64,000 bases of DNA, from contig CAVQRN010000002.1 in NCBI GenBank assembly GCA_963715255.1, positions 113,446-177,445 on the forward strand, written 5' to 3'. The notes beneath the pieces are model-generated. The model made no database searches, was not told the DNA's origin, and saw nothing but the letters and a program-made list of their open reading frames with translations. The stretch is from an uncultured Actinomycetota bacterium (GTDB taxonomy: Bacteria > Actinomycetota > Acidimicrobiia > Spongiisociales > UBA5794). This document shows, piece after piece, positions 1-64,000 of the stretch (its first letter is position 1; each line of letters starts with the position of its first letter). Both the position numbers and the translations under genes were made by a program.

Positions 1-53
1 GTCATCAGCACGAGGGCAACGACGATGATTGAGATCTTGCGAGCGGTGTGCAT
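1..53 (-). CDS. N-terminus of a secreted/membrane protein (partial, runs off window)
   Basis: ATG at 51-53 (rc) with GGGAGGA Shine-Dalgarno at 57-63 (rc). The visible 17 codons, MHTARKISIIVVALVLM, look like a signal/TM segment. Too short to name. Confidence 0.35.
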   Translation of the reverse strand, partial: MHTARKISIIVVALVLM

Positions 54-120
54 GGATCCTCCCGAACACGCAGAGCATTTGATTTGGCACTCTGTGTATC
101 GGAAGGACCGTCGGCGTGCT

Positions 121-1569
121 TTACCCCTTCTTCGCCATCTCGCGGGCAAGCTCGACGAGCGTGCGGACGGTGAACCCGGTTCCACCCTTCGAAACGTAGT
201 GCTCCGTCTTTTCGGCACGCCCGGGACCGGCGATGTCGAGGTGAACCCAGGGACGCCCGTCCACGAACTCGGAGAGGAAGAGGGCGGCGATGATTGCCCC
301 ACCCCACCGATCACCGGTGTTCTTCAGATCGGCGACCGTCGAATCGATGAGCGGGCGGTAGGAGCGTTCAAGGGGCATGGTCCACATCGACTCACCGGCG
401 AACTTGGCGGCAGCCTCGACCGCAGCGATGGCTTCGTCATCGTTGCCGAAGATCGCTCCGACCGCGGTCCCGAGAGCGACCTTCGCGGCGCCGGTCAGGG
501 TGGCGATATCGACGATCAGATCCGGTCCGGTCTCTGCCGCGATTCCGAGACCATCGGCGAGCACGAGCCGCCCTTCGGCGTCGGTGTTCAGAACCTCGAC
601 CGTCTTCCCGTTGTACACGGTGAAGACGTCGCCCGGACGCTGAGCAGCCCCACCCGGCATGTTCTCCGACAGAGGAGCAACGCCCAGCACCCGGATCGGG
701 AGCTCGAGTTCGGCGATCGCCTGCATGGCTCCGTAGACGGCTGCCGCACCCGCCATGTCGCTCTTCATGTCCTCCATGGCCGTCGCCGGCTTCAGCGAGA
801 GGCCTCCAGAATCGAACACGATCCCTTTCCCGACGAACGCGACAAACGGCTCGGCGCCGTTCGGTTCATATCTCATGATGACCATCCGCGGGGGATTCGT
901 GGCGCCGGCGCCAACGGCAAGCAGACCTCCATATCCTCGTTCGGCGGACTCGACCTCATCGAGGATCTCGACGGTGATCTTGTCGCTGAGTGATCGGGCG
1001 CGGTCGGCGAGGACAACGGGTGACTTGTCGACGGCTGGCTGGTTGACCAAGTCGCGAGCGAGGGTGACGCCGCGGGCAATCGCCGCTGCATCTTGGATCT
1101 CGGCTCGTGCGCCTTCGTCCGCCTCGAGAAGCTCGAGACGTTCGTTTGCTCGCGGCTTCGGCTCGCTGCGATACACGTCGAATTGATAGGAGCCAAGGAG
1201 ATAGCCGAGCGTGACGGCTCCGATTGCTCCCTCGACGTCGACCAGGTGCAACGTCGTCGCCGCCGAGGGGTAGGGGGCGGACATTCGACCGACGGCGCCA
1301 GCGGCTCGACGAAGCGACTCCGCATCGGCCTCGTCACCGAGACCCACGAACATCACAGCTCCGAACGGGAGATCGCCGCCCGGCACGACGACGAATTGGC
1401 CGACGGCACCGGTGAATTCACGTGCCTCCAGATAGCCGGTCAGCCACGGCCCCAATTGCTCTGCCGCCGGTTCGGCGCCCGGGCCCCAGGTCAGATCGGC
1501 GAACACGGGAACGACCAACAGATTCGCTGTTGAGTCGGATGCCACTCCGCCGGGTACGATCTCGGTCAT
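121..1569 (-). CDS. pepA: Leucyl aminopeptidase, M17 family
   Basis: ORF 121..1677 carries the M17 signature NTDAEGRLVLADGL and a conserved catalytic C-terminal half. Start trimmed to MTEIVPGG (ATG 1567-1569); upstream residues are R/T/S-rich junk. Confidence 0.9.
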   Translation of the reverse strand: MTEIVPGGVASDSTANLLVVPVFADLTWGPGAEPAAEQLGPWLTGYLEAREFTGAVGQFVVVPGGDLPFGAVMFVGLGDEADAESLRRAAGAVGRMSAPYPSAATTLHLVDVEGAIGAVTLGYLLGSYQFDVYRSEPKPRANERLELLEADEGARAEIQDAAAIARGVTLARDLVNQPAVDKSPVVLADRARSLSDKITVEILDEVESAERGYGGLLAVGAGATNPPRMVIMRYEPNGAEPFVAFVGKGIVFDSGGLSLKPATAMEDMKSDMAGAAAVYGAMQAIAELELPIRVLGVAPLSENMPGGAAQRPGDVFTVYNGKTVEVLNTDAEGRLVLADGLGIAAETGPDLIVDIATLTGAAKVALGTAVGAIFGNDDEAIAAVEAAAKFAGESMWTMPLERSYRPLIDSTVADLKNTGDRWGGAIIAALFLSEFVDGRPWVHLDIAGPGRAEKTEHYVSKGGTGFTVRTLVELAREMAKKG

Positions 1570-2107
1570 GTGGGTTCTCCTCGTGTCGGGGTCCACTCGC
1601 TCTCGACCCGCGAGCGAGCATGTACAGGTAGTCGGCGAGACGGTTGAGGTAGGGAACGACAAGCGAGTCGGACTCATAGCCGAGATGGGTGACCGCCCTG
1701 CGTTCGGCCCTCCTCACGATGGTGCGGGCGACGTCGATCGCCGCCGCGGCGGGGTCACCACCGGGCACGATGAATTCCGTCGGCATACCGACATCGGACT
1801 CGATCTTGTCGATCCGTTCCTCGAGCTGCTTGATCATCCTCTCCTCGACACGGCTGATCCCCGGTTCGAGCAGGCCTCGGCGGGCGGGATCGGTGGCGAG
1901 CTCCGCTGCCACCACGAACAGATCCCGTTGCACCTCTAACACGGCGGTCGCAAGTTCCGGTTCGCCCTGGGCCCTGACGATCCCGAGAGCCGAGACGGCT
2001 TCGTCGACGGTTCCATACGCTTCGGGGCCGCTGGAGTCCTTCCCGACTCGTCCGCCATGGAACAATCCCGTGGTTCCGTCATCTCCCCGTCGCGTATAGA
2101 TACGCAT
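1418..2107 (-). CDS. ATP:cob(I)alamin adenosyltransferase, PduO type (C-terminus probably frameshifted; likely true stop at 1566)
   Basis: MRIYTRRGDDGTTGL... and LNRLADYLYMLAR are typical of the PduO-type ATR domain. After YMLAR the frame becomes R-rich and overlaps pepA by about 150 nt. The neighbouring frame reads VESEWTPTRGEPT* and ends in an ATGA overlap with the pepA start. Confidence 0.8.
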   Translation of the reverse strand: MRIYTRRGDDGTTGLFHGGRVGKDSSGPEAYGTVDEAVSALGIVRAQGEPELATAVLEVQRDLFVVAAELATDPARRGLLEPGISRVEERMIKQLEERIDKIESDVGMPTEFIVPGGDPAAAAIDVARTIVRRAERRAVTHLGYESDSLVVPYLNRLADYLYMLARGSRASGPRHEENPHDRDRTRRSGIRLNSESVGRSRVRRSDLGPGRRTGGRAIGAVADRLSGGT

Positions 2108-2109
2108 TC

Positions 2110-4068
2110 TCAGGAGGCGCCGAGCCAGGTAGCGACACGGTCCGACACCGCCTGGGGGGTGAAGCCCCACTCCTCGGCGATAACCGACGCCGGCGCGGAG
2201 ATTCCGAATCGGTCGATCCCGATTCGGAGCCCGGTCAGTCCGGAGAACCGTTCCCATCCGAAGGTCGCCCCCGCCTCGACCGTCGCGATCGGGAGATCGC
2301 TGCCCAGGACCCCCGCCCGGTACTCCGCGTCCTGGGCGAGAAAGACCTCAACACAAGGCATCGAGACGACCCGGATCGAGTGCCCGCGATCATCGAGGAG
2401 TTCGGCCGCCTGCTCCGCGAGGGGAACCTCCGAACCGGTGGCGATCAACACCGCGTCGCTTCCTTGCCTACGGATGTAGCCACCCCGGGCGACCAACTCT
2501 CGGTCGATGGGCCCCCGAGGAACGGGGAGACCCTGACGAGTGAGCACGATGGCCGTCGGCCCCGAGGCATGTCCGAGCGCCATCTCCCACGCGACGGCGA
2601 CCTCGGTGGGGTCGGCAGGACGGATCACCCGAAGGCCGGGGATCGATCGGAGCGCAGCGAGATGCTCGATCGGCTGATGCGTCGGACCGTCTTCGCCGAG
2701 GAACACCGAATCGTGCGTCCAAATCCATATCGAGGGGGTCCCCATGAGGGCGCCGAGACGCACGGCAGGGCGCATGTAGTCGGAGAAGGTCAGGAAGGTT
2801 GCTCCGTAACCGCGAAGTCCTCCGTGCAGGGTGATCCCGTTCACGATCGACCCCATGGCGTGCTCACGAATTCCGAATCGCACGTTCCTGCCGTTCCGAT
2901 CGGATGCCGTGAAGTCAGCGGACGCCTCGATCCGGCTGTTGTTCGAAGGGGTGAGATCGCCCGAGCCGCCCATGAGCCCAGGTAGCGATCCTGCCGCTTC
3001 CTGAAGCACCTCGCCGGACAGTGTCCTTGTCGCAATCGACGAACCCACCTCATGAAGCGGGACACCGAGATGCGGTTCCCGTGCGTCGAAGTACGAAGAC
3101 AATGTCTTTGCCATGACCGGATCGGTAGCAACTGCGGTGTCGCGGCGTTCCATCCAAGCCGCTCGGGATTGGCGACCCCGCTCCATGGCGTCGTGGTAGA
3201 AGTCGTATACGTCAGGCGGTATCTCGAACGGCGGCAGTTCCCAGCCGTACGCGACTCGGGTCAATGCTATTTCGTCAACTCCAAGCGGTGATCCGTGAGC
3301 GGCGGACGTGTCCTGCTTGCTCGGTGACCCGAATCCGATGTGGGTGCGGCAGCGCACGAGCGATGGCCGAGCATCTTCATTCGCCGCGGCGATGGCGTCT
3401 GCGATCGCTTCCCGATCGTGTCCGTCAACGGCAATCGTGTGCCATCCGTACGAGTCGAATCACGCGGCCACGTCCTCGGTGAACGCCAGGTCGGTCGGAC
3501 CTTCGATCGTTATGCGGTTGTCGTCGTAGAGGTAGGTGATCTTTCCGAGACCGAGATGCCCGGCGAGCGAAGCAGCCTCGGACGCGACACCCTCCATGAG
3601 GTCGCCGTCAGAGACGAAACCGTAGATCCGGTGGTCGACCAACTCTGGGCCGAGAACCGACCGGAGGTGCGCCTCTCCGATCGCCATCCCGATGCCAGTG
3701 GCGAAACCCTGCCCGAGCGGTCCGGTGGTCATGTCGATGCCAAGCTCGGGATTGTGCTCGGGATGACCTGCCGTCAACGACCCCAATTGGCGGAATGCCA
3801 TCAGATCGTCCATGGTGAGCGGGAAGCCGGAGAGGTGGAGGAGCGCGTACAGGAGCATTGAACCGTGGCCATTCGACAACACAAATCGGTCTCGGTCGCT
3901 CCACGTGGGATCGTCCGGATCGACGATGAGGAAGCGGGACCACAGGACGGCGGCGATATCGGCCATCCCCATCGGCATCCCCGGGTGCCCTGAGTTCGCT
4001 CGTTGAACCGCGTCGATTGACAGGACGCGCAAAGCGTCGGTGGCTCGTTGCTCGACCATGTTCTTCAT
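2110..4068 (-). pseudogene. tkt: Transketolase interrupted by one in-frame TGA (3460-3462)
   Basis: ORFs 3460..4068 ([12 protein letters not shown]-binding N-terminus) and 2110..3357 (pyrimidine-binding and C-terminal domains) are in the same frame. The segment between them reads straight through as ...EDVAA*FDSYGWHTIAVDGHDREAI...RCRTHIGFGSP. Confidence 0.85.
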
Positions 4069-4112
4069 CGGACCTCCTTTGTGATTGCAGCGTACCGTTC
4101 GGCCGTTGGGGC

Positions 4113-5186
4113 CTACTCGACGAACCGCAGTTTTCGCGACGATCGGTTGAGCCGTTCGACACCGCCGTCGACGACGACGACAATATCCTCGATCCTCATT
4201 CCCCAGTGGTCGGGAACGTAGACTCCCGGCTCGATCGAGAATGCCATTCCTGCCCGGATCGGCTCGAGATTCCCTTGGACGATGTATGGCTGTTCGTGGG
4301 CGTCGAGGCCGATTCCGTGCCCGGTCCGGTGGATGAAGAACTCTCCGTAGCCGGCGTCGGCGATAACCGACCGGGCGGCGGCGTCGATCTCCTCCGCCGT
4401 CGTTCCCGGACGTACAGACTCAACGGCTGCGCGTTGTGCACGTCCAAGAACCGCGTATGCCTCTTCGAAACCCCCGGGTGGTTCCCCGACGCAGTACATG
4501 CGCGTAGTATCGGAGCCATATCCCCGCATGCGACCGCCGAAGTCGACGACGACGGCATCCCCCGACCGGATGAGCCGGTCGGATGCCTCGTGATGAGGCG
4601 AAGCGCCGTTCCTTCCTGCGGCAACGATCGCGAACGAAACCGACTCATGACCGGAGGCGAGAACGAGGTCGGACACGATCCGCGACATGTCGCGTTCGGT
4701 GCGACCGGTGAAGCGCACCGTCGAGAGATGATCAGCAACACCGTCGACCGCGTGGGCCGCATCTCGGAGGGCTGCGATCTCGCCGATGTCCTTGATCATC
4801 CGCAACGGCGCCATGAGCGGCTCCGCGTCGACAAAACGCACCCCCGGCAAACGATCCTGGAAAGCAATGAGGAACGCCGCCCACATCTGATCCCCCACCG
4901 CGATCGTTCCACGGTCGGGCAATGCGGCAGCGATTCGGTCGAACGGGTCGTCGGTCTCGCCCCACGGCCGGACGTCGACGAAGGTATCAACCCTCGGAGC
5001 CTCGAGTTCAGGTACGAAGAGGGCCGAATCGCCGGCGGCGGGGACCACAAGGGCGGTGATCCGTTCGAGTGGCATCGCACGGTAGCCCGTCAGGTATGGG
5101 AGATCGGAGCCCACTGAGACGAGGAGTGCGTCGATCCCGCGCTCCCGCAGAGCGGCCTGAACGGCGCCGAGGCGCTCTCCCGTCAT
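4113..5186 (-). CDS. Xaa-Pro aminopeptidase / M24B family peptidase
   Basis: Creatinase/prolidase-type N-terminal domain plus M24 core with [17 protein letters not shown]. The ATG overlaps the upstream stop (ATGA at 5183-5186). Confidence 0.85.
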
Positions 5187-6835
5187 CGGGCAGCCTCGAG
5201 CGCCTCACGAGCGTGATAGGACGACCGGACGAGTGGTCCGGCCTCGACGTGCGAGAGTCCGAGGCGCTCGCCCTCGGCGGTGTAGCGAGCGAACTCGTCG
5301 GGTTCGACGTAGCGGTCGATCGGACGGTGCCTCGCGGTGGGCCGCAGGTACTGGCCGATAGTGACGATGTCGACGCCGACTGCCCGCAGATCGGCCAGAG
5401 CTCCGTGGACCTCCTCCTCGGTCTCTCCCATGCCGACGATCAGCCCCGACTTCACGACACCGGACGGGTTCATCGACTTCGCCCGCGCCAGGAGGGTGAG
5501 CGATCGCGCGTAGTTCGCTGCGGTCCTGATGTCCCGCTGGAGGCGGAGAACGGTCTCGGTGTTGTGATTCAGCACGGCCGGCTTGGACATCATCACCGTT
5601 TCGAGGTCATCGATGAATCCTTTGAAATCCGGAATCAGTACCTCAACCTCGCAGTCGGGCATCCGCTCCCGAATGGCGGTGATGGTGTCGGCGAACACGC
5701 CGGAGCCACCGTCTGGGAGATCGTCGCGGTTCACCGAGGTCAACACGGCGTGTCGCAACCCCATCTGCTCGACGGCGACGGCGGCACGATCCGGTTCGTC
5801 GAGATCGACAGGACCGGGTTTGCCTGTGTTGACATCGCAGAACGCACAGGCTCTCGTGCACGTCTCACCAAGGAGCATCAGGGTCGAGGTCCCCGATTCC
5901 CAGCATTCGAAGATGTTGGGACACCCGGCCTCTTCACATACGGTGTGAAGATCCATCCCCCGCATCAACTTCTTGAGGTCCCGAAAACCGTCGGTGGAGA
6001 GATCGGCGCGGATCCGCATCCACTCCGGTTTCTCGGGCTCACCGGGGAGGAGACCTCGGACGGTGATCGGAGTCTCTCCATTGCGATTCGGCGAGAACAC
6101 ACCCGCCGCGACCATCGCGTCGACGTCGTATGGACGGGACCGATCACGATTCGGGAAAGCGCCGAGTTGCACCTCGGGGATTCCTCCGAACACTTCGCTT
6201 GCCCGCGGGATCAAGGCTTCTACGACGGATTCCATTCCCACGGTCTGACCGGTGATCTCGGAGAGCGAGGTCACGGGACGATTCGGGATCCCGCACGGGA
6301 CGATGTGTTCGAAATACCCGAGGTCGGGTGTGACATTGATCGAGAACCCGTGCATCGAGACCCCGCCTGATACTTTCACGCCGATCGCCGCGACCTTCCC
6401 TTGGGCGGTCCAGACACCGGTGAATCCATCCTCCGCCCACGCCGTGATTCCCAGGTCGGCGAGTGTCGAGATCAGCATCGTCTCGATGCGGCGGAGGTGT
6501 CCGACGGCGTCCCATCCGTCGGGCAGTGTCGGCACAGCGACGATCGGATAGCCCACGAGTTGGCCGGGTCCGTGATATGTGATGTCCCCGCCGCGATCGG
6601 TGTACACGAGTTCGGACCCGATGGACTCGAGTTCTCCTGCCGCGATCTTCAGATTCGAGCCGTCGCCGTTGCGACCCACCGTGTAGGTGTGCGGATGTTC
6701 GAGGAGGAGGAGGTAGTCATCGCTGGTGCGTCCGGTCGATCGTCCGTCCCAAATCGCCCGCTGGAGGTCGAGCGCCTCGCCATACGGGACACGACCGAGC
6801 CACCGGATCCGGAACCGCGCCCCGCTGCCGGTCAT
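5183..6835 (-). CDS. Fused octanoyltransferase (LipB) - lipoyl synthase (LipA) single ORF
   Basis: The N-terminal about 240 aa are LipB-like (LLLLEHPHTYTVGR, DRGGDITYHGPGQLVGYPI). The C-terminal about 310 aa are LipA (LHTVCEEAGCPNIFECW, CTRACAFCDV radical-SAM cluster). No stop separates them. Start at MTGSGARF overlaps the E2 stop (ATGA). Confidence 0.85.
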   Translation of the reverse strand: MTGSGARFRIRWLGRVPYGEALDLQRAIWDGRSTGRTSDDYLLLLEHPHTYTVGRNGDGSNLKIAAGELESIGSELVYTDRGGDITYHGPGQLVGYPIVAVPTLPDGWDAVGHLRRIETMLISTLADLGITAWAEDGFTGVWTAQGKVAAIGVKVSGGVSMHGFSINVTPDLGYFEHIVPCGIPNRPVTSLSEITGQTVGMESVVEALIPRASEVFGGIPEVQLGAFPNRDRSRPYDVDAMVAAGVFSPNRNGETPITVRGLLPGEPEKPEWMRIRADLSTDGFRDLKKLMRGMDLHTVCEEAGCPNIFECWESGTSTLMLLGETCTRACAFCDVNTGKPGPVDLDEPDRAAVAVEQMGLRHAVLTSVNRDDLPDGGSGVFADTITAIRERMPDCEVEVLIPDFKGFIDDLETVMMSKPAVLNHNTETVLRLQRDIRTAANYARSLTLLARAKSMNPSGVVKSGLIVGMGETEEEVHGALADLRAVGVDIVTIGQYLRPTARHRPIDRYVEPDEFARYTAEGERLGLSHVEAGPLVRSSYHAREALEAAR

Positions 6836-8289
6836 CGAAGCTCCTGGTCCCAATCCCATGTCTCGAGGTTCGTCTGAATCCGATTGAGGAATTTCGTGGC
6901 GATCGACCCATCGAACGCTCGGTGGTCCCACGTGAGTCCCAGATAGCCGATGTGGCGAACCACGATCGTGTCGGTGCCATCGGGCAACGTCACCACCGTC
7001 GGACGCTTCTTGACCGTCTCGGTCGACAGGATCGCGACATTCGGCAGGTTGATGATCGGGGCGCTCAGGTACGAGCCGAATGGTCCGGGATTGGTGATCG
7101 TGAACGTGCTGCCCGCGATGTCATCCGGTTCGAGGGCGCCGTCGCGTGTCTTCTCCGCCATCTGCCGGATGCCGCGCGCCAGGCCCTTCAACGTGAGCCC
7201 ATCGGCACCCCGAACGGTCGCGACGAGGAGCCCCTTCGTATCGAGATCGACCGCGATACCGAGGTTCACACGGTGGTGGAACGTAACCGTACCGGCATCG
7301 AGATCCAGCGAACTATTCACCACCGGGAACGCCGAGAGGGCGTCCATCGTGGCTCGAGCGATGAACGGAAGATAGGTCAGCGAGAATCCCTCATCGGCTT
7401 TGAACCGGTCGCGGTGCGCGGCGCGAACATGCTCCACTTGTTCGTAGTCGACCTCGATCGACGTCCAGACGTGGGCCGCCGTGCGTTTGGCGTGGATCAT
7501 GTGGTCCGCGATCGCTCGGCGGAGGCGAGGAATCTCGGAGACCTCGTCGCCACCGGGGGTGGTGATCGTCACCTTCGTCGCAGCGGCGGGTGCGGGGTCC
7601 CTCGTCACGGCAGTCGCAGCCGAGCCCATCGCTGCTGCCGGAAGAACCGGTTCTCCAATCAGGTCTGGAGTCGCTGCCGGGACCGGGGCTGCCGGGGCTG
7701 CCGGGACTGGGGCTACCGGGGCTACCGGGGCTGCCGGGACTTCCGGCACTAGATCCGGCGCAGTGGGGGGCGCCGGTACTGCTTCGATGTAGCGCTCCAC
7801 GTCCTTCCTAGTGATGCGTCCTCCATCGCCGCTGCCGGGGACGAGATCGAGATCGACATCGTGCTCTGCGGCGAGGTGACGCACCACAGGCGAAAGGATG
7901 GCTCGCCGCGACGAATCGCCGGAGGCAACCGGTGCAGGAGTTGGGGCCGTTGGCGACGCAGCGGGCGGCGCCTCACTCGACATTCCCGTTGGACCCATCG
8001 CCGGCGTACCGGTTGGACCCATCGCCGACTCTTGCGGCGCGACCGTTTCGACCGCTTCGCTGATGATCGCAATCGCGGTACCCACCGAGACGGTCTCACC
8101 GACTTGTACGAGAATCTCGCTAATGACGCCGGACGCCGGAGAGGGCATCTCGGTGTCGACCTTGTCGGTCGAGATCTCAACGAGCACCTCATCCTCGGCG
8201 ATCGACTCGCCTGCTTGCTTGGCCCAGCTCAGGATCGTGCCCTCTGTCACGGTCTCGCCGAGTTGTGGCATCGTCACGGTCACGGACAT
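6832..8289 (-). CDS. Dihydrolipoamide acyltransferase (E2 of a 2-oxoacid dehydrogenase complex, DlaT/SucB-like)
   Basis: Lipoyl domain (EISTDKVDTEMPSP), Ala/Pro linkers, E3-binding domain (SPVVRHLAAEHDVDL) and catalytic domain with DHRAFDG. Confidence 0.9.
   Translation of the reverse strand: MSVTVTMPQLGETVTEGTILSWAKQAGESIAEDEVLVEISTDKVDTEMPSPASGVISEILVQVGETVSVGTAIAIISEAVETVAPQESAMGPTGTPAMGPTGMSSEAPPAASPTAPTPAPVASGDSSRRAILSPVVRHLAAEHDVDLDLVPGSGDGGRITRKDVERYIEAVPAPPTAPDLVPEVPAAPVAPVAPVPAAPAAPVPAATPDLIGEPVLPAAAMGSAATAVTRDPAPAAATKVTITTPGGDEVSEIPRLRRAIADHMIHAKRTAAHVWTSIEVDYEQVEHVRAAHRDRFKADEGFSLTYLPFIARATMDALSAFPVVNSSLDLDAGTVTFHHRVNLGIAVDLDTKGLLVATVRGADGLTLKGLARGIRQMAEKTRDGALEPDDIAGSTFTITNPGPFGSYLSAPIINLPNVAILSTETVKKRPTVVTLPDGTDTIVVRHIGYLGLTWDHRAFDGSIATKFLNRIQTNLETWDWDQELR
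7673..7740. repeat. Imperfect 9-nt tandem repeat (GGGGCTRCC) inside the E2 Ala/Pro linker coding region
   Basis: Seen directly: ggggctgcc ggggctgcc gggact ggggctacc ggggctacc ggggctgcc. Encodes the APVAPVAPVPAAPAAPV linker on the minus strand. Confidence 0.6.
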
Positions 8290-8329
8290 TCGTTGGTACT
8301 CCTTCGCGTCCGGCTTCCAGTCTTCATCG

Positions 8330-9700
8330 TCAATGCAGCGGCCGACCGGCAGCGATCAGCAATGTCTCGCCGATACCTTCGGAGATCGTCGGGTGGCCAT
8401 GGATGAACGCTGCCGCCTCCGAGGGGAGAGCCTCCCACCCGACTGAATACATGAGCTCGTGGATGATCTCACCTGCGATCGGATCGACCACGGTCGCGCC
8501 GAGAATCGGCCCATCCTTCTGGGCAACGATCTTGATGGTTCCACCGGTCTCGCCATGGATGATCACGCGTCCGACTCCCCGCATTCCGTGATTTGTCACC
8601 TCGACATCGAAACCTTGTTCGATTGCCAGGGCTTCCGTGAGCCCGACCGTCGCCGCCTCCGGGTGCGTGTAGACGATCATCGGGACCACGCGATAGTTGA
8701 CCGGGGCCGTCTCCCCGGTTGCGATGTGCGTGACCGCCGCGATGGCCTCTGCGAACCCGACGTGGGCCAATTGCGGAGTCCCGGCGACGACGTCACCCAC
8801 GGCATAGATACGCGGAATCGCAGTCTGCATCGTCTCGAGATCGACGGGAATGAACCCTCGGTCGGTGTCGATGCCAACCGTCTCGAGTCCGATCCCTTGT
8901 GTCACCGGTGCGCGACCGACCGCAACAAGTACCACGTCGACCTCGACGGATTCATCGCCGACCGGAACCGTTACGCCCGTCGCAGAGAATCGTGGCGCAC
9001 CGACCTGGGTGCCGGTCTTGACGTTGATGCGCTTCTTTCGGAACGACCGTCCAACGGCTTTGGCTGCTTCGGGTTCCATGCCGGGGAGGATCTGGTCGAG
9101 CGCCTCGAAGAGGTGAACCTCGCTCCCAACGTCTGCCAGCATCGACGCGAACTCCGCACCGATCGCTCCTGCGCCGATCACCGCAACGCGATCGGGTTGG
9201 TGATCCCAGTCGAGGGCGTGATCGCTCGTGACGATCCGTTCTCCGTCAATCTCATAGCCGGGAATGGTGCGCGGCACGGATCCTGTGGCGATAACGGTCG
9301 CTGCCCCAGGAACCATGGTCGTCACCCCATCGGGCGCCGTCACCTCGACGCCGCCGGCGACGATCCGGCCGAAACCGTTGTGAATCTCGACGCCTCGTGT
9401 CTTCAGCAAACCGGACAGACCACCAACGAGGCCGTCCACGATCCGATTCTTCCGTGCCAGCGCAGCCGGCCAATCGAGAATCGGCTCGGACGAACCGACG
9501 GCGAACTCGGATGAGCGGGCGACGGTCTGGTACACCGATGCCGTTTGGAGCCACGTCTTGGCCGGTATGCACCCCCGTACCAGGCAGGTGCCCCCGAGAC
9601 GATCCTTCTCGACAAGCGCCACCGAAAGGCCAAAGTTGTGGGCGTAGAGAGCCGCGGCGTACCCGCCGGGACCTCCGCCGATGATGACGACGTCGTGCAC
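8330..9700 (-). CDS. lpdA: Dihydrolipoyl dehydrogenase (E3)
   Basis: GGGPGGYAAA FAD motif, redox-active GGTCLVRGCIPAK, NAD-binding and dimerisation regions. GTG start preceded by GGAGGAAG. Confidence 0.9.
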   Translation of the reverse strand: MHDVVIIGGGPGGYAAALYAHNFGLSVALVEKDRLGGTCLVRGCIPAKTWLQTASVYQTVARSSEFAVGSSEPILDWPAALARKNRIVDGLVGGLSGLLKTRGVEIHNGFGRIVAGGVEVTAPDGVTTMVPGAATVIATGSVPRTIPGYEIDGERIVTSDHALDWDHQPDRVAVIGAGAIGAEFASMLADVGSEVHLFEALDQILPGMEPEAAKAVGRSFRKKRINVKTGTQVGAPRFSATGVTVPVGDESVEVDVVLVAVGRAPVTQGIGLETVGIDTDRGFIPVDLETMQTAIPRIYAVGDVVAGTPQLAHVGFAEAIAAVTHIATGETAPVNYRVVPMIVYTHPEAATVGLTEALAIEQGFDVEVTNHGMRGVGRVIIHGETGGTIKIVAQKDGPILGATVVDPIAGEIIHELMYSVGWEALPSEAAAFIHGHPTISEGIGETLLIAAGRPLH

Positions 9701-9883
9701 CGCTTCCTCCGAACGTGAGGACCGCCAGACTAGCGGAGCCGAGGTTGCTGTTCAGGTGTCGGTACGATCGAACCACCGTGCAGACCCGCTATCTCATCCT
9801 CGCCTCTCTCATCGCCGGTCTGGTGATCCTGGCCGCCGCGGCGGTCTGGCTCTCCGGTTTGTGAGCGCGCAGTCCGCGACCGA

Positions 9884-10732
9884 TCAGCTCCCGGTCAAGC
9901 CGAGCAGTCGTTCTGCGTTGTCGTGAAGCACCCGACGCCGAATGGTCTCGTCCACCGACCCGGGTTGCCACGCGCCAAGTGCGTCGTCGAGTGACCCAAA
10001 ACACCAGTCGCTACCGAAGAGGCAACGTTCGAAATCGAGGCCCACGAGGGCGTCGAGATCATCCGTGCAGGCACTCGGCGTCGCCCCGACCAGGTTGAGC
10101 CAGACGTTGGACTTATGGGCCGCGACCGCTACGGCTTCGTCACGCCAGAGCCGTCCAAGGTGCGCGATGACGATCTGTAGATCCGGGAATGATGCCGCGA
10201 CCTCGTCGATCGCCCTCGGCTCGCCGTGGGAGAGCCGCAGCCCGGTTCCGCCCGGCATGCCGGATCCAAGTCGCGAGTAGCCGGTGTGGAAGAGACAGAT
10301 CAGACCGTGCTCCGCCGCTGCTTCGTAGACGGTGAACGCCGAGCGGGATGAGGGATCAAAGCCCTGTCCGATCGGATGGAACGCAAGACCAATAAGACCG
10401 AGCCGAGCGGCCGAGTGCACCCCCGCGACGGCTCGAGCGCCCCACGCGGGATCGATCGATCCGAATCCGTAGAACACGTCGGGGTGGGCAGCCACCAGCG
10501 CTGCAACATCCTCGCTGGAGAAGGCTCGTCGGTGAGTGATCGCTTCGGTGTCCCACCCGAGCAGAACCGCCTGCCCATCCCGATCCCTGTAGTAGGCGGC
10601 AACCTCATCGACGGTGAGCGTGTTGAGGTTTGCTTCGATCCGGTCTTCCAGGGGCTCGAGGTAGGGCGCGATCGGTCCGGTCAGGAATTCCATGACCGGA
10701 GGATGAACGTGGAAGTCGATGAAGTCGGTCAA
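9884..10732 (-). CDS. Amidohydrolase-family metal-dependent hydrolase (TIM barrel)
   Basis: TDFIDFHVHPP metal-binding start motif, later H and D ligands (IAHLG, FGSDW). The ORF-track N-terminal 67 aa are R-rich junk. A TTG at 10730-10732 overlaps the stop of the upstream small ORF (TTGA). Confidence 0.7.
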   Translation of the reverse strand: MTDFIDFHVHPPVMEFLTGPIAPYLEPLEDRIEANLNTLTVDEVAAYYRDRDGQAVLLGWDTEAITHRRAFSSEDVAALVAAHPDVFYGFGSIDPAWGARAVAGVHSAARLGLIGLAFHPIGQGFDPSSRSAFTVYEAAAEHGLICLFHTGYSRLGSGMPGGTGLRLSHGEPRAIDEVAASFPDLQIVIAHLGRLWRDEAVAVAAHKSNVWLNLVGATPSACTDDLDALVGLDFERCLFGSDWCFGSLDDALGAWQPGSVDETIRRRVLHDNAERLLGLTGS

Positions 10733-10950
10733 CGGGAGCGGAACCCTCGATTCCGAGCTTCGGCGAGTGTGTCGGGTCCGAACGCCTGGAGAAGCTTCTC
10801 CCCCATGAGGTCTTGCTTCTCCGCCCGCCCTTCGAGTGCGGCGAAATCGTCTGCATCGTCGCAGTCGTGGACGATCATGTTGTCCACGCGTCCCGATCCA
10901 TCGGTTGTGCTCGAATCGCCGGAGTCGATCCATGTGCCGACGATAGTCAC
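10729..10950 (-). CDS. Small acidic hypothetical protein (73 aa)
   Basis: The frame has protein-like composition (DDADDFAALEGRAEKQDLMGEKLLQAFGPDTLAEAR) and GC-rich third positions. It starts 4 nt after the lipoprotein stop and ends in a TTGA overlap with the amidohydrolase. No clear RBS. Confidence 0.35.
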   Translation of the reverse strand: MTIVGTWIDSGDSSTTDGSGRVDNMIVHDCDDADDFAALEGRAEKQDLMGEKLLQAFGPDTLAEARNRGFRSR

Positions 10951-10954
10951 GTTG

Positions 10955-11401
10955 CTAGGTGTCGGTGAGTCGCACCGTTGCGGCCGAGAGCCCGCTGCCG
11001 CCAGCAGTGATGCGGATCACGCCATCGATACCTTCGCCGTTGAACTCCAACACCCACTCGACGTCGGTCCCGCCGGAGCTTGTGACCTCGTACCCACGCG
11101 CGGGAAGATTCTCCTCGTAGTACGCCGCGACCGGTTCCACCGCTGCGGGGAACGTGAGGATCATCTCTGTCAGGCCGCGATTCGAGTCGACGAGCGTGGC
11201 ACCGATGTTGGCCTCATCAGGGATCGGGAACGAGTCCGGGACGGCGTCGGGGATCGAACCCCTTCCGAACACGACGCCCGAAGTAGCGGCATCGGTCACC
11301 ACGGTCGTGGTGGTGTCCGCCGAGGAGTCTCCACATCCGGTCGCGAGGAGCGAGAGCACCATGAATGCGACGGAGGCGACAAGGAGTCTGGTCATCTGCA
11401 T
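10955..11401 (-). CDS. Lipoprotein, function unknown
   Basis: Signal peptide with lipobox: MQMTRLLVASVAFMVLSLLATGC. Confidence 0.7.
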   Translation of the reverse strand: MQMTRLLVASVAFMVLSLLATGCGDSSADTTTTVVTDAATSGVVFGRGSIPDAVPDSFPIPDEANIGATLVDSNRGLTEMILTFPAAVEPVAAYYEENLPARGYEVTSSGGTDVEWVLEFNGEGIDGVIRITAGGSGLSAATVRLTDT

Positions 11402-11486
11402 GACCGGAATGATATGGAGACACCCGAAATAGGGGTGAGCCTCGAGACATACGGCAATGGCTGCCAGCTATCCACACCACGACCGA

Positions 11487-11906
11487 CTACCCGCCAGGTA
11501 GCTCCGGGTCCACCGGATCGCCCACCGCGCCGATCGCGAGGAGGTAGTCGACCTGGAGATCGAGTACGGCGAAGATCGCCTCGGGTTCGTAGGCATGACC
11601 TGCCTCGTACGCACGCTCCTGGATGAACTCAGCGGCGTCGGCGCCTCCTACGACCGCGGGCCCGTCCCGTCTCGATGGCCGCTGGAGGTACAGCATCTCC
11701 CACTCGAGGATGCGTCGAATGTCGGATCGATCCACGGATACGGCGATGGTCTCGGGGAGTCGCTCCCACACGTACACAACAGCATCATCGACGCCGTAGA
11801 TCGCGGCGCCGTCACGAATCTGTGTCCGACGGGCCTGCAGCAGCATCCCCACGCCGAATACGGCGACGAGTGCAACCAGAGCCAGGAAGAAGACGAGCGG
11901 ACCCAT
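11487..11906 (-). CDS. Membrane-anchored hypothetical protein
   Basis: Start trimmed to MGPLVFFLALVALVAVFGVGMLL (ATG 11904-11906): a single N-terminal TM followed by a soluble domain. The upstream part of ORF 11487..12161 is R-rich. Confidence 0.6.
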   Translation of the reverse strand: MGPLVFFLALVALVAVFGVGMLLQARRTQIRDGAAIYGVDDAVVYVWERLPETIAVSVDRSDIRRILEWEMLYLQRPSRRDGPAVVGGADAAEFIQERAYEAGHAYEPEAIFAVLDLQVDYLLAIGAVGDPVDPELPGG

Positions 11907-11968
11907 CGCGGCCAGCGTACCGAAGAATCTACTCCTCAGGAGCACAACCGCTGGTAAGTTCCCGCACC

Positions 11969-12517
11969 ATGGATTTCCAATCAATGCGTCTCTTCTTCGC
12001 CCTCCTCGCCCTTGCCGCAAACGCAGGCACGATCGCCATCGTGGTAATCGGATTCGCCGGTCGAACCGGGCCATCGGGACAAGCGTTGCGTGAACGGGTC
12101 TTCGGCGCCTTCCGTGGACTTGAACTGTGGCTCGGCTTCGCTGTCGCCACGACGGCAACACTCGGGAGCCTCTACCTCTCCGACATCGTGCACCTGGTCC
12201 CGTGCACCTACTGCTGGTACCAGCGAATCGCCATGTATCCCCTGGTGGTCATCTTCGGGATCGCCGCACTGAGAAAGGACCAGGGAGTCCGGATCTATGC
12301 AACGGCCTTGGCCGTGATCGGCGCTGCCATCGCGCTCTACCACCGCATCGTCCAGGTGTTCCCGGAACTCAACGGCTCGGCCTGCTCATCCGGCGTGCCG
12401 TGCACCGCCGCCTACTTCACCCAGTTCGGGTTCGTCACGATCCCGTATATGGCGCTGAGCGGATTTCTCCTGATTCTCGCTCTGCTCTACATCGATCGCT
12501 CCAATAGCGCCGCTTAG
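11969..12517 (+). CDS. Disulfide bond formation protein, DsbB/BdbC family
   Basis: Four predicted TM segments, the CTYCWYQRIAMYP motif (CxxC followed by QR) and a second Cys pair (CSSGVPC). Start at ATG 11969, or alternatively 11984. Confidence 0.75.
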   Translation: MDFQSMRLFFALLALAANAGTIAIVVIGFAGRTGPSGQALRERVFGAFRGLELWLGFAVATTATLGSLYLSDIVHLVPCTYCWYQRIAMYPLVVIFGIAALRKDQGVRIYATALAVIGAAIALYHRIVQVFPELNGSACSSGVPCTAAYFTQFGFVTIPYMALSGFLLILALLYIDRSNSAA

Positions 12518-12551
12518 CGACCATCATTCCCCGACCCCCGAGAGGAGTCCC

Positions 12552-13187
12552 ATGGCCGGAACAACGAAGAACCAGCCGCAGTCGTCCGGAAAGTCCCGGT
12601 CGGTTCCCATCGTCGGCATCGTGGTCGGCGTCGTCGTGGTCCTCGCCGTCGTCGCCGTCGTCTTCGCCGGGAACACAGCGGTGGGCAGCGAGTTCGGGGA
12701 GCCACAGGTGAGTGGCCAGCTGACGCCGGCACCCCAGAACACCAGCGCCGACACGGACGCCACCGGCGAGATGGCGCCGATCGTGATCGGGGAGGACTTC
12801 GACGGGAACGAGGTTCGCATCGAGAACGACGGAAGGGCAAAGGCGATCGCTCTTCTTGCCCACTGGTGCCCCCACTGCCAAAACGAGGTCCCGGAGGTTC
12901 AGGCATGGCTCGAGGCGGGCGGCGGTGTCGATGGGGTTGACCTCTACTCCGTTGCGACTTCCATGAGGTCAACGGGGGACAACTACCCGCCCTCGGAGTG
13001 GCTCGACCGTGAGGGCTGGACGGTGCCCGTGATCGTCGACGATGAACAGAGCAGCGTGTACACGGCGTACGGTTCCGGCGGTTTCCCATTCTGGGTGTTC
13101 GTCAACAGCGACGGCACCGTTGCGCTGCGGATGCAGGGTTTCATTCCGATCTCAGATCTCGCGCAAGTCATGGCTGCGCTCGATTGA
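12552..13187 (+). CDS. TlpA/ResA-like thiol:disulfide oxidoreductase (thioredoxin fold, membrane anchored)
   Basis: N-terminal TM (VPIVGIVVGVVVVLAVVAVVFAG) and thioredoxin-fold active site HWCPHCQNE. Confidence 0.8.
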   Translation: MAGTTKNQPQSSGKSRSVPIVGIVVGVVVVLAVVAVVFAGNTAVGSEFGEPQVSGQLTPAPQNTSADTDATGEMAPIVIGEDFDGNEVRIENDGRAKAIALLAHWCPHCQNEVPEVQAWLEAGGGVDGVDLYSVATSMRSTGDNYPPSEWLDREGWTVPVIVDDEQSSVYTAYGSGGFPFWVFVNSDGTVALRMQGFIPISDLAQVMAALD

Positions 13188-14116
13188 TGGAACTGGGCTT
13201 GATGGTCGAACCGCAGGTCGGGGGCAGCTACGCCCGACTGCGCGAACTCGTCCTTTGGGCGGAAGACCAGGGCCTCGACGCCTTCGCCCGCTCCGACCAC
13301 TATCTCGACCAGGAGCGTTCGGCTCCGACCACCGATGCCCTCACGACGTTCGGTGGTCTCGCTGAAGTCACCGACACGATCCAACTTGTGGTTCTCGTGA
13401 CACCGATCACGTTCCGTCATCCGGCGGTGATCGCGAAGACTGCAACAACGCTCGACGAGATGACCGGTGGTCGGTTCGCGCTCGGTGTCGGGACGGGGTG
13501 GATGCAGGCTGAGCACGAGATGCTCGGGATGGACTTGCCCGCACTCGGGGAGCGATTCGACCGACTCTACGAAACGCTCTCGTATCTCCGCGCCGCGTTT
13601 GGAACGAACGAGGGGTTCTCGGGCGACCATTACCGCCTCGCACCCATCGGGGTCCTCCCCCGTCCCGTCAACGTTCCCATCGTGATCGGCGGAAGTGGGA
13701 TGAAGAAGACTCCCGCATATGCGGGTCGGTTCGCGGACGAGTACAACATGTTCGTCACCGATCGTGAAACGCTCGAACGGCGCCTCGGCGTCATGCGTAC
13801 CGCCGCAGCAGACGCGAATCGAGATCCCGGTGCCGTGAAGGTGAGCCTCGCCGGTCCGGCGCTCGTCACGGCCACCGACGACCAGTACACCGCACTCCTC
13901 GAAGAGCGGGGTTCGAAGCGAGACATGAGCGCCGTCGAATACGAATCGTTCCTCGCCGAACGCAACGTCCCACGCGGCACCCCGGACCAGGCGGCGGCTG
14001 TGATCGCCGAACTGGAAGCTGTGGGCGTCGGGCGCTTCTATCTCCAGCAGTACACCCACCTCGAGGACGTTGATACCGAGGCACTCGCCCCTGTGTTCAA
14101 AGCACTACGCGGATAG
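13187..14116 (+). CDS. LLM-class (luciferase-like) F420-dependent oxidoreductase
   Basis: MELGLMVEPQVG...SDHY N-terminus, GRFALGVGTGW motif and overall luciferase-like monooxygenase layout. The ATG overlaps the upstream TGA (TGATG). Confidence 0.8.
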   Translation: MELGLMVEPQVGGSYARLRELVLWAEDQGLDAFARSDHYLDQERSAPTTDALTTFGGLAEVTDTIQLVVLVTPITFRHPAVIAKTATTLDEMTGGRFALGVGTGWMQAEHEMLGMDLPALGERFDRLYETLSYLRAAFGTNEGFSGDHYRLAPIGVLPRPVNVPIVIGGSGMKKTPAYAGRFADEYNMFVTDRETLERRLGVMRTAAADANRDPGAVKVSLAGPALVTATDDQYTALLEERGSKRDMSAVEYESFLAERNVPRGTPDQAAAVIAELEAVGVGRFYLQQYTHLEDVDTEALAPVFKALRG

Positions 14117-14163
14117 GGGAAACCCTGTCGGATATGGCCTCGCACTGGCCTAGTCTCGCGTTC

Positions 14164-14916
14164 ATGACACCGCTGCTCGTCATCAACGATCTGCACGCCT
14201 CCGTCGAAGGCACCGACATCCTCAAGGGTGTCGACCTCACCGTGAACCCGGGAGAAATCCACGCGATCATGGGCCCGAACGGTTCCGGCAAGTCGACACT
14301 CGCCAACGTGTTGCTCGGCCACCCCTCCTACAAGGTGACCAGGGGCACGATCACGTACAAGGGCGAGGACATCACCGGCACGACTCCCGACGTGCGGGGG
14401 CGCTCCGGCATGTTCCTCGGATTCCAATACCCGGAGGAGATCCCAGGCGTCTCCGTGATCAACTTCCTCCGAACGGCGCTCTCCAACCGAACCGGCATCG
14501 ACTACACGGTGCTTGAGTTGCGGCTCAAAGTCGTCGAGGCAATGCGGGAGCTCGAGATGGATCCGGCATTCGCCGATCGGTACTTGAACGAGGGCTTCTC
14601 CGGGGGGGAGCGCAAGCGCAACGAAGTCCTCCAGATGGCGGTTCTCGAACCGGACTTGGCCGTCCTCGATGAGACCGATTCCGGGTTGGACATCGATGCC
14701 CTCAAGATCGTCGCCGACGGTGTGACCCGGCTGAGCGGCAAGGATCGCGGATTCGTCGTCATCACGCACTATCAACGTATGCTCGACTACATCACCCCCG
14801 ATGCCGTTCACGTGTTCCTCGACGGCCGGATCGTCGATTCGGGTGGTGCCGACCTCGCCGACCGGATCGAATCTTCCGGCTATGACAACTACCGAACCGG
14901 GGTCTCAGCCACTTGA
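14164..14916 (+). CDS. sufC: Fe-S cluster assembly ATPase SufC
   Basis: Walker [20 protein letters not shown], signature FSGGERKRNE, Walker B LAVLDETDSGLD, ITHYQR. Confidence 0.9.
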   Translation: MTPLLVINDLHASVEGTDILKGVDLTVNPGEIHAIMGPNGSGKSTLANVLLGHPSYKVTRGTITYKGEDITGTTPDVRGRSGMFLGFQYPEEIPGVSVINFLRTALSNRTGIDYTVLELRLKVVEAMRELEMDPAFADRYLNEGFSGGERKRNEVLQMAVLEPDLAVLDETDSGLDIDALKIVADGVTRLSGKDRGFVVITHYQRMLDYITPDAVHVFLDGRIVDSGGADLADRIESSGYDNYRTGVSAT

Positions 14917-16145
14917 CCGACCTCAGTCACCTCCGCGAGGACTTCCCGATCCTCAACCGGGAGATCAATGGACGACCTCTCGTCTATCTCGACTCGGCGG
15001 CGACGACGCAGAAACCAGTCCAGGTCCTCGACGCCGTCGACACCTTCTACCGAACGATGAACGCCAACGTGCACCGCGGCGCACACACACTCTCCGCCGA
15101 AGCAACCGAGGCCTACGAGGGAGCCAGAGCGAAGGTCGCATCGTTCATCAACGCCTCATCACCGAACGAGGTCGTGTTCTCCAGAGGAGCTACCACGTCA
15201 CTCAATCACATCGCCTACGGATGGGGCTTGAATCGCCTCGCCGAAGGCGACCGAGTGGTCCTCACCATCATGGAGCACCACGCCAACGTCGTTCCTTGGC
15301 AGCTCGTCGCCAGGCATACAGGAATCGAACTCGTCTATCTCACGCTCGACGACCAATACGAAGTCGACCTGACCGGCCTCGACGACCTGCTTGACGAACG
15401 GGTGAAGATCGTCACCGTGTCCGGCATGTCGAACGTGACCGGGACTCTCGGCCCCGTTCGAACCCTGGTCGAAGCCGCTCGTTCGGTCGGAGCACTCGTC
15501 GTCGTCGATGCCGCCCAACTCGTGCCGCACTCCCCCACCGACGTCCAAGAACTTGATGCCGACTTCCTCGTCCTCTCCGGTCACAAGATGCTCGGACCGA
15601 CCGGAATTGGCGCCATGTGGGGCAAGCCGGAACGCCTCGAAGAGATGGAGCCGACCGAGGGCGGAGGCGAGATGATCGCCGACGTAGGCCTCTACGAATC
15701 CCGTTGGGCCCCGGTCCCACACAAATTCGAAGCCGGAACACCGCCTATTGCTCAAGCCATCGGGCTCGGTGCCGCGGTCGACTACCTCTCGGCCATCGGC
15801 ATGGAGACGGTCAGGGATCATGAACACGAGATCACCGGCTATGCCCTCAAACGTCTGGCGGAAATCCCCGACCTCACCGTCTACGGACCCGCCGATCCCA
15901 ACAACCGCGGCGGCGCCGTGAGTTTCTCGCTCGCCGATATCCACGCCCACGACATCGCGACGATCCTCGACCAGCACGGCGTCGAGGTTCGGGCGGGACA
16001 CCACTGTGCGAAGCCGTTGATGCGGCACCTCCAGGTCCCGGCGACCGCGCGAGCGTCGTTCTACGTCTACAACACGACCGATGACGTGGACCGCCTCGTC
16101 GAGGGGCTGGGCGACGCTCGCTCCCTGTTCGGTCTCCGCTCCTGA
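14913..16145 (+). CDS. sufS: Cysteine desulfurase SufS (class V aminotransferase, group II)
   Basis: YLDSAATTQKP, SGHKMLGPTGIG (PLP lysine), RAGHHCAKPL active-site Cys loop. TTG start overlaps the sufC stop (TTGA). Confidence 0.9.
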   Translation: MTDLSHLREDFPILNREINGRPLVYLDSAATTQKPVQVLDAVDTFYRTMNANVHRGAHTLSAEATEAYEGARAKVASFINASSPNEVVFSRGATTSLNHIAYGWGLNRLAEGDRVVLTIMEHHANVVPWQLVARHTGIELVYLTLDDQYEVDLTGLDDLLDERVKIVTVSGMSNVTGTLGPVRTLVEAARSVGALVVVDAAQLVPHSPTDVQELDADFLVLSGHKMLGPTGIGAMWGKPERLEEMEPTEGGGEMIADVGLYESRWAPVPHKFEAGTPPIAQAIGLGAAVDYLSAIGMETVRDHEHEITGYALKRLAEIPDLTVYGPADPNNRGGAVSFSLADIHAHDIATILDQHGVEVRAGHHCAKPLMRHLQVPATARASFYVYNTTDDVDRLVEGLGDARSLFGLRS

Positions 16146-16166
16146 GACAGGTATCGTTCCAATCTC

Positions 16167-16619
16167 ATGTCTTCTCTCGACGAGCTCTACCGCCAGGTCA
16201 TCCTCGACCACTACCGAAACCCGCGTCGCCGCGGATCGCTCTCCGGCCCTCACGTTCACGCCGAGGGGCTGAACCCCTCGTGTGGTGACGAGTTCTCCCT
16301 CGACCTTCAAATCGATGGCGGCGTGATCACCGACGCCGCCATCCAGGGTCAGGGTTGCTCGATCTCGCAGGCTTCCGGATCGATGATGACCGACGTGATC
16401 GTCGGCAAGACGATCGACGAGGCCAGGGAGATCACGACAACCTTCAAGCTGATGATGGGAATCGATGAGGGGAATAGTCCCCTCGATCCCGAGCGACCGG
16501 GAGCGGTGCTCGGTGACCTCGAGGCGCTTCAGGGCGTGAAGAAGTTCCCGGTGCGCATCAAGTGCGCCGGCCTCCCGTGGGCGACGCTGACCGACGCTCT
16601 CGACCGTTCCGAGAACTGA
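16167..16619 (+). CDS. sufU: SUF-type Fe-S scaffold/sulfur acceptor SufU (NifU/IscU-like)
   Basis: LYRQVILDHYRNPR, NPSCGDE, GQGCSISQAS, IKCAGLPW: the conserved Cys ligands of SufU. Confidence 0.85.
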   Translation: MSSLDELYRQVILDHYRNPRRRGSLSGPHVHAEGLNPSCGDEFSLDLQIDGGVITDAAIQGQGCSISQASGSMMTDVIVGKTIDEAREITTTFKLMMGIDEGNSPLDPERPGAVLGDLEALQGVKKFPVRIKCAGLPWATLTDALDRSEN

Positions 16620-16674
16620 CTCCCGCCCCCCCCTCACCGTCTGTCGGAGAGCCACCGATTGGTACGATGACTGA

Positions 16675-17256
16675 ATGATCTACACACCGACGACCGCTCT
16701 CATCGTCGTAGACGTTCAGAACGACTTCGCCGACCCGAGCGGGTCCCTCTATGTCGCCGGCGGCGAGACGACACTTCCGTTCATCAACGAACAGATCGCA
16801 GCCGCCAATGAGATGAGCGCGACCGTGGTCTACACCCGCGATTGGCATCCCGAATCGACGCCTCACTTCGCCAAGGACGGCGGCATCTGGCCGGTGCACT
16901 GCGTCGGCGACACGTTGGGCGCCGAGTTCCATCCCGATCTCGTCGTGAGCGGCCCCGAGATCAAGAAAGGCATCGACGGCGAGGACGGATACTCGGGTTT
17001 CTCAGTGCGCGATCCGGCGACCGGTGCCGAGTCGGCGACCGGTCTCGAGTCTCTTCTCAAGGATGCGGGAATCATCGACGTGGTCATCGTCGGGCTCGCG
17101 ACCGACTACTGCGTCAAGGAGACGGCGCTGGACGCCACACGCTTGGGATTCTCGACGACGGTTCTCGCCGACGCTATCCGGGCCGTGAACCTCTCGCCCG
17201 GAGATGGAGCGCGGGCCATCGCCGACATGGTCTGTTCAGGAGTCACCGTTCGGTAG
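16675..17256 (+). CDS. pncA: Nicotinamidase/pyrazinamidase (isochorismatase family)
   Basis: ALIVVDVQNDF, DWHP...HF, WPVHCV, GLATDYCV catalytic Cys motif. Confidence 0.8.
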   Translation: MIYTPTTALIVVDVQNDFADPSGSLYVAGGETTLPFINEQIAAANEMSATVVYTRDWHPESTPHFAKDGGIWPVHCVGDTLGAEFHPDLVVSGPEIKKGIDGEDGYSGFSVRDPATGAESATGLESLLKDAGIIDVVIVGLATDYCVKETALDATRLGFSTTVLADAIRAVNLSPGDGARAIADMVCSGVTVR

Positions 17257-17431
17257 TTGGTATCCGGCAAGGGCTCTCTCTGCCTGTTGCCTGTCCAACC
17301 GGTCCGGGTTCAGATCTCCTCCTCCACCTCGCGAGTTCTTCCTTCCTGTCGATCAACGGGCGGGGCTTCCACAACATCGAGACATCGTATCGACCTGGTC
17401 TGACAGAGAACCGCTCCACGGACGGATCTTC

Positions 17432-18034
17432 TCAAGTGTCTTCGGCGTCACTCCTCTGCGGCATTCGTGCTGCTCCGAGGACGGAGTCCACAATCTCTGA
17501 GAGCCAGATGTCGGTCACCGGGAGCCGACTCACCATGACCCGAAACCAAACGGGAGCGGCTACTCCCTCGATGACACGATTCGATGCCGTGCCGGTCGGC
17601 AGCTGATCCCGCTCGACAGCCCTCGCCACGATGGATCCAGCCTGCTCGAAACGCTTCGACCAGAAGGCGTCGGCGATCTCCCGCATCGACGACGTATCTG
17701 CTGCTCCGATGGCCGCCGCCGCAACCGACCGGCCGATCGGTTCAGAGATACTCACGGCGATCGACCGACCCAGCGCAATCAAGTCGAGTGTGGCATCGCC
17801 GGTATCGGGAATAGGAATCCCTTCACTCCCTCGTTCGAGAAGCGCCTCGAGGGCCACCTTGTCGGCACTCCCCCACCGGCGATAGATCGTCGTCTTGTGA
17901 ACCCCTGACCGTTCGGCAATCCGCTCGACACTGAGTGACCCCCATCCCATTTCGCTGACCTCGAGGAGAGCAGCTCGGAATACTGCTTCACGAACGCGAG
18001 CGCTTCTGCCACCTGGCCGTTTGTTCGAATCCAT
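17432..18034 (-). CDS. TetR/AcrR family transcriptional regulator
   Basis: N-terminal HTH: GRSARVREAVFRAALLEVSEMGWGSLSVERIAERSGVHKTTIYRRW. Start trimmed to MDSNKRPGG. Confidence 0.85.
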   Translation of the reverse strand: MDSNKRPGGRSARVREAVFRAALLEVSEMGWGSLSVERIAERSGVHKTTIYRRWGSADKVALEALLERGSEGIPIPDTGDATLDLIALGRSIAVSISEPIGRSVAAAAIGAADTSSMREIADAFWSKRFEQAGSIVARAVERDQLPTGTASNRVIEGVAAPVWFRVMVSRLPVTDIWLSEIVDSVLGAARMPQRSDAEDT

Positions 18035-18045
18035 CTTTCCATTAT

Positions 18046-18066
18046 AACGCAACTTCTTGTTGCATT
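18046..18066. promoter_or_regulatory. Candidate TetR operator (imperfect palindrome) in the divergent tetR/SRPBCC intergenic region
   Basis: AACGCAAC-ttctt-GTTGCATT (7/8 inverted repeat) in an unusually AT-rich 85-bp spacer between divergent genes. Confidence 0.3.
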
Positions 18067-18119
18067 AGCAGATCGATCCGGATACGCTAACGCCACACGT
18101 CGTCGCATCAGGAGGAACC

Positions 18120-18554
18120 TTGAGAGAACTCACCACGAACATCGAGATCAAGAGCGCCCCCGAAGCAGTCTGGGCGACGCTCATGGACTTCGACGCCTAT
18201 CCAGAGTGGAATCCGTTCATCCAGGAGATCTCCGGGGCTGCAGAAGTGGATGCACAACTCAGCGTCCGCCTCCAGAACCCGGGAGGAAAGGCGATGACCT
18301 TCACGCCGACGGTTACGAACGCAGAGTCCCCGCGCCGCTTCTCATGGTTGGGGAAACTCGGTTTCAAGGGGATCTTCGATGGTCACCATCGCTTCGACAT
18401 CGAGCCCACCGGGAACGGAACCGTCCTCTTCACACAGAGCGAGGAGTTCAGGGGCGCCCTGGTGCCGATCCTTTGGGGGATGGTGAACGGCAAGACTCGG
18501 GCCGGATTCGAATCCATGAACGCCGCCCTGAAGAAGCGGGTCGAGGAGCGTTAG
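18120..18554 (+). CDS. SRPBCC (START/polyketide-cyclase-like) family protein
   Basis: IEIKSAPEAVWATLMDFDAYPEWNPFI is typical of the SRPBCC/AHSA1 fold. TTG start preceded by AGGAGGA at 18110-18116. Confidence 0.75.
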   Translation: MRELTTNIEIKSAPEAVWATLMDFDAYPEWNPFIQEISGAAEVDAQLSVRLQNPGGKAMTFTPTVTNAESPRRFSWLGKLGFKGIFDGHHRFDIEPTGNGTVLFTQSEEFRGALVPILWGMVNGKTRAGFESMNAALKKRVEER

Positions 18555-20104
18555 CCGCCCGGTCGCTCTCTGGCGATCAATTCCGCCTGGAGCTGCTTCA
18601 CCTGCTGCGTCAACGACACGTGGTACACGTGGGGGTTGACGAGGCGTCGTACGCCCACGTCGAGGCGTTCCAGATCGGCGAGCCTGCGCTGCCTCATCTC
18701 GTCGAGCGACGGCACCGAGCCGACTCGATCACCCTCCCGGTAGGCGGGAACGACCAACTCTTCAACGTCACGGATGGCGTCGAGCCGTCGCATGATGCCC
18801 GCGCGGTGCGGGTGGTACAGATCAAGATCTCCGCCGAACGACAGGTCCTCGTCCCCCGCCGAGACGACGTCGGCGGTGGCGAGACCTCGGTCGTCATAGA
18901 TTCGCCAGACACGTTTGTCCCCGGGAATCGGCATCTTCTCCGGTGTGTCCGAGATCTTCATCGTGGGGAGCCACTCCCCGGTTCCATCGATCGCAACAAG
19001 CTTGTAGACACCGCCGAGTGCCGGGTATCCATGCGATGTGAGCAGTCGGGTTCCGACACCGTACGTGAGCCGATGGAGCACGGCAGCGCCGCCGACGCCG
19101 TAGCGAGGCGCCTCTTCAACGATCTGGGCTCGGATCTGCCACATCGCGAGCTCGTCGAGTTCTGAGGAGAGGACGATGCGAGCGTCCGGGAAGCCTCCGT
19201 CGTCGAGCAAACGAGCGGCGCGCACGGCGAGGTGGGCGAGGTCGCCCGAGTCCAATCGAATCCCGACCGGCTCGTGGCCCTCAGATCGCAGCTCCTTGAA
19301 TACCGTGATGGCGTTCGGGATGCCGCTCTTCAGCGTGTCGATCGTGTCGACGAGCAGCAGACACTCATCAGGGTAGGTCGCGGCATAGGCGCGGAATGCA
19401 CCGATCTCACCTTCTCCGAGCGCCATGAAGAGCTGTACCAACGAATGGGCATGCGTGCCTTGTGGGTCGACACCCATCGCGTGCGACGCTCCCACGTTGC
19501 TCGACGCATCGGCACCACCGATCAGCGCCGCCCTGGTTCCAGCGTTGGTCCCGACATCAGGTCCTCGCCGCATCCCGAATTCCAACACCGGGCCGCCGGC
19601 CGCCGACTCGGCGACGCGTGAGGCCTTCGTCGCGACCAGCGTTTGGTAGTTGAGGTGGTTCAGGAACGACGTCTCAAGGATCTGAGCGACGGCCAACGGC
19701 CCCTCGACGATCGCTATTGGGGCGTGCGCGTGGACGACTCGTCCCTCGGGTACGGACCGGATCGAGACACCTTCGAAGCCGCCGGTCTCCGCAAGCCACG
19801 ACAGGAACCCTTCGTCGAACCGACGCCCGCCGCTCGCACAGCGCTGGGAGCGGAGACGATCGAGGTCCTCGTCGCGGACCCGTGTGGTCTCGATCCAATC
19901 GAGTAGCCACTCGAGACCGGCGAACACCGCGTAGCCGGCCTGATGACGCCCATAGTCGGGGTACCGGCGGAAGAAGTAATCGAACTGCGCGGTGCGCTCG
20001 TGCAGGCCGTACTTCCAGTACAGCTGCGACATGGTGAGCTGGTACTGATCGGTGAAGAGGAACCCCTCCGTCAGGTCACGACGATCGTATGACATTGGTT
20101 CCAC
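18551..20104 (-). CDS. pncB: Nicotinate phosphoribosyltransferase
   Basis: FTDQYQLTMSQLYW N-terminus, EFGMRRG, GTHAHS, IRLDSGDL motifs. The start may instead be the ATG three codons in. Confidence 0.85.
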   Translation of the reverse strand: MEPMSYDRRDLTEGFLFTDQYQLTMSQLYWKYGLHERTAQFDYFFRRYPDYGRHQAGYAVFAGLEWLLDWIETTRVRDEDLDRLRSQRCASGGRRFDEGFLSWLAETGGFEGVSIRSVPEGRVVHAHAPIAIVEGPLAVAQILETSFLNHLNYQTLVATKASRVAESAAGGPVLEFGMRRGPDVGTNAGTRAALIGGADASSNVGASHAMGVDPQGTHAHSLVQLFMALGEGEIGAFRAYAATYPDECLLLVDTIDTLKSGIPNAITVFKELRSEGHEPVGIRLDSGDLAHLAVRAARLLDDGGFPDARIVLSSELDELAMWQIRAQIVEEAPRYGVGGAAVLHRLTYGVGTRLLTSHGYPALGGVYKLVAIDGTGEWLPTMKISDTPEKMPIPGDKRVWRIYDDRGLATADVVSAGDEDLSFGGDLDLYHPHRAGIMRRLDAIRDVEELVVPAYREGDRVGSVPSLDEMRQRRLADLERLDVGVRRLVNPHVYHVSLTQQVKQLQAELIARERPGG

Positions 20105-20196
20105 GATAGAAGACCTGTGACCTGAGCCGTGAAACTCGAGGAAGGATTGGGCGTCCCGTCTCTCAGATCTCGTGTCTCGTGTCCGACTTCGGCTGC

Positions 20197-21576
20197 TCAG
20201 CCACCCTCGGTCATCGGGCGGACGTCGAGGGCTTTGTCGAGTTCGGCGACCGGAAGGACCTCCATCTCGAGGGCGACCTCACGAACACCGCGGCCCTCGG
20301 CGAAGGCCTTCTTGATGATCACCGCGACCTTGTCATAGCCGATGTGCGGCACGAGTGCCGTTGCGACGATGGCGTTCTGATCAAGCAGGAATGCCGCCCG
20401 TTCGACGTTCGCCGTAATCCCGTCGACCGCCAAGTCTTTGAGGACCCGTGCACCGGCGGCGAGGAGCTCGATCGACTCGAGCATCGCGTGGCTCATCACC
20501 GGCATCATCACGTTGAGCTCGAAGTTGCCGTTGGCTCCGCCCCAGGTGATCGTGACATCGTTCCCGAAGACGCGCGAGGCGATCATCATCACGGCTTCCG
20601 GGATGACCGGGTTGATCTTCCCAGGCATGATCGACGATCCCGGCTGCAGCGAAGGGAGCGAGATCTCGCCGATGCCGTTGCGCGGACCGGACGAGAGCCA
20701 GCGAAGGTCGTTGACGATCTTGAACATCGACGTTGCAACGGTCTTCAGGACGCCGGAGGCGTTCACGTAGGCGTCCTTCGCAGCCTGCGCCTCGAAGTGG
20801 TTCTCAGCCTCCACGAACGTGAGGCCGGATCGTCGGCTCATGATCTCGATAGTGCCCGCGGCGAAGCCGGCGGGCGCGTTGATCCCCGTGCCGACTGCGG
20901 TACCGCCGAGCGCCAGTTCACGGACTTCGGGGAGCACCGTCTCGACCCGACCGACGCCTTTCGCAATCTGTGCGGCATACCCCGCGAACTCTTGCCCGAG
21001 CCGGACCGGTGTCGCATCCTGAAGGTGGGTACGGCCTGACTTCAGCACGTCGTCGAATTCAACCGCCTTCGCCTCGAGGCTTGACTTGAGATTGCGGAGC
21101 GCCGGGAGCAGATCCTCTTCCATCGCCGCGACGGCGGCGACGTGCATCGCCGTCGGAATGACGTCGTTCGACGACGTGCCCGCGTTCACGTGATCGTTGG
21201 GGTGCACGAGCTTGGAGCCGAACTCGCCGCCGAGGATCTCGGTGGCGCGGTTGGCGAGCACCTCATTTGCGTTCATGTTGGTCGAGGTGCCTGAACCGGT
21301 CTGGAAGATGTCGACAACAAACTGGTCGTCGAAACGGCCCGACATCATCTCCTCGGAGGCCTGGATGATGGCGTCGGCCTTCTCTGCGTCGACGCTCCCC
21401 ATGGACTTGTTCATCTCGGCGGCGGAGGCCTTGATGAGACCAAGCGCCCAGATGAACCGACGCCCGAAGCGCAAGTCGGAGATCGGGAAATTGTCGACCG
21501 CCCGCTGGGTCGATGCTCCGTAGTAGGCATCGTCGGGAACAGAGACCTCACCCATCGAGTCACGTTCGATCCGCAT
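20197..21576 (-). CDS. aspA: Aspartase/fumarase superfamily lyase, AspA-like (aspartate ammonia-lyase; class II fumarase not excluded)
   Basis: Signature GSSIMPGKINPVIPE (NPV[IV]PE and DAYYG favour AspA over FumC), TGSGTSTNMN, KSGRTHLQDATP. Confidence 0.8.
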   Translation of the reverse strand: MRIERDSMGEVSVPDDAYYGASTQRAVDNFPISDLRFGRRFIWALGLIKASAAEMNKSMGSVDAEKADAIIQASEEMMSGRFDDQFVVDIFQTGSGTSTNMNANEVLANRATEILGGEFGSKLVHPNDHVNAGTSSNDVIPTAMHVAAVAAMEEDLLPALRNLKSSLEAKAVEFDDVLKSGRTHLQDATPVRLGQEFAGYAAQIAKGVGRVETVLPEVRELALGGTAVGTGINAPAGFAAGTIEIMSRRSGLTFVEAENHFEAQAAKDAYVNASGVLKTVATSMFKIVNDLRWLSSGPRNGIGEISLPSLQPGSSIMPGKINPVIPEAVMMIASRVFGNDVTITWGGANGNFELNVMMPVMSHAMLESIELLAAGARVLKDLAVDGITANVERAAFLLDQNAIVATALVPHIGYDKVAVIIKKAFAEGRGVREVALEMEVLPVAELDKALDVRPMTEGG

Positions 21577-21656
21577 GCGAGCTCCTTCGTAGGGGTATCA
21601 GTTCAGGATACCTCGGCAGGGTCGGGTCCCGCCCAGAGGAGATCGGAAGGAAGTCG

Positions 21657-22433
21657 CTACCCGAGCGCCAGTGCAACCGCGGCCGGGAAGATCGTGCCGA
21701 CGTCGCCATCGATGCGGAGCGTGACGAACGGCGACCGATCGTGCTCGGTGGCACCTCGGTTGACGACGGCGTACGAAGCTCCGCAACGAGCAGCCTCCAG
21801 CGGAATGTCGGCGGCCGGAGTCACCGACAGCGTCGACCCCAGGGAAATCGCCACATCGGCACGTTTCGCGGCTTCGAACGCTCGAGCAAGATCGACGGCT
21901 CGAAGTTGCTGGCCGAATGAGATCGTCGCGGGCTTGAGATATCCGCCACAGTCACACCGGGGCGGCTCGCCGGTCTCAGCGAACGAGGCGAAGTGTTCAT
22001 CGGGCTTCGAACGCTCGCCACACGCCTGACACTCGATTTCCGCGTTGGTGCCGTGGACTTCGACGAGGAGGTTGGTGGCCGTCCCTGCGACGCGATGTAG
22101 GCCATCGACGTTCTGCGTTACGACAAGTTCGATCCGACCCGCTCTCTGAAGCTCAACGATCGACCTATGCACAGCGTTCGGGCGTGCTGAGGCGAAGGCC
22201 TCACGATCCTCCGACTTCTGTCTCCAGTACTCAACCCTGGCATCGTGCTGTGACATGAACTTGTCATAGAAGACCGGCCGTCTCGTGTTCCACACACCCT
22301 CGGGGCCCCGATAGTCGGGGATACCGCTGGCCGTAGAGATGCCGGCTCCGGTGAACACCAGGAGCCGCTCTGCGGACGCAATCATCGACCCCAGACGGGC
22401 CACGCTCTCGATCTGGTCGACGACCACGGTCAC
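21657..22433 (-). CDS. cobB: NAD-dependent protein deacylase, Sir2 family
   Basis: FTGAGISTASGIPDYRGP, QNVDGLH, zinc ribbon CQACG...CDCGG. GTG start chosen because it forms a GTGA overlap with the upstream ORF stop at 22430-22432. Confidence 0.85.
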   Translation of the reverse strand: MTVVVDQIESVARLGSMIASAERLLVFTGAGISTASGIPDYRGPEGVWNTRRPVFYDKFMSQHDARVEYWRQKSEDREAFASARPNAVHRSIVELQRAGRIELVVTQNVDGLHRVAGTATNLLVEVHGTNAEIECQACGERSKPDEHFASFAETGEPPRCDCGGYLKPATISFGQQLRAVDLARAFEAAKRADVAISLGSTLSVTPAADIPLEAARCGASYAVVNRGATEHDRSPFVTLRIDGDVGTIFPAAVALALG

Positions 22434-22850
22434 GGTGATCCCTGAAAGATGTCGAGGAGCACGACGGAGAACGCGACTGCGGTCGCTGCGATGACCGCAC
22501 GCCGGACCCAGACCCAGCCCGACCAAACACCGTACTCTTCGATCGCCTCGGTCAGCGGCGCTTCGCCGTACATGAGAACGCGAAGTGCCATCTCCCCCCT
22601 ATTGCGGGAACCACCGAAGCGGCCTCCACTCCCCTCGACGATCTCTCCCGGATCGTCGATTCCATTTGCCCGTCGCTGGATCGGCTTGATGAGCCACACA
22701 AGCACGCCAAGGATGGCTACTCCCCCGAGCAGGACCCACCAGTTGGTGACGGCGAAGAGCGCTGCGAGACCAACGATCCAAGCCGCCCAAATACCGCGAG
22801 ATTTCGGTGATGTAGCGCCACGCGTCGTCGGCGTCGGAGAACCAGTTCAT
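22430..22850 (-). pseudogene. Hypothetical 3-TM membrane protein, apparently frameshifted near 22783-22795
   Basis: ATG at 22848-22850 opens MNWFSDADDAWRYITEISR, then that frame degenerates. The adjacent frame continues IWAAWIVGLAALFAVTNWWVLLGGVAILGVLVWLIKP...RRAVIAATAVAFSVVLLDIF to the stop at 22430. The ORF track only catches the tail (22430..22705). Confidence 0.45.
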
Positions 22851-22909
22851 AGTCAACAGTGTACGGAACACGTCGGGCTCATCGCCGAGCGGACCGCTAC
22901 CGTGCCCGC

Positions 22910-23530
22910 ATGGCGCACAGGGACACCACGACGTTCATTCCGAGCGCCTTGGAGGGAGTCGACCGGTACAGACTCCTCACCGGTCTGGTCGTCCCGAGAC
23001 CGATCGGTTGGATCGGAACTCTCGGACCCGACGGCTGCCAGAATCTCGCACCGTTCTCGTTCTTCAACGTGGTTGCCGGTACCCCACCGACCGTCCTCTT
23101 CTCTCCGGGCCGGAGGACAGGAACGCCGAAGGACACGCTCGCCAATGTCGTCGCGAGCCATGAATTCACCGTGAGCGTCGTCGACGAATCCTTGGCGGAA
23201 GCCATGAATCTGACATCGGGCGAGTACCCGCCGAACATCGACGAGTTCGCCGTTGCGAACCTCACGGTACGACACGGTGATGTCGTTGCCGCTCCCCTGG
23301 TGGCGGAGGCTCCGGCAAGTCTCGAGTGTCGCGTGGTTCACGTTGTGGAGCTCGCCGACCCGCCGACGAACTCGGTCGTGTTCGGCGAGGTCGTTCGCAT
23401 TCACGTTCGCAGCGATCTACTCGATGGAACGAGGGTTGATCCTCGCCGCCTCAGAGCGGTTGGGAGAATGGCGGGCAGCTCCTACACGCGCATCGTCGAT
23501 GGCTATTTCGAGATGGACAGACCCGGCTGA
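22910..23530 (+). CDS. Flavin reductase-like FMN-binding protein
   Basis: VVPRPIGWIGTLGPDGCQNLAPFSFFNVVAGTPPTVLFS is typical of the flavin reductase (split-barrel) domain. Start trimmed to MAHRDTT. Confidence 0.8.
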   Translation: MAHRDTTTFIPSALEGVDRYRLLTGLVVPRPIGWIGTLGPDGCQNLAPFSFFNVVAGTPPTVLFSPGRRTGTPKDTLANVVASHEFTVSVVDESLAEAMNLTSGEYPPNIDEFAVANLTVRHGDVVAAPLVAEAPASLECRVVHVVELADPPTNSVVFGEVVRIHVRSDLLDGTRVDPRRLRAVGRMAGSSYTRIVDGYFEMDRPG

Positions 23531-23608
23531 GATTGTGTTCGCACCGAACATCCGCATGCATCGGAAGGCGTGCGGAGCATGGCTACGCCCCGGCACCGTG
23601 CACCGCCC

Positions 23609-24326
23609 TCACCTGATGGCTGTGTATCCCTCTGACTCGAGACGCTCGGCGATCTCGGGGCCGCCGGATTCGACGACCCTGCCATCGACCATGACGTGGA
23701 TCCGATCCGGTTTCATGTAGCGGAGGATGCGGCTGTAGTGCGTGATGACCAACACACCGAGCGAGGGACTGCGGAGTTGCTCCACCATGGCGGCAACCTC
23801 GCGCACCGCATCGATGTCGAGACCGGAATCGATCTCATCCAGGATGGCGATCTTCGGTGCTGCAACTGCGAGCTGAAACATCTCCGAGCGCTTCTTCTCA
23901 CCACCGGACAGACCGACGTTGATTGCCCGATCCATGAAACGATCCATGTCGAGGAGTCGCGTCGCGTCCTCTGACCTCTTCCGCGCTGCCGTCGGATCGG
24001 CCGCAAGGTCGGTCATCTCGGCGATGAGATCATCGAGAGACACCCCCGGCACTTCCGTCGGGTACTGGAACGCCTCGAAGAGGCCACGTCGCGCCCTGCT
24101 CGTGGACGGGGAGGCCCATCACCTCTACGCCTCCGACGAGTGCAGATCCGGAAGCGTCGTAGTCATCGTTCCCCATAAGGACGTGCGTCAGCGTGGACTT
24201 GCCCGATCCATTCGGTCCCATCAGGGCATGGACCTCGCCGAACGGCACGGTGACGTCGATCCCCTTGAGGATCTCGAGGTCGCCGAGGTGGGCCTTGAGG
24301 TCCGTGATCTCCAGAGCGTTCGACAT
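23609..24326 (-). pseudogene. sufC: Second, divergent SufC paralog carrying a 1-nt frameshift (about 24094-24100)
   Basis: ORF 24030..24326 holds the N-terminus with Walker [13 protein letters not shown] 23609..24052 holds LSGGEKKRSE, ILDEIDSGLD and ITHYSR. Joining them needs one base removed in gtc cac gag c agg gcg, giving ...[24 protein letters not shown]... Confidence 0.8.
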
Positions 24327-24643
24327 CAGGACTCCCCTCCGATGGTCAGATAGACGACGCCGTCTCGTACCGCCGTCCGATACACAGGCACCGGCGTCGT
24401 CGCCGGGAGCGAACCGGGCTCACCGGTCAACAGATCGAACGGCGATCCGTGTCGTGGGCACTCCACCTCACCGTCGAAAATCTCGCCCTCTGCAAGCGAT
24501 GCTTCCGCGTGGCTACACCGATCTCCGATGGCATGAACTGAGTCACCGATACGGAACAAGGCGATCCGCTCATCCTCAACCTCGAGAAGGACTCCGCGGC
24601 CGTCCGGCAGTTCGACAAGAGGTGCGATCTCAATATCCATCAC
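24326..24643 (-). CDS. Rieske [2Fe-2S] ferredoxin-like protein (suf-associated)
   Basis: CSHAEASL...CPRHGSPF Rieske ligand motifs, 105 aa. Lies between sufD and sufC as in many actinobacterial suf operons, with overlapping start/stop on both sides. Confidence 0.85.
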
Positions 24644-25923
24644 ACCCTGCCTTCCGCCTGCGCCGTCTCGTATTTGCGGTTGATCCAGGAGCGAACCGGC
24701 GTGGCAAGCTCCCGGTGCGGCAGCTTCCCAAGCGCTTCTTCGAAGAACCCCCGCACCTGAAGCCGGTTGGCACGGTCCGGATCAAGCCCGCGGCTCATGA
24801 GGTAGTACTTCTGCTCGACGTCGAGCGGTCCAACGGTCGACCCATGACCACACTTCACGTCGTTGGCGAGGATCTCGAGGTTCGGAACCGATTGCGCCGA
24901 CGCTCCGTCGGACAGAATGAGGTTGCGGTTCGTCTGGTAGGCCTCGGTCTTCTGACCGGTCTCGTCGATGCGGATCATTCCTGTGAACACCGACCGAGCC
25001 TCGTCTTCGACGGCACCTTTGAGAAACATGTCCGAGCGCGTGTTCGTGCCGACATGGCGCATGAAGTACCGGTAATCGAGGATCTGGTTCTGCTCGCCGA
25101 AGTAGGCGCCCACAACGTTCGCCGACGAACCGCGCCCTTCGAGACCAATGTCGAGATGCAGTCGTGCGAACCGCCCACCGAGACCGACTTCACCGAACCG
25201 GAATGTCGCATCGGCTCCGATCTCGGCGCGAAGCGAGCCGATCGACCGAACCCCGTAGCCGACGTTCTGGACGACCGTCAAGGAGACCCGGGCGCCGTCA
25301 CCGATGGCGATCGAATACTGCGGCACGATGAGTGCGTCGGCGTCGGGGTGTGAGCGCAGGTGCACCACCACGGAGACGTCGGCGTGTTCTTCTGCGGAGA
25401 TGACGACATTGGGGAAACTCGCCACACCGTTCGATCCGGCCTGAACGTCGATCGCGACCACCGACGGCGCAACGACACCGCGAGCGGCATACACGAACAC
25501 ACCATCTCCGCCGAAGGCGGTAGAAGCAGCTTTGAAGATGTCCTCATCGGCGCGTACCGCACAACTCTCGAGCACCGCTTCAACCGTGTCGGAACGATCG
25601 GATGCTGCTCGCTTGAGCGACATGGCGACGAAACCGTCGAAGATCTGGTCCTCACCGACGAATGACCCATCCACCACGCGGACCGTGGTCGGATTCAGAA
25701 GATGGGCCTCCAGCGGATCATCACCGAGATCGACGGCTCCGCCCGCAGACGGGCGGTAGTCGTCGATCGAGAAACCGAGATCGACATATCGCCATATCTC
25801 ATCGTCCTGCGACGGCATGGCGGCGTCGGAAAAAGCATCGAAGGCAGCTGCACGGACCGTCGACCGCCAGGCCGGGTCTTGCGCACCTGCCGTCGTTGAA
25901 ACCACCTGATCGAAGTGGGACAC
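24640..25923 (-). CDS. sufD: Fe-S cluster assembly protein SufD
   Basis: SufB/D beta-helix C-terminal region (AYQTNRNLILSDGASAQSVPNLEILANDVKCGHGSTVGPLD). GTG at 25921-25923 with AGAGG about 10 nt upstream. The ORF-track extension to 26226 looks non-coding. Confidence 0.85.
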   Translation of the reverse strand: MSHFDQVVSTTAGAQDPAWRSTVRAAAFDAFSDAAMPSQDDEIWRYVDLGFSIDDYRPSAGGAVDLGDDPLEAHLLNPTTVRVVDGSFVGEDQIFDGFVAMSLKRAASDRSDTVEAVLESCAVRADEDIFKAASTAFGGDGVFVYAARGVVAPSVVAIDVQAGSNGVASFPNVVISAEEHADVSVVVHLRSHPDADALIVPQYSIAIGDGARVSLTVVQNVGYGVRSIGSLRAEIGADATFRFGEVGLGGRFARLHLDIGLEGRGSSANVVGAYFGEQNQILDYRYFMRHVGTNTRSDMFLKGAVEDEARSVFTGMIRIDETGQKTEAYQTNRNLILSDGASAQSVPNLEILANDVKCGHGSTVGPLDVEQKYYLMSRGLDPDRANRLQVRGFFEEALGKLPHRELATPVRSWINRKYETAQAEGRV

Positions 25924-26086
25924 GGGGAATAACCTCTGCTCGAGTGCACGGTCGAGACTACCGACGCACACCCTGCTATCTGGAGACAGTATTTGAAGTC
26001 TCAACATACGCTTCAGGGTTCTCGCTACCAGAAGACCAGATGCCGCGGGCCAGAAATCGCCGGCATCGGGCAACAGGAGCAACCCC

Positions 26087-26683
26087 ATGACTACTTCGAT
26101 TCGACGATTCGCGTTCGGCGCAATCACGGCCGTCGTCCTCGCGACCGAGTTGGTTCTGCCGATGCCGCAAGCCGAGGCCGTTGTGCCGACCGGAACCACG
26201 CAATTCGTAATCAAGGCATTCCCCAACGAGACCTCGAACGTGCGGTTCTCGGATACCTGGGGAGCGAGTCGCTCAGGTGGGCGCCGTCACACAGGGACCG
26301 ACATCATGAGCCCAAAAGGGACATGGGTCGTCGCCGTCGACGATGGCATCGTCGAGCGACTCGACTGGCACCGTCTCTCAGGTTGGAATGTCATGATCCG
26401 TCACGCCGACGGATGGACGAGCCACTACCTGCATCTCAACAACGACACCGCCGGCACCGACGATGGAGAAGGTGGCGAGGAAACGGCCTTCGCCGAGGGC
26501 CTTGAGGTCGGGAATTTCGTGAGGGCCGGAGAGGTCATCGGTTTCGTCGGTGACTCGGGAAACGCCGAAGAATCCGGATCCCATACACACTTCGAACTCC
26601 ACGTCGACGGCAAGAAGATCAACCCCTATCCACTCCTGGAAGAAGCTATGAACCGGAGAGAGCGAGCGTTGGAGATCCGCTGA
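26087..26683 (+). CDS. Secreted M23 family metallopeptidase
   Basis: Signal peptide (MTTSIRRFAFGAITAVVLATELVLPMPQAEA), HTGTDI and SHTHFELH zinc-ligand motifs. Confidence 0.85.
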   Translation: MTTSIRRFAFGAITAVVLATELVLPMPQAEAVVPTGTTQFVIKAFPNETSNVRFSDTWGASRSGGRRHTGTDIMSPKGTWVVAVDDGIVERLDWHRLSGWNVMIRHADGWTSHYLHLNNDTAGTDDGEGGEETAFAEGLEVGNFVRAGEVIGFVGDSGNAEESGSHTHFELHVDGKKINPYPLLEEAMNRRERALEIR

Positions 26684-26767
26684 GCAATCCGCTAGCCGGC
26701 AATCGGGTGTACTCGAGGACCGGCGTTGCCTTGCTGGCAGGTGGCACCTCGGGGCTGGGGCCTGGCC

Positions 26768-26799
26768 CTACTCCGCTACTCGGCTACTCCGCTACTCCG
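26768..26799. repeat. 8-nt tandem array, 4 units (CTACTCCG / CTACTCGG)
   Basis: Read directly: ctactccg ctactcgg ctactccg ctactccg. The UDG stop codon (cta at 26776-26778) is the start of unit 2. Confidence 0.9.
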
Positions 26800-27489
26800 C
26801 CTCTGATCAACCAGTTCCCGCGCACGACGAAAGACACGATCCAACATCTCCTCCGTCAGTCTTCCCGTGAACGTGTTCTGCTGGCTTGGGTGGAAACTGG
26901 CCAGAACTACGGGACCGTCCAAGACGCCGATCTCCAGGCCATGAGCGAATGGCGGTCTCGGCTTCGGCACATCATGCTCGGTGTCAGCGAGGTATCGCCA
27001 GATCGATCGGTAGGCGAAGTCGCCGAGCGCCACCAGCACCGATGGCGCAAGGATGGCGAGTTCCCGGTCGAGCCACGCCGCACACGCGTCTCGCTCCTCG
27101 ATCGTGGGCTTGTTCTGCGGCGGGGCACATCGGACTGGTGCCGTTACCCACGCTCCGGAGAGCCTCAATCCGTCGTCACGACCCGAGGACTCGGGCCGAT
27201 TCGCGAAGCCGGTTCGCCACATGGCTCGGTAGAGCCAGTCGCCGCTGCGATCGCCGGTGAACATCCGCCCGGTCCGGTTTGCACCATGGGCCGCGGGAGC
27301 AAGACCAACGACGACGAGTCCGGCGTGCGGATCGCCAAAGCCCGGAACGGGTCTCCCCCAATACTCCTCGTCGACGAACGCCGCCCGCTTGTTCGCGGCG
27401 ACCGTCTCCCGCCACGCGACGAGGCGCGGGCAGCGACGGCAGTCGACGATCTCCTCCGTCAGGAGCGCGAGTTCGTCGACATCACCCAT
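26776..27489 (-). CDS. Uracil-DNA glycosylase, family 5 (UdgB-like, Fe-S)
   Basis: CRRCPRL, GLAPAAHGANRTGRMFTGDRSG (family-5 type motif), HPSQQN. Start trimmed to MGDVDELALL (ATG 27487-27489). The last residues, SSGVAE*, are encoded by the repeat array. Confidence 0.8.
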   Translation of the reverse strand: MGDVDELALLTEEIVDCRRCPRLVAWRETVAANKRAAFVDEEYWGRPVPGFGDPHAGLVVVGLAPAAHGANRTGRMFTGDRSGDWLYRAMWRTGFANRPESSGRDDGLRLSGAWVTAPVRCAPPQNKPTIEERDACAAWLDRELAILAPSVLVALGDFAYRSIWRYLADTEHDVPKPRPPFAHGLEIGVLDGPVVLASFHPSQQNTFTGRLTEEMLDRVFRRARELVDQRRSSGVAE

Positions 27490-28987
27490 CGGGAGGCAGG
27501 AGTCCGGCCGGATACGAGGCGGCGTTCGACCACAGCATCCATCCGTTCGCGCGATCGTCAACTCTGCTCTGGATGTCCCGAACGTCAGAGGTTGAGATCG
27601 TCCACGTCTGGATCCACGGTCGGTAGTAGGCGAATCCCTCGAGTCGCGAAAGGCCGCTCACCAGCGCGGACTCGACGATGTCGGCTGCGTGGTCGTTGGG
27701 ATCGGTGTACCCCTTCCAACCCGACCCGTAGTTGGTCGAATACAGCATCGGGCTCAGTACGTCGATCGTGCGAGACATGAGGCCGGGAAGCTGACCGACC
27801 CCCTCGTCGGTTCCGGACTCGAGCGTGATACCCAGCAGACTCGCTGCAACGCCACACCGCGGGCTCAGCACCAGGTACGCACGCTTCAGGAACGCCAGGA
27901 TCGAGGCGACACGGATCTCCTCGGTGTAGTCATCGTCGAACACGGCGGTCGACACGTCGCCGCCGAACGGAAACGACGCGAAGTCGAATTGGATCTCATC
28001 GAAGCCGGCCCGACAGACCTCTTCTGCGAGCGCCACCGGATACTCGTACGACACCGGATCGGTGGGATCCATCCACGCATCTCCGTTCCGCGTGCGCCAC
28101 AAGTCCGAGGTCCCCTCCTCCATCACTGCATGATCGGGCTCGGCCAACGCCATCGGTGTGTCCTGGAATGCGACGATCCGGGCGATCTTGTACAGATCGT
28201 GGCCATCCATGTCTGCAATGATCTCGGACAAGTCGTACTGGAGCGTCACGGCAGAAGCCTGGTGGGCGCCCTCGACCGTGGTGTCGTGAAACACCGTGCC
28301 GAACTCGTCCTTGACGTCCACGACGAACGCATTGATACCGGTCGAGTCGGCCATGGCAAGGAGCCGCTGCCAGTGCTCGGAATCCCCTGCGGCGGATCCG
28401 CTGACACGCACGCCGTGCACGACGATGGGCTCCATCGTCGTGTCGATCTCGCTCGTCGAGCCGTCCCACGGCACGCTCGCGTCCTGCCACGTCGAGCGTG
28501 TGAGGGAGAGTTCCCCCGGTATCGCCCGGACGATTTCGAACAGGCCGTCGTCGTTCGTCACTTCGCGGCCTTCGCCGAGCGTAACTGCAACCCCAGGCAG
28601 TGCGACACCCCGATTGGTCGATACCCGGCCCGAAAGCACGACCGGCTCGAGACGGAATTCGATGCGATCCTCTCTGGGCTGATCGTCGACGATCTCGCTC
28701 TGCGGTTCAAATCCCGGGGCAGACACCTCGATGGTCGTCGAGTCCTGGGACCAGACAAAGGCGGGTACCCCTTCGCCGGTCTCGAACACGGAAGCCCCCT
28801 CAACGGCGATGTCGGCATCGAGCACGCTCAGATCGTCGCCGGCAAGGACCACGACTTCGATGGTCGGCGGTCCGACCTCTGGTGGGCGAAGTGAGGACGC
28901 GTCGAGCGGAGCCGGGCTGGTACAGCCGGCCGCAGCGATGGAGAGGAGGGTCATCGCAAGAGCGAAGTAGCGTGTGATTCGGATCAT
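27482..28987 (-). CDS. Lipoprotein with putative glycoside-hydrolase-like TIM barrel (DUF4015-like)
   Basis: Lipobox MIRITRYFALAMTLLSIAAAGC. The GINAFVVDVKDEFG and FDEIQFDF segments resemble the DUF4015 putative glycosyl hydrolase domain (from memory). The ORF-track extension to 29548 is antisense to the sigma gene. Confidence 0.65.
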   Translation of the reverse strand: MIRITRYFALAMTLLSIAAAGCTSPAPLDASSLRPPEVGPPTIEVVVLAGDDLSVLDADIAVEGASVFETGEGVPAFVWSQDSTTIEVSAPGFEPQSEIVDDQPREDRIEFRLEPVVLSGRVSTNRGVALPGVAVTLGEGREVTNDDGLFEIVRAIPGELSLTRSTWQDASVPWDGSTSEIDTTMEPIVVHGVRVSGSAAGDSEHWQRLLAMADSTGINAFVVDVKDEFGTVFHDTTVEGAHQASAVTLQYDLSEIIADMDGHDLYKIARIVAFQDTPMALAEPDHAVMEEGTSDLWRTRNGDAWMDPTDPVSYEYPVALAEEVCRAGFDEIQFDFASFPFGGDVSTAVFDDDYTEEIRVASILAFLKRAYLVLSPRCGVAASLLGITLESGTDEGVGQLPGLMSRTIDVLSPMLYSTNYGSGWKGYTDPNDHAADIVESALVSGLSRLEGFAYYRPWIQTWTISTSDVRDIQSRVDDRANGWMLWSNAASYPAGLLPPDG

Positions 28988-29021
28988 GGTTGCCGGTAGG
29001 CCAGGAAAGCGTAATGAACCG

Positions 29022-29050
29022 TTGCCGATGACGCGGACGCGTGATATGTT
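29022..29050 (+). promoter_or_regulatory. Candidate sigma-70-type promoter of the sigma factor gene
   Basis: TTGCCG (29022-29027), 17-nt spacer, TATGTT (29045-29050), about 40 nt upstream of the ATG. GAGGAG RBS at 29081-29086. Confidence 0.3.
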
Positions 29051-29089
29051 CAGACAGCTCTCTCCGAAAAGAGGGGGGAAGAGGAGCAC

Positions 29090-30019
29090 ATGGCTGAGCG
29101 TGGACGGGTGACCGCAGCAGCGGACGCCGTCGGTCGGTACCTCGGACAGGTATCGGATCACGGCCTGCTCGATGCCGAGGACGAGATTCGTCTCGCCCGA
29201 ACCATGGAGTCGGGCAAGAAGGCGCAACGACGACTCGAGTCGGGCGATCCTGTCGAGGCAGCCGAACGAGCTTCGCTGTATCGAATGGTCGAGATGGCAG
29301 ATGAAGCGAAGGACATCTTCATCCGCTCGAATCTCCGGCTCGTCGTCTCGATCGCAAAACGCTACACCGGACGCGGCCTCGACCTGCTCGACCTTGTCCA
29401 GGAAGGCAACCTCGGGCTCATTCGCGCGGTCGAGAAGTTCGACTGGCGCAAGGGCTTCAAGTTCTCCACCTACGCCACCTGGTGGATTCGCCAATCCATC
29501 ACACGCGGCCTGGGAAATCAGGGCAGAACGATCCGGCTGCCGGTGCACATGGTGGACGTCGTTCGCACCGTGCAGGAGGCTGAACTGAGCCTGCAGGAGC
29601 AGCTTCGCAGAGCGCCAACCGTCTCAGAGATTGCCGAAGTGAGCGGTCTCGACGAAGACCGGATCGAGATGGCACGGACTACACCAGGCGACACGATCTC
29701 GCTCGACCGACCGGTCGGCGAAGAAGGCGATGCTCAACTCGGCGACTTCGTCGAGGACGAGGCGACCCCCGATCCGTTCACCGTCGTCGCCGAGATCGCG
29801 CGTTCCGAAGAAGTGTCCAAGGCGCTTGGCGTGCTCGAGGAGCGGGAGTGTACGGTGCTCATCATGCGATTCGGAATCGGCGGGAACCCGCCACGGACGC
29901 TCTCCAGCGTTGGCGCCGAACTCGGAATCACACGAGAACGCGTGCGGCAGATCGAGAACCGAGCGCTCGGAAAACTCCGGCACCCAAGCGCCCTCTACGA
30001 CCTGAGATCGCTGCTTTGA
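29090..30019 (+). CDS. RNA polymerase sigma-70 family factor, group 1/2 (SigB-like, short N-terminus)
   Basis: Regions 1.2-4 are present: NLRLVVSIAKRYTGRGLDLLDLVQEGNLGLIRAVEKFDWRKGFKFSTYATWWIRQSITRGL, RTIRLPVHMVD, LGITRERVRQIENRAL. Confidence 0.9.
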   Translation: MAERGRVTAAADAVGRYLGQVSDHGLLDAEDEIRLARTMESGKKAQRRLESGDPVEAAERASLYRMVEMADEAKDIFIRSNLRLVVSIAKRYTGRGLDLLDLVQEGNLGLIRAVEKFDWRKGFKFSTYATWWIRQSITRGLGNQGRTIRLPVHMVDVVRTVQEAELSLQEQLRRAPTVSEIAEVSGLDEDRIEMARTTPGDTISLDRPVGEEGDAQLGDFVEDEATPDPFTVVAEIARSEEVSKALGVLEERECTVLIMRFGIGGNPPRTLSSVGAELGITRERVRQIENRALGKLRHPSALYDLRSLL

Positions 30020-30066
30020 GAAGTAGATCAGGAGCAGGTAGCAAGCAGCAGTAGACCAGTACCGCT

Positions 30067-30134
30067 CTACTCCGCCACTCCGCCACTCCGCCACTCCGCT
30101 ACTCCGCTACTCCGCTACTCCGCTACTCCGCTAC
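30067..30134. repeat. 8-nt tandem array, 8 units plus partial (5x CTACTCCG, 3x CCACTCCG)
   Basis: Read directly between the converging sigma (stop 30019) and nucS (stop 30138-30140) genes. Confidence 0.95.
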
Positions 30135-30137
30135 GAA

Positions 30138-30797
30138 CTAGAACAACCGGAGTACGTCCGAGTCGGCCCCTTTCAACGTCTCGTAGTCGACCTCCGTCCA
30201 GGTTATTCCTCGATCAGTTGCGAGCGTCCTGGCCTGAGGCTTCACCGCTTGAGCCACGAAGATTCCACGCACCGGGGCGAGACGCTCGTCCCGGTTGAGG
30301 AACTCGAGATACCTCGTGAGTTGCTCGACACCGTCCATCTCGCCACGGCGCTTGATCTCGATGGCAACCGTCTCTCCTGAGGCGTCTCGGCAGAGCAGAT
30401 CAACCGGTCCTATCGGCGTCGGGTACTCCCTGCGGATCAGCGTCATCCCCTCCTCGATCGCTTCCGGCTGCTCGGCAAGCAGCCGCTGGAGTTCGAGCTC
30501 AACGCCGTCCTTCTGAAGGCCGGGATCCTCTCCCAATTCGACGGTTGTGTCCATGTGGATCTCGTGAAGATCGATCGTGAGCTGCTCCCCTTTGCCGTTG
30601 GTGAGGAACCAGCGTCCACCTTCTTCGACGAGGTGGTTGGGTGCGTTCATCCAGTTGAGCGGCTTGTAGGCGCCGGCTTCGGCATGGACAAGAAGCGATC
30701 CGTCGGCCTTGATGATGATCAGCCTGGTGGCACGTGGCAGGTGCGCAGCAAGGCGACCTGCGTAGTTCACGGTGCAGTCTGCAACGACGATGCGCAT
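30138..30797 (-). CDS. nucS: Endonuclease NucS (EndoMS, mismatch-specific)
   Basis: [21 protein letters not shown]... N-terminal domain and a RecB-like C-terminal nuclease domain (VDLLCRD...VAIEIKRR). Confidence 0.9.
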
Positions 30798-30884
30798 GAA
30801 TCGAAAGCGTACCCGCGGTCCGGCCGCTTCGGGCCAGGACGTCCCGGCGAGACCGGCCGCCGCCCTCCCGACCTGCAGCGGGCG

Positions 30885-32288
30885 TCAGCCGACCGAGCCC
30901 TCCATCTGAAGCTCGACGAGCCGATTCAGCTCGACGGCGTACTCCATCGGCAACTCCTTGACGATCGGCTCGATGAATCCGGCCACGACCATCGCCGTCG
31001 CTTGTTCCTCGGTAAGACCTCGTGACATCAGGTAGAAGAGTTGGTCCTCCCCCACCTTCGACACCGTCGCTTCGTGACCGATGTCGACATTCGACTCTTC
31101 GATCTCCATGTACGGATACGTGTCGGACCGAGAGTCCTCGTCGAGAATCAGAGCGTCACACCGGACGAAGGAACGGGCGTTCGTCGCCCCCGGTTCGACA
31201 CGGACAAGTCCACGGTACCCCGCACGGCCACCGTGGATCGAGATCGATTTGGAAGTGATGAGCGATGTCGTGTTCGGGGCAACGTGGACGATCTTCGCAC
31301 CCGCGTCCAGGTGCTGCCCGGCCCCGGCCATCGCGATCGAGAGGATCTCTCCGTGGGCACCCTCACCCATCAGCCACACCGCCGGATACTTGGCGGTGAA
31401 CTTCGAACCGAGATTGCCGTCGACCCACTCCATGGTCGCGTTCTTGTATGCGACGGCGCGCTTCGTAACAAGATTGAAGACGTTGTTCGACCAGTTCTGG
31501 ATCGTCGAGTAGCGGGCACGGCCGCCTTCCTTGACGACGATCTCGACCACGGCGGAGTGAAGTGAGTCGGACGAGTACACCGGGGCCGAGCAGCCCTCGA
31601 CGTAGTGAACGAACGCGCCTTCATCAACGATGATCAACGTTCGTTCGAACTGACCCATGTTCTCCGCGTTGATGCGGAAGTAGGCCTGGAGCGGCTCGTC
31701 GAGATGCACGCCGGGGGGGATGTAGATGAAAGACCCACCAGACCAGACCGCGGAATTGAGTGCCGCGAACTTGTTGTCGTTCGGCGGGATGATGGTGCCG
31801 AAGTACTCCCGAACGATGTCCGGGTACTCGCGAACGGCGGTGTCCATGTCGGTGAACAGCACCCCGAGTTCCGCGAGATCCTCACGGTTCCGGTGGTACA
31901 CCACTTCACTTTCATACTGCGCAGTTACGCCGGCGAGGTACTTTCTCTCGGCTTCGGGGATGCCGAGTTTCTCGTAGGTGTCCTTGATCGAGTCCGGGAC
32001 CATGTCCCAGTCCTGAACCTGACCCTCGGTCGGTTTGATGTAGTAGTAGATGTTGTCGAAGTCGATCTCGTTGAGCGCCCCGTCGCCGACCCACTGAGGC
32101 AGCGGCTTGCGCAGGAATCTCCGGTACGACTTGAGTCGGAACTCGAGCATCCACTCGGGTTCCTTCTTCATTCGCGACATGTCACGAATGATCTGCTCGC
32201 TCAGACCCCTCTCGGGCTTGTAGACGTAGTCTTCTTCGTCGGACCAACCCAGTTGGTAGGAGCCGAGATCGAGATCGACGGTGGTCAT
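30885..32288 (-). CDS. sufB: Fe-S cluster assembly protein SufB
   Basis: Highly conserved throughout, e.g. [51 protein letters not shown]. Confidence 0.95.
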
Positions 32289-32377
32289 GATGCTGTACTC
32301 CCCGGATTTGCACTATGGGCGTAGTGTCATTGTACGGTGCCCGTTGGACGAAGGGGACGGAGATTCGAGCGAGCGGC

Positions 32378-32430
32378 TTCGCCGGGGCAGGAACGAGTGG
32401 GAGTGGGGAAAACCGAACCGCCCCGGCGAA
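32378..32430 (-). terminator. Perfect 11-bp inverted repeat (stem-loop) between eis-like gene and sufB
   Basis: ttcgccggggc (32378-32388) and gccccggcgaa (32420-32430) with a 31-nt loop, downstream of the eis-like stop and upstream of sufB. No U-tract. Confidence 0.4.
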
Positions 32431-32482
32431 CCGCCGCTCATACCCTCAACGCTCTCGCAGCGCCGTTCGTTCCCTTGCGGGA

Positions 32483-33709
32483 TCAGAACATGTCCTCGCA
32501 CCACGGTGCGACGTCGCCGCGAAACATGCGGCCGAGCAGGGTCACCGAATCCTGATCCCCGCGCACGAGGCCCGCCTCGGCCATAGCGTGCGCGTCACCG
32601 CCGCCGAGATACAGCGCTGCCAGCTCGGCCGCACCAAGCGTGAGGTCGATCGCCTGTTGATCGGTGCGCCGGCACGTTCCGATGCCCTCGGTCACGCCGA
32701 GGGCGAACGATCCTCCGCACTCCGGCAAGAACTCATCCTCGATAGCGAGATGGAGCGTCCCATCCGCTGCGTAGCCTCGTGCCCCGAGGGCGGTCGGCAC
32801 GTCGAGGATTCGGAGATACAGCGCATCCAAGCGCTTCCGCGTGATCCTTCGATGGTCGGGCACCTTCCATCGAAGGGGGTCACCGACCGGCATGTTCCAG
32901 TAGTGCACGTTGGGAAACAGGTCGATGTTCATGAGAAATCGCCAAATGCCGGTGTGAGCGGCAGATGACGCGGTGATGATCTCACGGATTCTGATCTTCC
33001 CATCCGGGAAGGCGCCGGACCAATCGCCTTTCTGCCGATAGATCGCGTAGCCATCGGGGATGCCGTCGGTCTCGTGGAGGAGGTATCGGCGGGAAGAGAA
33101 ACCGCCCGGCCTGCGCTTCTCCGGATCGAAGAACACGTCGATCTTCCACGCCGCCGCGTTGCGGGTCAACATCCCGGGGATCCGGACCCGCATCTCGTCG
33201 TAGAGGGCAGGGAGTACACCGCGCGCCTCTTCCACATCCACCAAACGGATCGTCCCGGCGGAACCCTCGACGGCGGCGCGTCCCTGTTCCATGTCGACTT
33301 CTTCGTTCTCCGTCGCAACTCCGAACCCATACCTGCCGTAGATGATGCTTTCAGATGCCCACAGTCCGGCGAGTGGCTCGTTTCGCGCGATCGTGTCCAT
33401 CAGGTGATCTCGCATCATCGCCGTGAGCACGCCGCGGCGCCGGTGGGTCGGAGCCACGGTGACGACCGTCGTTCCTGCCATCGGAACACTCCCGCCACTG
33501 GGGACCGTCACGTCGAAGGGGAAGGCGCCGAGCGTTCCCACCATCGCGTCACCGTCGAAGGCTGCAACCGTTCGATCTCGCGGGAACATTTCGAAGAACC
33601 ATTCCTCCGGCATGATCGTTCCGTCGAAGTCGTCACCGAAGCCTGCCGACACGGCGGCCCGGAAGGTCAACGCTTCGTCTTCGCGAATGGGGCGGGTTGT
33701 GATCTCCAT
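32483..33709 (-). CDS. Eis-like GNAT N-acetyltransferase with C-terminal SCP2-like domain
   Basis: About 408 aa, with tandem GNAT-like regions ([15 protein letters not shown]) and a sterol-carrier-like C-terminus, the architecture of enhanced-intracellular-survival-type acetyltransferases. Confidence 0.75.
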
Positions 33710-33790
33710 GATGGGCCGAGACTACCGGCGATCGCGGAGCCTCACCGATGGCGATACGATCCACAGCGTTCGCACCCGGGAGGCAGAGCC

Positions 33791-34582
33791 ATGGGACCGG
33801 TGAGGATCGCCGTCCAGATTCATCCGCAGCACACCGACTACACCGGTATTCGTGACACCGTCATGCAGGCCGAGGACATGGGTGTTGACGTTGTCTACAA
33901 CTGGGATCACTTCTACCCGCTCTACGGCGGTGATCCGGATCCCAATGTGGGGAAGCACTTCGAGTGCTGGACGATGCTCGGGGCCTGGGCAGAGCAGACC
34001 AGTCGGATCCAGTTCGGTGCGCTCGTCACGTGCAATTCGTATCGCAATCCCGAACTCCTCGCCGACATGGCCAGAACCGTCGATCACATTTCCGATGGTC
34101 GGTTGATCCTCGGGATCGGGTCCGGTTGGTTCGAGAAGGACTACGACGAATACGGCTACGACTTCGGAACGAAGGGAAGCCGGCTCCGCGATCTCGATGC
34201 TGCCATGCCTCGGATCAGGGACCGGCTCGAGCGGCTCGATCCCCCGCCGACCCGTCACATTCCGATCCTGATCGGTGGCGGTGGAGAGAAGGTAACGCTA
34301 CGAATCGTCGCCGAATACGCAGACGTGTGGCACACCTTCGGGGACCTCGAGACGGTCGCCCACAAGTCGAAGGTGCTGAACGAATGGTGCAATAGGGTCG
34401 ATAGAGATCCGTCAGAAGTCGAGCGCTCGATCGGCATGCAGGCAGCGAACTTGGATCGAGCCGACGACTACCTCGCTTTGGGTATCACCGAATTCACCCT
34501 CGGCTTCACGGGTCCGGATCTGGATCTGGAGCCGGCGAAGGCGTGGCTGAAGTGGCGGGATTCGGTGAATGGGATGGTGTAG
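33791..34582 (+). CDS. LLM-class F420-dependent oxidoreductase (second copy)
   Basis: [14 protein letters not shown]..., [29 protein letters not shown] 33791 preceded by GGGAGG. The upstream part of ORF 33074..34582 is antisense to the eis-like gene. Confidence 0.8.
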
Positions 34583-34614
34583 CGGAGTAGCCGAGTAGCG
34601 GAGTAGCCGAGTAG
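34580..34614. repeat. 8-nt tandem array in TAG-sense orientation (TAG CGGAGTAG CCGAGTAG CGGAGTAG CCGAGTAG)
   Basis: Read directly. The first TAG (34580-34582) is the LLM gene stop codon. Confidence 0.9.
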
Positions 34615-34661
34615 CTCGGTGGTCAACAATTGACCAGCGTCGAACGATCGTGCACGAGCCC

Positions 34662-34687
34662 CGGAGGCACCACGACGTGTGCCTCCG
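34662..34687. terminator. Perfect 9-bp stem / 8-nt loop hairpin between convergent genes
   Basis: cggaggcac-cacgacgt-gtgcctccg. It sits between the two inverted 8-mer arrays. No U-tract on either side. Confidence 0.45.
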
Positions 34688-34707
34688 CTACTCCGCTACT
34701 CGGCTAC
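34688..34707. repeat. 8-nt tandem array, inverted copy (CTACTCCG CTACTCGG CTAC...)
   Basis: Reverse complement of the 34583-34614 array. The PPOX-family gene stop (cta 34696-34698) is the start of unit 2. Confidence 0.85.
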
Positions 34708-35355
34708 CTCTCCCACGAACCGTCGTACGGACGGTGGGATGCCGACGCCGTCAAGGTTGTGGGGGTCCGGTTCCGGGACGCCCGGCGTGAGGGTCAGCGG
34801 GATGACGCCGGCCCAGATGGGGAGGTCGTAGTCCTCGGGTTCGTCACCGACGTCGTTCTCGCTGATCTTTGCCGAGTACTCCTCGATCGGGACGGCAACA
34901 ACAAGCGTTCCCTTGTCCTCGCTGCGCGAGGGAGGCCTCGCTTCGGACCACCGGCCCGGGAGAGCGGCGTTGGTGATGGCCTTCAACGCAATCATTCGTT
35001 CTTCCGGTGAGTCGACGAATCGCGCCGTGCCGAACACCATGGCCGACCGGTAGTGCATCGAATGGTGGAAGACCGACCGCGCGGCGACGATCCCGTCGAG
35101 AAGCGTCGCCGTCACGGTGACGTCGGCACCCTTCTTCATCACATGCAGCATGCGACTCGCAGGAGAGCCATGGAAGTAGAGGGTGTCACCGACCCTGGCG
35201 TGGATCGTGGGAATCACGAACGCCGAGCCGTCTGCGACGAATCCGACATGGCAGATCAAGGCCTCATCGAAGATCTCATCCACGATCTCTCGGTCATACC
35301 GTGCCTTCTCTCGTGCCCGTTGGACCCGCGTGCGCTCGGTGGATGGTTCGGTCAT
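34696..35355 (-). CDS. Pyridoxamine 5'-phosphate oxidase family (FMN-binding split-barrel) protein
   Basis: RARYDREIVDEIFDEALICHVGFVADGSAFVIPTIHARVGDTLYFHGS is typical of PPOX-class flavin-binding proteins. The C-terminal VAE* is encoded by a repeat unit. Confidence 0.8.
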   Translation of the reverse strand: MTEPSTERTRVQRAREKARYDREIVDEIFDEALICHVGFVADGSAFVIPTIHARVGDTLYFHGSPASRMLHVMKKGADVTVTATLLDGIVAARSVFHHSMHYRSAMVFGTARFVDSPEERMIALKAITNAALPGRWSEARPPSRSEDKGTLVVAVPIEEYSAKISENDVGDEPEDYDLPIWAGVIPLTLTPGVPEPDPHNLDGVGIPPSVRRFVGEVAE

Positions 35356-35482
35356 GGAGCCATCCTAGGAAGGCGCACACCACGATCGGGGAGTCACGAC
35401 GGGCTCGGTACTCACGGACGCGAACCGTGTCGCGTCGAAGCGCCGGCCGTCCAGCCGATGCTCCGACAGCGTCAACTGGAGA

Positions 35483-35665
35483 TCAGTCCTTCTGATCGTC
35501 GATGAAGTCTTTCGCCTTGTCGGCACCAGTCTCGATCTGATCGGTTGCCTTGCCACCGGTCGCTGAGTCGGCCAACTTCGCGCCCTTGTCGACTACGTCC
35601 TTGGCCGCGTCGGCATGATCGCCGGCCAGGTCCTTTGCCTTGTCGAACATGTCTCCGAGTCCCAT
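35483..35665 (-). CDS. Small K/D/A-rich protein, MT0933-like (annotated 'antitoxin' family) / CsbD-like
   Basis: 60 aa: MGLGDMFDKAKDLAGDHADAAKDVVDKGAKLADSATGGKATDQIETGADKAKDFIDDQKD. Composition and repeats are typical of this actinobacterial small-protein family. Confidence 0.6.
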   Translation of the reverse strand: MGLGDMFDKAKDLAGDHADAAKDVVDKGAKLADSATGGKATDQIETGADKAKDFIDDQKD

Positions 35666-35858
35666 ATCTCCTCGTTCTCTTGCTTGGTCGGTCCGATCGT
35701 ACCGCTACCCGGGACCCCACCTCCTGGATCGTCACTGTAGCTACTCGAGTGGATGGCTCATCGAGCATCTCGGATCTGCAATATGCTGGTTGGGTGGCGA
35801 CTCAATGCAACTCCAAGGTCCTTCCTCTGCGGCTCGGTTCACGCGATCGCCCAGATGC

Positions 35859-36455
35859 ATGAACTACCACCTGCTCGCCAAGATCTACGACACCGTGCTC
35901 GCACCGACCGAGCGCATGGGCGTGCGCGATCAGCGCCGACGACTGATGGACGGACTGACAGGAAGGATCGTCGAGATCGGCGCAGGCACAGGACTCAACG
36001 TCCCCCTCTACCCGACGACGGCAGATGAGATCCACGCCCTCGAACGCGATCAGCATATGGTGGAGCGGCTCAAGAGAAGGGCCCGCGATGCTCCCGTTCC
36101 CCTGTTCCTCTACCGGGGAGACGCCCACGATCTACCGTTCTCCGACGGTGTCTTCGACGCCGCGATCATCACGTTTGCCCTGTGCACAATCCCCCAACCG
36201 GTGCGGGCGCTCGACGAAGCTCACCGTGTGGTCCGACCCGGCGGAATGCTCCGTTTCCTCGAGCACATCCGCTCACCAATCGCGCGAACTCCGCGCTGGC
36301 AGGATCGCATCAATCCGATGTGGGGAAGAGTGTCTGGTGGATGCAGACTCAACCAGCCAACCGTCGAGATCCTCGAGGCAACCCGTTGGGAGATGGACGA
36401 GGTCTGGCGATCCGGTGGCGGTTTCGTGGCCGCCGGTCAGGCCTTCCGAACCTGA
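35859..36455 (+). CDS. Class I SAM-dependent methyltransferase
   Basis: Motif I VEIGAGTGLN, post-I ALERD, LPFSDGVFDAAI, RVVRPGGMLRFLEH. Start uncertain (ATG 35859 or 35805). Confidence 0.75.
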   Translation: MNYHLLAKIYDTVLAPTERMGVRDQRRRLMDGLTGRIVEIGAGTGLNVPLYPTTADEIHALERDQHMVERLKRRARDAPVPLFLYRGDAHDLPFSDGVFDAAIITFALCTIPQPVRALDEAHRVVRPGGMLRFLEHIRSPIARTPRWQDRINPMWGRVSGGCRLNQPTVEILEATRWEMDEVWRSGGGFVAAGQAFRT

Positions 36456-37561
36456 TCCCGCAGCGCCACTCCGAACGCGTCGATGACACGCATCGGTGTC
36501 GTTGCGTGGGGAGATACCCGGATCCATCCGTTCCGCTCAGAGACCACGAATCCTGATGCTGCCAGAGCTTCGACCGCATCAGCAGCCGGGACACCCGGAA
36601 TCCTGAACGTGACGATTCCGGCCCGCTCGCCGTCCGATCGCCACGGTGCGATCACCTCAGCACCGACCGACCGGACCAGGTCGAGGACAGCGCCCGATCT
36701 CTCGAGCACCGCTGCCTCGATGTCCGCGATGCCGCCGGACCCGAGCACCTGCAACGCCGTGGCTGCCGCGACGGCGCCGGGTAGGTTCGGCGAACTCTCG
36801 AGGAACCGATTCGCCGTCCGCAGTGCCGGATGGGGAGGCGGTGCCTCGAAGGCAAAACTGTCTTCGACGCTCCACCACCCGGTGAGCGTCGGCGCGAGCC
36901 GATCGAACACCCGCGGAGAGACCGCCATCACGCCGGCGGAGAAGCCTGCCCGCAGCCACTTCTGCCCCCCAGCGACGAACACGTCGGCGTTCCCGAGGCC
37001 GGCCTCAATCGCACCGAGACCTTGGATGCCATCGACGAGCACGAGCGCATCGCCTGCCGCCTCCACAATCGCATCGATGTCGACACGGAACCCAGTCATG
37101 TAGTCGACGAGGCTCACGGCCACGAGGCGAGTGTCGCCGTCGATAGCTGCGCCGAGCGCAGCTGCGTCGACCCGACGGTCGGTGATCTCGACGGCGCGCA
37201 CCTCGGGTCCGCCAACAGCCTCGGCACGCAGCCACGGGTAGCGATTGGCCGGGAATTCATGGGCAGGGACCACGACATTTCCACCCGAGCCGACGAGCCC
37301 GAAGGCGATCTGCATGATGCCGGCTCCGGTCGACGGAACGGAGGTGGCGTACCCTTCTGCGACACCGAGAGCACCAGCGATCGTCCTACATGACTGGTCG
37401 TAGGCCGGGCCGATGATCTGGGTGGCCGGTCGGTCGCCTGCAGCAACCCCGTCGAGCAGGTCGGCACTGGCCTTCCTGGCCGACTTCGACGCAGGACCAA
37501 CCGAAGCAAAGTTGAGGTAGCCGTCCTGCTCATCGAACTGGGCCAGGTACTCCTGATTCAC
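36437..37561 (-). CDS. Class V aminotransferase (cysteine desulfurase/epimerase-like PLP enzyme)
   Basis: YLNFASVGP, DYMTGFRVD, FVAGGQKWLRAG (PLP-lysine context). The GTG start forms a GTGA overlap with the upstream ABC gene stop. This is the C-terminal third of the artefactual 965-aa ORF 36437..39334. Confidence 0.8.
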   Translation of the reverse strand: MNQEYLAQFDEQDGYLNFASVGPASKSARKASADLLDGVAAGDRPATQIIGPAYDQSCRTIAGALGVAEGYATSVPSTGAGIMQIAFGLVGSGGNVVVPAHEFPANRYPWLRAEAVGGPEVRAVEITDRRVDAAALGAAIDGDTRLVAVSLVDYMTGFRVDIDAIVEAAGDALVLVDGIQGLGAIEAGLGNADVFVAGGQKWLRAGFSAGVMAVSPRVFDRLAPTLTGWWSVEDSFAFEAPPPHPALRTANRFLESSPNLPGAVAAATALQVLGSGGIADIEAAVLERSGAVLDLVRSVGAEVIAPWRSDGERAGIVTFRIPGVPAADAVEALAASGFVVSERNGWIRVSPHATTPMRVIDAFGVALRDQVRKA

Positions 37562-39334
37562 GTCAATCCCCTCTCCCACACTTTGACGAGACGACCGAAC
37601 TCCGGACTCGACGTGATGAGATCCTTGTGATGGCCGTCGGCAATGATCCGGCCGTCGTCGATCATGATGACACGATCGGCCCGCTCGGCCGAACGGAGGC
37701 GGTGTGCGATCACGATGGCGGTCCGACCGGCGAGGAGAACACGGAGCGCTCCCTCGATTTCCAATTCCGTCTCGGGATCGAGATTCGAGGTCGCCTCGTC
37801 GAGGACGATGACCGACGGGTCGTCCAGAAACGCCCGACCGAGAGCGACCAGTTGCCTCTCCCCCGGCAGAGAATCGGCTTCCACGCTCACGGACTTCGGT
37901 ATCGAGACCTTCCGGCAAACTGCGAACCCAGCCGTCGATTCCCATTGCACGCAGCACGTTCCATACGTCGATGTCCGCGGCATCCGGGGCCCCGTACGTC
38001 AGGTTGTCTCTCAGCGTTCCGTTGAACAAGAAGCCGTCCTGCGGAATGAGAGCGATGGCGTCGGTTCGGGAGTTCATCGTGAGATCGCGCAGATTGGAGC
38101 CGTCAATCTCTACGTGTCCCTGCTGCGGGTCGTAGAAGCGGAGCACCAATTTCGCGATCGTCGACTTCCCGGCGCCGGTCTCGCCGACCACAGCGAGGCG
38201 CTGTCCGGCCGGAATCTCGAGATTGATCTGACGGAGCACCATGGTTTCGTCGTCGTAGCCGAACGTAACGTTCTTCAACGTGATCGTTCCAGAGACCGGC
38301 GTCTCGAGGTCGTGTGCAGATGGACGCTCGATGACGTGGGCCCTCACGTCGAGGAGATTGAAGAGTTTTGCAAGGGCGGCGATCGCTGCCTGGAGGAGGT
38401 TGTAGACATTCGCCAGGTTCACGATCGGTTGGAAGAACCAGTCGAGGTACAGCAGGAAGACGACGAGGGTCCCGAACGTCAACGACCCGTCCATCACGCG
38501 AATTCCGCCGATGGCCAGCACGGCGCCGAGCGCCATGATTCGAAGAAGACCGACCGTGGGGAAGTACCACGAGATCGCCGCAGCCGCCGACATGTTCGCC
38601 CGATAGTGGGATTCGTTGACCCGTCCGAAGGACGTCGCCTGAACCTGCTCCTGCGTGAACGCCTGAACGACACGAACGCCGGCGATCCCTTCCTGGAGTT
38701 CGGCAAGGACATGCCCGATCCGTTCACGTACCCGCTTGTAGGCCTTGGAGGCCTGCCGCTGGAAGACGACCGACACGCCGACGAGCACGCCGATGACGGC
38801 GAACGTCGCAAGTGCCATCTGCAAGTCAACGAGAACCATGGCCACAGCGACGCCGATCACCGTCAATCCATTCGACAAGGCCATCACCGCGCCGTCGCTG
38901 GCGAACTCCTGGAGGGACTCGATGTCCGACGTCATGCGACTCACCAGCACACCGCTCTTCGAACGGGAGAAGAAAGCGGTATCAGAGTGAATGAGGTGCC
39001 CGAAGACGACGCCGCGCAACTTCAACAGGTACTGCTCCCCCACCCAGGCGATTCCGTATCGGGAGATCATCACAAACACGTACTCCGCGAGGAGCAGAAC
39101 GATGAACACAATGGCTGCACGGGATACCGCGACCTTGTCTCCTTCGGCGATGCCTCGATCGATACCCGCGCGGACCGTCAACGGACCGGCAAGGCGGGCA
39201 ATCGTCCCGAACGTTGCGGCAACAAAGGCCCCGCCCACGGGGAGCCACAAGGAACGACCAAGGCGGGCCGCCCGAACGAGCAGACGGCGTCGATCCTCGA
39301 CCTCGTAGCCACCGGCTTGCTGCATGTATCTCAT
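37558..39334 (-). pseudogene. ABC exporter (fused TMD-NBD) with a 1-nt frameshift in a G5/C5 run (37859-37863)
   Basis: The six-TM domain and Walker A GETGAGKST lie in the ORF 36437..39334 frame. The signature and Walker B (SLPGERQLVALGRAFLDDPSVIVLDEATSNLD, AHRLRS) lie in ORF 37558..37983. Removing one G from gccggggga restores RFSAGERQLVALGRAF. Confidence 0.85.
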
Positions 39335-41097
39335 CGCAGACCACCGGCGGTCCGGTCCTCGTCGTAGGCCAGGACCTCGCCGTATCTCGGGATCGTCGCC
39401 ATCAACTCGTCGTGGGTACCAACCGCAACGATCGCGCCGTCCTCCAGGAAGACCACGAGGTCCGCCAACGCAAGGGTCGAGGTCCGGTGAGCGATGATCA
39501 GCGTCGTCCGCCCGGCCATCACGCTGCGAAGCGCTTCCTGGATATCCGCTTCCACGACGGCATCGACCGACGAGGTCGCGTCGTCGAGGATGAGTATCCG
39601 GGGGTCACGAAGAACGCTCCGGGCGAGCGCGATTCGCTGACGCTGCCCGCCCGACAGCGTGTGGCCTCGTTCGCCGATCACCGTGTCATAGCCATCGGAC
39701 ATCGAGCACACGAAGTCGTGAGCCTGAGCGAGACGGGCCGCCGACCGTACCCTCCGATCATCGGCATCGGGGTCCCCAACGCGAATGTTCTCGGCGATCG
39801 ACGCCGAGAACAGGAACGTCTCCTGGAACACGATTGCTACCTCGGACCGCAGATCGTCGAGACGGAGATTGCGCACGTCGACGCCGTCAATCGTGACGGA
39901 TCCCTCGAGCACGTCGTAGAACCGTGGTACGAGATTGGCGACCGTCGTCTTGCCAGACCCGGTTGTGCCCACGAGCGCGACGGCGGTTCCTCCCGGGAGA
40001 ACGAGATCGACGCCTTCGAGAACCGGGGCACCGCCCGGGTATGCGAAGCGGACGCCGCTGAAGCGGACCTCCCCTGGTCCGTCGGGGAGATCAAGAGGCG
40101 ACTCGGGATCCTCAATGATCGGGTCGGTCAGAAGGAGTTCGTCGATCCGAGAGGCGGACGCCGCGGCCCTCGGCAGGTTGGCGAAGAACCAGCCTGTGAT
40201 CATGAGCGGGAGGACGAGAACCGCGAGGTACTGCGTGAACGCCACGAACTCGCCGGGCGTCAACGCTCCATCGATGACCCGGAGTCCACCAATCCACAGC
40301 ACCGCCACGGTCCCGAACGATGGGATCAGCTCGAAGAGGGGTGCGTACTCCGATCGGTACCGTGCCATCTGGATCGTGTCTTCGTAAATTGCGAACGCGG
40401 CCGTCTGCAGGCGCTGCTCCTCTCGACGTTCCTGTCCGTACGCCTTGACGACCTCGACACCTGCAATTGTCTCCTCCACGACCTCGGCCAGATCGGCCAG
40501 CTTCTGCTGCACACTGAACGAGAGTCGGATGATGCGGCGCGCCAGGGTGTTGGCATTGAGAACCAGGGCCGGGATGGTCAGAGAAGCGACGGCGCCGAGT
40601 ACCGGGTCGATCACAACCAGCACGACGATTACGACCACGAACATGACGATGTTGGCGATCACGATCGGGAGCATCATCAGGATCAGCCGGATCTGAGACA
40701 GATCCGAGGACGCCCGGGACATCAGTTGGCCGGTCGGCATGAGGTCGTGGAACGAGAAAGCAAGACGCTGAATGTGGCTGAACATACGGCCTCTCAGATC
40801 CGCCTCTACGCGATACGAGACTCGGAAACCGAAGTAGCGGCGGAACCCCATTCCCACGGCCTGGATCAACCCGACGCCAAACAGCACACCGATGAGGGGA
40901 AGAAGGAGGTCTCGCCGCTCGTCGAGGATGACGTCATCGATGATCAGCTTGACGATGTATGGAATCGTGACGACGGCGGCCATCCAGACGAGAGCCCCTG
41001 CGATCGCGATCGCTCCATCCCCCGGGTACGACCGCACGGTCTTGGCGAGGAGTCGAATGCCGGTCCGGGCGTCCGTATTCGATCGTTGCCGGCTCAC
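39331..41097 (-). CDS. ABC exporter (fused TMD-NBD), partner of the downstream half-transporter
   Basis: Walker A GTTGSGKTT, LSGGQRQRIALARSVL, ILILDDATSSVD, IAHRTST. GTG start overlaps the yihY-like stop (GTGA) and its stop overlaps the next ATG (ATGA). Confidence 0.9.
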   Translation of the reverse strand: MSRQRSNTDARTGIRLLAKTVRSYPGDGAIAIAGALVWMAAVVTIPYIVKLIIDDVILDERRDLLLPLIGVLFGVGLIQAVGMGFRRYFGFRVSYRVEADLRGRMFSHIQRLAFSFHDLMPTGQLMSRASSDLSQIRLILMMLPIVIANIVMFVVVIVVLVVIDPVLGAVASLTIPALVLNANTLARRIIRLSFSVQQKLADLAEVVEETIAGVEVVKAYGQERREEQRLQTAAFAIYEDTIQMARYRSEYAPLFELIPSFGTVAVLWIGGLRVIDGALTPGEFVAFTQYLAVLVLPLMITGWFFANLPRAAASASRIDELLLTDPIIEDPESPLDLPDGPGEVRFSGVRFAYPGGAPVLEGVDLVLPGGTAVALVGTTGSGKTTVANLVPRFYDVLEGSVTIDGVDVRNLRLDDLRSEVAIVFQETFLFSASIAENIRVGDPDADDRRVRSAARLAQAHDFVCSMSDGYDTVIGERGHTLSGGQRQRIALARSVLRDPRILILDDATSSVDAVVEADIQEALRSVMAGRTTLIIAHRTSTLALADLVVFLEDGAIVAVGTHDELMATIPRYGEVLAYDEDRTAGGLR

Positions 41098-41925
41098 GAG
41101 GATACGTCGCGTGCAACGTCCTCAATCGACGGAACGAGCGCAGGGACCACAATCACGATGAAGCCGATCACGTACGACCACACAAGCACGAGACCCACGG
41201 ATCCAAGCGCAGCAAGCTTCCCACCGCCGGTCGTTGGCATGAGCACCGCGGCGCCCCAGGTCGTGAGCCCAAGCAGGATCACCGTGACGATCGCCGATAT
41301 GAACGGCCGCCGGATCGGGGCCGGTATCCCCCACTCGTAGATCGCTGAGAGGACGCCGACGACCCAGGCTGCCAGCACGCCCGCGACAAGCCACGTCACA
41401 GAATCGACACCGATGCCGTGCTCCCGAAGCGCCGCCAAGATCCAGTCCCCCAATAGCAGCACGACATACGACAGTACCCAGCGCGATCCCTGCTCCAACG
41501 GTGAAGAGAACCCCGAGCCCCCGGGTCACCCAGTAGGGGCGCCACTCTTCAACTCCTTCGATCATCCGGAGCGCCTTCTGGACCGCGTAGATGGCCCGGG
41601 ATCCCGACCAAAGGGCGACAAGGAGCGAAACCACGATCAACACGGTCTCCATGCTCCCCACGGTCTGTTGGGCCTCCCCGATGATCGAAACGATGAAATC
41701 GACGATCTCGACCGGGAACACCTCGGCAAGGATTCGCTCAACCTCGGCGACGCCATCCACCCCGGAGCCGAAAATCGAGAGCGCTGCGACCGCGGCGAGG
41801 GCCAACGGGACAAGGGCGAAGGAGACGTTGTAGGCGATAGCAGCCGACATGAGGAACGGGTCGGCCGCCATGATCCGCTTGATCGCCGACTTGAGCGGGT
41901 CGAAGCGGGGCGGTACCGAGATCAT
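41094..41925 (-). pseudogene. YihY/BrkB (virulence factor BrkB / 'RNase BN-like') family membrane protein, frameshifted near 41470-41510
   Basis: The N-terminal about 140 aa (LMSAAIAYNVSFALVPLALAAVAAL...) are in ORF 41122..41925, which then turns R/G-rich. The hydrophobic C-terminal half (WVLSYVVLLLGDWILAAL...VIGFIVIVVPALV) is in ORF 41094..41498. Confidence 0.75.
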
Positions 41926-41989
41926 GAGTCAAGGATACGACGCGCACGGTCGCGAGCAGAAAACGTTCCGGTTCCTACACTCCACGCCG

Positions 41990-43564
41990 ATGCACCGCAT
42001 GATCCTGCTTGTTGTCGCCCTCGCCCTGACGGCCGCCGCCTGCGTGGCCGGCGCCGACGTGACCCCGGTCGACCCGAACGGCTCAACGACGACCTTCGCC
42101 CCGGTCTCCATTCTCCCCGGGACCGAAACGACCCGGTCGGGAGATCCGGCATCGACGACCGTCCCCGCCTCGACCACCACCACCGTTCCGCAGCGGCCGC
42201 CCGGAGTCGTTCCTTCCGAGAGCGTCGGCGAGCCTTGGGGTCAGGTTGTCGGCTTGACGATGTTCCGCGGCAACCCCACGCGAACCTACTTCGGCTCGGG
42301 GCCCGTCTCGGCGACGACGCCGAGTGTGTCCTGGCGTTTCCCCGAAAACCCGATGTGTGGCCAGTCCCCCGTCGGCAAGGAGCCGAAAGTCTGGTGCGGG
42401 AGCGGCTGGACCGGTCAACCGGTCGTGTGGGAGCGCCCCGACGGGATCACCGAAGTGATCTTCGGCGCCTACGACAAGCAGATTCACTTCCTCGACGCCG
42501 CCACCGGCGAACGCACACGCCCCGACTTCGACATGGGCGACATCATCAAGGGCTCCGTGACGCTCGACCCGGATGGTTTCCCGCTGCTCTACACCGGCTC
42601 TCGCGACCCGCGTTTCCGCATCATCGCGCTCGACGGTGATGAACCCCGCGAGGTGTGGTCGCTCCACGCAACGTCCGTCGAGGGGATCTGGAACGACGAC
42701 TGGGATTCGAATCCGGTCATCGTCGACGACATCATGTACGAGGGCGGAGAGAACTCATGGTGGTTCGCGGTGAAGCTCAACCGTGGGTACGACGGCGACG
42801 GGAACGTGACCGTCGATCCTCAGGTCGTGTATCAGATGCCTGCGTGGACCGATGAGTTGACGGAGATCTTCGGACGTCAGCATTCGGTGGAGAGTTCGAC
42901 AGCGGTCTTCGAACAGAGGGCGTATTTCTCGACATCGGCGGGACGAGTTGTGGGGGTCGACGTATCGAAGGTCGAGACGGGTGAGGCAGCGGTCTTCTTC
43001 GACTTCTGGACCGGCGACGACACCGACGCGACGATCAGCATCGACCGAGACGGCTTCCTCTACGTGGTTTCTCACGCCGACACGGCCAAGAAGAACAACA
43101 CTGCCGCACGCCGGGTTCGCGAGGTTGGTGATCTCTCCAAGCTCGACCCGGACAACCCTGACGATCCGGTGATGTGGTCGGTTGACCTGTCGGCTGCGCG
43201 CGGAGAGGATGCCGGCGCCTGGGCAACACCAGCCCTCCACGCCGACGCCGGCATGATCTTCGTAGCGACCGACGCAGGCGATCTCGTGGGTGTCGACACG
43301 GCGACCGGGGATACGGTCTGGCAGGACTTCATCGGTGGCAACGCATGGTCGTCGCCGGTCATTGCGGACGACACCCTCGTCGTCGGCGCCGACTGCCTCA
43401 CGAATCACTCCGGTTTCCGGGCCTACGACCTCACCAATCCGCGTTCACCAGAGCGCCTGTGGGATGTGACCGTGGGCACCGGCGCCTGCATCGAGTCGAC
43501 CCCTGCGGTGTGGAATGGTCGGATCTATGTGGGTATCTCGCGACGGATTCTTCTACGCTCTTGA
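41990..43564 (+). CDS. PQQ-like beta-propeller repeat lipoprotein (C-terminal 10 residues probably frameshifted; likely true stop 43569-43571)
   Basis: Lipobox MHRMILLVVALALTAAAC. Repeated propeller blades (e.g. GDTVWQDFIGGNAWSSPVIADDTLVVG, ESTPAVWNGRIYVG). The adjacent frame gives SRDGFFYALEN*, a typical blade ending. Confidence 0.75.
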   Translation: MHRMILLVVALALTAAACVAGADVTPVDPNGSTTTFAPVSILPGTETTRSGDPASTTVPASTTTTVPQRPPGVVPSESVGEPWGQVVGLTMFRGNPTRTYFGSGPVSATTPSVSWRFPENPMCGQSPVGKEPKVWCGSGWTGQPVVWERPDGITEVIFGAYDKQIHFLDAATGERTRPDFDMGDIIKGSVTLDPDGFPLLYTGSRDPRFRIIALDGDEPREVWSLHATSVEGIWNDDWDSNPVIVDDIMYEGGENSWWFAVKLNRGYDGDGNVTVDPQVVYQMPAWTDELTEIFGRQHSVESSTAVFEQRAYFSTSAGRVVGVDVSKVETGEAAVFFDFWTGDDTDATISIDRDGFLYVVSHADTAKKNNTAARRVREVGDLSKLDPDNPDDPVMWSVDLSAARGEDAGAWATPALHADAGMIFVATDAGDLVGVDTATGDTVWQDFIGGNAWSSPVIADDTLVVGADCLTNHSGFRAYDLTNPRSPERLWDVTVGTGACIESTPAVWNGRIYVGISRRILLRS

Positions 43565-43570
43565 GAACTG

Positions 43571-44541
43571 ATGGCTGGGAGTAGCTCGATCGAGACCGGG
43601 ACGGGACGCAAAGTCTCTTCCGCGCTCGTGTTCAGCTTCGGCACCGCAGCGACCCTCGCCACCGTTCTGGGATTCTTCGGAGCGACCTGGTGGGGATTCG
43701 ACCGACTCGCCGATTTCCGATTCCCCTACCTCGTCATCCTGGTGACCACTGCCATCATCTACGGCTTCGTCTTCCGCCGTGCTCTCTCTGCCGCATTCCT
43801 TCTTGCGGCCGTCGCAAACGCCGCTCTCCTCGCTCCGATGTGGCTCACGACACAACCGGTCGCCGCTTCGAATGACAGCATCAGAGTGGTGAGCCTCGAC
43901 ACCGACGGATCATCTGACCGCCGCCGTGCGATCGTCGAGTGGATCAACCAGGAAGAGGCCGACGTCGCCTTGCTCCACCATACGAGCGGAGATTGGGCGG
44001 CGACGTTGGACGACAGCGACGTCCCCTACCGGATCGTCGCCGCGCCGGTCGCGTCCGAGGCAACCGGTCGATCGCTCGTTCTGGTCAGGCACAACACAAC
44101 GGCCTCACCCCTCCCACCTGTGCCGGCGCAGATGTCACCTTTCGCGTCGCGACCGAAAACAGCACGGCGACGGTGATCGGCATCTCCGTTCGGAATCCTG
44201 GTTCATCGTCCGCTGCGGACGACCGAATCGAGCGCTTCACGGCGGTGAATGCGGCCGCCTTGGGTATGCCAGGTCCAGTCGTCGTGACCGGAAATCTCGA
44301 GACCACCCGATGGTCCCACGCATTCGCACTGCTTGCCGAGGGGATGACCGACTCCGAGGACGGGTTCGGGTACGCAGCGACGTGGCCGTCATTCGACTGG
44401 CCGGTCGTCGGCAGCTACACCGGTCTGCCGGTCGATCACGCCGTCTACGTTGGAGCAATCACTGTGTCGTACCGTCGGATCGGACCCGACCTCGGCCCCG
44501 CTCACCGGCCGCTGCTCTTCGACATCTCACCTACCGGGTAG
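43571..44541 (+). pseudogene. Membrane-anchored endonuclease/exonuclease/phosphatase (EEP) family protein, frameshifted near 44100-44120
   Basis: The N-terminal TM region and the start of the EEP domain (IRVVSLDTDG...ADVALLHH) are in ORF 43571..44176. The rest (VTFRVATENSTATVIGISVRNP...VVVTGNLETT...LPVDHAV) is in ORF 43939..44541. C-rich tract cacccctccc at the junction. Confidence 0.7.
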
Positions 44542-44587
44542 AGGGACCCCCGGGACCACACCCACAGTGCCCAGTACCCTCCTGGTC

Positions 44588-46543
44588 ATGCGCTACGACT
44601 ACACCACCATCACCGCCGGCTCAGTCAGTGAGATCACCGAGTCCGCCATCACACAAGCCGAAGCTGCGGTCGACGCCGCGGTTGGCGTCGCCGGGCCGCG
44701 TACCTACGCCAACACGATGGTGCCACTCGACCGCGCCGGCGTGTTGTTGTCCGACGCCTCGGGCCGAGGAGCGTTCATGGCGAAGGTCCACTCCGATGCC
44801 GACGTGCGCGCGGCCGGCGTCGCCGCAGGAGAACGGATGGCCAAGTGGGGTTCAGACCTCGTCATGCGTTCCGACCTCGCGGCGGCGATCCGCTCATACG
44901 CGATGACGGATGACGCCCGTTCCCTCGATGGCCTTGAGGCACGCAATCTCGACTTCTGGCTCCGCGACCTCCGCAGGGCAGGACACGACCTCGACGACGC
45001 AGACCGCGAGCGACTCCGCGAACTCCAGCAGCGGCTCATCGAACTGCAGGTTGCCTTCAGCAGCAACCTCGACGAGTGGGACGACGGCATCGACATGACG
45101 AGGGGCGACCTCGTCGGACTACCGGACTCCTACGTCGAACGTCTCGAGTCCGGCACCTCCGAAGCCACCTTCCGGGTCTCGATGCAATACCCGGACTACA
45201 TCCCGTTTATCGAAGAGGCAGAGAACCGCGATCTGCGCCGGCAGATGCAGTTCAAGTTCTGGAATCGCGCCGCTGAAGAGAACACACCCCTCCTCGTCGA
45301 AGCTGTCGCTCTTCGCGAAGAGATCGCCGATCTCCTCGGATACGACACCTGGGCCCGGTTTGCCATGGAAGTCAAGATGGCCGACCCGGAAGCGGTGGAC
45401 GAGCTCTACGACTCGATCATTCCCGGTCTCACCAGTCGCGGTGTCGAAGAACTCGCAGCACTCCAGGACCTCGCCTCACTCGACCTGGGCGACGAGGCGA
45501 TCCAGTCGTGGGATTGGATGTACTACCACACGAAGCAACGCAGGCGTGACTTCGGCATCGACCAGAGCGAGGTCGCCGAGTATTTCCCACTCGAGACGGT
45601 GGTTGAAGGGATGTTCGAGATCACCGGCGGCGTCCTCGGGCTCGAGTATCGCGAGATCGAAGAGACCGGCGCATGGCACGATGACGTCAGGTTGTACGAG
45701 ATCCGAAACAGCAGATCGGACCAGGCGATCGCCTACTTCTACGCCGACCTCTTCCCGCGGGAGGGCAAGTTCGGCCACGCCGCGTGCTTCTCGATACGGG
45801 GCGGCATGAGGGAGGAGAGCGGCGACTACCGGGCGCCGGTTGCCGCGATCGTCGCGAATTTCACGAAGCCGGGACCGGGATCCCCTTCGCTCCTCAAGCA
45901 CGACGAGGCGGTCACCCTCTTTCATGAGTTTGGCCACGTCCTGCACTTCTGCCTGACCGAGGTCGATCACCCCCGGTTCGCCGGCTACGACACCGAGTGG
46001 GACTTCGTCGAGGCACCGTCGCAGATCATGGAGCACTGGATGTGGCAGCCGGAGGTGCTCCAACGGTTCGCTCGCCACTACACCACCGGCGAGATGATCC
46101 CATCCGATCTCGTCGAGCGACTCGTCGCTGCACGCGATCAGAACACGGCGCTCACCACGCTGCGACAGGCCTTCCTCGGCAAGTTCGATCTTGCCATCCA
46201 CACGGGCCACGGCGACGTCGACATCGAACAGGCCACCCGTGACGCCTTCGCTCTGACGCTGATCCCGTACCACGACGGCACGCACTTCGCAGCGTCGTTC
46301 GGTCATCTCATGGGCGGGTACGACGCCGGCTACTACGGCTATCAGTGGGCCAAGGTCTACGGGGACGACATGTTCTCGGTCTTCTCCCACGAGGGCGTGC
46401 TCAGCCCCGAGGTCGGGGCCCGATATCGCAGCGAGGTGCTCGCACGGGGTTACTCCCGTGACGCCATAGAGCATCTCCGAGCCTTCCTCGGCCGGGAGCC
46501 GTCCTCCGACGCGTACCTCGAGAACCTGGGGCTGAAGGAGTGA
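44588..46543 (+). CDS. M3 family metallopeptidase (peptidyl-dipeptidase Dcp / oligopeptidase-like)
   Basis: HEFGHVLH zinc motif, downstream EAPSQIMEHW, and typical M3 length and layout. Start trimmed to MRYDYTTIT. Confidence 0.9.
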   Translation: MRYDYTTITAGSVSEITESAITQAEAAVDAAVGVAGPRTYANTMVPLDRAGVLLSDASGRGAFMAKVHSDADVRAAGVAAGERMAKWGSDLVMRSDLAAAIRSYAMTDDARSLDGLEARNLDFWLRDLRRAGHDLDDADRERLRELQQRLIELQVAFSSNLDEWDDGIDMTRGDLVGLPDSYVERLESGTSEATFRVSMQYPDYIPFIEEAENRDLRRQMQFKFWNRAAEENTPLLVEAVALREEIADLLGYDTWARFAMEVKMADPEAVDELYDSIIPGLTSRGVEELAALQDLASLDLGDEAIQSWDWMYYHTKQRRRDFGIDQSEVAEYFPLETVVEGMFEITGGVLGLEYREIEETGAWHDDVRLYEIRNSRSDQAIAYFYADLFPREGKFGHAACFSIRGGMREESGDYRAPVAAIVANFTKPGPGSPSLLKHDEAVTLFHEFGHVLHFCLTEVDHPRFAGYDTEWDFVEAPSQIMEHWMWQPEVLQRFARHYTTGEMIPSDLVERLVAARDQNTALTTLRQAFLGKFDLAIHTGHGDVDIEQATRDAFALTLIPYHDGTHFAASFGHLMGGYDAGYYGYQWAKVYGDDMFSVFSHEGVLSPEVGARYRSEVLARGYSRDAIEHLRAFLGREPSSDAYLENLGLKE

Positions 46544-46590
46544 GAAGGCCGGGAAATATCGGGCCATCTCTCCCGCCGCAAGCGGGAGAG

Positions 46591-47452
46591 ATGGCCCGAG
46601 CGCAGCGAGGGTCGGAGGGGGCTCTGGGGAGCATGAGTCGGGGAGATGAGGCAAGGAACTCACTTGCAGCGACGGAAATCGCCCATCTCAAGCACCTCAC
46701 TGCGGAGCTCGCCGACCCGACCGATCTCGACGCAGCAATCCATACGACTCGTACGGGCATCAAGCAACTCCGGGCCTTCCTCCGGCTGGCTCGCCAATCG
46801 ATCGGAACGTCGACCTACCGAATCGAGAACGGAGCCCTCGGCCACACAGCTCGGTTGCTCGCACCGGCCCGCGAACGCGTATGTGCTCATCGAGACAGCG
46901 GGGGAACTCGGTGCCGCGGATCGCATTCTCGCCGAGCTCAACGAAGACCATACGAGGGCGATCGACGCCCTTGAAGCAGGACCTCGAATCGAAGCCGTGC
47001 ACCGTCTCGAATCCGCGATCGACCGGTGGAGGCTTCTCGAGTGGCACGGTCCGGATTCATTGTCCATCGGGGTAGGGCTCGTCCGGACGTACGGTCGGGG
47101 GCTCGCCGACCTCGAGACCGTCCGAGCGGCGCCGGTGGCGATGGCCTTCCACGGTTGGAGGCGACGCGTCAAGTACCTCCGATATCAACTCGAAGCACTC
47201 GATGCGCCGACCATGTTCCTCGGCCCGTACACCCTTCTCGGTGACGATCTGGGCTTCGAACACGACCAGACCGTGCTGCTCGGCATCTGCGAGCTGCACA
47301 CCAACGACGAGACCTTCTCATCCCTCGCTCACCGCTCGCTCGAACGACGAGAGGAGCTGAGGGCCAGCGCGATCAACCGCGGGGCCCTGCTCTTCGACCA
47401 GGAACCGGATTCCTTCCGCCGTACCGTCGAGGAGATGATCGGCCTCCATTGA
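46591..47452 (+). pseudogene. CHAD domain protein, frameshifted at about 46874-46875
   Basis: CHAD-type helices IHTTRTGIKQLRAFLRLAR (ORF 46540..46974) and FHGWRRRVKYLRYQLEAL (ORF 46646..47452). Deleting one A in cgc gaa cgc g gives LAPARDAYVLIETAGELG. Start uncertain (46540, 46591 or 46633). Confidence 0.7.
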
Positions 47453-47492
47453 GTAGCTGAGAGGTCCCGGTGTATTCGCTCTGGCTGAAGGA

Positions 47493-47564
47493 GATCAGTA
47501 GTCCAGTAGATCAGTAGATCAGTAGATCAGTAGATCAGTAGATCAGTAGATCAGTAGATCAGTC
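47493..47564. repeat. 8-nt tandem array, 9 units (7x GATCAGTA, GTCCAGTA, terminal GATCAGTC)
   Basis: Read directly. It gives 8 TAG triplets on the + strand at 8-nt spacing. The menE stop (tca 47559-47561) lies in the last unit. Confidence 0.95.
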
Positions 47565-48872
47565 GTCGGACGCGAGCCGGTCTGAAGACTCGGTTCTCGA
47601 TAGTTCGGTCGCCAGGGCTCGGGCTGCTTGGCGGTCGGGTTTGCCGTTGGGAAGGAGTGGGAGTCGGTCGACGAGGATCCACCGCTTCGGGGTTTCGTGA
47701 CGCGCGAGGCGGTCTCCGACTGCATCTTCAATCCGCGAAACGTCGACGCGGTCCGACTCAACAACGGCCACGACGACCTGTCCCCACTCCTCGTCGTCGA
47801 CGCCTACCACCACCGCGTGGGCGACCTCCGGTACTGTTACGATCGCGGCCTCGACGAACGACGCTCGCACGTTCTCGCCTCCGGTGACGATGACGTCGTC
47901 GGTGCGACCGGTGACGACCAGCCTCCCCTCACCATCCACGTGCCCAAGGTCGCCCGTGCGGAATGGACCGACGCGGGGCGTCTCACCGAGGTATCCCGGT
48001 GAGACAGCCGGGCCATCGATGAGGATCTCCCCATGGTCGAACGAAACGGCGAATCCGTCGAGGGGACGGCCAGCGGTCCCAAGCGACTGCTGCGTCGTCC
48101 CCGGTTCAACGGTGGCGATCTGCGAGCAGGTCTCGGTCATCCCGTACGTCTGGAGGACCGGTAGACCCGCCGCGAGGCCGCGCTCCACAAGGGCCCCACT
48201 CGCAGGCGCACCGCCCAGCAGAACACCTTTGATACCTTCGTAGTAGGGGCCCGGGTCGACCTCGAGAATCCTGTGGAGCATCGTTGGGACGAGGCTGGCT
48301 ATCGACACAGAGCCGCCACTCAGACTCGCGGCCACTCCGACCGCATCGAACCCTGGTTGGAGTTCGACGGACCCGCCGGCAGTGAAACTCCTCCAAACAA
48401 CCGAGAGACCTCCGACATGGAAGAGAGGGAGCGTCAGCAGCCACCGATCGCTGCTGTCGTTCCCAAGCCTGCGCCGGGAGGCTTCGACGGCGGCGGTCAC
48501 GTTCCCGGGGGTGAGGATGACACCTCTCGGACGTCCGGAGCTTCCGGACGTTGGAACAACGGCGTATGGGGACTCTCGGGGGGCACCATTCGCCTCGATG
48601 CGATGCGGTCCGTATGGCACCGGCACCGCTCCGAGTCGAGGGATCGCGACCAGTGCGATGACGGTCGCCGGATCCAAGGTCGCCTCCAGGGGGACCAGGT
48701 CGCCGGCTTCGATCCCTTCGTCGAGGAGAGACCGGGCGTACCCGTCGGCGCGGCGGTCGAGCTCCGCGTATGAGATCGAATCGTCGGCGAATACCACCGC
48801 CGGGGAATCGGGATTCACCCCCGCGTGGATCTTCACCCACTCGTGAGGCAGGGTGTCGGTCATGGCGATCAC
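47559..48872 (-). CDS. menE: O-succinylbenzoate-CoA ligase (AMP-binding enzyme)
   Basis: AMP-binding core VVPTSGSSGRPRGV, YGMTET, TGDLG...DGEGRL, short (about 435 aa) MenE-like architecture, adjacent to menB/A/D/F. Confidence 0.85.
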   Translation of the reverse strand: MIAMTDTLPHEWVKIHAGVNPDSPAVVFADDSISYAELDRRADGYARSLLDEGIEAGDLVPLEATLDPATVIALVAIPRLGAVPVPYGPHRIEANGAPRESPYAVVPTSGSSGRPRGVILTPGNVTAAVEASRRRLGNDSSDRWLLTLPLFHVGGLSVVWRSFTAGGSVELQPGFDAVGVAASLSGGSVSIASLVPTMLHRILEVDPGPYYEGIKGVLLGGAPASGALVERGLAAGLPVLQTYGMTETCSQIATVEPGTTQQSLGTAGRPLDGFAVSFDHGEILIDGPAVSPGYLGETPRVGPFRTGDLGHVDGEGRLVVTGRTDDVIVTGGENVRASFVEAAIVTVPEVAHAVVVGVDDEEWGQVVVAVVESDRVDVSRIEDAVGDRLARHETPKRWILVDRLPLLPNGKPDRQAARALATELSRTESSDRLASDD

Positions 48873-48886
48873 TACAGTATCGCCTC

Positions 48887-49777
48887 GTGACGTCTGAGAT
48901 ATTCGACCAAGCTTCGTGGGACCCCGCTACGGGGTTCGACTTCACCGACATCACCTATCATCGATCCTCCGAGATCGGTGCCGTCCGGATAGCTTTCGAC
49001 CGCCCCGAGGTTCGCAATGCGTTCCGCCCGCACACCGTCGACGAGTTGTACACGGCGCTCGATCATGCACGGATGACCTCCGATGTGGGAGTGGTGCTCC
49101 TGACCGGCAACGGTCCGTCGCCGAAGGATGGCGGTTGGGCGTTCTGCTCGGGTGGGGATCAGCGGATTCGTGGCGCCGACGGCTACCAGTACGAAGGTGA
49201 GGAAGGGGTCGACGCCGCAAGGCTCGGACGACTCCACATTCTCGAGGTGCAGCGTCTGATCCGCTTCATGCCGAAGATCGTGATTGCCGTCGTTCCCGGA
49301 TGGGCCGTCGGCGGCGGCCACAGTCTCCACGTCGTGTGCGACCTGACGCTCGCCTCACGAGAGCACGCCATCTTCAAACAGACCGACGCCGACGTCGCCT
49401 CCTTCGATGGCGGATACGGGTCGGCGCTGCTCGCTCGCCAGGTTGGCCAGAAACGCGCCAGAGAGGTGTTCTTCCTCGGACGCGAGTACTCGGCGCAGGA
49501 CGCGTACGAGATGGGGATGGTCAACGCCGTCGTGGATCACGCCGACCTCGAGGCCGTCGCACTCCAGTGGGCGCGCGAAATCGTCACCAAGAGTCCGACG
49601 GCCCAGCGGATGCTGAAGTACGCCTTCAATCTCCAGGACGATGGCATGGTCGGCCAGCAGCTCTTCGCCGGCGAGGCAACCCGTCTTGCGTACGGCACAG
49701 ACGAAGCGAAGGAAGGCCGCGACGCGTTCCTCGAGAAACGCGACCAGGACTACAGCAACTTCCCGTGGCACTTCTGA
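48887..49777 (+). CDS. menB: 1,4-dihydroxy-2-naphthoyl-CoA synthase
   Basis: Crotonase fold with IAFDRPEVRNAFRP, FCSGGDQ, GWAVGGGHSLHVVCDL and the C-terminal FLEKRDQDYSNFPW. GTG start at 48887. Confidence 0.9.
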   Translation: MTSEIFDQASWDPATGFDFTDITYHRSSEIGAVRIAFDRPEVRNAFRPHTVDELYTALDHARMTSDVGVVLLTGNGPSPKDGGWAFCSGGDQRIRGADGYQYEGEEGVDAARLGRLHILEVQRLIRFMPKIVIAVVPGWAVGGGHSLHVVCDLTLASREHAIFKQTDADVASFDGGYGSALLARQVGQKRAREVFFLGREYSAQDAYEMGMVNAVVDHADLEAVALQWAREIVTKSPTAQRMLKYAFNLQDDGMVGQQLFAGEATRLAYGTDEAKEGRDAFLEKRDQDYSNFPWHF

Positions 49778-49799
49778 AGCAGCCAATAGCGTTTCTCAG

Positions 49800-49834
49800 G
49801 CTGTCTGCTGTTCGCTTTTCGCTGTCCGCTCTCA
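49800..49834. repeat. Degenerate heptamer tandem repeat (GCTGTCT GCTGTTC GCTTTTC GCTGTCC GCTCTCA) in the menB-menA spacer
   Basis: Read directly: a pyrimidine-rich + strand tract with G at 7-nt phase. Confidence 0.5.
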
Positions 49835-49874
49835 TCGCGGGCAAGCACACCGAAGCGTCCCCGACGGCCCTGCT

Positions 49875-50747
49875 ATGAACCCATGGGTTCTTGCTTCTCG
49901 GCCCGCGACGCTGCCTGCGGCGACAGCGCCCGTCATCGTCGGGAGTTCGCTTGCCGGGGCAGCAGGGGTGTTCCGGTGGGATGCGCTGGTTGTGATCCTC
50001 TTCTCGGCACTCGCAATCCAGGTGGGAGTGAACTTCGCGAACGACCTCGCCGACGCCCAGAAGGGTGCCGACACCGAAACCCGGATCGGACCTCCTCGCG
50101 CCGTAGCAACGGGGTTGCTGAGTGCGGAGCACATGAAGCGCGGGATCGTGATCGCATTCGGACTTGCAGCGATCGCAGGGGTCTACCTGATCTGGCTCGC
50201 CGGTTGGGTGATTCTCGCCATCGGCGTCATCTCGATCATCGCGGCACTCGGCTACACGAACGGCCCGATTCCGTACGGCTACCACGGACTCGGTGAACTG
50301 TTCGTCTTCATCTTCTTCGGCCTCGTCGCCACCGTCGGCACACGCTACGTCTATGACCGGACCGCACCGGCGGACGCATGGGTGAGCGGGATCTCCATGG
50401 GCCTTCTCGCCGCAGCGATCCTCGTGGCAAACAACGTGAGAGACAGCGACACGGATCGGGTCGCAGGAAAGCGCACGCTCGCGGTGGTTCTCGGGCGGAA
50501 CCCGGCCCGGGTGGTCTACGCCACCATGGTTCTCGGATCCTTCGCCGTCGTAGCCGCCGCAGTGCCGGTCGGTACCCTCCCGACGTGGTCGCTGCTCACG
50601 CTCCTGGCGCTCCCTCTCACCGTGCCGCCGATCAGAACGATCTTTGTGGAAACAGCGGGGCCGCCGCTCATCGGAGTGCTCAAGGACACCGCGCGACTTC
50701 AACTCGTCTTCGCCGCCCTGCTCGCCGTTGGGGTCCTGATCGCGTAA
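49875..50747 (+). CDS. menA: 1,4-dihydroxy-2-naphthoate polyprenyltransferase
   Basis: UbiA-family membrane protein: WVLASRPATLPAA, NFANDLADAQKG, NNVRDSDTDRVAGKRTLAV. Start ATG 49875. Confidence 0.9.
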   Translation: MNPWVLASRPATLPAATAPVIVGSSLAGAAGVFRWDALVVILFSALAIQVGVNFANDLADAQKGADTETRIGPPRAVATGLLSAEHMKRGIVIAFGLAAIAGVYLIWLAGWVILAIGVISIIAALGYTNGPIPYGYHGLGELFVFIFFGLVATVGTRYVYDRTAPADAWVSGISMGLLAAAILVANNVRDSDTDRVAGKRTLAVVLGRNPARVVYATMVLGSFAVVAAAVPVGTLPTWSLLTLLALPLTVPPIRTIFVETAGPPLIGVLKDTARLQLVFAALLAVGVLIA

Positions 50748-50767
50748 TCGGCGGTAACCTCGCCAGT

Positions 50768-52435
50768 GTGGACCCAGCAGAAGCCCTCACAATGCGACTG
50801 GCAGGCGCGCTCGCCGACCTTGGGCTGCGCCACGCGGTCATCTCCCCCGGTTCACGGAGCACACCGCTCGCTCTGGCCTTCGCGGCCGAGCCAAGAATCC
50901 TCAGTCACGTGCTGTTCGACGAGCGATCGGCCGGGTTCTTCGCTCTCGGCATCGCCAAACAAGGAGGCATCCCAGCAGCACTCGTGTGCACATCCGGCAC
51001 GGCCACGACGAACTACCTCCCATCGGTGGTTGAGGCGAGCCATGCGCGAGTGCCGCTCCTTGTCCTGACGGCGGATCGTCCTCCCGAGCTCCGTGGTGCG
51101 GCCGCTCCCCAGACCATCGACCAGGTCGATCTCTATGGATCCGCCGTCCGCATGTTCCACGACGTCGGTGTCCCCTGCGAAGCCAACGCCGCGGGAGCAC
51201 CGTCGCTCGCCCTCCGTGCATGGTCGGCTGCCCTCGATGCGCCCCACGGTCCGGTCCACTTGAACTTCCCATTCCGTGAACCGCTCGCGACCCCGACCGA
51301 GGCGGCAAATCCAACGACACTCCGGCACCACCGCGGCGAGGTCCAGCTTCCGCCCGAGGATCTCGTCGATCTCGGCGAACGCCTCTCGGGTAGGCAAACG
51401 CTCATCGTCGCCGGCGGGCACCAGCGTCCCGGTTTTGCCGCTGCCTCGGCCATGTTCGCCGGCCAGGCGTCGATTCCCGTTGTGGCAGACATCCAGTGTC
51501 GCTTCCCGTCACCATCAACGATCGTCCACGGCGACCTCATTGCCACAACCGGATTCTTCCAAGAACACGAGCCGGAGGTCATCGTCCGGGTCGGACAGAT
51601 TCCAACCTCGCGACCGATCTGGTCCTGGCTCCAGGAAACCAGTGCCGAACAGGTAACCATCGATGACGCCGGGTGGCGTGATCCGCTCGGCACCGCAACG
51701 ACGGCGTACCGAGCCGATCCGGCAATCACGTTCGCCGACCTCGCCGGACGTGTGACGCCGACCCCGGCTTGGTGGCTTCCAACGTGGCAAGCGGCCGACC
51801 ACACCGTGGGCCTCGCCGTAGATCGGATCCTCGAAGCTGAGCCCTTCCCGAATGAACCGGCGATCGCCAGGGCCGTATGGGAGTCCTCCCCCGCCGGGGC
51901 CACCGTCTACGCAGCCTCTTCGATGCCGATCAGGGACCTCGATTCCTTCTCCGGTTCAACTCGCGGCGAGATCGCAGCGTTGTCGAATCGCGGAGCGAAC
52001 GGCATCGACGGTCTGCTCTCCGCCGCAGCTGGAGCTGCAGCATCCGATGGCCGACGCGTCGTCGTACTCGCCGGCGACCTCTCGGTTCTCCACGACGCCA
52101 CGGCACTCGGCGTGATCGCCCGCCTCAACCTTGACGTCACGATCGTGGCCATCAACAACGACGGCGGCGGCATCTTCCACTTCCTCCCCCAAGCCGACCG
52201 AATCGAGCCCGCTCGATTCGAGTTGCTCTTCGGCACGCCGCACGGGCACTCGCTCGCGGCAATCGCAGAAGCCTTCGGAGTGCCGGGTCGCGAGGTCGCC
52301 GATGGTCAGGACCTCCGAGCGGCGATCGCCGCAACGAAGGGTCCGTCGCTCATCGAGATACGCACGAACCGGACGAGGAACGTCGAGGTTCACGAGAGAC
52401 TCCGCGACGCCGCGAGGGAAGCGCTGGGGAAGTAG
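50768..52435 (+). CDS. menD: SEPHCHC synthase (2-succinyl-5-enolpyruvyl-6-hydroxy-3-cyclohexene-1-carboxylate synthase)
   Basis: TPP enzyme: VISPGSRSTPLALAF, CTSGTATTNYLPSVVEA, LLVLTADRPPELR, GANGIDG. Start GTG 50768 or ATG 50792. Confidence 0.9.
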   Translation: MDPAEALTMRLAGALADLGLRHAVISPGSRSTPLALAFAAEPRILSHVLFDERSAGFFALGIAKQGGIPAALVCTSGTATTNYLPSVVEASHARVPLLVLTADRPPELRGAAAPQTIDQVDLYGSAVRMFHDVGVPCEANAAGAPSLALRAWSAALDAPHGPVHLNFPFREPLATPTEAANPTTLRHHRGEVQLPPEDLVDLGERLSGRQTLIVAGGHQRPGFAAASAMFAGQASIPVVADIQCRFPSPSTIVHGDLIATTGFFQEHEPEVIVRVGQIPTSRPIWSWLQETSAEQVTIDDAGWRDPLGTATTAYRADPAITFADLAGRVTPTPAWWLPTWQAADHTVGLAVDRILEAEPFPNEPAIARAVWESSPAGATVYAASSMPIRDLDSFSGSTRGEIAALSNRGANGIDGLLSAAAGAAASDGRRVVVLAGDLSVLHDATALGVIARLNLDVTIVAINNDGGGIFHFLPQADRIEPARFELLFGTPHGHSLAAIAEAFGVPGREVADGQDLRAAIAATKGPSLIEIRTNRTRNVEVHERLRDAAREALGK

Positions 52436-52458
52436 CAAGTGGCAGGACGGACTACGGT

Positions 52459-53772
52459 CTACGTTGCTGCGAGCAGCTCCAACATCGGGCGGAGCTTCAA
52501 TCGGGTCTCGAGCAATTCTGAGTCGGGATTCGAATCTGCGACGATGCCCGCCCCTGCGAAGACGTGGGCACTCGTTCCATCAAGCAGCCCACAACGGAGT
52601 CCTATGGCGAACTCACCGTCACCGGCTCCGTCGACCCATCCAACCCCACCCGTATACCATCCGCGATCGAATGGCTCGACTCTTGCGATGAACGCTTGTG
52701 CCGCCTCTCTCGGGGTGCCGCCGACCGCCGGGGTCGGGTGGAGCGCATCGACGAGATCGAGTACGTGGACGTCGGGTCGGGTTGTGCCGGTAACGGTGGT
52801 CGAGAGATGCTGCACGGTGGCCATACGCCTCAACGACGGTCCAGCCGGCACGTCCAGGTCGTCGGTGAACGGCTTGATCCGTTCCGCGATGTCATCGACG
52901 ACGTACCGGTGTTCGATCCGGTCCTTCTTCGAACGCATCAATGCCTCGGCGAGCGTGCGATCCTCCGCCTCTCCCTCGCCTCGAGGTGCGGTGCCCGCGA
53001 GCGGGTTCGACGTCACGACTCCCCCCGAGGAGCGGACGAGCAGTTCAGGACTGGCCCCGACGAAGGTCGCACCGCTGACGCGCCAGCCGAAGCCGAAGCA
53101 CTGCCGATACGAGCGTTCGAGATGGCTTACAACGTCGAAACCGTCGGGAGCAGTGTCGGATCGAACGATGACCGACCGAGCCAGCACGACCTTGCGGATC
53201 GCCCCATCTTCGATCGCTGCGATGGCCTCGGCGACGGCGGTCGTCCACTCGGAAACGGGGGGACAGGACTCCAGCGTGTGATCTCCCAGATTGGGGTACG
53301 CCGCGTCCCGTGGAGTCTCGAATAGGCGGAGACGGTCGACGATCGATTCTGCGTCGACCTCCCGTGGGATCGCAAGCAGCAGACGTCGGTCACCGGCGTG
53401 GCTCAGCAGCGTCGCTATCGGGAGTACCGCATCGGCAGACCCGAACGATGTCCACGGTTCGGACGTGGGTCCGTCGGGCGAGAACGAGAAGCCCGTGAAG
53501 GCTCGAAACGGCTCGGGCAGCGACCATGCATCGACGGCGGATCGGAGACGTGTGAACCGCTCCGCGCCGGAAGCCGATGCCTTCGCAGCGATCCCCAGAC
53601 CTCCAAGTGCGCCGTTTTCAGGGGAGGAGAAGTAGAAGGTGCCCTCGAAGCGATCAGAACCGGCGCGAACGAACGACAACGGTTCGACGTCGAGAGGAAT
53701 CACGGCGAACCGCATGCCGTCTGCTCCGACGGTGAGCGCGGAACGAAGATCGAGGTGTCGGTCGGGGATCAT
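52459..53772 (-). CDS. menF: Isochorismate synthase
   Basis: Chorismate-binding C-terminal domain: ALHPTPAVGGTPREAA, EPFDRGWYTGGVGW, AIGLRCG, AGAGIVADS. Confidence 0.85.
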   Translation of the reverse strand: MIPDRHLDLRSALTVGADGMRFAVIPLDVEPLSFVRAGSDRFEGTFYFSSPENGALGGLGIAAKASASGAERFTRLRSAVDAWSLPEPFRAFTGFSFSPDGPTSEPWTSFGSADAVLPIATLLSHAGDRRLLLAIPREVDAESIVDRLRLFETPRDAAYPNLGDHTLESCPPVSEWTTAVAEAIAAIEDGAIRKVVLARSVIVRSDTAPDGFDVVSHLERSYRQCFGFGWRVSGATFVGASPELLVRSSGGVVTSNPLAGTAPRGEGEAEDRTLAEALMRSKKDRIEHRYVVDDIAERIKPFTDDLDVPAGPSLRRMATVQHLSTTVTGTTRPDVHVLDLVDALHPTPAVGGTPREAAQAFIARVEPFDRGWYTGGVGWVDGAGDGEFAIGLRCGLLDGTSAHVFAGAGIVADSNPDSELLETRLKLRPMLELLAAT

Positions 53773-53863
53773 CGAAACGTGATGCTACCGGGCGGCTGGG
53801 AGTGTGCGGAGAGCTGTCGGCGCTGGGGAGGCAGTGGCGCGACCGAAGACCACCCCCGAGCAA

Positions 53864-54472
53864 TCACTCTTCCCCGTCGTCATACCGCCAGGCCACCCGG
53901 CTCTCGACGTGGGACACCCCGTCGAGGCGTGACGCAAGCTCGGAGAGCAGTCGAGCCTCGTTCCTGGTGCCGACCTCGCCGACGAAGGTGACGACGCCGT
54001 TCGCAACACTCACGTTGAGTTGATCCGGGTCGATGAACAGCACGCGACGGATCAAATCCTCCCGAATCTCATCCTCAATCACATCGTCCGGTCTGGTGAA
54101 CACGGAGACAATGTCGGCACGCGAGATGATGCCGAGCAGTCGCGAATCATCATCGACAACGGGGAGTCTCTTGATGTCCTGGAACGTCATCATCTTCGCT
54201 GCATCGTAGATTTCGGTGTCCGGACCGGTCGTGACCACCCCCGATGACATGACATCGCCGACCGTCTCCCCGGGTTCGATCGCCCCTTCCTGACGCTCAA
54301 CCTCGAGGCGAAGGAAATCGGCCTCAGTGATGATCCCGATCAGCGTCCCATCGCCGGACGTTACCGGAAGCCCGCTGACCCGGTTCCTGAACATGAGCCG
54401 AGCCGCATCGCGGATCCCGGTCTCGCGCGAAACCGTGATCACTTCGGTCGTCATGAGGTCTACGACCTGCAC
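53864..54472 (-). CDS. CBS-pair plus BON domain protein
   Basis: Two CBS motifs (VVDLMTTEVITV...GLPV; VGDVMSSGVVT...RLPVVDD) and a C-terminal BON-like VSVANGVVTFVGEVGTRNEARL...VSHVESRV. Confidence 0.8.
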   Translation of the reverse strand: MQVVDLMTTEVITVSRETGIRDAARLMFRNRVSGLPVTSGDGTLIGIITEADFLRLEVERQEGAIEPGETVGDVMSSGVVTTGPDTEIYDAAKMMTFQDIKRLPVVDDDSRLLGIISRADIVSVFTRPDDVIEDEIREDLIRRVLFIDPDQLNVSVANGVVTFVGEVGTRNEARLLSELASRLDGVSHVESRVAWRYDDGEE

Positions 54473-54517
54473 TCTTCGTCCCTCTCGTCGGCGTTCGGCG
54501 CCATTGTTGCAGTTTCG

Positions 54518-57277
54518 TCACAGGGCCGTCGGGAAATCGGCCCGGATTCGATCGAACGCTGCGACGGAGGGTCTCACCTTGATGCGAGCATCGACCACGC
54601 GAACACCCATGCCGGGAGTGCCCACCTTGACGGGGTTGAGATCCATCTCGACCATCTCCGGAATGTCCTCGATCATGGCCGAGACGCGAAGGAGGGTCTC
54701 CTTGACGGCATCGATATCGCCGGCTTCCCCGCCGCGGTACCCCTCGAGCAACCGCGCCGACTTCACCGACTTGATCATGTCATCGACATCGAGATCGGTG
54801 AGCGGATGGATGCGGAATGCAACGTCCCCGATGAGTTCGACGAAAACACCACCGAGACCGAACACCACGAGCGGTCCGAAATTGGGATCCTCGATCATCC
54901 CGATCAGGATCTCATGGCCACCGGCGACGAACTCCTGCAGAAGAACAGCTTCCGGATCGGGCACGGCCGCCGTGACCTGCAGGTATGCGGCTCGCACGGC
55001 CTCTTCTCCTTGAACATTGAGGACGACGCCGCCGACATCGGACTTGTGGAGCGCCGATGGCGAGATGACCTTGAGCACCACTGGGCCACCGATCGCGGCG
55101 GCGCGTTCGACCGCCTCGTCTTCGGTTGAAACCACTGCCGAAGCAGGAAGCCGCAGTCCATACGACTCGAGCACCGTGTCGACGGTGTCGGGGTCGAGCC
55201 AATCTCCTCCGGGAGTCATACCAACCAGAGCGGCGTCGAGCGCGTTGCGGGCTCGCTCCGAATCGAGGTCCGTGAACTCTGGGATCTCACCCTCAGGCTG
55301 GTTGAGCCACTCGCCGTAGCGGACAGCGTCGTAGAGGGCACGGGCCGCACGTTCGGGGAACGCAAATTCCGGTACGCTCGATCGCACCTTCGGAGCATCG
55401 TCTGAGACCTTGCCTGATTGCATGAACACGGCCAGGAACGTCTTGTCGTCCTCGTGCGCCTCTCCGACGTCGCGAATCGTGCTCTGGATCTCAGCAACGC
55501 CGATCGGCGACGCCGGGATGTAGATGGCAATGACCGCGTCGAGTTCGTCGGCCGCGAGCATTGCTTCGAGCACGTTTCGGTACTCGGGTGCGCCTGCTGC
55601 GGCGATCATGTCGACCGGATTCCGCACCGCAGCCTCAGGCGACAGGAAGTCGCGCAACTGCTGCTGCAGGCCCTCCGAGAGGATCGGCACTTCGAGGCCC
55701 CGCGACTCGAGCCCATCCACCGCGAGGATCGCCGGTCCACCGGCATTGGTCACGATGCCGACCCGCCGCCCCTTGGGGACCGGCTCGTTTGACAGCAGGC
55801 TGGTGACGTCGAATAGCTCCTCGAGCGTGTCGACACGGATAACGCCGGTCTGGTGAAAGAGCGCGTCGACGGCGACGTCGAGGCTTGCCAACGACCCTGT
55901 GTGGCTGCTCGCAGCCCGAGCCCCTGAGGCGGTGCGGCCCGACTTGACGGCCACGATCGGCTTCTTCCTTGCGATCCGTCGCGCGAACCGGGCGAATCGT
56001 CTCGGATTCCCGAAGGATTCCATGTACAGGAGGATCACGTCGGTCGACGGGTCGTCCTCCCAGTAGAGCAGCAGGTCGTCACCGGAGACGTCTGCGAGAT
56101 TCCCAACCGACACGAACGTCGAGATGCCGATGTTGTGTCGCGCCGCGTAGTCGAGGATCGCAAGCCCGAGTGCACCCGACTGGGACGAGAGTGCGACATT
56201 GCCCCGTGGCGGCCGAATCGGCCCGAACTGCCCGTCGAGACTGATCGCCGGATCGGTGTTCAACAGCCCCATGCAGTTCGGTCCCACCATACGAATCCCC
56301 ACGGACCGAACGAGATCAAGCAGCTCGGCCTCGAGTTCGATCCCTGGGCCCCCAATCTCGGAGAACCCCGCCGAGATCACGACCAGGGCACGTACGCCCT
56401 TCTCGATGCACTGCTTCACGGTCTCGATCACGCGCTTCGACGACACAACGATGAAGGCGAGATCGACACTACCCGGGATATCAAGGACCGTCGGATAGGC
56501 GGCAACCGATCGTACGACCGGCGACGTCGGGTTGACCGGGTAGACCGGTCCGCTGAAGTCACCGTTGATGAGGTTGTTGAAGAGCCGCCCGCCGATCGAC
56601 GATACGTCGCGGCTTGCTCCGATGACCGCCACGGATTGCGGCGCCATGAGCGGCATCATCGATTGTGCCACCGCACGCTGCTCTCGGTCATCACGGACCG
56701 CGGTGCTCTCTTCGGACTCCTCCGTCGGGAAGGCGACGGTGTAGACCCCTTCGTCGAGATGTCTCTTCACCCCGTATCCGGAGGCCCGGAACACGCGCAT
56801 CATCACGTGGTTGTCGGCGAGCAGATGGGCCCGAAACCCGCTGATTCCCTTCGTGCGCGCATACGCCGTCAGCCGATAGAGCAACAGCGTTCCGATGCCC
56901 TTCTGCTGCCACTCGTCCGCTACCGCGAACGCCGCCTCGGCGATTTCCGGATCGTCTGCGGTCGTGTTGTATCGACCCACGCCGATGAGACGGCCGTCCC
57001 TGATCGCCACGAATGCCATGTCCTTGTGGTAGTCGAGCTGAGTGAAACGATCGAGTTCCGCAGGTTCGAGTTCGTCTTTCACCCTGAAGAAGCGGAAATA
57101 GGTGCTCCGGCGCGAGAGTCCCCGGACCATCGCTTGGAGCACGTCGCGGTCGCTCGGAGCGATGGGGCGGATGCGGATCGTTTCTCCGCCCCTCATCACC
57201 GCGTCTTGCACCCACTCACTCGGATACGCGGACGGCGGGTCGGAGACCGTCAACGGTGCTTCGGTCCGGTCAGTCAC
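54518..57277 (-). CDS. GNAT acetyltransferase fused to NDP-forming acyl-CoA synthetase-like domains (Pat-type protein acetyltransferase, GNAT N-terminal)
   Basis: N-terminal GNAT (VADEWQQKGIGTLLL), then a CoA-binding Rossmann domain (VAVIGAS...GPVYPVNP), a succinyl-CoA-synthetase-like flavodoxin domain and an ATP-grasp (VVLKVISPSALHKSDVGGV). GTG start. Confidence 0.85.
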   Translation of the reverse strand: MTDRTEAPLTVSDPPSAYPSEWVQDAVMRGGETIRIRPIAPSDRDVLQAMVRGLSRRSTYFRFFRVKDELEPAELDRFTQLDYHKDMAFVAIRDGRLIGVGRYNTTADDPEIAEAAFAVADEWQQKGIGTLLLYRLTAYARTKGISGFRAHLLADNHVMMRVFRASGYGVKRHLDEGVYTVAFPTEESEESTAVRDDREQRAVAQSMMPLMAPQSVAVIGASRDVSSIGGRLFNNLINGDFSGPVYPVNPTSPVVRSVAAYPTVLDIPGSVDLAFIVVSSKRVIETVKQCIEKGVRALVVISAGFSEIGGPGIELEAELLDLVRSVGIRMVGPNCMGLLNTDPAISLDGQFGPIRPPRGNVALSSQSGALGLAILDYAARHNIGISTFVSVGNLADVSGDDLLLYWEDDPSTDVILLYMESFGNPRRFARFARRIARKKPIVAVKSGRTASGARAASSHTGSLASLDVAVDALFHQTGVIRVDTLEELFDVTSLLSNEPVPKGRRVGIVTNAGGPAILAVDGLESRGLEVPILSEGLQQQLRDFLSPEAAVRNPVDMIAAAGAPEYRNVLEAMLAADELDAVIAIYIPASPIGVAEIQSTIRDVGEAHEDDKTFLAVFMQSGKVSDDAPKVRSSVPEFAFPERAARALYDAVRYGEWLNQPEGEIPEFTDLDSERARNALDAALVGMTPGGDWLDPDTVDTVLESYGLRLPASAVVSTEDEAVERAAAIGGPVVLKVISPSALHKSDVGGVVLNVQGEEAVRAAYLQVTAAVPDPEAVLLQEFVAGGHEILIGMIEDPNFGPLVVFGLGGVFVELIGDVAFRIHPLTDLDVDDMIKSVKSARLLEGYRGGEAGDIDAVKETLLRVSAMIEDIPEMVEMDLNPVKVGTPGMGVRVVDARIKVRPSVAAFDRIRADFPTAL

Positions 57278-57346
57278 ACTGATCCCTTTCGTAGTCTTCT
57301 CTCGTCTGATTGTCGCAGCCCCACGATATCGTCAATACTCGGGTTG

Positions 57347-58123
57347 ATGACCACGGACGTCTCCTTCATCGGCCTGACCCTCGCTTCATCGCTCGTGTTC
57401 GTGGCGATCGTCCTTTCGATGTGGCAACGGCTTGGTCTCGAACGTCAGATCCTGTGGGCTTCGGTCCGAGCCCTTGCCCAACTACTCGCCGTCGGCGTCG
57501 TGCTGGCGGTTCTTCTCCGCCCTGGTCAGTCTCTGTGGTGGTCGATCGCCTGGGTGATCGCAATGCTCCCCTTCGCAGCCGACGTGGTTGCCCGCCGCGC
57601 CCCGGAGGTACCTCGGGTTCGCTGGCTTGCCCTCGCCGCTTTCAGCGTCACATCGCTTGTCGTACTCGGACTGCTGTTCGGCCTTCGCGTGTTCCCTCTC
57701 GAGCCCCGCACGCTCGTTCCGCTCGCCGGGATGATGATCGGAAACTCGATGACGGCGACCGTCCTCGTTGCAACGCGAATCGTCGCTGAGTTCAAGGAGA
57801 AGCGCCCGCTCGTCGAGGTCCGACTCGCGTTGGGATTCCGGGCGAACGACGCGTTCCAACCCTATCTGCGTGCTGCATTGAAGACTGCCCTCGTGCCGCA
57901 GATCGAGACAACGAAAGCCGTTGGGATCGTGTTCCTTCCCGGCGCGATGACCGGCCTCATCCTCGCCGGCGTCGACCCGATGGAAGCCGTGCGGGTGCAG
58001 GTTGTGGTCATGTATCTGGTCCTCGGCTCGGTCGCAGTCTCGGCAAGCACCGTGGCGCTCGGCTTGAGCCGAACGTTGTTCACGCCCGATCAGCGAGCGG
58101 TGCATCTGCCCGACGACCGATAG
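57347..58123 (+). CDS. FetB/YbbM-like ABC permease (UPF0014 iron-export family)
   Basis: Multi-TM protein with LVPQIETTKAVGIVFLPGAMTGLILAG, typical of UPF0014. ATG 57347. The long upstream ORF-track extension is antisense to the acetyltransferase. Confidence 0.8.
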   Translation: MTTDVSFIGLTLASSLVFVAIVLSMWQRLGLERQILWASVRALAQLLAVGVVLAVLLRPGQSLWWSIAWVIAMLPFAADVVARRAPEVPRVRWLALAAFSVTSLVVLGLLFGLRVFPLEPRTLVPLAGMMIGNSMTATVLVATRIVAEFKEKRPLVEVRLALGFRANDAFQPYLRAALKTALVPQIETTKAVGIVFLPGAMTGLILAGVDPMEAVRVQVVVMYLVLGSVAVSASTVALGLSRTLFTPDQRAVHLPDDR

Positions 58124-58127
58124 GCTG

Positions 58128-58781
58128 GTGGTCGTGAAACGCGCCGTGCTCGCTCTCGTACTCGTGCTCTCCTCCTGCACCGGCGGTGGGACATCGTCGG
58201 ATGCGAACGGCAGCTCCACGCTCGAGCCGACAACTCCCGAACCGACGACGACGGTACAGGGCAGCGATGTGGAATCCACCGTGCCGGATACGACGTCGAC
58301 CACGGTCGTCACCGGCAACGCCAGATTCGTCATCGGGAGTGTGGTCTTCGGCGAACGGGGAACGATCGAGGTTGGGAACCTTGGACCCGATACCGGTGAC
58401 CTCACGGGGTTCTGGGTCGCCATCCATCCGTACTACCTGGAGCTCCCGTCGACAATCCTCTCTCCCGGCAAGGCACTCGTCATCAGCATCGCGGAGGACG
58501 CTGATCCGGACCTCGTGATCCCTGCGGCGGGTCTCTTGCCAACATTGATGAGCGCCTCCGGAGAGATCGGTCTCTACTCGAGCGGCGATTTCGGAGACCC
58601 CGGCGCCATCGTCGATTATGTGGAGTGGGGGTCGACCGGTCATGTTCGCTCGAACGTTGCGATCGCGGCCGGCCTCTGGCCGGCAGATCAGGCCATCGTC
58701 ACCGACGGATCGGTCACAGGACTTACATCCGGTGACCGCTCAGAGCCGGGACCTCAGGGCTGGTCGCCAACTGTGGAGTAA
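58128..58781 (+). CDS. Lipoprotein with lamin-tail-like (LTD) domain
   Basis: Lipobox VLALVLVLSSC, T/S-rich linker, and the C-terminal GEIGLYSSGDFGDPGAIVDYVEWG resembling LTD domains. Confidence 0.55.
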   Translation: MVVKRAVLALVLVLSSCTGGGTSSDANGSSTLEPTTPEPTTTVQGSDVESTVPDTTSTTVVTGNARFVIGSVVFGERGTIEVGNLGPDTGDLTGFWVAIHPYYLELPSTILSPGKALVISIAEDADPDLVIPAAGLLPTLMSASGEIGLYSSGDFGDPGAIVDYVEWGSTGHVRSNVAIAAGLWPADQAIVTDGSVTGLTSGDRSEPGPQGWSPTVE

Positions 58782-58805
58782 TCCGTATCGAGGTTCGGAT
58801 ACCGA

Positions 58806-60404
58806 CTATGCCAGGGCCACAAGGTCGAGCATCGACTCGTCGAAGTAGGCCCGATCACCTTCGGGCATCAGGATGACCCGATCCGGTTCGAGCGCCGCCA
58901 CGAAGTCGGTGTCATGGCTGACGAGAATGAGCGTTCCCTCGTACTGCCTGAGGGCTTCGAGGAGCGCTTCCTTCGCCTGAGGATCGAGGTTGTTCGTTGG
59001 CTCGTCGAGAAGCAACACGTTGTGACCGGTGACGACCAGTCGTGCCAAGGCCAGCTTCGTCTTCTCGCCGCCGGACAGAGTCCCGGCATCTTGATCGAAC
59101 TTGTCGGCGAGGAGGAAGTGACCCAGGACAGATCGCAGGTCCCGATCCGGCAGCCGGCTGGCTCCCCGCATGATGTCGAGCACCGCTACGCCGGCGGTGA
59201 TGTCTTCGTGTTCCTGGGCGTAGTAGCCCGGTGCCGCCCGATAGCCGGTTTCGACGGATCCAAGGTCCGCGTCCTCGACGCCTGCGAGGATCTTCAGGAG
59301 CGTCGTCTTGCCCGCGCCGTTCAGACCCATGATGATCAGCCGTTCCTCGCGGTCAACGTCGACATCGATGTCGACGAATACAACGTTGTGTCCATACGCC
59401 TTGGCAAGGCCCTCCGCCCGCAGCGGGGTTCGTCCTGAGGGGATCGGTTGCGGGAACCGGAGCGCCACTCGCTTGCGATCGCGCCCTATCTCGACGAGAT
59501 CGTCCTGCATGCGCCGAACTCGTGTCTCCCACGTGCGGGCACGACGAGCCATCGATTCGGACGAGCCTTTGAAGCGTCGGATACCGTCCTCGAGGCGTGC
59601 GATCTTCGCCTCCTGCTGGCGCCGTTCGCGCAAGCGCTGGGTCCTCCTCTGGTCACGCTCTTCGAGGTAGTACGAGTAGTTGCCTCGGAAGGGTTCGATG
59701 CGACCGCCCTCGACCGCTAACACCGACGTTATCGACTCATCGAGCAGCGGCAGGTCGTGTGAGACGATCAGAAGGCCGCCTTCGTAGTCGGCGAGGAACC
59801 CCACCAGCCAGGCCTTTGCGTCCATATCGAGATGATTCGTCGGCTCATCGAGGAGCAACGTTGTGGTCTCTGCAAAGAGGATGCGGGCAAGTTCGACCCG
59901 CCGTCGCTGCCCGCCGGACATCGTCGTCACCGGCTGGTCGAGTTCAATCGCCCCGATGCCAAGGGCGGAAGCGAAACGTTTGGCTTCCGCTTTCGCGACG
60001 TATCCTCCTCGCACGGTGAACTCATCGTCGAGCCGGCCGAATCGACGGATCAGCCGGTCTCGTTCGGTTCCGTCGACCTCCTCCATCCGCCGGCGGGTGA
60101 CCTCCATCTGTCGTTCGATCGTTCCGATGTCGCGGGCCATCAGCACGCGTTCGAGAGCGGTTACACCCGGATCGTCGAGGTCCTCGAGCGCCGCCTCCTG
60201 TGAGAGATACCCGATGGTGCCGCTTCGTACCACTGAGCCCTCAGCCTGCTCATGCGATCCCTCGAGCGTCCGCATGAGGGTTGTCTTCCCTGCGCCGTTG
60301 GGGCCCACGAAACCGATCCTGTCCCCGGCCTGCACGGAGAAGGACACGTCGGAGAGAAGGCGCCGTGCACCGGCGTCGACAGCGAGATCACGGACGAGAA
60401 TCAT
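58806..60404 (-). CDS. ABC-F family ATPase (two NBDs, no TMD)
   Basis: Duplicated Walker A (GPNGAGKTT, GLNGAGKTT), two signatures (MSGGQRRRV, LSGGEKTKL) and an Arg/Glu-rich interdomain linker. Confidence 0.9.
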   Translation of the reverse strand: MILVRDLAVDAGARRLLSDVSFSVQAGDRIGFVGPNGAGKTTLMRTLEGSHEQAEGSVVRSGTIGYLSQEAALEDLDDPGVTALERVLMARDIGTIERQMEVTRRRMEEVDGTERDRLIRRFGRLDDEFTVRGGYVAKAEAKRFASALGIGAIELDQPVTTMSGGQRRRVELARILFAETTTLLLDEPTNHLDMDAKAWLVGFLADYEGGLLIVSHDLPLLDESITSVLAVEGGRIEPFRGNYSYYLEERDQRRTQRLRERRQQEAKIARLEDGIRRFKGSSESMARRARTWETRVRRMQDDLVEIGRDRKRVALRFPQPIPSGRTPLRAEGLAKAYGHNVVFVDIDVDVDREERLIIMGLNGAGKTTLLKILAGVEDADLGSVETGYRAAPGYYAQEHEDITAGVAVLDIMRGASRLPDRDLRSVLGHFLLADKFDQDAGTLSGGEKTKLALARLVVTGHNVLLLDEPTNNLDPQAKEALLEALRQYEGTLILVSHDTDFVAALEPDRVILMPEGDRAYFDESMLDLVALA

Positions 60405-60431
60405 GGCGGAAAGGTAGAGACGATGCCTGAG

Positions 60432-60501
60432 CTACCAGCCACCAGCCACCAGCCCGACTACCCGCTGCCGGCTGTCAGCCCGACTACCGACTGCCGACTG
60501 C
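60432..60501. repeat. Composite short-repeat tract: 7-mers (CTACCAG CCACCAG CCACCAG; CGACTGC x2) and a 12-nt direct repeat AGCCCGACTACC at 26-nt spacing
   Basis: Read directly. On the minus strand TAG occurs at 60484-86 (the GGDEF-EAL stop), 60458-60 and 60432-34, i.e. 26 nt apart and in three different frames. Confidence 0.7.
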
Positions 60502-62550
60502 CTGGCTGCTCTCTCGTGCGTAGTCGGAGACGAATTCGAGGATCTTGTCACCGGCGATCGGGCGGGAGATCAGGAACCCCTGAATTCGATCACATCCGAG
60601 CTCATGGAGGAAACGGAGCTGCTCCTCGTTTTCGACACCCTCGGCGATCACGTCAAGTCGGAGGGTACGCGTGAGACCGATGATTGCCGAAGACACGGCG
60701 ATTCCGTCCCGGCTGGTGAGACCGTCGGCGATGAATGATCGGTCGATCTTCAGCGTGTCGATCGGAAGTTGGGTCAGATAGCCAAGCGACGAGTACCCCG
60801 TTCCGAAATCGTCGATACTCACCGTGACACCAAGATCCCGGAGTCGCTCGAGTGCACGCCGCGTCTCCTCGAGATCAGTGAGAAGGGTCCCCTCCGTCAG
60901 TTCGACGTCGAGGAATCGGGGGTTGAGTCGCGCCGCGGCAAGCGACGCCACAACCGTCTCAACCAGGTTCCCGGCGCGGAACTGGCGGGACGACAGATTC
61001 ACCGACATCCGCATGGGCGGAAGACCGTTGTCGAGCCAGGATCGCATCTCCAGGCAGGCCTGGTCGAGTACCCACTGGCCGAGTGGAACGATGAGATCCG
61101 TCTCCTCTGCCAAGCGAATGAACGTCTCGGTCGGAACCTTGCCGAATTCGGGATGATCCCAGCGAAGCAGCGCTTCAACCCCGATGACCATCTTCCGCTC
61201 GGTGTCGACCTTCGGCTGATAGTGCAGATACAGGCCTTCGTCGGCGTCGATCGCCTTGCGAAGGCCATCGAGGAGCGTGAGCCGCTGACTCGTGCGCTCG
61301 CGGAGCGCGCTCGTGTAGAACTCGTATGTATTGCGGCCGGCGTCTTTCGCGCTGTACATCGCAATGTCGGCCCCCTTGAGGAGTTCTTCGGTCGTCTCCC
61401 CGTCGAGGGGGTATGCCGCAATCCCCATGGACGACGTGATCACGATGTCCTCGCCACCGACTCGGTACGGAGTGGCAAGCCTCCTCAGGATCTTCGTCGC
61501 AACCTGTCCTGCGTCCTCGACCCGCTGCCCGCCTTCGAGGATCACCGTGAACTCATCTCCCCCGAGACGTGCAACCGTGTCGGACTCTCGAACCGACCCG
61601 ACGATCCGTTCCGCCGCCTGGCGAAGGAGCGCGTCACCAACTGCGTGACCGAGTCGATCGTTCACCTCCTTGAAGCCATCGAGGTCAAGGAACATGAGCG
61701 CAACCACCGAGCCATCCCTGCGCGCACGCGCCACGGCGCTCTCGAGTCGATCAGTGAAGAGGGTTCGATTGATGAGCCCGGTCAACGAGTCGTAGCGGGC
61801 GAGATAGTTGAGGCGTTGCTGATCGAGTTCCCGTTCGGAGCGGTGGACTTCACTGCTCTCCGTCCACGATCTCTGGAGTTTTCGTACCGCCGGTCGGAAC
61901 AAGAACAGGCCTTCGAACACGAGCAGAGCGAGGGTCGCCACGAGCAGGAAGTACTCCGTCTGCTCCAACGTGGCGACCCGCTCCCCCGACGTGCGTAGAT
62001 ACGAGGCCACAACTCGCTGCATCGCGAGCCCATAATCCGCCGACGCGCCTTCCACAACGTCGGCTGCGGCCGATGGGGGCATCCCTCCGACGTCGATCGC
62101 ACGCTGCACGCGATCCGTGGCCGAGACGAAGGCATCGAGCGAGGCTCCAGCCTCGATGAGGAAGCTCTCGGTATCGGTGTTGCTCATTGCCGGAATATCG
62201 AGTTCCGGATCCCCCTCAACGAACGCGCCGTGCACCAGTGAAATCTCCTCGACACTCTCCGCGAACTCACTGCTGAGAGGTTGCGAGAGACCGGCGACCG
62301 CCAGGTTCGACAACTCGGCCACTCGTGCGGCGAGGTATCCCTGCCTGAGCCCATACTCGAGCACCGTGGCATCTCGTGCCTTCATGCTGAAGGTTCGGTG
62401 AGTGACGAATATCGAGAGAACGGCCAGCATGCCGATCAGCACGAGCGCGAGCACGTACCGGCCGACGGGCCGTTCCGGCAGACGTGCCGGGAAGGCATCG
62501 TCCGAATTCGACGCGGTGCGTCCTCGCAGCCACGATCCGGGTATTCGCAT
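60484..62550 (-). CDS. Membrane-anchored diguanylate cyclase/phosphodiesterase (GGDEF-EAL)
   Basis: N-terminal TM and sensor-like region, RLGGDEF GGDEF domain, and an EAL domain (EALLRW, DDFGTGYSSL, KIDRSF). Start trimmed to MRIPGSW (ATG 62548-62550). Confidence 0.9.
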   Translation of the reverse strand: MRIPGSWLRGRTASNSDDAFPARLPERPVGRYVLALVLIGMLAVLSIFVTHRTFSMKARDATVLEYGLRQGYLAARVAELSNLAVAGLSQPLSSEFAESVEEISLVHGAFVEGDPELDIPAMSNTDTESFLIEAGASLDAFVSATDRVQRAIDVGGMPPSAAADVVEGASADYGLAMQRVVASYLRTSGERVATLEQTEYFLLVATLALLVFEGLFLFRPAVRKLQRSWTESSEVHRSERELDQQRLNYLARYDSLTGLINRTLFTDRLESAVARARRDGSVVALMFLDLDGFKEVNDRLGHAVGDALLRQAAERIVGSVRESDTVARLGGDEFTVILEGGQRVEDAGQVATKILRRLATPYRVGGEDIVITSSMGIAAYPLDGETTEELLKGADIAMYSAKDAGRNTYEFYTSALRERTSQRLTLLDGLRKAIDADEGLYLHYQPKVDTERKMVIGVEALLRWDHPEFGKVPTETFIRLAEETDLIVPLGQWVLDQACLEMRSWLDNGLPPMRMSVNLSSRQFRAGNLVETVVASLAAARLNPRFLDVELTEGTLLTDLEETRRALERLRDLGVTVSIDDFGTGYSSLGYLTQLPIDTLKIDRSFIADGLTSRDGIAVSSAIIGLTRTLRLDVIAEGVENEEQLRFLHELGCDRIQGFLISRPIAGDKILEFVSDYARESSQAVGSR

Positions 62551-62640
62551 GATCTCCGATCCGTTCTCGTACGTATCGGCAGGAATCGGCAGAGGTTGAA
62601 TACCTCCGGTTACGATGAGACATCGCAACAAGGAGCGAAC

Positions 62641-63033
62641 ATGACCTTCTGGCAGCTGTTCTTGCTACTGATGATCTTCATACCCCTCATCATGCTGTGG
62701 ATCTTCACGCTCGTCGATCTCTTCCAGCGAGCAGATCTCACCGGGGTCGCGAAGGCGTTGTGGGCGATAGCAATCGTGCTTCTCCCCCTCATCGGCATGC
62801 TGGTCTACTTCCTCCTCCGCGACTCGGAGGCACCGGCAGCCGGCGCTCACCCGGCTGATGATCGGCCGGCATCGGCACCTGCGGCATCATCCGATCCGAA
62901 CGGTTCGGCAATCGGTGCCGCAGACGTCGCCGACCAACTCGAACGACTCGCCGACCTTCGCGACAAGTCGATCCTCACCGACGACGAATTCCAGCGGGAG
63001 AAAGACAAGCTCCTCGGATCTCCTTCGGCGTGA
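62641..63033 (+). CDS. PLDc_N (PLD-nuclease N-terminal TM) plus SHOCT domain membrane protein
   Basis: Two TM helices flanking the LVDLFQRADL...KALWAIAIVLLPLIGMLVYFL motif, and a C-terminal SHOCT-like LERLADLRDKSILTDDEFQREKDKLL. AAGGAG RBS at 62630-62635. Confidence 0.75.
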   Translation: MTFWQLFLLLMIFIPLIMLWIFTLVDLFQRADLTGVAKALWAIAIVLLPLIGMLVYFLLRDSEAPAAGAHPADDRPASAPAASSDPNGSAIGAADVADQLERLADLRDKSILTDDEFQREKDKLLGSPSA

Positions 63034-63383
63034 GTGAAACTGAGACGATCGTGGCGATCGGAATCGTGCTGGTTCCGCTCACCGTCATCTGGCTCCTGGC
63101 TCTCTTCAACATTGTCGCCAGACGGGGAGATCTCTCGATCGGATGGAAGGGCATCTGGTCCGCGGTCGTGATTCTGATTCCGTACCTCGGGGTGCTGATC
63201 TACGCCGTCGTCCGCCCGCCGGCTCAGATGAAGGGGCTTGGTGGCAGCGACCCGACCGTCACGGGTCAGGCCATCGACCAGATCCACCGCCTGACAAGGG
63301 AACATGAGTCCGGTGCGATCACCGACGGGGACTTCGCGTCACGCAAAGCCCTCATCTTTGGCATCGGAGAACCGGCCACCTGA
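63030..63383 (+). CDS. Second PLDc_N plus SHOCT domain membrane protein (paralog)
   Basis: LFNIVARRGDL...KGIWSAVVILIPYLGVLIYAVV and a SHOCT-like HRLTREHESGAITDGDFASRKALIF. The GTG start overlaps the upstream stop (GTGA). Confidence 0.75.
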   Translation: MSETETIVAIGIVLVPLTVIWLLALFNIVARRGDLSIGWKGIWSAVVILIPYLGVLIYAVVRPPAQMKGLGGSDPTVTGQAIDQIHRLTREHESGAITDGDFASRKALIFGIGEPAT

Positions 63384-63471
63384 AGACGGGCAGGCCGTCA
63401 CGGGGTTTCCGGCCACCAGCTACCAGCCTTCAGCAAGACCGGAATCACCCTCCGTCGAGGAGAGAACTCGG

Positions 63472-63513
63472 GCTGGAAGCCGGTAGCTGCTAGCGAAGTA
63501 CTCCGCTTCCAGC
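63472..63513 (-). terminator. 9-bp stem hairpin downstream of tRNA-Leu (large loop, no U-tract)
   Basis: gctggaagc (63472-63480) and gcttccagc (63505-63513) with a 24-nt loop containing ggtagctgctagc and gtactccg, 22 nt from the tRNA 3' end. Confidence 0.35.
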
Positions 63514-63534
63514 GGCTTTGCCGTCGATCATGTG

Positions 63535-63618
63535 TGCCCGGGGAGGGACTTGAACCCCCACGCCCCGAAGGACAGCGGTGTTTAAGACCGCCGCGTCTAC
63601 CGATTTCGCCACCCGGGC
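63535..63618 (-). tRNA. tRNA-Leu (anticodon UAA), type II with long variable arm
   Basis: Folded by hand: acceptor GCCCGGG/CCCGGGC, anticodon stem GCGGT/ACCGC with loop CTTAAAC, variable arm GTCCTTCGGGGC, T-arm GGGGG-TTCAAGT-CCCTC, discriminator A. CCA is not encoded. Confidence 0.9.
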
Positions 63619-63744
63619 CAAGGAGCGTGTCGAGCATTGCCAACTCACCCGGCACGATCCAGGGCGAGCGTAGCGGCCATACCGCGGGTGTCCCAGATGG
63701 CATGGGACGCGACCCTGAGTAGCATCTGATTGCCGATCAGCAAC

Positions 63745-64000
63745 ATGGAGGCTCACGCAGTGAAAGTGTTCCCACCGGAGAAGATCCGCAACGTCGCACT
63801 CGTCGGACACGCTGGTGCCGGCAAAACCACCCTCGCCGAGGCGCTCCTCTATCGCGCGGGGACGATCCAACGACTCGGAACGATCGAGGACGGCAACACC
63901 GTGACCGACTTCGATCCAGAGGAGCACGCTCGCGGAATGTCGCTCTCTCTCGCTCTCGCGCCGTTTGTGTGGAAGGGCTTCAAGATCAACCTGATCGATA
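63745..64000 (+). CDS. Elongation factor G-like translational GTPase (partial, runs off window)
   Basis: My own translation: MEAHAVKVFPPEKIRNVALVGHAGAGKTTLAEALLYRAGTIQRLGTIEDGNTVTDFDPEEHARGMSLSLALAPFVWKGFKINLID, giving the G1 motif and EF-G N-terminal pattern. The start may instead be the GTG at 63760. Confidence 0.85.
   Translation, partial: MEAHAVKVFPPEKIRNVALVGHAGAGKTTLAEALLYRAGTIQRLGTIEDGNTVTDFDPEEHARGMSLSLALAPFVWKGFKINLID

Follow-up and report, generated by a model that had tools for sequence, protein, structure and literature searches.

REP, BIME and REPIN elements are intergenic, often lie between convergent genes, occur as inverted pairs and carry GTAG, the conserved tetranucleotide of REP elements; the REP unit is an imperfect palindrome of 20–40 nt. 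Shorter units make up the G-rich heptamer simple sequence repeats (SSRs) of Xanthomonas (GGGAATC) and Nostoc (GGGGAYT) (Rehm et al. 2015, PMC4692102). These lie near or overlapping stop codons, vary in length between species, and form inverted pairs, with ~70 convergent inverted pairs per genome; few copies fall within genes or in the spacers of divergent pairs (PMC4692102). That paper cites a 2007 report of a prokaryotic excess of heptamer SSRs. Direct repeats of the heptamer TAACTGA occur in Beggiatoaceae, Cyanobacteria and Bacteroidetes (MacGregor 2015, PMC4679880), mostly as sets of 2–6 copies a few nucleotides upstream of start codons. They are a proposed translational-regulator site, and their all-frame stops cap gene-end overlap at 18 nt, which shapes their genomic distribution (PMC4679880). 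In Geobacter metallireducens, a global regulator has been proposed to bind paired tandem octanucleotides (GTTGCTYN x4, on opposite strands); ISGme8/9 lie at a fixed distance from them, and no relationship to stop codons was described (PMC2700814). At C-termini, frameshifts are weakly selected and SSRs are tolerated (PMC3315296).

The window analysed here, a stretch of 64,000 nt, carries short tandem arrays that resemble each of these systems in part. Like the Xanthomonas and Nostoc heptamers, the arrays are tandem repeats of a short, non-triplet unit scattered over many intergenic loci, and their length is not conserved between relatives. They differ in period (8 here, 7 there) and in host, an uncultured Actinomycetota lineage. 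The window units bear a stop codon, with the gene's own stop usually in the first unit, and units such as GCGGAGTA and GATCAGTA contain no G3 tracts, so that G-quadruplexes are impossible. The G-tract-plus-loop layout of the heptamers recurs in GGGGAGTA, the commonest CTACT-type unit in other phyla among the matches listed. The TAACTGA repeats also have a stop-bearing unit with forward-strand stops in every frame and no predicted RNA structure (PMC4679880), but the arrays here adjoin stop codons and almost never start codons. The Geobacter sites are likewise tandem octamers of about four units in opposite-strand pairs at variable distance; the 48 Geobacter sites are one family with conserved sequence, whereas the window arrays are hypervariable. 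With REP, BIME and REPIN elements the arrays have in common an intergenic, often convergent position, GTAG and inverted pairs, but the window unit is 8 nt long, directly repeated and without a hairpin. Prokaryotic long-unit SSRs and VNTRs in general, including the cyanobacterial STRR heptamers, show the same head-to-tail units of 5–11 nt, copy-number polymorphism, intergenic bias, and tolerance of frameshifting C-terminal indels that give new tails. A first-pass annotation of this DNA had matched the arrays to no described element class. Heptamer and octamer SSRs near or overlapping stops are, however, published (PMC4692102; PMC4679880), and the arrays are a local case of a known, poorly understood repeat class, not a novel kind of element. 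A literature search found no description of the AGTAG unit family of the window, nor of a stop-anchored strand rule for stop-bearing units as a general rule.

Arrays in the window

TRF identifies period-8 arrays at four junctions of the window, and the pattern CTACTN3CTACTN3CTACT, with up to 2 mismatches, has 22 matches against 0.00 expected (100 shuffles). The features are as follows.

A1, 26768–26800, minus strand: TRF array of CTACTCCG, 4.1 copies; read on the minus strand as CGGAGTAG/CCGAGTAG, 4 copies; flanked by M23 and UDG genes.
Candidate decayed tract, 30020–30066, plus strand: putative AGTAG-like sequence GAAGTAGATCAGGAGCAGGTAGCAAGCAGCAGTAGACCAGTACCG, from direct reading, low confidence.
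A2, 30067–30134, minus strand: TRF array of GCGGAGTA, 8.5 copies on the minus strand; flanked by sigma-70 and NucS genes.
A3a, 34579–34615, plus strand: TRF array of 4.6 copies with the AGTAG sense on the plus strand, (GTAGCGGA GTAGCCGA) x2.3; 5' arm of a long inverted repeat, flanked with A3b by LLM oxidoreductase and PPOX genes.
Small hairpin, 34621–34635, inside the A3a/A3b inverted arrays: GGTCAA-CAA-TTGACC, from sequence and minimum-free-energy structures.
Small hairpin, 34664–34686, inside the A3a/A3b inverted arrays: GGAGGCAC-N7-GTGCCTCC, from sequence and minimum-free-energy structures.
A3b, 34683–34707, minus strand: TRF array of 3.1 copies; inverted partner of A3a and 3' arm of the repeat.
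A4, 47492–47563, no strand assigned: TRF array of AGATCAGT, 9.0 copies; flanked by CHAD and AMP-binding (MenE-like) genes.
A5, 60430–60502, minus strand: TRF composite repeat of the 7-mers GGCAGTC and GCTGGTG with a 26-nt period.

The first-pass annotation had described five or more convergent AGTAG-family junctions; this observation is confirmed in part, and the interpretation placed on it is supported in part. The flanking genes at the four period-8 junctions are those it named. The supposed member at 60432–60501 belongs to A5, a separate 7-mer/26-mer repeat at a co-directional junction, between the 3' end of the EAL gene and the 5' end of the ABC-F gene, upstream of the latter. The GGDEF-EAL stop TAG (60484–60486) is a mutated A5 unit, GGTAGTC, and A5 is stable across five independent contigs, with one SNP. 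The sequence at 63413–63426, also placed in the family, has two units only and no TRF call at score 30.

Four genes had been said to end at or within an array TAG, and this holds for three. The UDG stop (26776–26778) is the third core of A1, the LLM oxidoreductase stop (34580–34582) is the first core of A3a, and the PPOX stop (34696–34698) is the second core of A3b. The repeat-encoded tail VAE* is indeed common to two of these proteins, as RSSGVAE* in UDG, encoded by A1, and as ...GEVAE* in PPOX. The NucS stop (30138–30140) is outside its array, as A2 begins 3 nt past it, and is conserved in relatives with a single A2 unit. Frame reading bears out that the AGTAG strand has TAG in each of its three frames. 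The complementary strand of A4 is not stop-free as had been claimed: TAG occupies every frame of the A4 plus strand, and TGA every frame of its minus strand. The MenE-like stop TGA (47559–47561, minus strand) does lie in the terminal A4 unit as first noted, but is itself unit-encoded. The candidate tract at 30020–30066 is directly preceded by the sigma-70 stop TGA (30017–30019) and has no TRF call; in the related loci L121–L128 unrelated sequence takes its place.

Variation among relatives

The arrays are real, fast-changing 7–8 nt microsatellites on gene stop codons, and their copy number differs between near-identical genomes. A2 has 8.5 units in the window and ~6 in L121, which is 99.4% identical over the A2 flanks. 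Across relatives with 97–100% NucS identity the orthologous site holds 1, 2, ~6 or 8.5 units, and the filler base is T, C or G. A1 has three to four units in every relative whose NucS is ≥97% identical. A4 has 9 units in the window, 3 in L655 and at least 4–5 in L656 and L657, where the contigs end inside the array; all encode an identical MenE protein. Units are uniform within an array and differ between lineages (GTAGCTGA, GTAGCCGA, GTAGCGGA). In L647 (93% NucS identity) the same three junctions carry GTACTGA, GAAAGTAG, GTAGTCC and CTACGGA-type arrays, with a heptamer array, (GTACTGA)x5, in place of A1. In L648 (88%) and L649 (84%) no arrays are found at the three junctions, and the gaps are 4–36 nt. 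Arrays have thus been born repeatedly and independently at these gene ends, from stop-bearing units that differ.

An assembly or sequencing artefact might be suspected from the short-read contigs that end inside arrays (L656, L657) and from several metagenome loci that start or end within them. This possibility is effectively refuted. Identical arrays come from independent samples and assemblers (L121, L122, L123; L650–L654), including ENA, JGI, NCBI and Logan assemblies, the typical read is longer than the arrays, and the 3-unit allele of L655 needs k-mers that are absent from the 9-unit allele.

The encoded C-termini change with the arrays. PPOX is 219, 224 or 227 aa long depending on the array, and UDG tails vary among relatives in the same way. 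Together with the copy-number polymorphism, this bears out the earlier suggestion of slippage-prone microsatellites that remodel C-termini. The arrays could also be kept by selection to halt read-through of a leaky TAG or by frameshifted ribosomes, which would meet TAG in every frame within 24 nt, limiting aberrant C-terminal extensions. L128 provides a natural case, in which GAG replaces the first PPOX TAG and the protein is 8 codons longer, ending at the next in-frame array TAG. A three-frame backstop, with selection putative, is compatible with the stops in all three sense-strand frames, with the anchoring of sense-oriented arrays exactly at stop codons, and with the over-representation of TAG at arrays (5 TAG : 1 TGA at window arrays; TGA 38 : TAG 13 : TAA 5 in array-free genes). 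However, the same genes in close relatives have no array or one unit, single TAGs inside arrays decay freely (three A2 units mutated to AGTGG; GGAGC in L121), sizes of up to 8.5–25 units far exceed the need, and the majority of window genes lack an array. Selection of this kind seems unlikely.

Placement and strand rule

A census of 226 distinct sites, the matches listed from a non-random sample of sequence collections, was classified with a home-made gene caller that matched 19/21 reference calls; 8/10 sampled ORFs are real genes with Pfam domains extending to the C-terminus. The arrays are intergenic (3/226 sites are intragenic, among the matches listed). Convergent gene pairs, first taken as the rule, account for 25 (38%) of the 65 classifiable AGTAG-unit sites; 30 are co-directional, 8 divergent and 2 intragenic (among the matches listed). 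Convergent junctions are nonetheless enriched (OR 3.2, p = 1.4e-4; OR 1.9, p = 0.026; among the matches listed).

The stop-bearing sense abuts stop codons. Among the matches listed, the array lies no more than 5 nt from 36/58 and 29/62 of the 3' ends reading AGTAG, against 4/41 and 2/45 of those reading CTACT, whose median gaps are 76 and 116 nt. Gene 5' ends have median gaps of 61–146 nt and fall within 5 nt in 0/109 cases in three of four orientation classes and in 3/38 in the remaining one (all-phyla genes reading CTACT), again among the matches listed. Where the stop is within the array, it is the first core in 29/46 cases, mostly as GAG-TAG (among the matches listed). The same rule is followed by 98 unselected 7/8-nt arrays built on different units (15/38 vs 2/36 within 5 nt; OR 11, Fisher p = 6e-4). 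The non-random placement on stop codons noticed at first pass therefore holds, together with a strand rule, and generalises beyond the AGTAG unit.

Unit spectrum

The AGTAG unit is not a special conserved element, as control cores of the same composition are merely 1.5–2.5 times rarer than CTACT among the matches listed (91 CTACT loci vs 37, 50, 60, 61 and at least 120; viral collection, among the matches listed). In the lineage set, units with a stop codon are in no excess among the unselected 7/8-nt arrays (27/54 vs 24 expected), which argues that any filter acts on position and not on which units exist. AGTAG/CTACT-type arrays are common in cyanobacteria among the matches listed, and the cyanobacterial loci fetched contain the TAACTGA unit, as ACTGATA and TCAGTTA. 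Periods 7–8 are in strong excess over 6, 9 and 10, which counts against the slippage reading set out below.

Most units of the lineage contain GTAG, GTAC or CTAC, and GTAGC-NGA and GTAGCTG units recur at several unlinked loci. These related units could mark the footprint or substrate of a sequence-specific machine, whether a GTAG-recognising HUH/Y1 (RAYT-type) enzyme, an array-targeting insertion sequence or a protein binding RNA or DNA in an 8-nt register. GTAG is the REP tetranucleotide, and the paired inverted octanucleotide arrays of G. metallireducens have insertion sequences at a fixed distance (PMC2700814). Yet the recurring units have no shared flanks and hence no element ends, single arrays lack the hairpin that REP/RAYT systems need, units with unrelated cores follow the positional rule too, and the control cores reach almost the frequency of CTACT (among the matches listed). 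Such a machine is very improbable.

RNA structure and transcript ends

Single arrays show no significant RNA structure when folded against shuffles, and the A2 plus strand folds worse than its shuffles (z +1.46). Significant folding is limited to the inverted pair A3a/A3b, which forms a stem of ~30 bp on both strands (-80 / -82 kcal/mol, z -7.8 / -8.1); the two small hairpins between its arms are present in the minimum-free-energy structures of either strand. The inverted pairs are in the arrangement predicted for two stop-anchored arrays (9:0).

These properties raise the possibility of a transcript 3'-end element, in which the C-rich, G-poor, unstructured strand would load Rho onto the transcript of the opposite gene, and inverted pairs would act as hairpin terminators in both directions or stabilise RNA. 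The 68 nt of the A2 plus strand contain 54% C and 12% G, the A3a/A3b stem is stable on both strands, convergent junctions are enriched, and a search of the array junctions gave no canonical intrinsic terminator. Against this, 46–65% of sites are co-directional, with the sense transcript mostly reading the G-rich strand (21:9 and 34:20; all among the matches listed), neither strand of A4 is C-rich (14% and 25%), and near-identical genomes carry anywhere from 1 to 9 units. Cyanobacteria are not known to have Rho, and this array type is common there (among the matches listed); with the G-rich sense reading, this means that the Rho-loading role suggested at first pass is not general. The companion suggestion, arms of bidirectional terminators, suits the pair A3a/A3b and none of the other window arrays, and merely 9 inverted pairs occur among ~260 arrays (among the matches listed). 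A 3'-end function is quite unlikely.

Origin and persistence of the arrays

Probably, the arrays are long-unit microsatellites that are made and resized by slippage and persist at stop codons through their all-frame stops. Strand slippage during replication or repair would create and resize the 7–8 nt units. A stop codon in a unit whose length is not divisible by three recurs in every frame within three units, so that the stop-bearing strand would end translation there. An array starting on or just after a stop and read in that sense would therefore be harmless, while one anywhere inside a gene would be damaging, and the stop-free strand abutting a gene end would bring long read-through exposure. 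Arrays would consequently arise or survive mainly at stop codons, where the usual first core would be the gene's own last codon and stop (NAG-TAG). Neutral placement alone is insufficient, as the stop codon itself is the starting point of ~40–60% of stop-sense arrays although intergenic spacers are 50–150 nt (among the matches listed); stop codons must to some degree favour the birth or the retention of arrays. Two further points count against this reading: simple seeding from native stops would predict mostly TGA units, contrary to the predominance of TAG at window arrays, and independent random births do not predict recurrent related units at unlinked loci.

The arrays expand and contract rapidly, and are gained and lost repeatedly at the same gene ends with units that differ. 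On the slippage reading, the anchoring would reflect filtering and not positive selection, and the arrays would have no required cellular function. As side effects, they would give proteins short C-terminal tails of variable length, place additional stops in every frame and leave the opposite strand with a C-rich tract that lacks structure; where convergent genes both bear arrays, a long hairpin would result.

Arrays in the window and their flanking genes

The window has an actinobacterial set of genes and a G+C content of 63.4%. Tandem Repeats Finder (TRF) identifies five arrays of period 8 with the common core CTACT/AGTAG, all consisting of head-to-tail units in 3.1–9.0 copies with 89–96% matches.

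Tandem arrays in the window (boundaries from TRF, flanking genes from Pfam)
A1, 26768–26800: period-8 array with AGTAG core, between genes for an M23 peptidase and UDG
A2, 30067–30134: period-8 array with AGTAG core, between the sigma-70 gene and nucS
A3a, 34579–34615: period-8 array with AGTAG core, between genes for a luciferase-like oxidoreductase and a PPOX-type protein
A3b, 34683–34707: inverted partner of A3a, between the same two genes
A4, 47492–47563: period-8 array with AGTAG core, between genes for a CHAD protein and an AMP-binding (MenE-like) protein
A5, 60430–60502: composite 7-nt/26-nt repeat, between co-directional GGDEF-EAL and ABC-F genes

Three CTACT cores at 8-nt spacing, with up to two mismatches, match the window 22 times, compared with 0.00 in shuffled sequence. 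Besides those listed, TRF detects no period-7 or period-8 array of three or more copies in the window. Junctions in the window were classified by hand from the Pfam results; the final gene caller misses sigma-70. Opposite the sigma-70 gene (29090–30019, plus strand) is a 156-aa open reading frame (29624–30094, minus strand) with coding-like codon statistics that misleads simple gene callers, and Pfam supports only the sigma-70 frame of this overlap. A 9-nt/24-nt repeat at 7673–7746 (CCGGGGCTG) falls within a long minus-strand reading frame (6832–8289), where it is in-frame, coding and unrelated to the AGTAG arrays.

The first-pass annotation had placed these arrays on stop codons. On reading the sequence, the stops of UDG, PPOX and the oxidoreductase are indeed array TAGs, and UDG and PPOX share the repeat-encoded tail VAE*. 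NucS, which was also thought to end in its array, stops 3 nt outside A2. MenE was described as reading a stop-free strand; the complement of A4 in fact has TGA in all three frames, and the MenE TGA is a unit-encoded stop of A4. A5 had been assigned to the same family, from which it is set apart by a different unit and by co-directional flanking genes; here the gene stop is a mutated unit. A further proposed array at 63413–63426 contains two units only. The 7-mer portion of A5 (60430–60454, minus strand) reads GGCTGGTGGCTGGTGGCTGGTAGC, in which the E. coli Chi octamer GCTGGTGG is present twice. To our knowledge no Chi sequence has been described for this lineage, and the match is probably a coincidence.

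Position relative to stop codons

The lineage unit (AGTAGCNG in three copies) was sought in metagenomes, yielding at least 120 additional loci, and four CTACT cores at period 8 were sought in 185,579 species genomes, also yielding at least 120 loci. Among the matches listed in these two sets, 226 distinct sites were classified, with genes called by a self-trained codon log-odds caller that agreed with reference calls in 19 of 21 cases. L189 carries (AACCCTA)x35 at one contig end (positions 1–251), which is the telomere repeat of plant type, (TTTAGGG)n, so that the metagenome set includes at least one eukaryotic locus not from the actinobacterial lineage.

Junction types at array sites, among the matches listed
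Lineage unit: 25 convergent, 30 co-directional, 8 divergent, 2 intragenic (background 76 convergent, 309 co-directional, 75 divergent)
All phyla: 21 convergent, 54 co-directional, 7 divergent, 1 intragenic (background 97 convergent, 454 co-directional, 90 divergent)

Distance of gene 3' ends from the array, among the matches listed
Reading AGTAG: within 5 nt in 36/58 for the lineage unit (28 stops within the array) and 29/62 for all phyla; median gaps 3 and 8 nt
Reading CTACT: within 5 nt in 4/41 for the lineage unit and 2/45 for all phyla; median gaps 76 and 116 nt

Convergent junctions are enriched among the matches listed, both for the lineage unit (OR 3.2, p = 1.4e-4) and across all phyla (OR 1.9, p = 0.026). 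The proposed association with convergent gene pairs thus stands as an enrichment but not as a general rule, as the listed lineage-unit matches include 25 convergent and 30 co-directional junctions. Intragenic arrays are rare in three counts (3/226 of the sites among the matches listed, 1/50 and 11/98).

Gene 5' ends hardly ever adjoin an array. Among the matches listed, three of four orientation classes together have 0/109 within 5 nt of an array, the fourth (all phyla, reading CTACT) has 3/38, and median gaps are 61–146 nt. Stops that fall within an array coincide with its first core in 29/46 listed cases, mostly as GAG-TAG. Inverted pairs among the matches listed show the arrangement AGTAG array followed by CTACT array nine times and the opposite arrangement never. 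Of ten reading frames sampled in other phyla, eight correspond to ordinary genes (GlnA, MetK, RsgA, PorV, an M48 peptidase and others) with domains extending to the C-terminus.

An independent set of 98 arrays with 7- or 8-nt units, taken without selection on the core, gives the same picture. Arrays with stops in all frames in the gene sense have a median distance of 12 nt from the stop codon, with 15/38 within 5 nt, compared with 120 nt and 2/36 for those that are stop-free in the gene sense (OR 11, p = 6e-4). The original impression of non-random placement is therefore borne out by strand-specific anchoring in three independent sets. The rule, which applies in all sets examined, is that the stop-bearing strand faces the gene and starts at its stop codon. 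That non-triplet repeats bearing stops are anchored on stop codons in a strand-specific manner is a neat generalisation, one we have not found stated in the literature.

In the window, stops at arrays are TAG and TGA in a ratio of 5:1, compared with 13:38 in array-free genes. This imbalance weakens the possibility that arrays are seeded by plain duplication of the native stop. General enrichment of stop-bearing units among arrays of 7 or 8 nt was also considered and rejected (27/54, with 24 expected).

Structure and composition

Of the window arrays, the inverted pair A3a/A3b alone has a significant predicted fold, with energies of -80 (z -7.8) and -82 kcal/mol (z -8.1) and a stem of ~30 bp enclosing two small hairpins. 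A1, A2 and A4 taken alone fold no better than shuffled sequences (z +1.5 to -0.8; -2.5 for the A4 minus strand). Intrinsic terminators consist of a GC-rich hairpin and a U tract, and a consensus scan finds no canonical example at the array junctions; the A3a/A3b pair forms a long hairpin that has no U tract but may still act as a terminator at that one locus. Single arrays, being unstructured, are rejected as hairpin terminators.

Loading of Rho onto the opposing transcript was another suggested role. A rut site was taken as an unstructured RNA tract of ~60–80 nt, rich in C and poor in G, that follows the stop on the terminated transcript. Such a composition and lack of structure are seen for the A2 plus strand, the C-rich strand of this array (C 54%, G 12%), which folds worse than shuffled sequence (z +1.46); they are not seen for A4, and at most co-directional sites among the matches listed the sense strand has no rut-like composition. 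As a general role Rho-loading fails because of this strand use at co-directional junctions and because such arrays are also present in cyanobacteria.

Turnover among relatives

NucS homologues, found on long contigs with 100% down to 77% identity, place the source of the window in an uncultured Actinomycetota lineage. Syntenic loci were compared at NucS identities of 100% (L121–L123), 97–98% (L124–L128), 93% (L647), 88% (L648) and 84% (L649); over 20 kb, L121 and the window share 99.4–99.5% identity. At the NucS/sigma-70 junction the copy number is 1 (GTAGCTGAG), 2 (GTAGCCGA), ~6 (GTAGCTGA) or, in the window, 8.5 (GTAGCGGA). The filler base is uniform within each array at this locus, and GTAGCTGA, GTAGCCGA and GTAGCGGA occupy it in different lineages. 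A4 has nine units in the window and three in a contig with an identical MenE protein and identical flanks, and two further contigs end inside this array. Within the species, A1, A3 and A5 are stable. In the window, the ~50-nt spacer that separates A2 from the sigma-70 stop (30020–30066) is replaced by sequence unrelated to that of L121–L128, although the flanks are 99.4% identical, and the sigma-70 stop changes (TAG to TGA); the replacement looks like a decayed GTAG-bearing array.

The relative with 93% NucS identity has arrays at all three junctions, built from different units. The heptamer (GTACTGA)x5 gives UDG its stop, as TGA; NucS is followed by (GAAAGTAG)x12 and CTACGGA-type arrays; and PPOX and the oxidoreductase end in GTAGTCC and AGTAGAAA arrays. 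The relatives at 88% and 84% have no arrays at the three junctions, where the intergenic gaps are just 4–36 nt. Protein ends vary accordingly: UDG tails include ...RRSSGVAE*, ...KVLSTEY*, ...GGSIRS* and ...ATLVG*, and PPOX has 219, 224 or 227 aa. In L128 (97–98% NucS identity) the first TAG of PPOX has become GAG and the protein extends by eight codons to the next in-frame array TAG. Frameshifting indels in C-terminal simple sequence repeats are known to be weakly selected and to generate new C-termini (PMC3315296). Given the varying tails and copy numbers and the absence of arrays at 88% and 84% identity, the arrays are young, recurrent, hypervariable and dispensable. The series from no array through 1, 2, 6 and 8.5 units, with other units in sister lineages, is a clean natural record of how long-unit microsatellites arise and turn over.

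The AGTAG core and other short-unit repeats

The CTACT loci from species genomes (at least 120) are spread, among the matches listed, over many phyla and many filler triplets. In a viral collection CTACT gives 91 loci, and control cores of the same composition give 37 and 50 (both strands stop-free), 60 (TGA-bearing), 61 (TAG-bearing, in a different context) and at least 120 (TAA-bearing), so that CTACT is at most 1.5–2.5 times commoner than arbitrary cores. A conserved cross-phylum AGTAG element is rejected because these controls are nearly as frequent; the abundance of CTACT is therefore background. Flanks of the all-phyla matches (L001–L120), among the matches listed, contain 76 period-7 arrays of at least 3.5 copies, compared with 2, 10 and 1 for periods 6, 9 and 10, and their units are very diverse, notably in Okeania/Trichodesmium and one Prevotellaceae contig. 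An excess of heptamer repeats in bacteria is already known (PMC4692102). Within the lineage, GTAGC-type units recur at unlinked loci.

Several other families were encountered. A stop-free 7-mer family (GGCGACT/CAGTCGG type) is intergenic and adjoins stop-bearing arrays at L170, L171, L242 and window positions 60480–60502; at least two families of repeats therefore coexist in the lineage. Inverted AGTAGTCA/AGTAGTTA octamer pairs, 28–69 nt apart and with stops on both strands, occur in Bacteroides salyersiae and B. nordii (L016 1959–2214, L020 1179–1264, L055 3174–3304) and recur across Bacteroides genomes; they look like a separate dispersed family. TTACC cores at period 8 are unusually abundant in the viral collection (at least 120 loci; L476–L554) and are concentrated in contigs of IMG/VR sample 3300045988, which suggests that they are specific to a phage family.

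Relation to known repeat classes

The arrays show every defining feature of prokaryotic long-unit microsatellites (SSR/VNTR, unit 5–11 nt): tandem units, copy-number polymorphism with kept flanks, within-array homogenisation and exclusion from coding sequence. CRISPR, REP and transposon readings are rejected on anatomy. CRISPR repeats are 23–50 nt long with unique spacers of similar length, whereas the window arrays have 8-nt units and no spacers; REP/REPIN units are hairpin-forming imperfect palindromes, a fold that single window arrays lack; and copies of transposable elements or MITEs have defined ends and share flanking or internal sequence, whereas these arrays share no non-repeat sequence. 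G-quadruplex heptamers (Rehm 2015) need at least four tracts of at least three G with short loops. The window units have GG at most, and among the matches listed this motif feature is present in GGGGAGTA arrays of other phyla.

Heptamers of Xanthomonas and Nostoc are likewise intergenic, being either within 50 bp of a stop codon or overlapping it on the coding strand; they include ~70 convergent inverted pairs, and their lengths are not conserved between species (PMC4692102). For TAACTGA heptamers, the presence of stops in all frames is stated to restrict how far they overlap gene ends (PMC4679880), and paired octanucleotide arrays are listed for Geobacter (PMC2700814). The feature is real, non-random and rightly tied to stop codons. 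The 8-nt stop-bearing arrays of these uncultured Actinomycetota belong to a known repeat class, and not to the new class of element first proposed.

Origin and significance

The best-supported explanation is that the arrays are long-unit microsatellites generated by slippage. Strand slippage would produce them, and their all-frame stops would make them tolerable precisely at a stop codon and in the sense orientation only. Variable tails, additional stops and, now and then, long hairpins would be by-products. Loops of 7–8 nt exceed the range of MutS-type repair, and Actinomycetota depend on NucS in its place; both circumstances would help the arrays persist. Four features leave room for a selected role as backstops, or for a GTAG-specific process generating the units: how strongly arrays are enriched at the stop itself, their bias towards TAG, the recurrence of GTAGC-type units at unlinked loci and the preference for periods 7–8.

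A broader reading appears rather unlikely: that across bacterial phyla stop-bearing 7–8 nt microsatellites nucleate preferentially on the last codon and stop and act as self-buffering all-frame stop cassettes, a general and so far unformulated route of 3'-end and C-terminal-tail evolution, and that in lineages like this one they may be positively maintained (e.g. against TAG read-through) or may arise from a GTAG-specific process. Such maintenance or such a process would account for the TAG bias and for related units at unlinked loci.

For annotation, the arrays mark gene 3' ends and account for the ways in which strains differ in intergenic length and in their C-terminal tails. They also interrupt short-read contigs, and should not be read as a novel element of regulation or defence. 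The positional rule is simple and testable, and merits a whole-genome test. If it reflects selection and not filtering, it would bear on the containment of read-through and frameshift products in bacteria. This lineage would be a good place to study the long-noted excess of 7–8 nt units in bacterial genomes.
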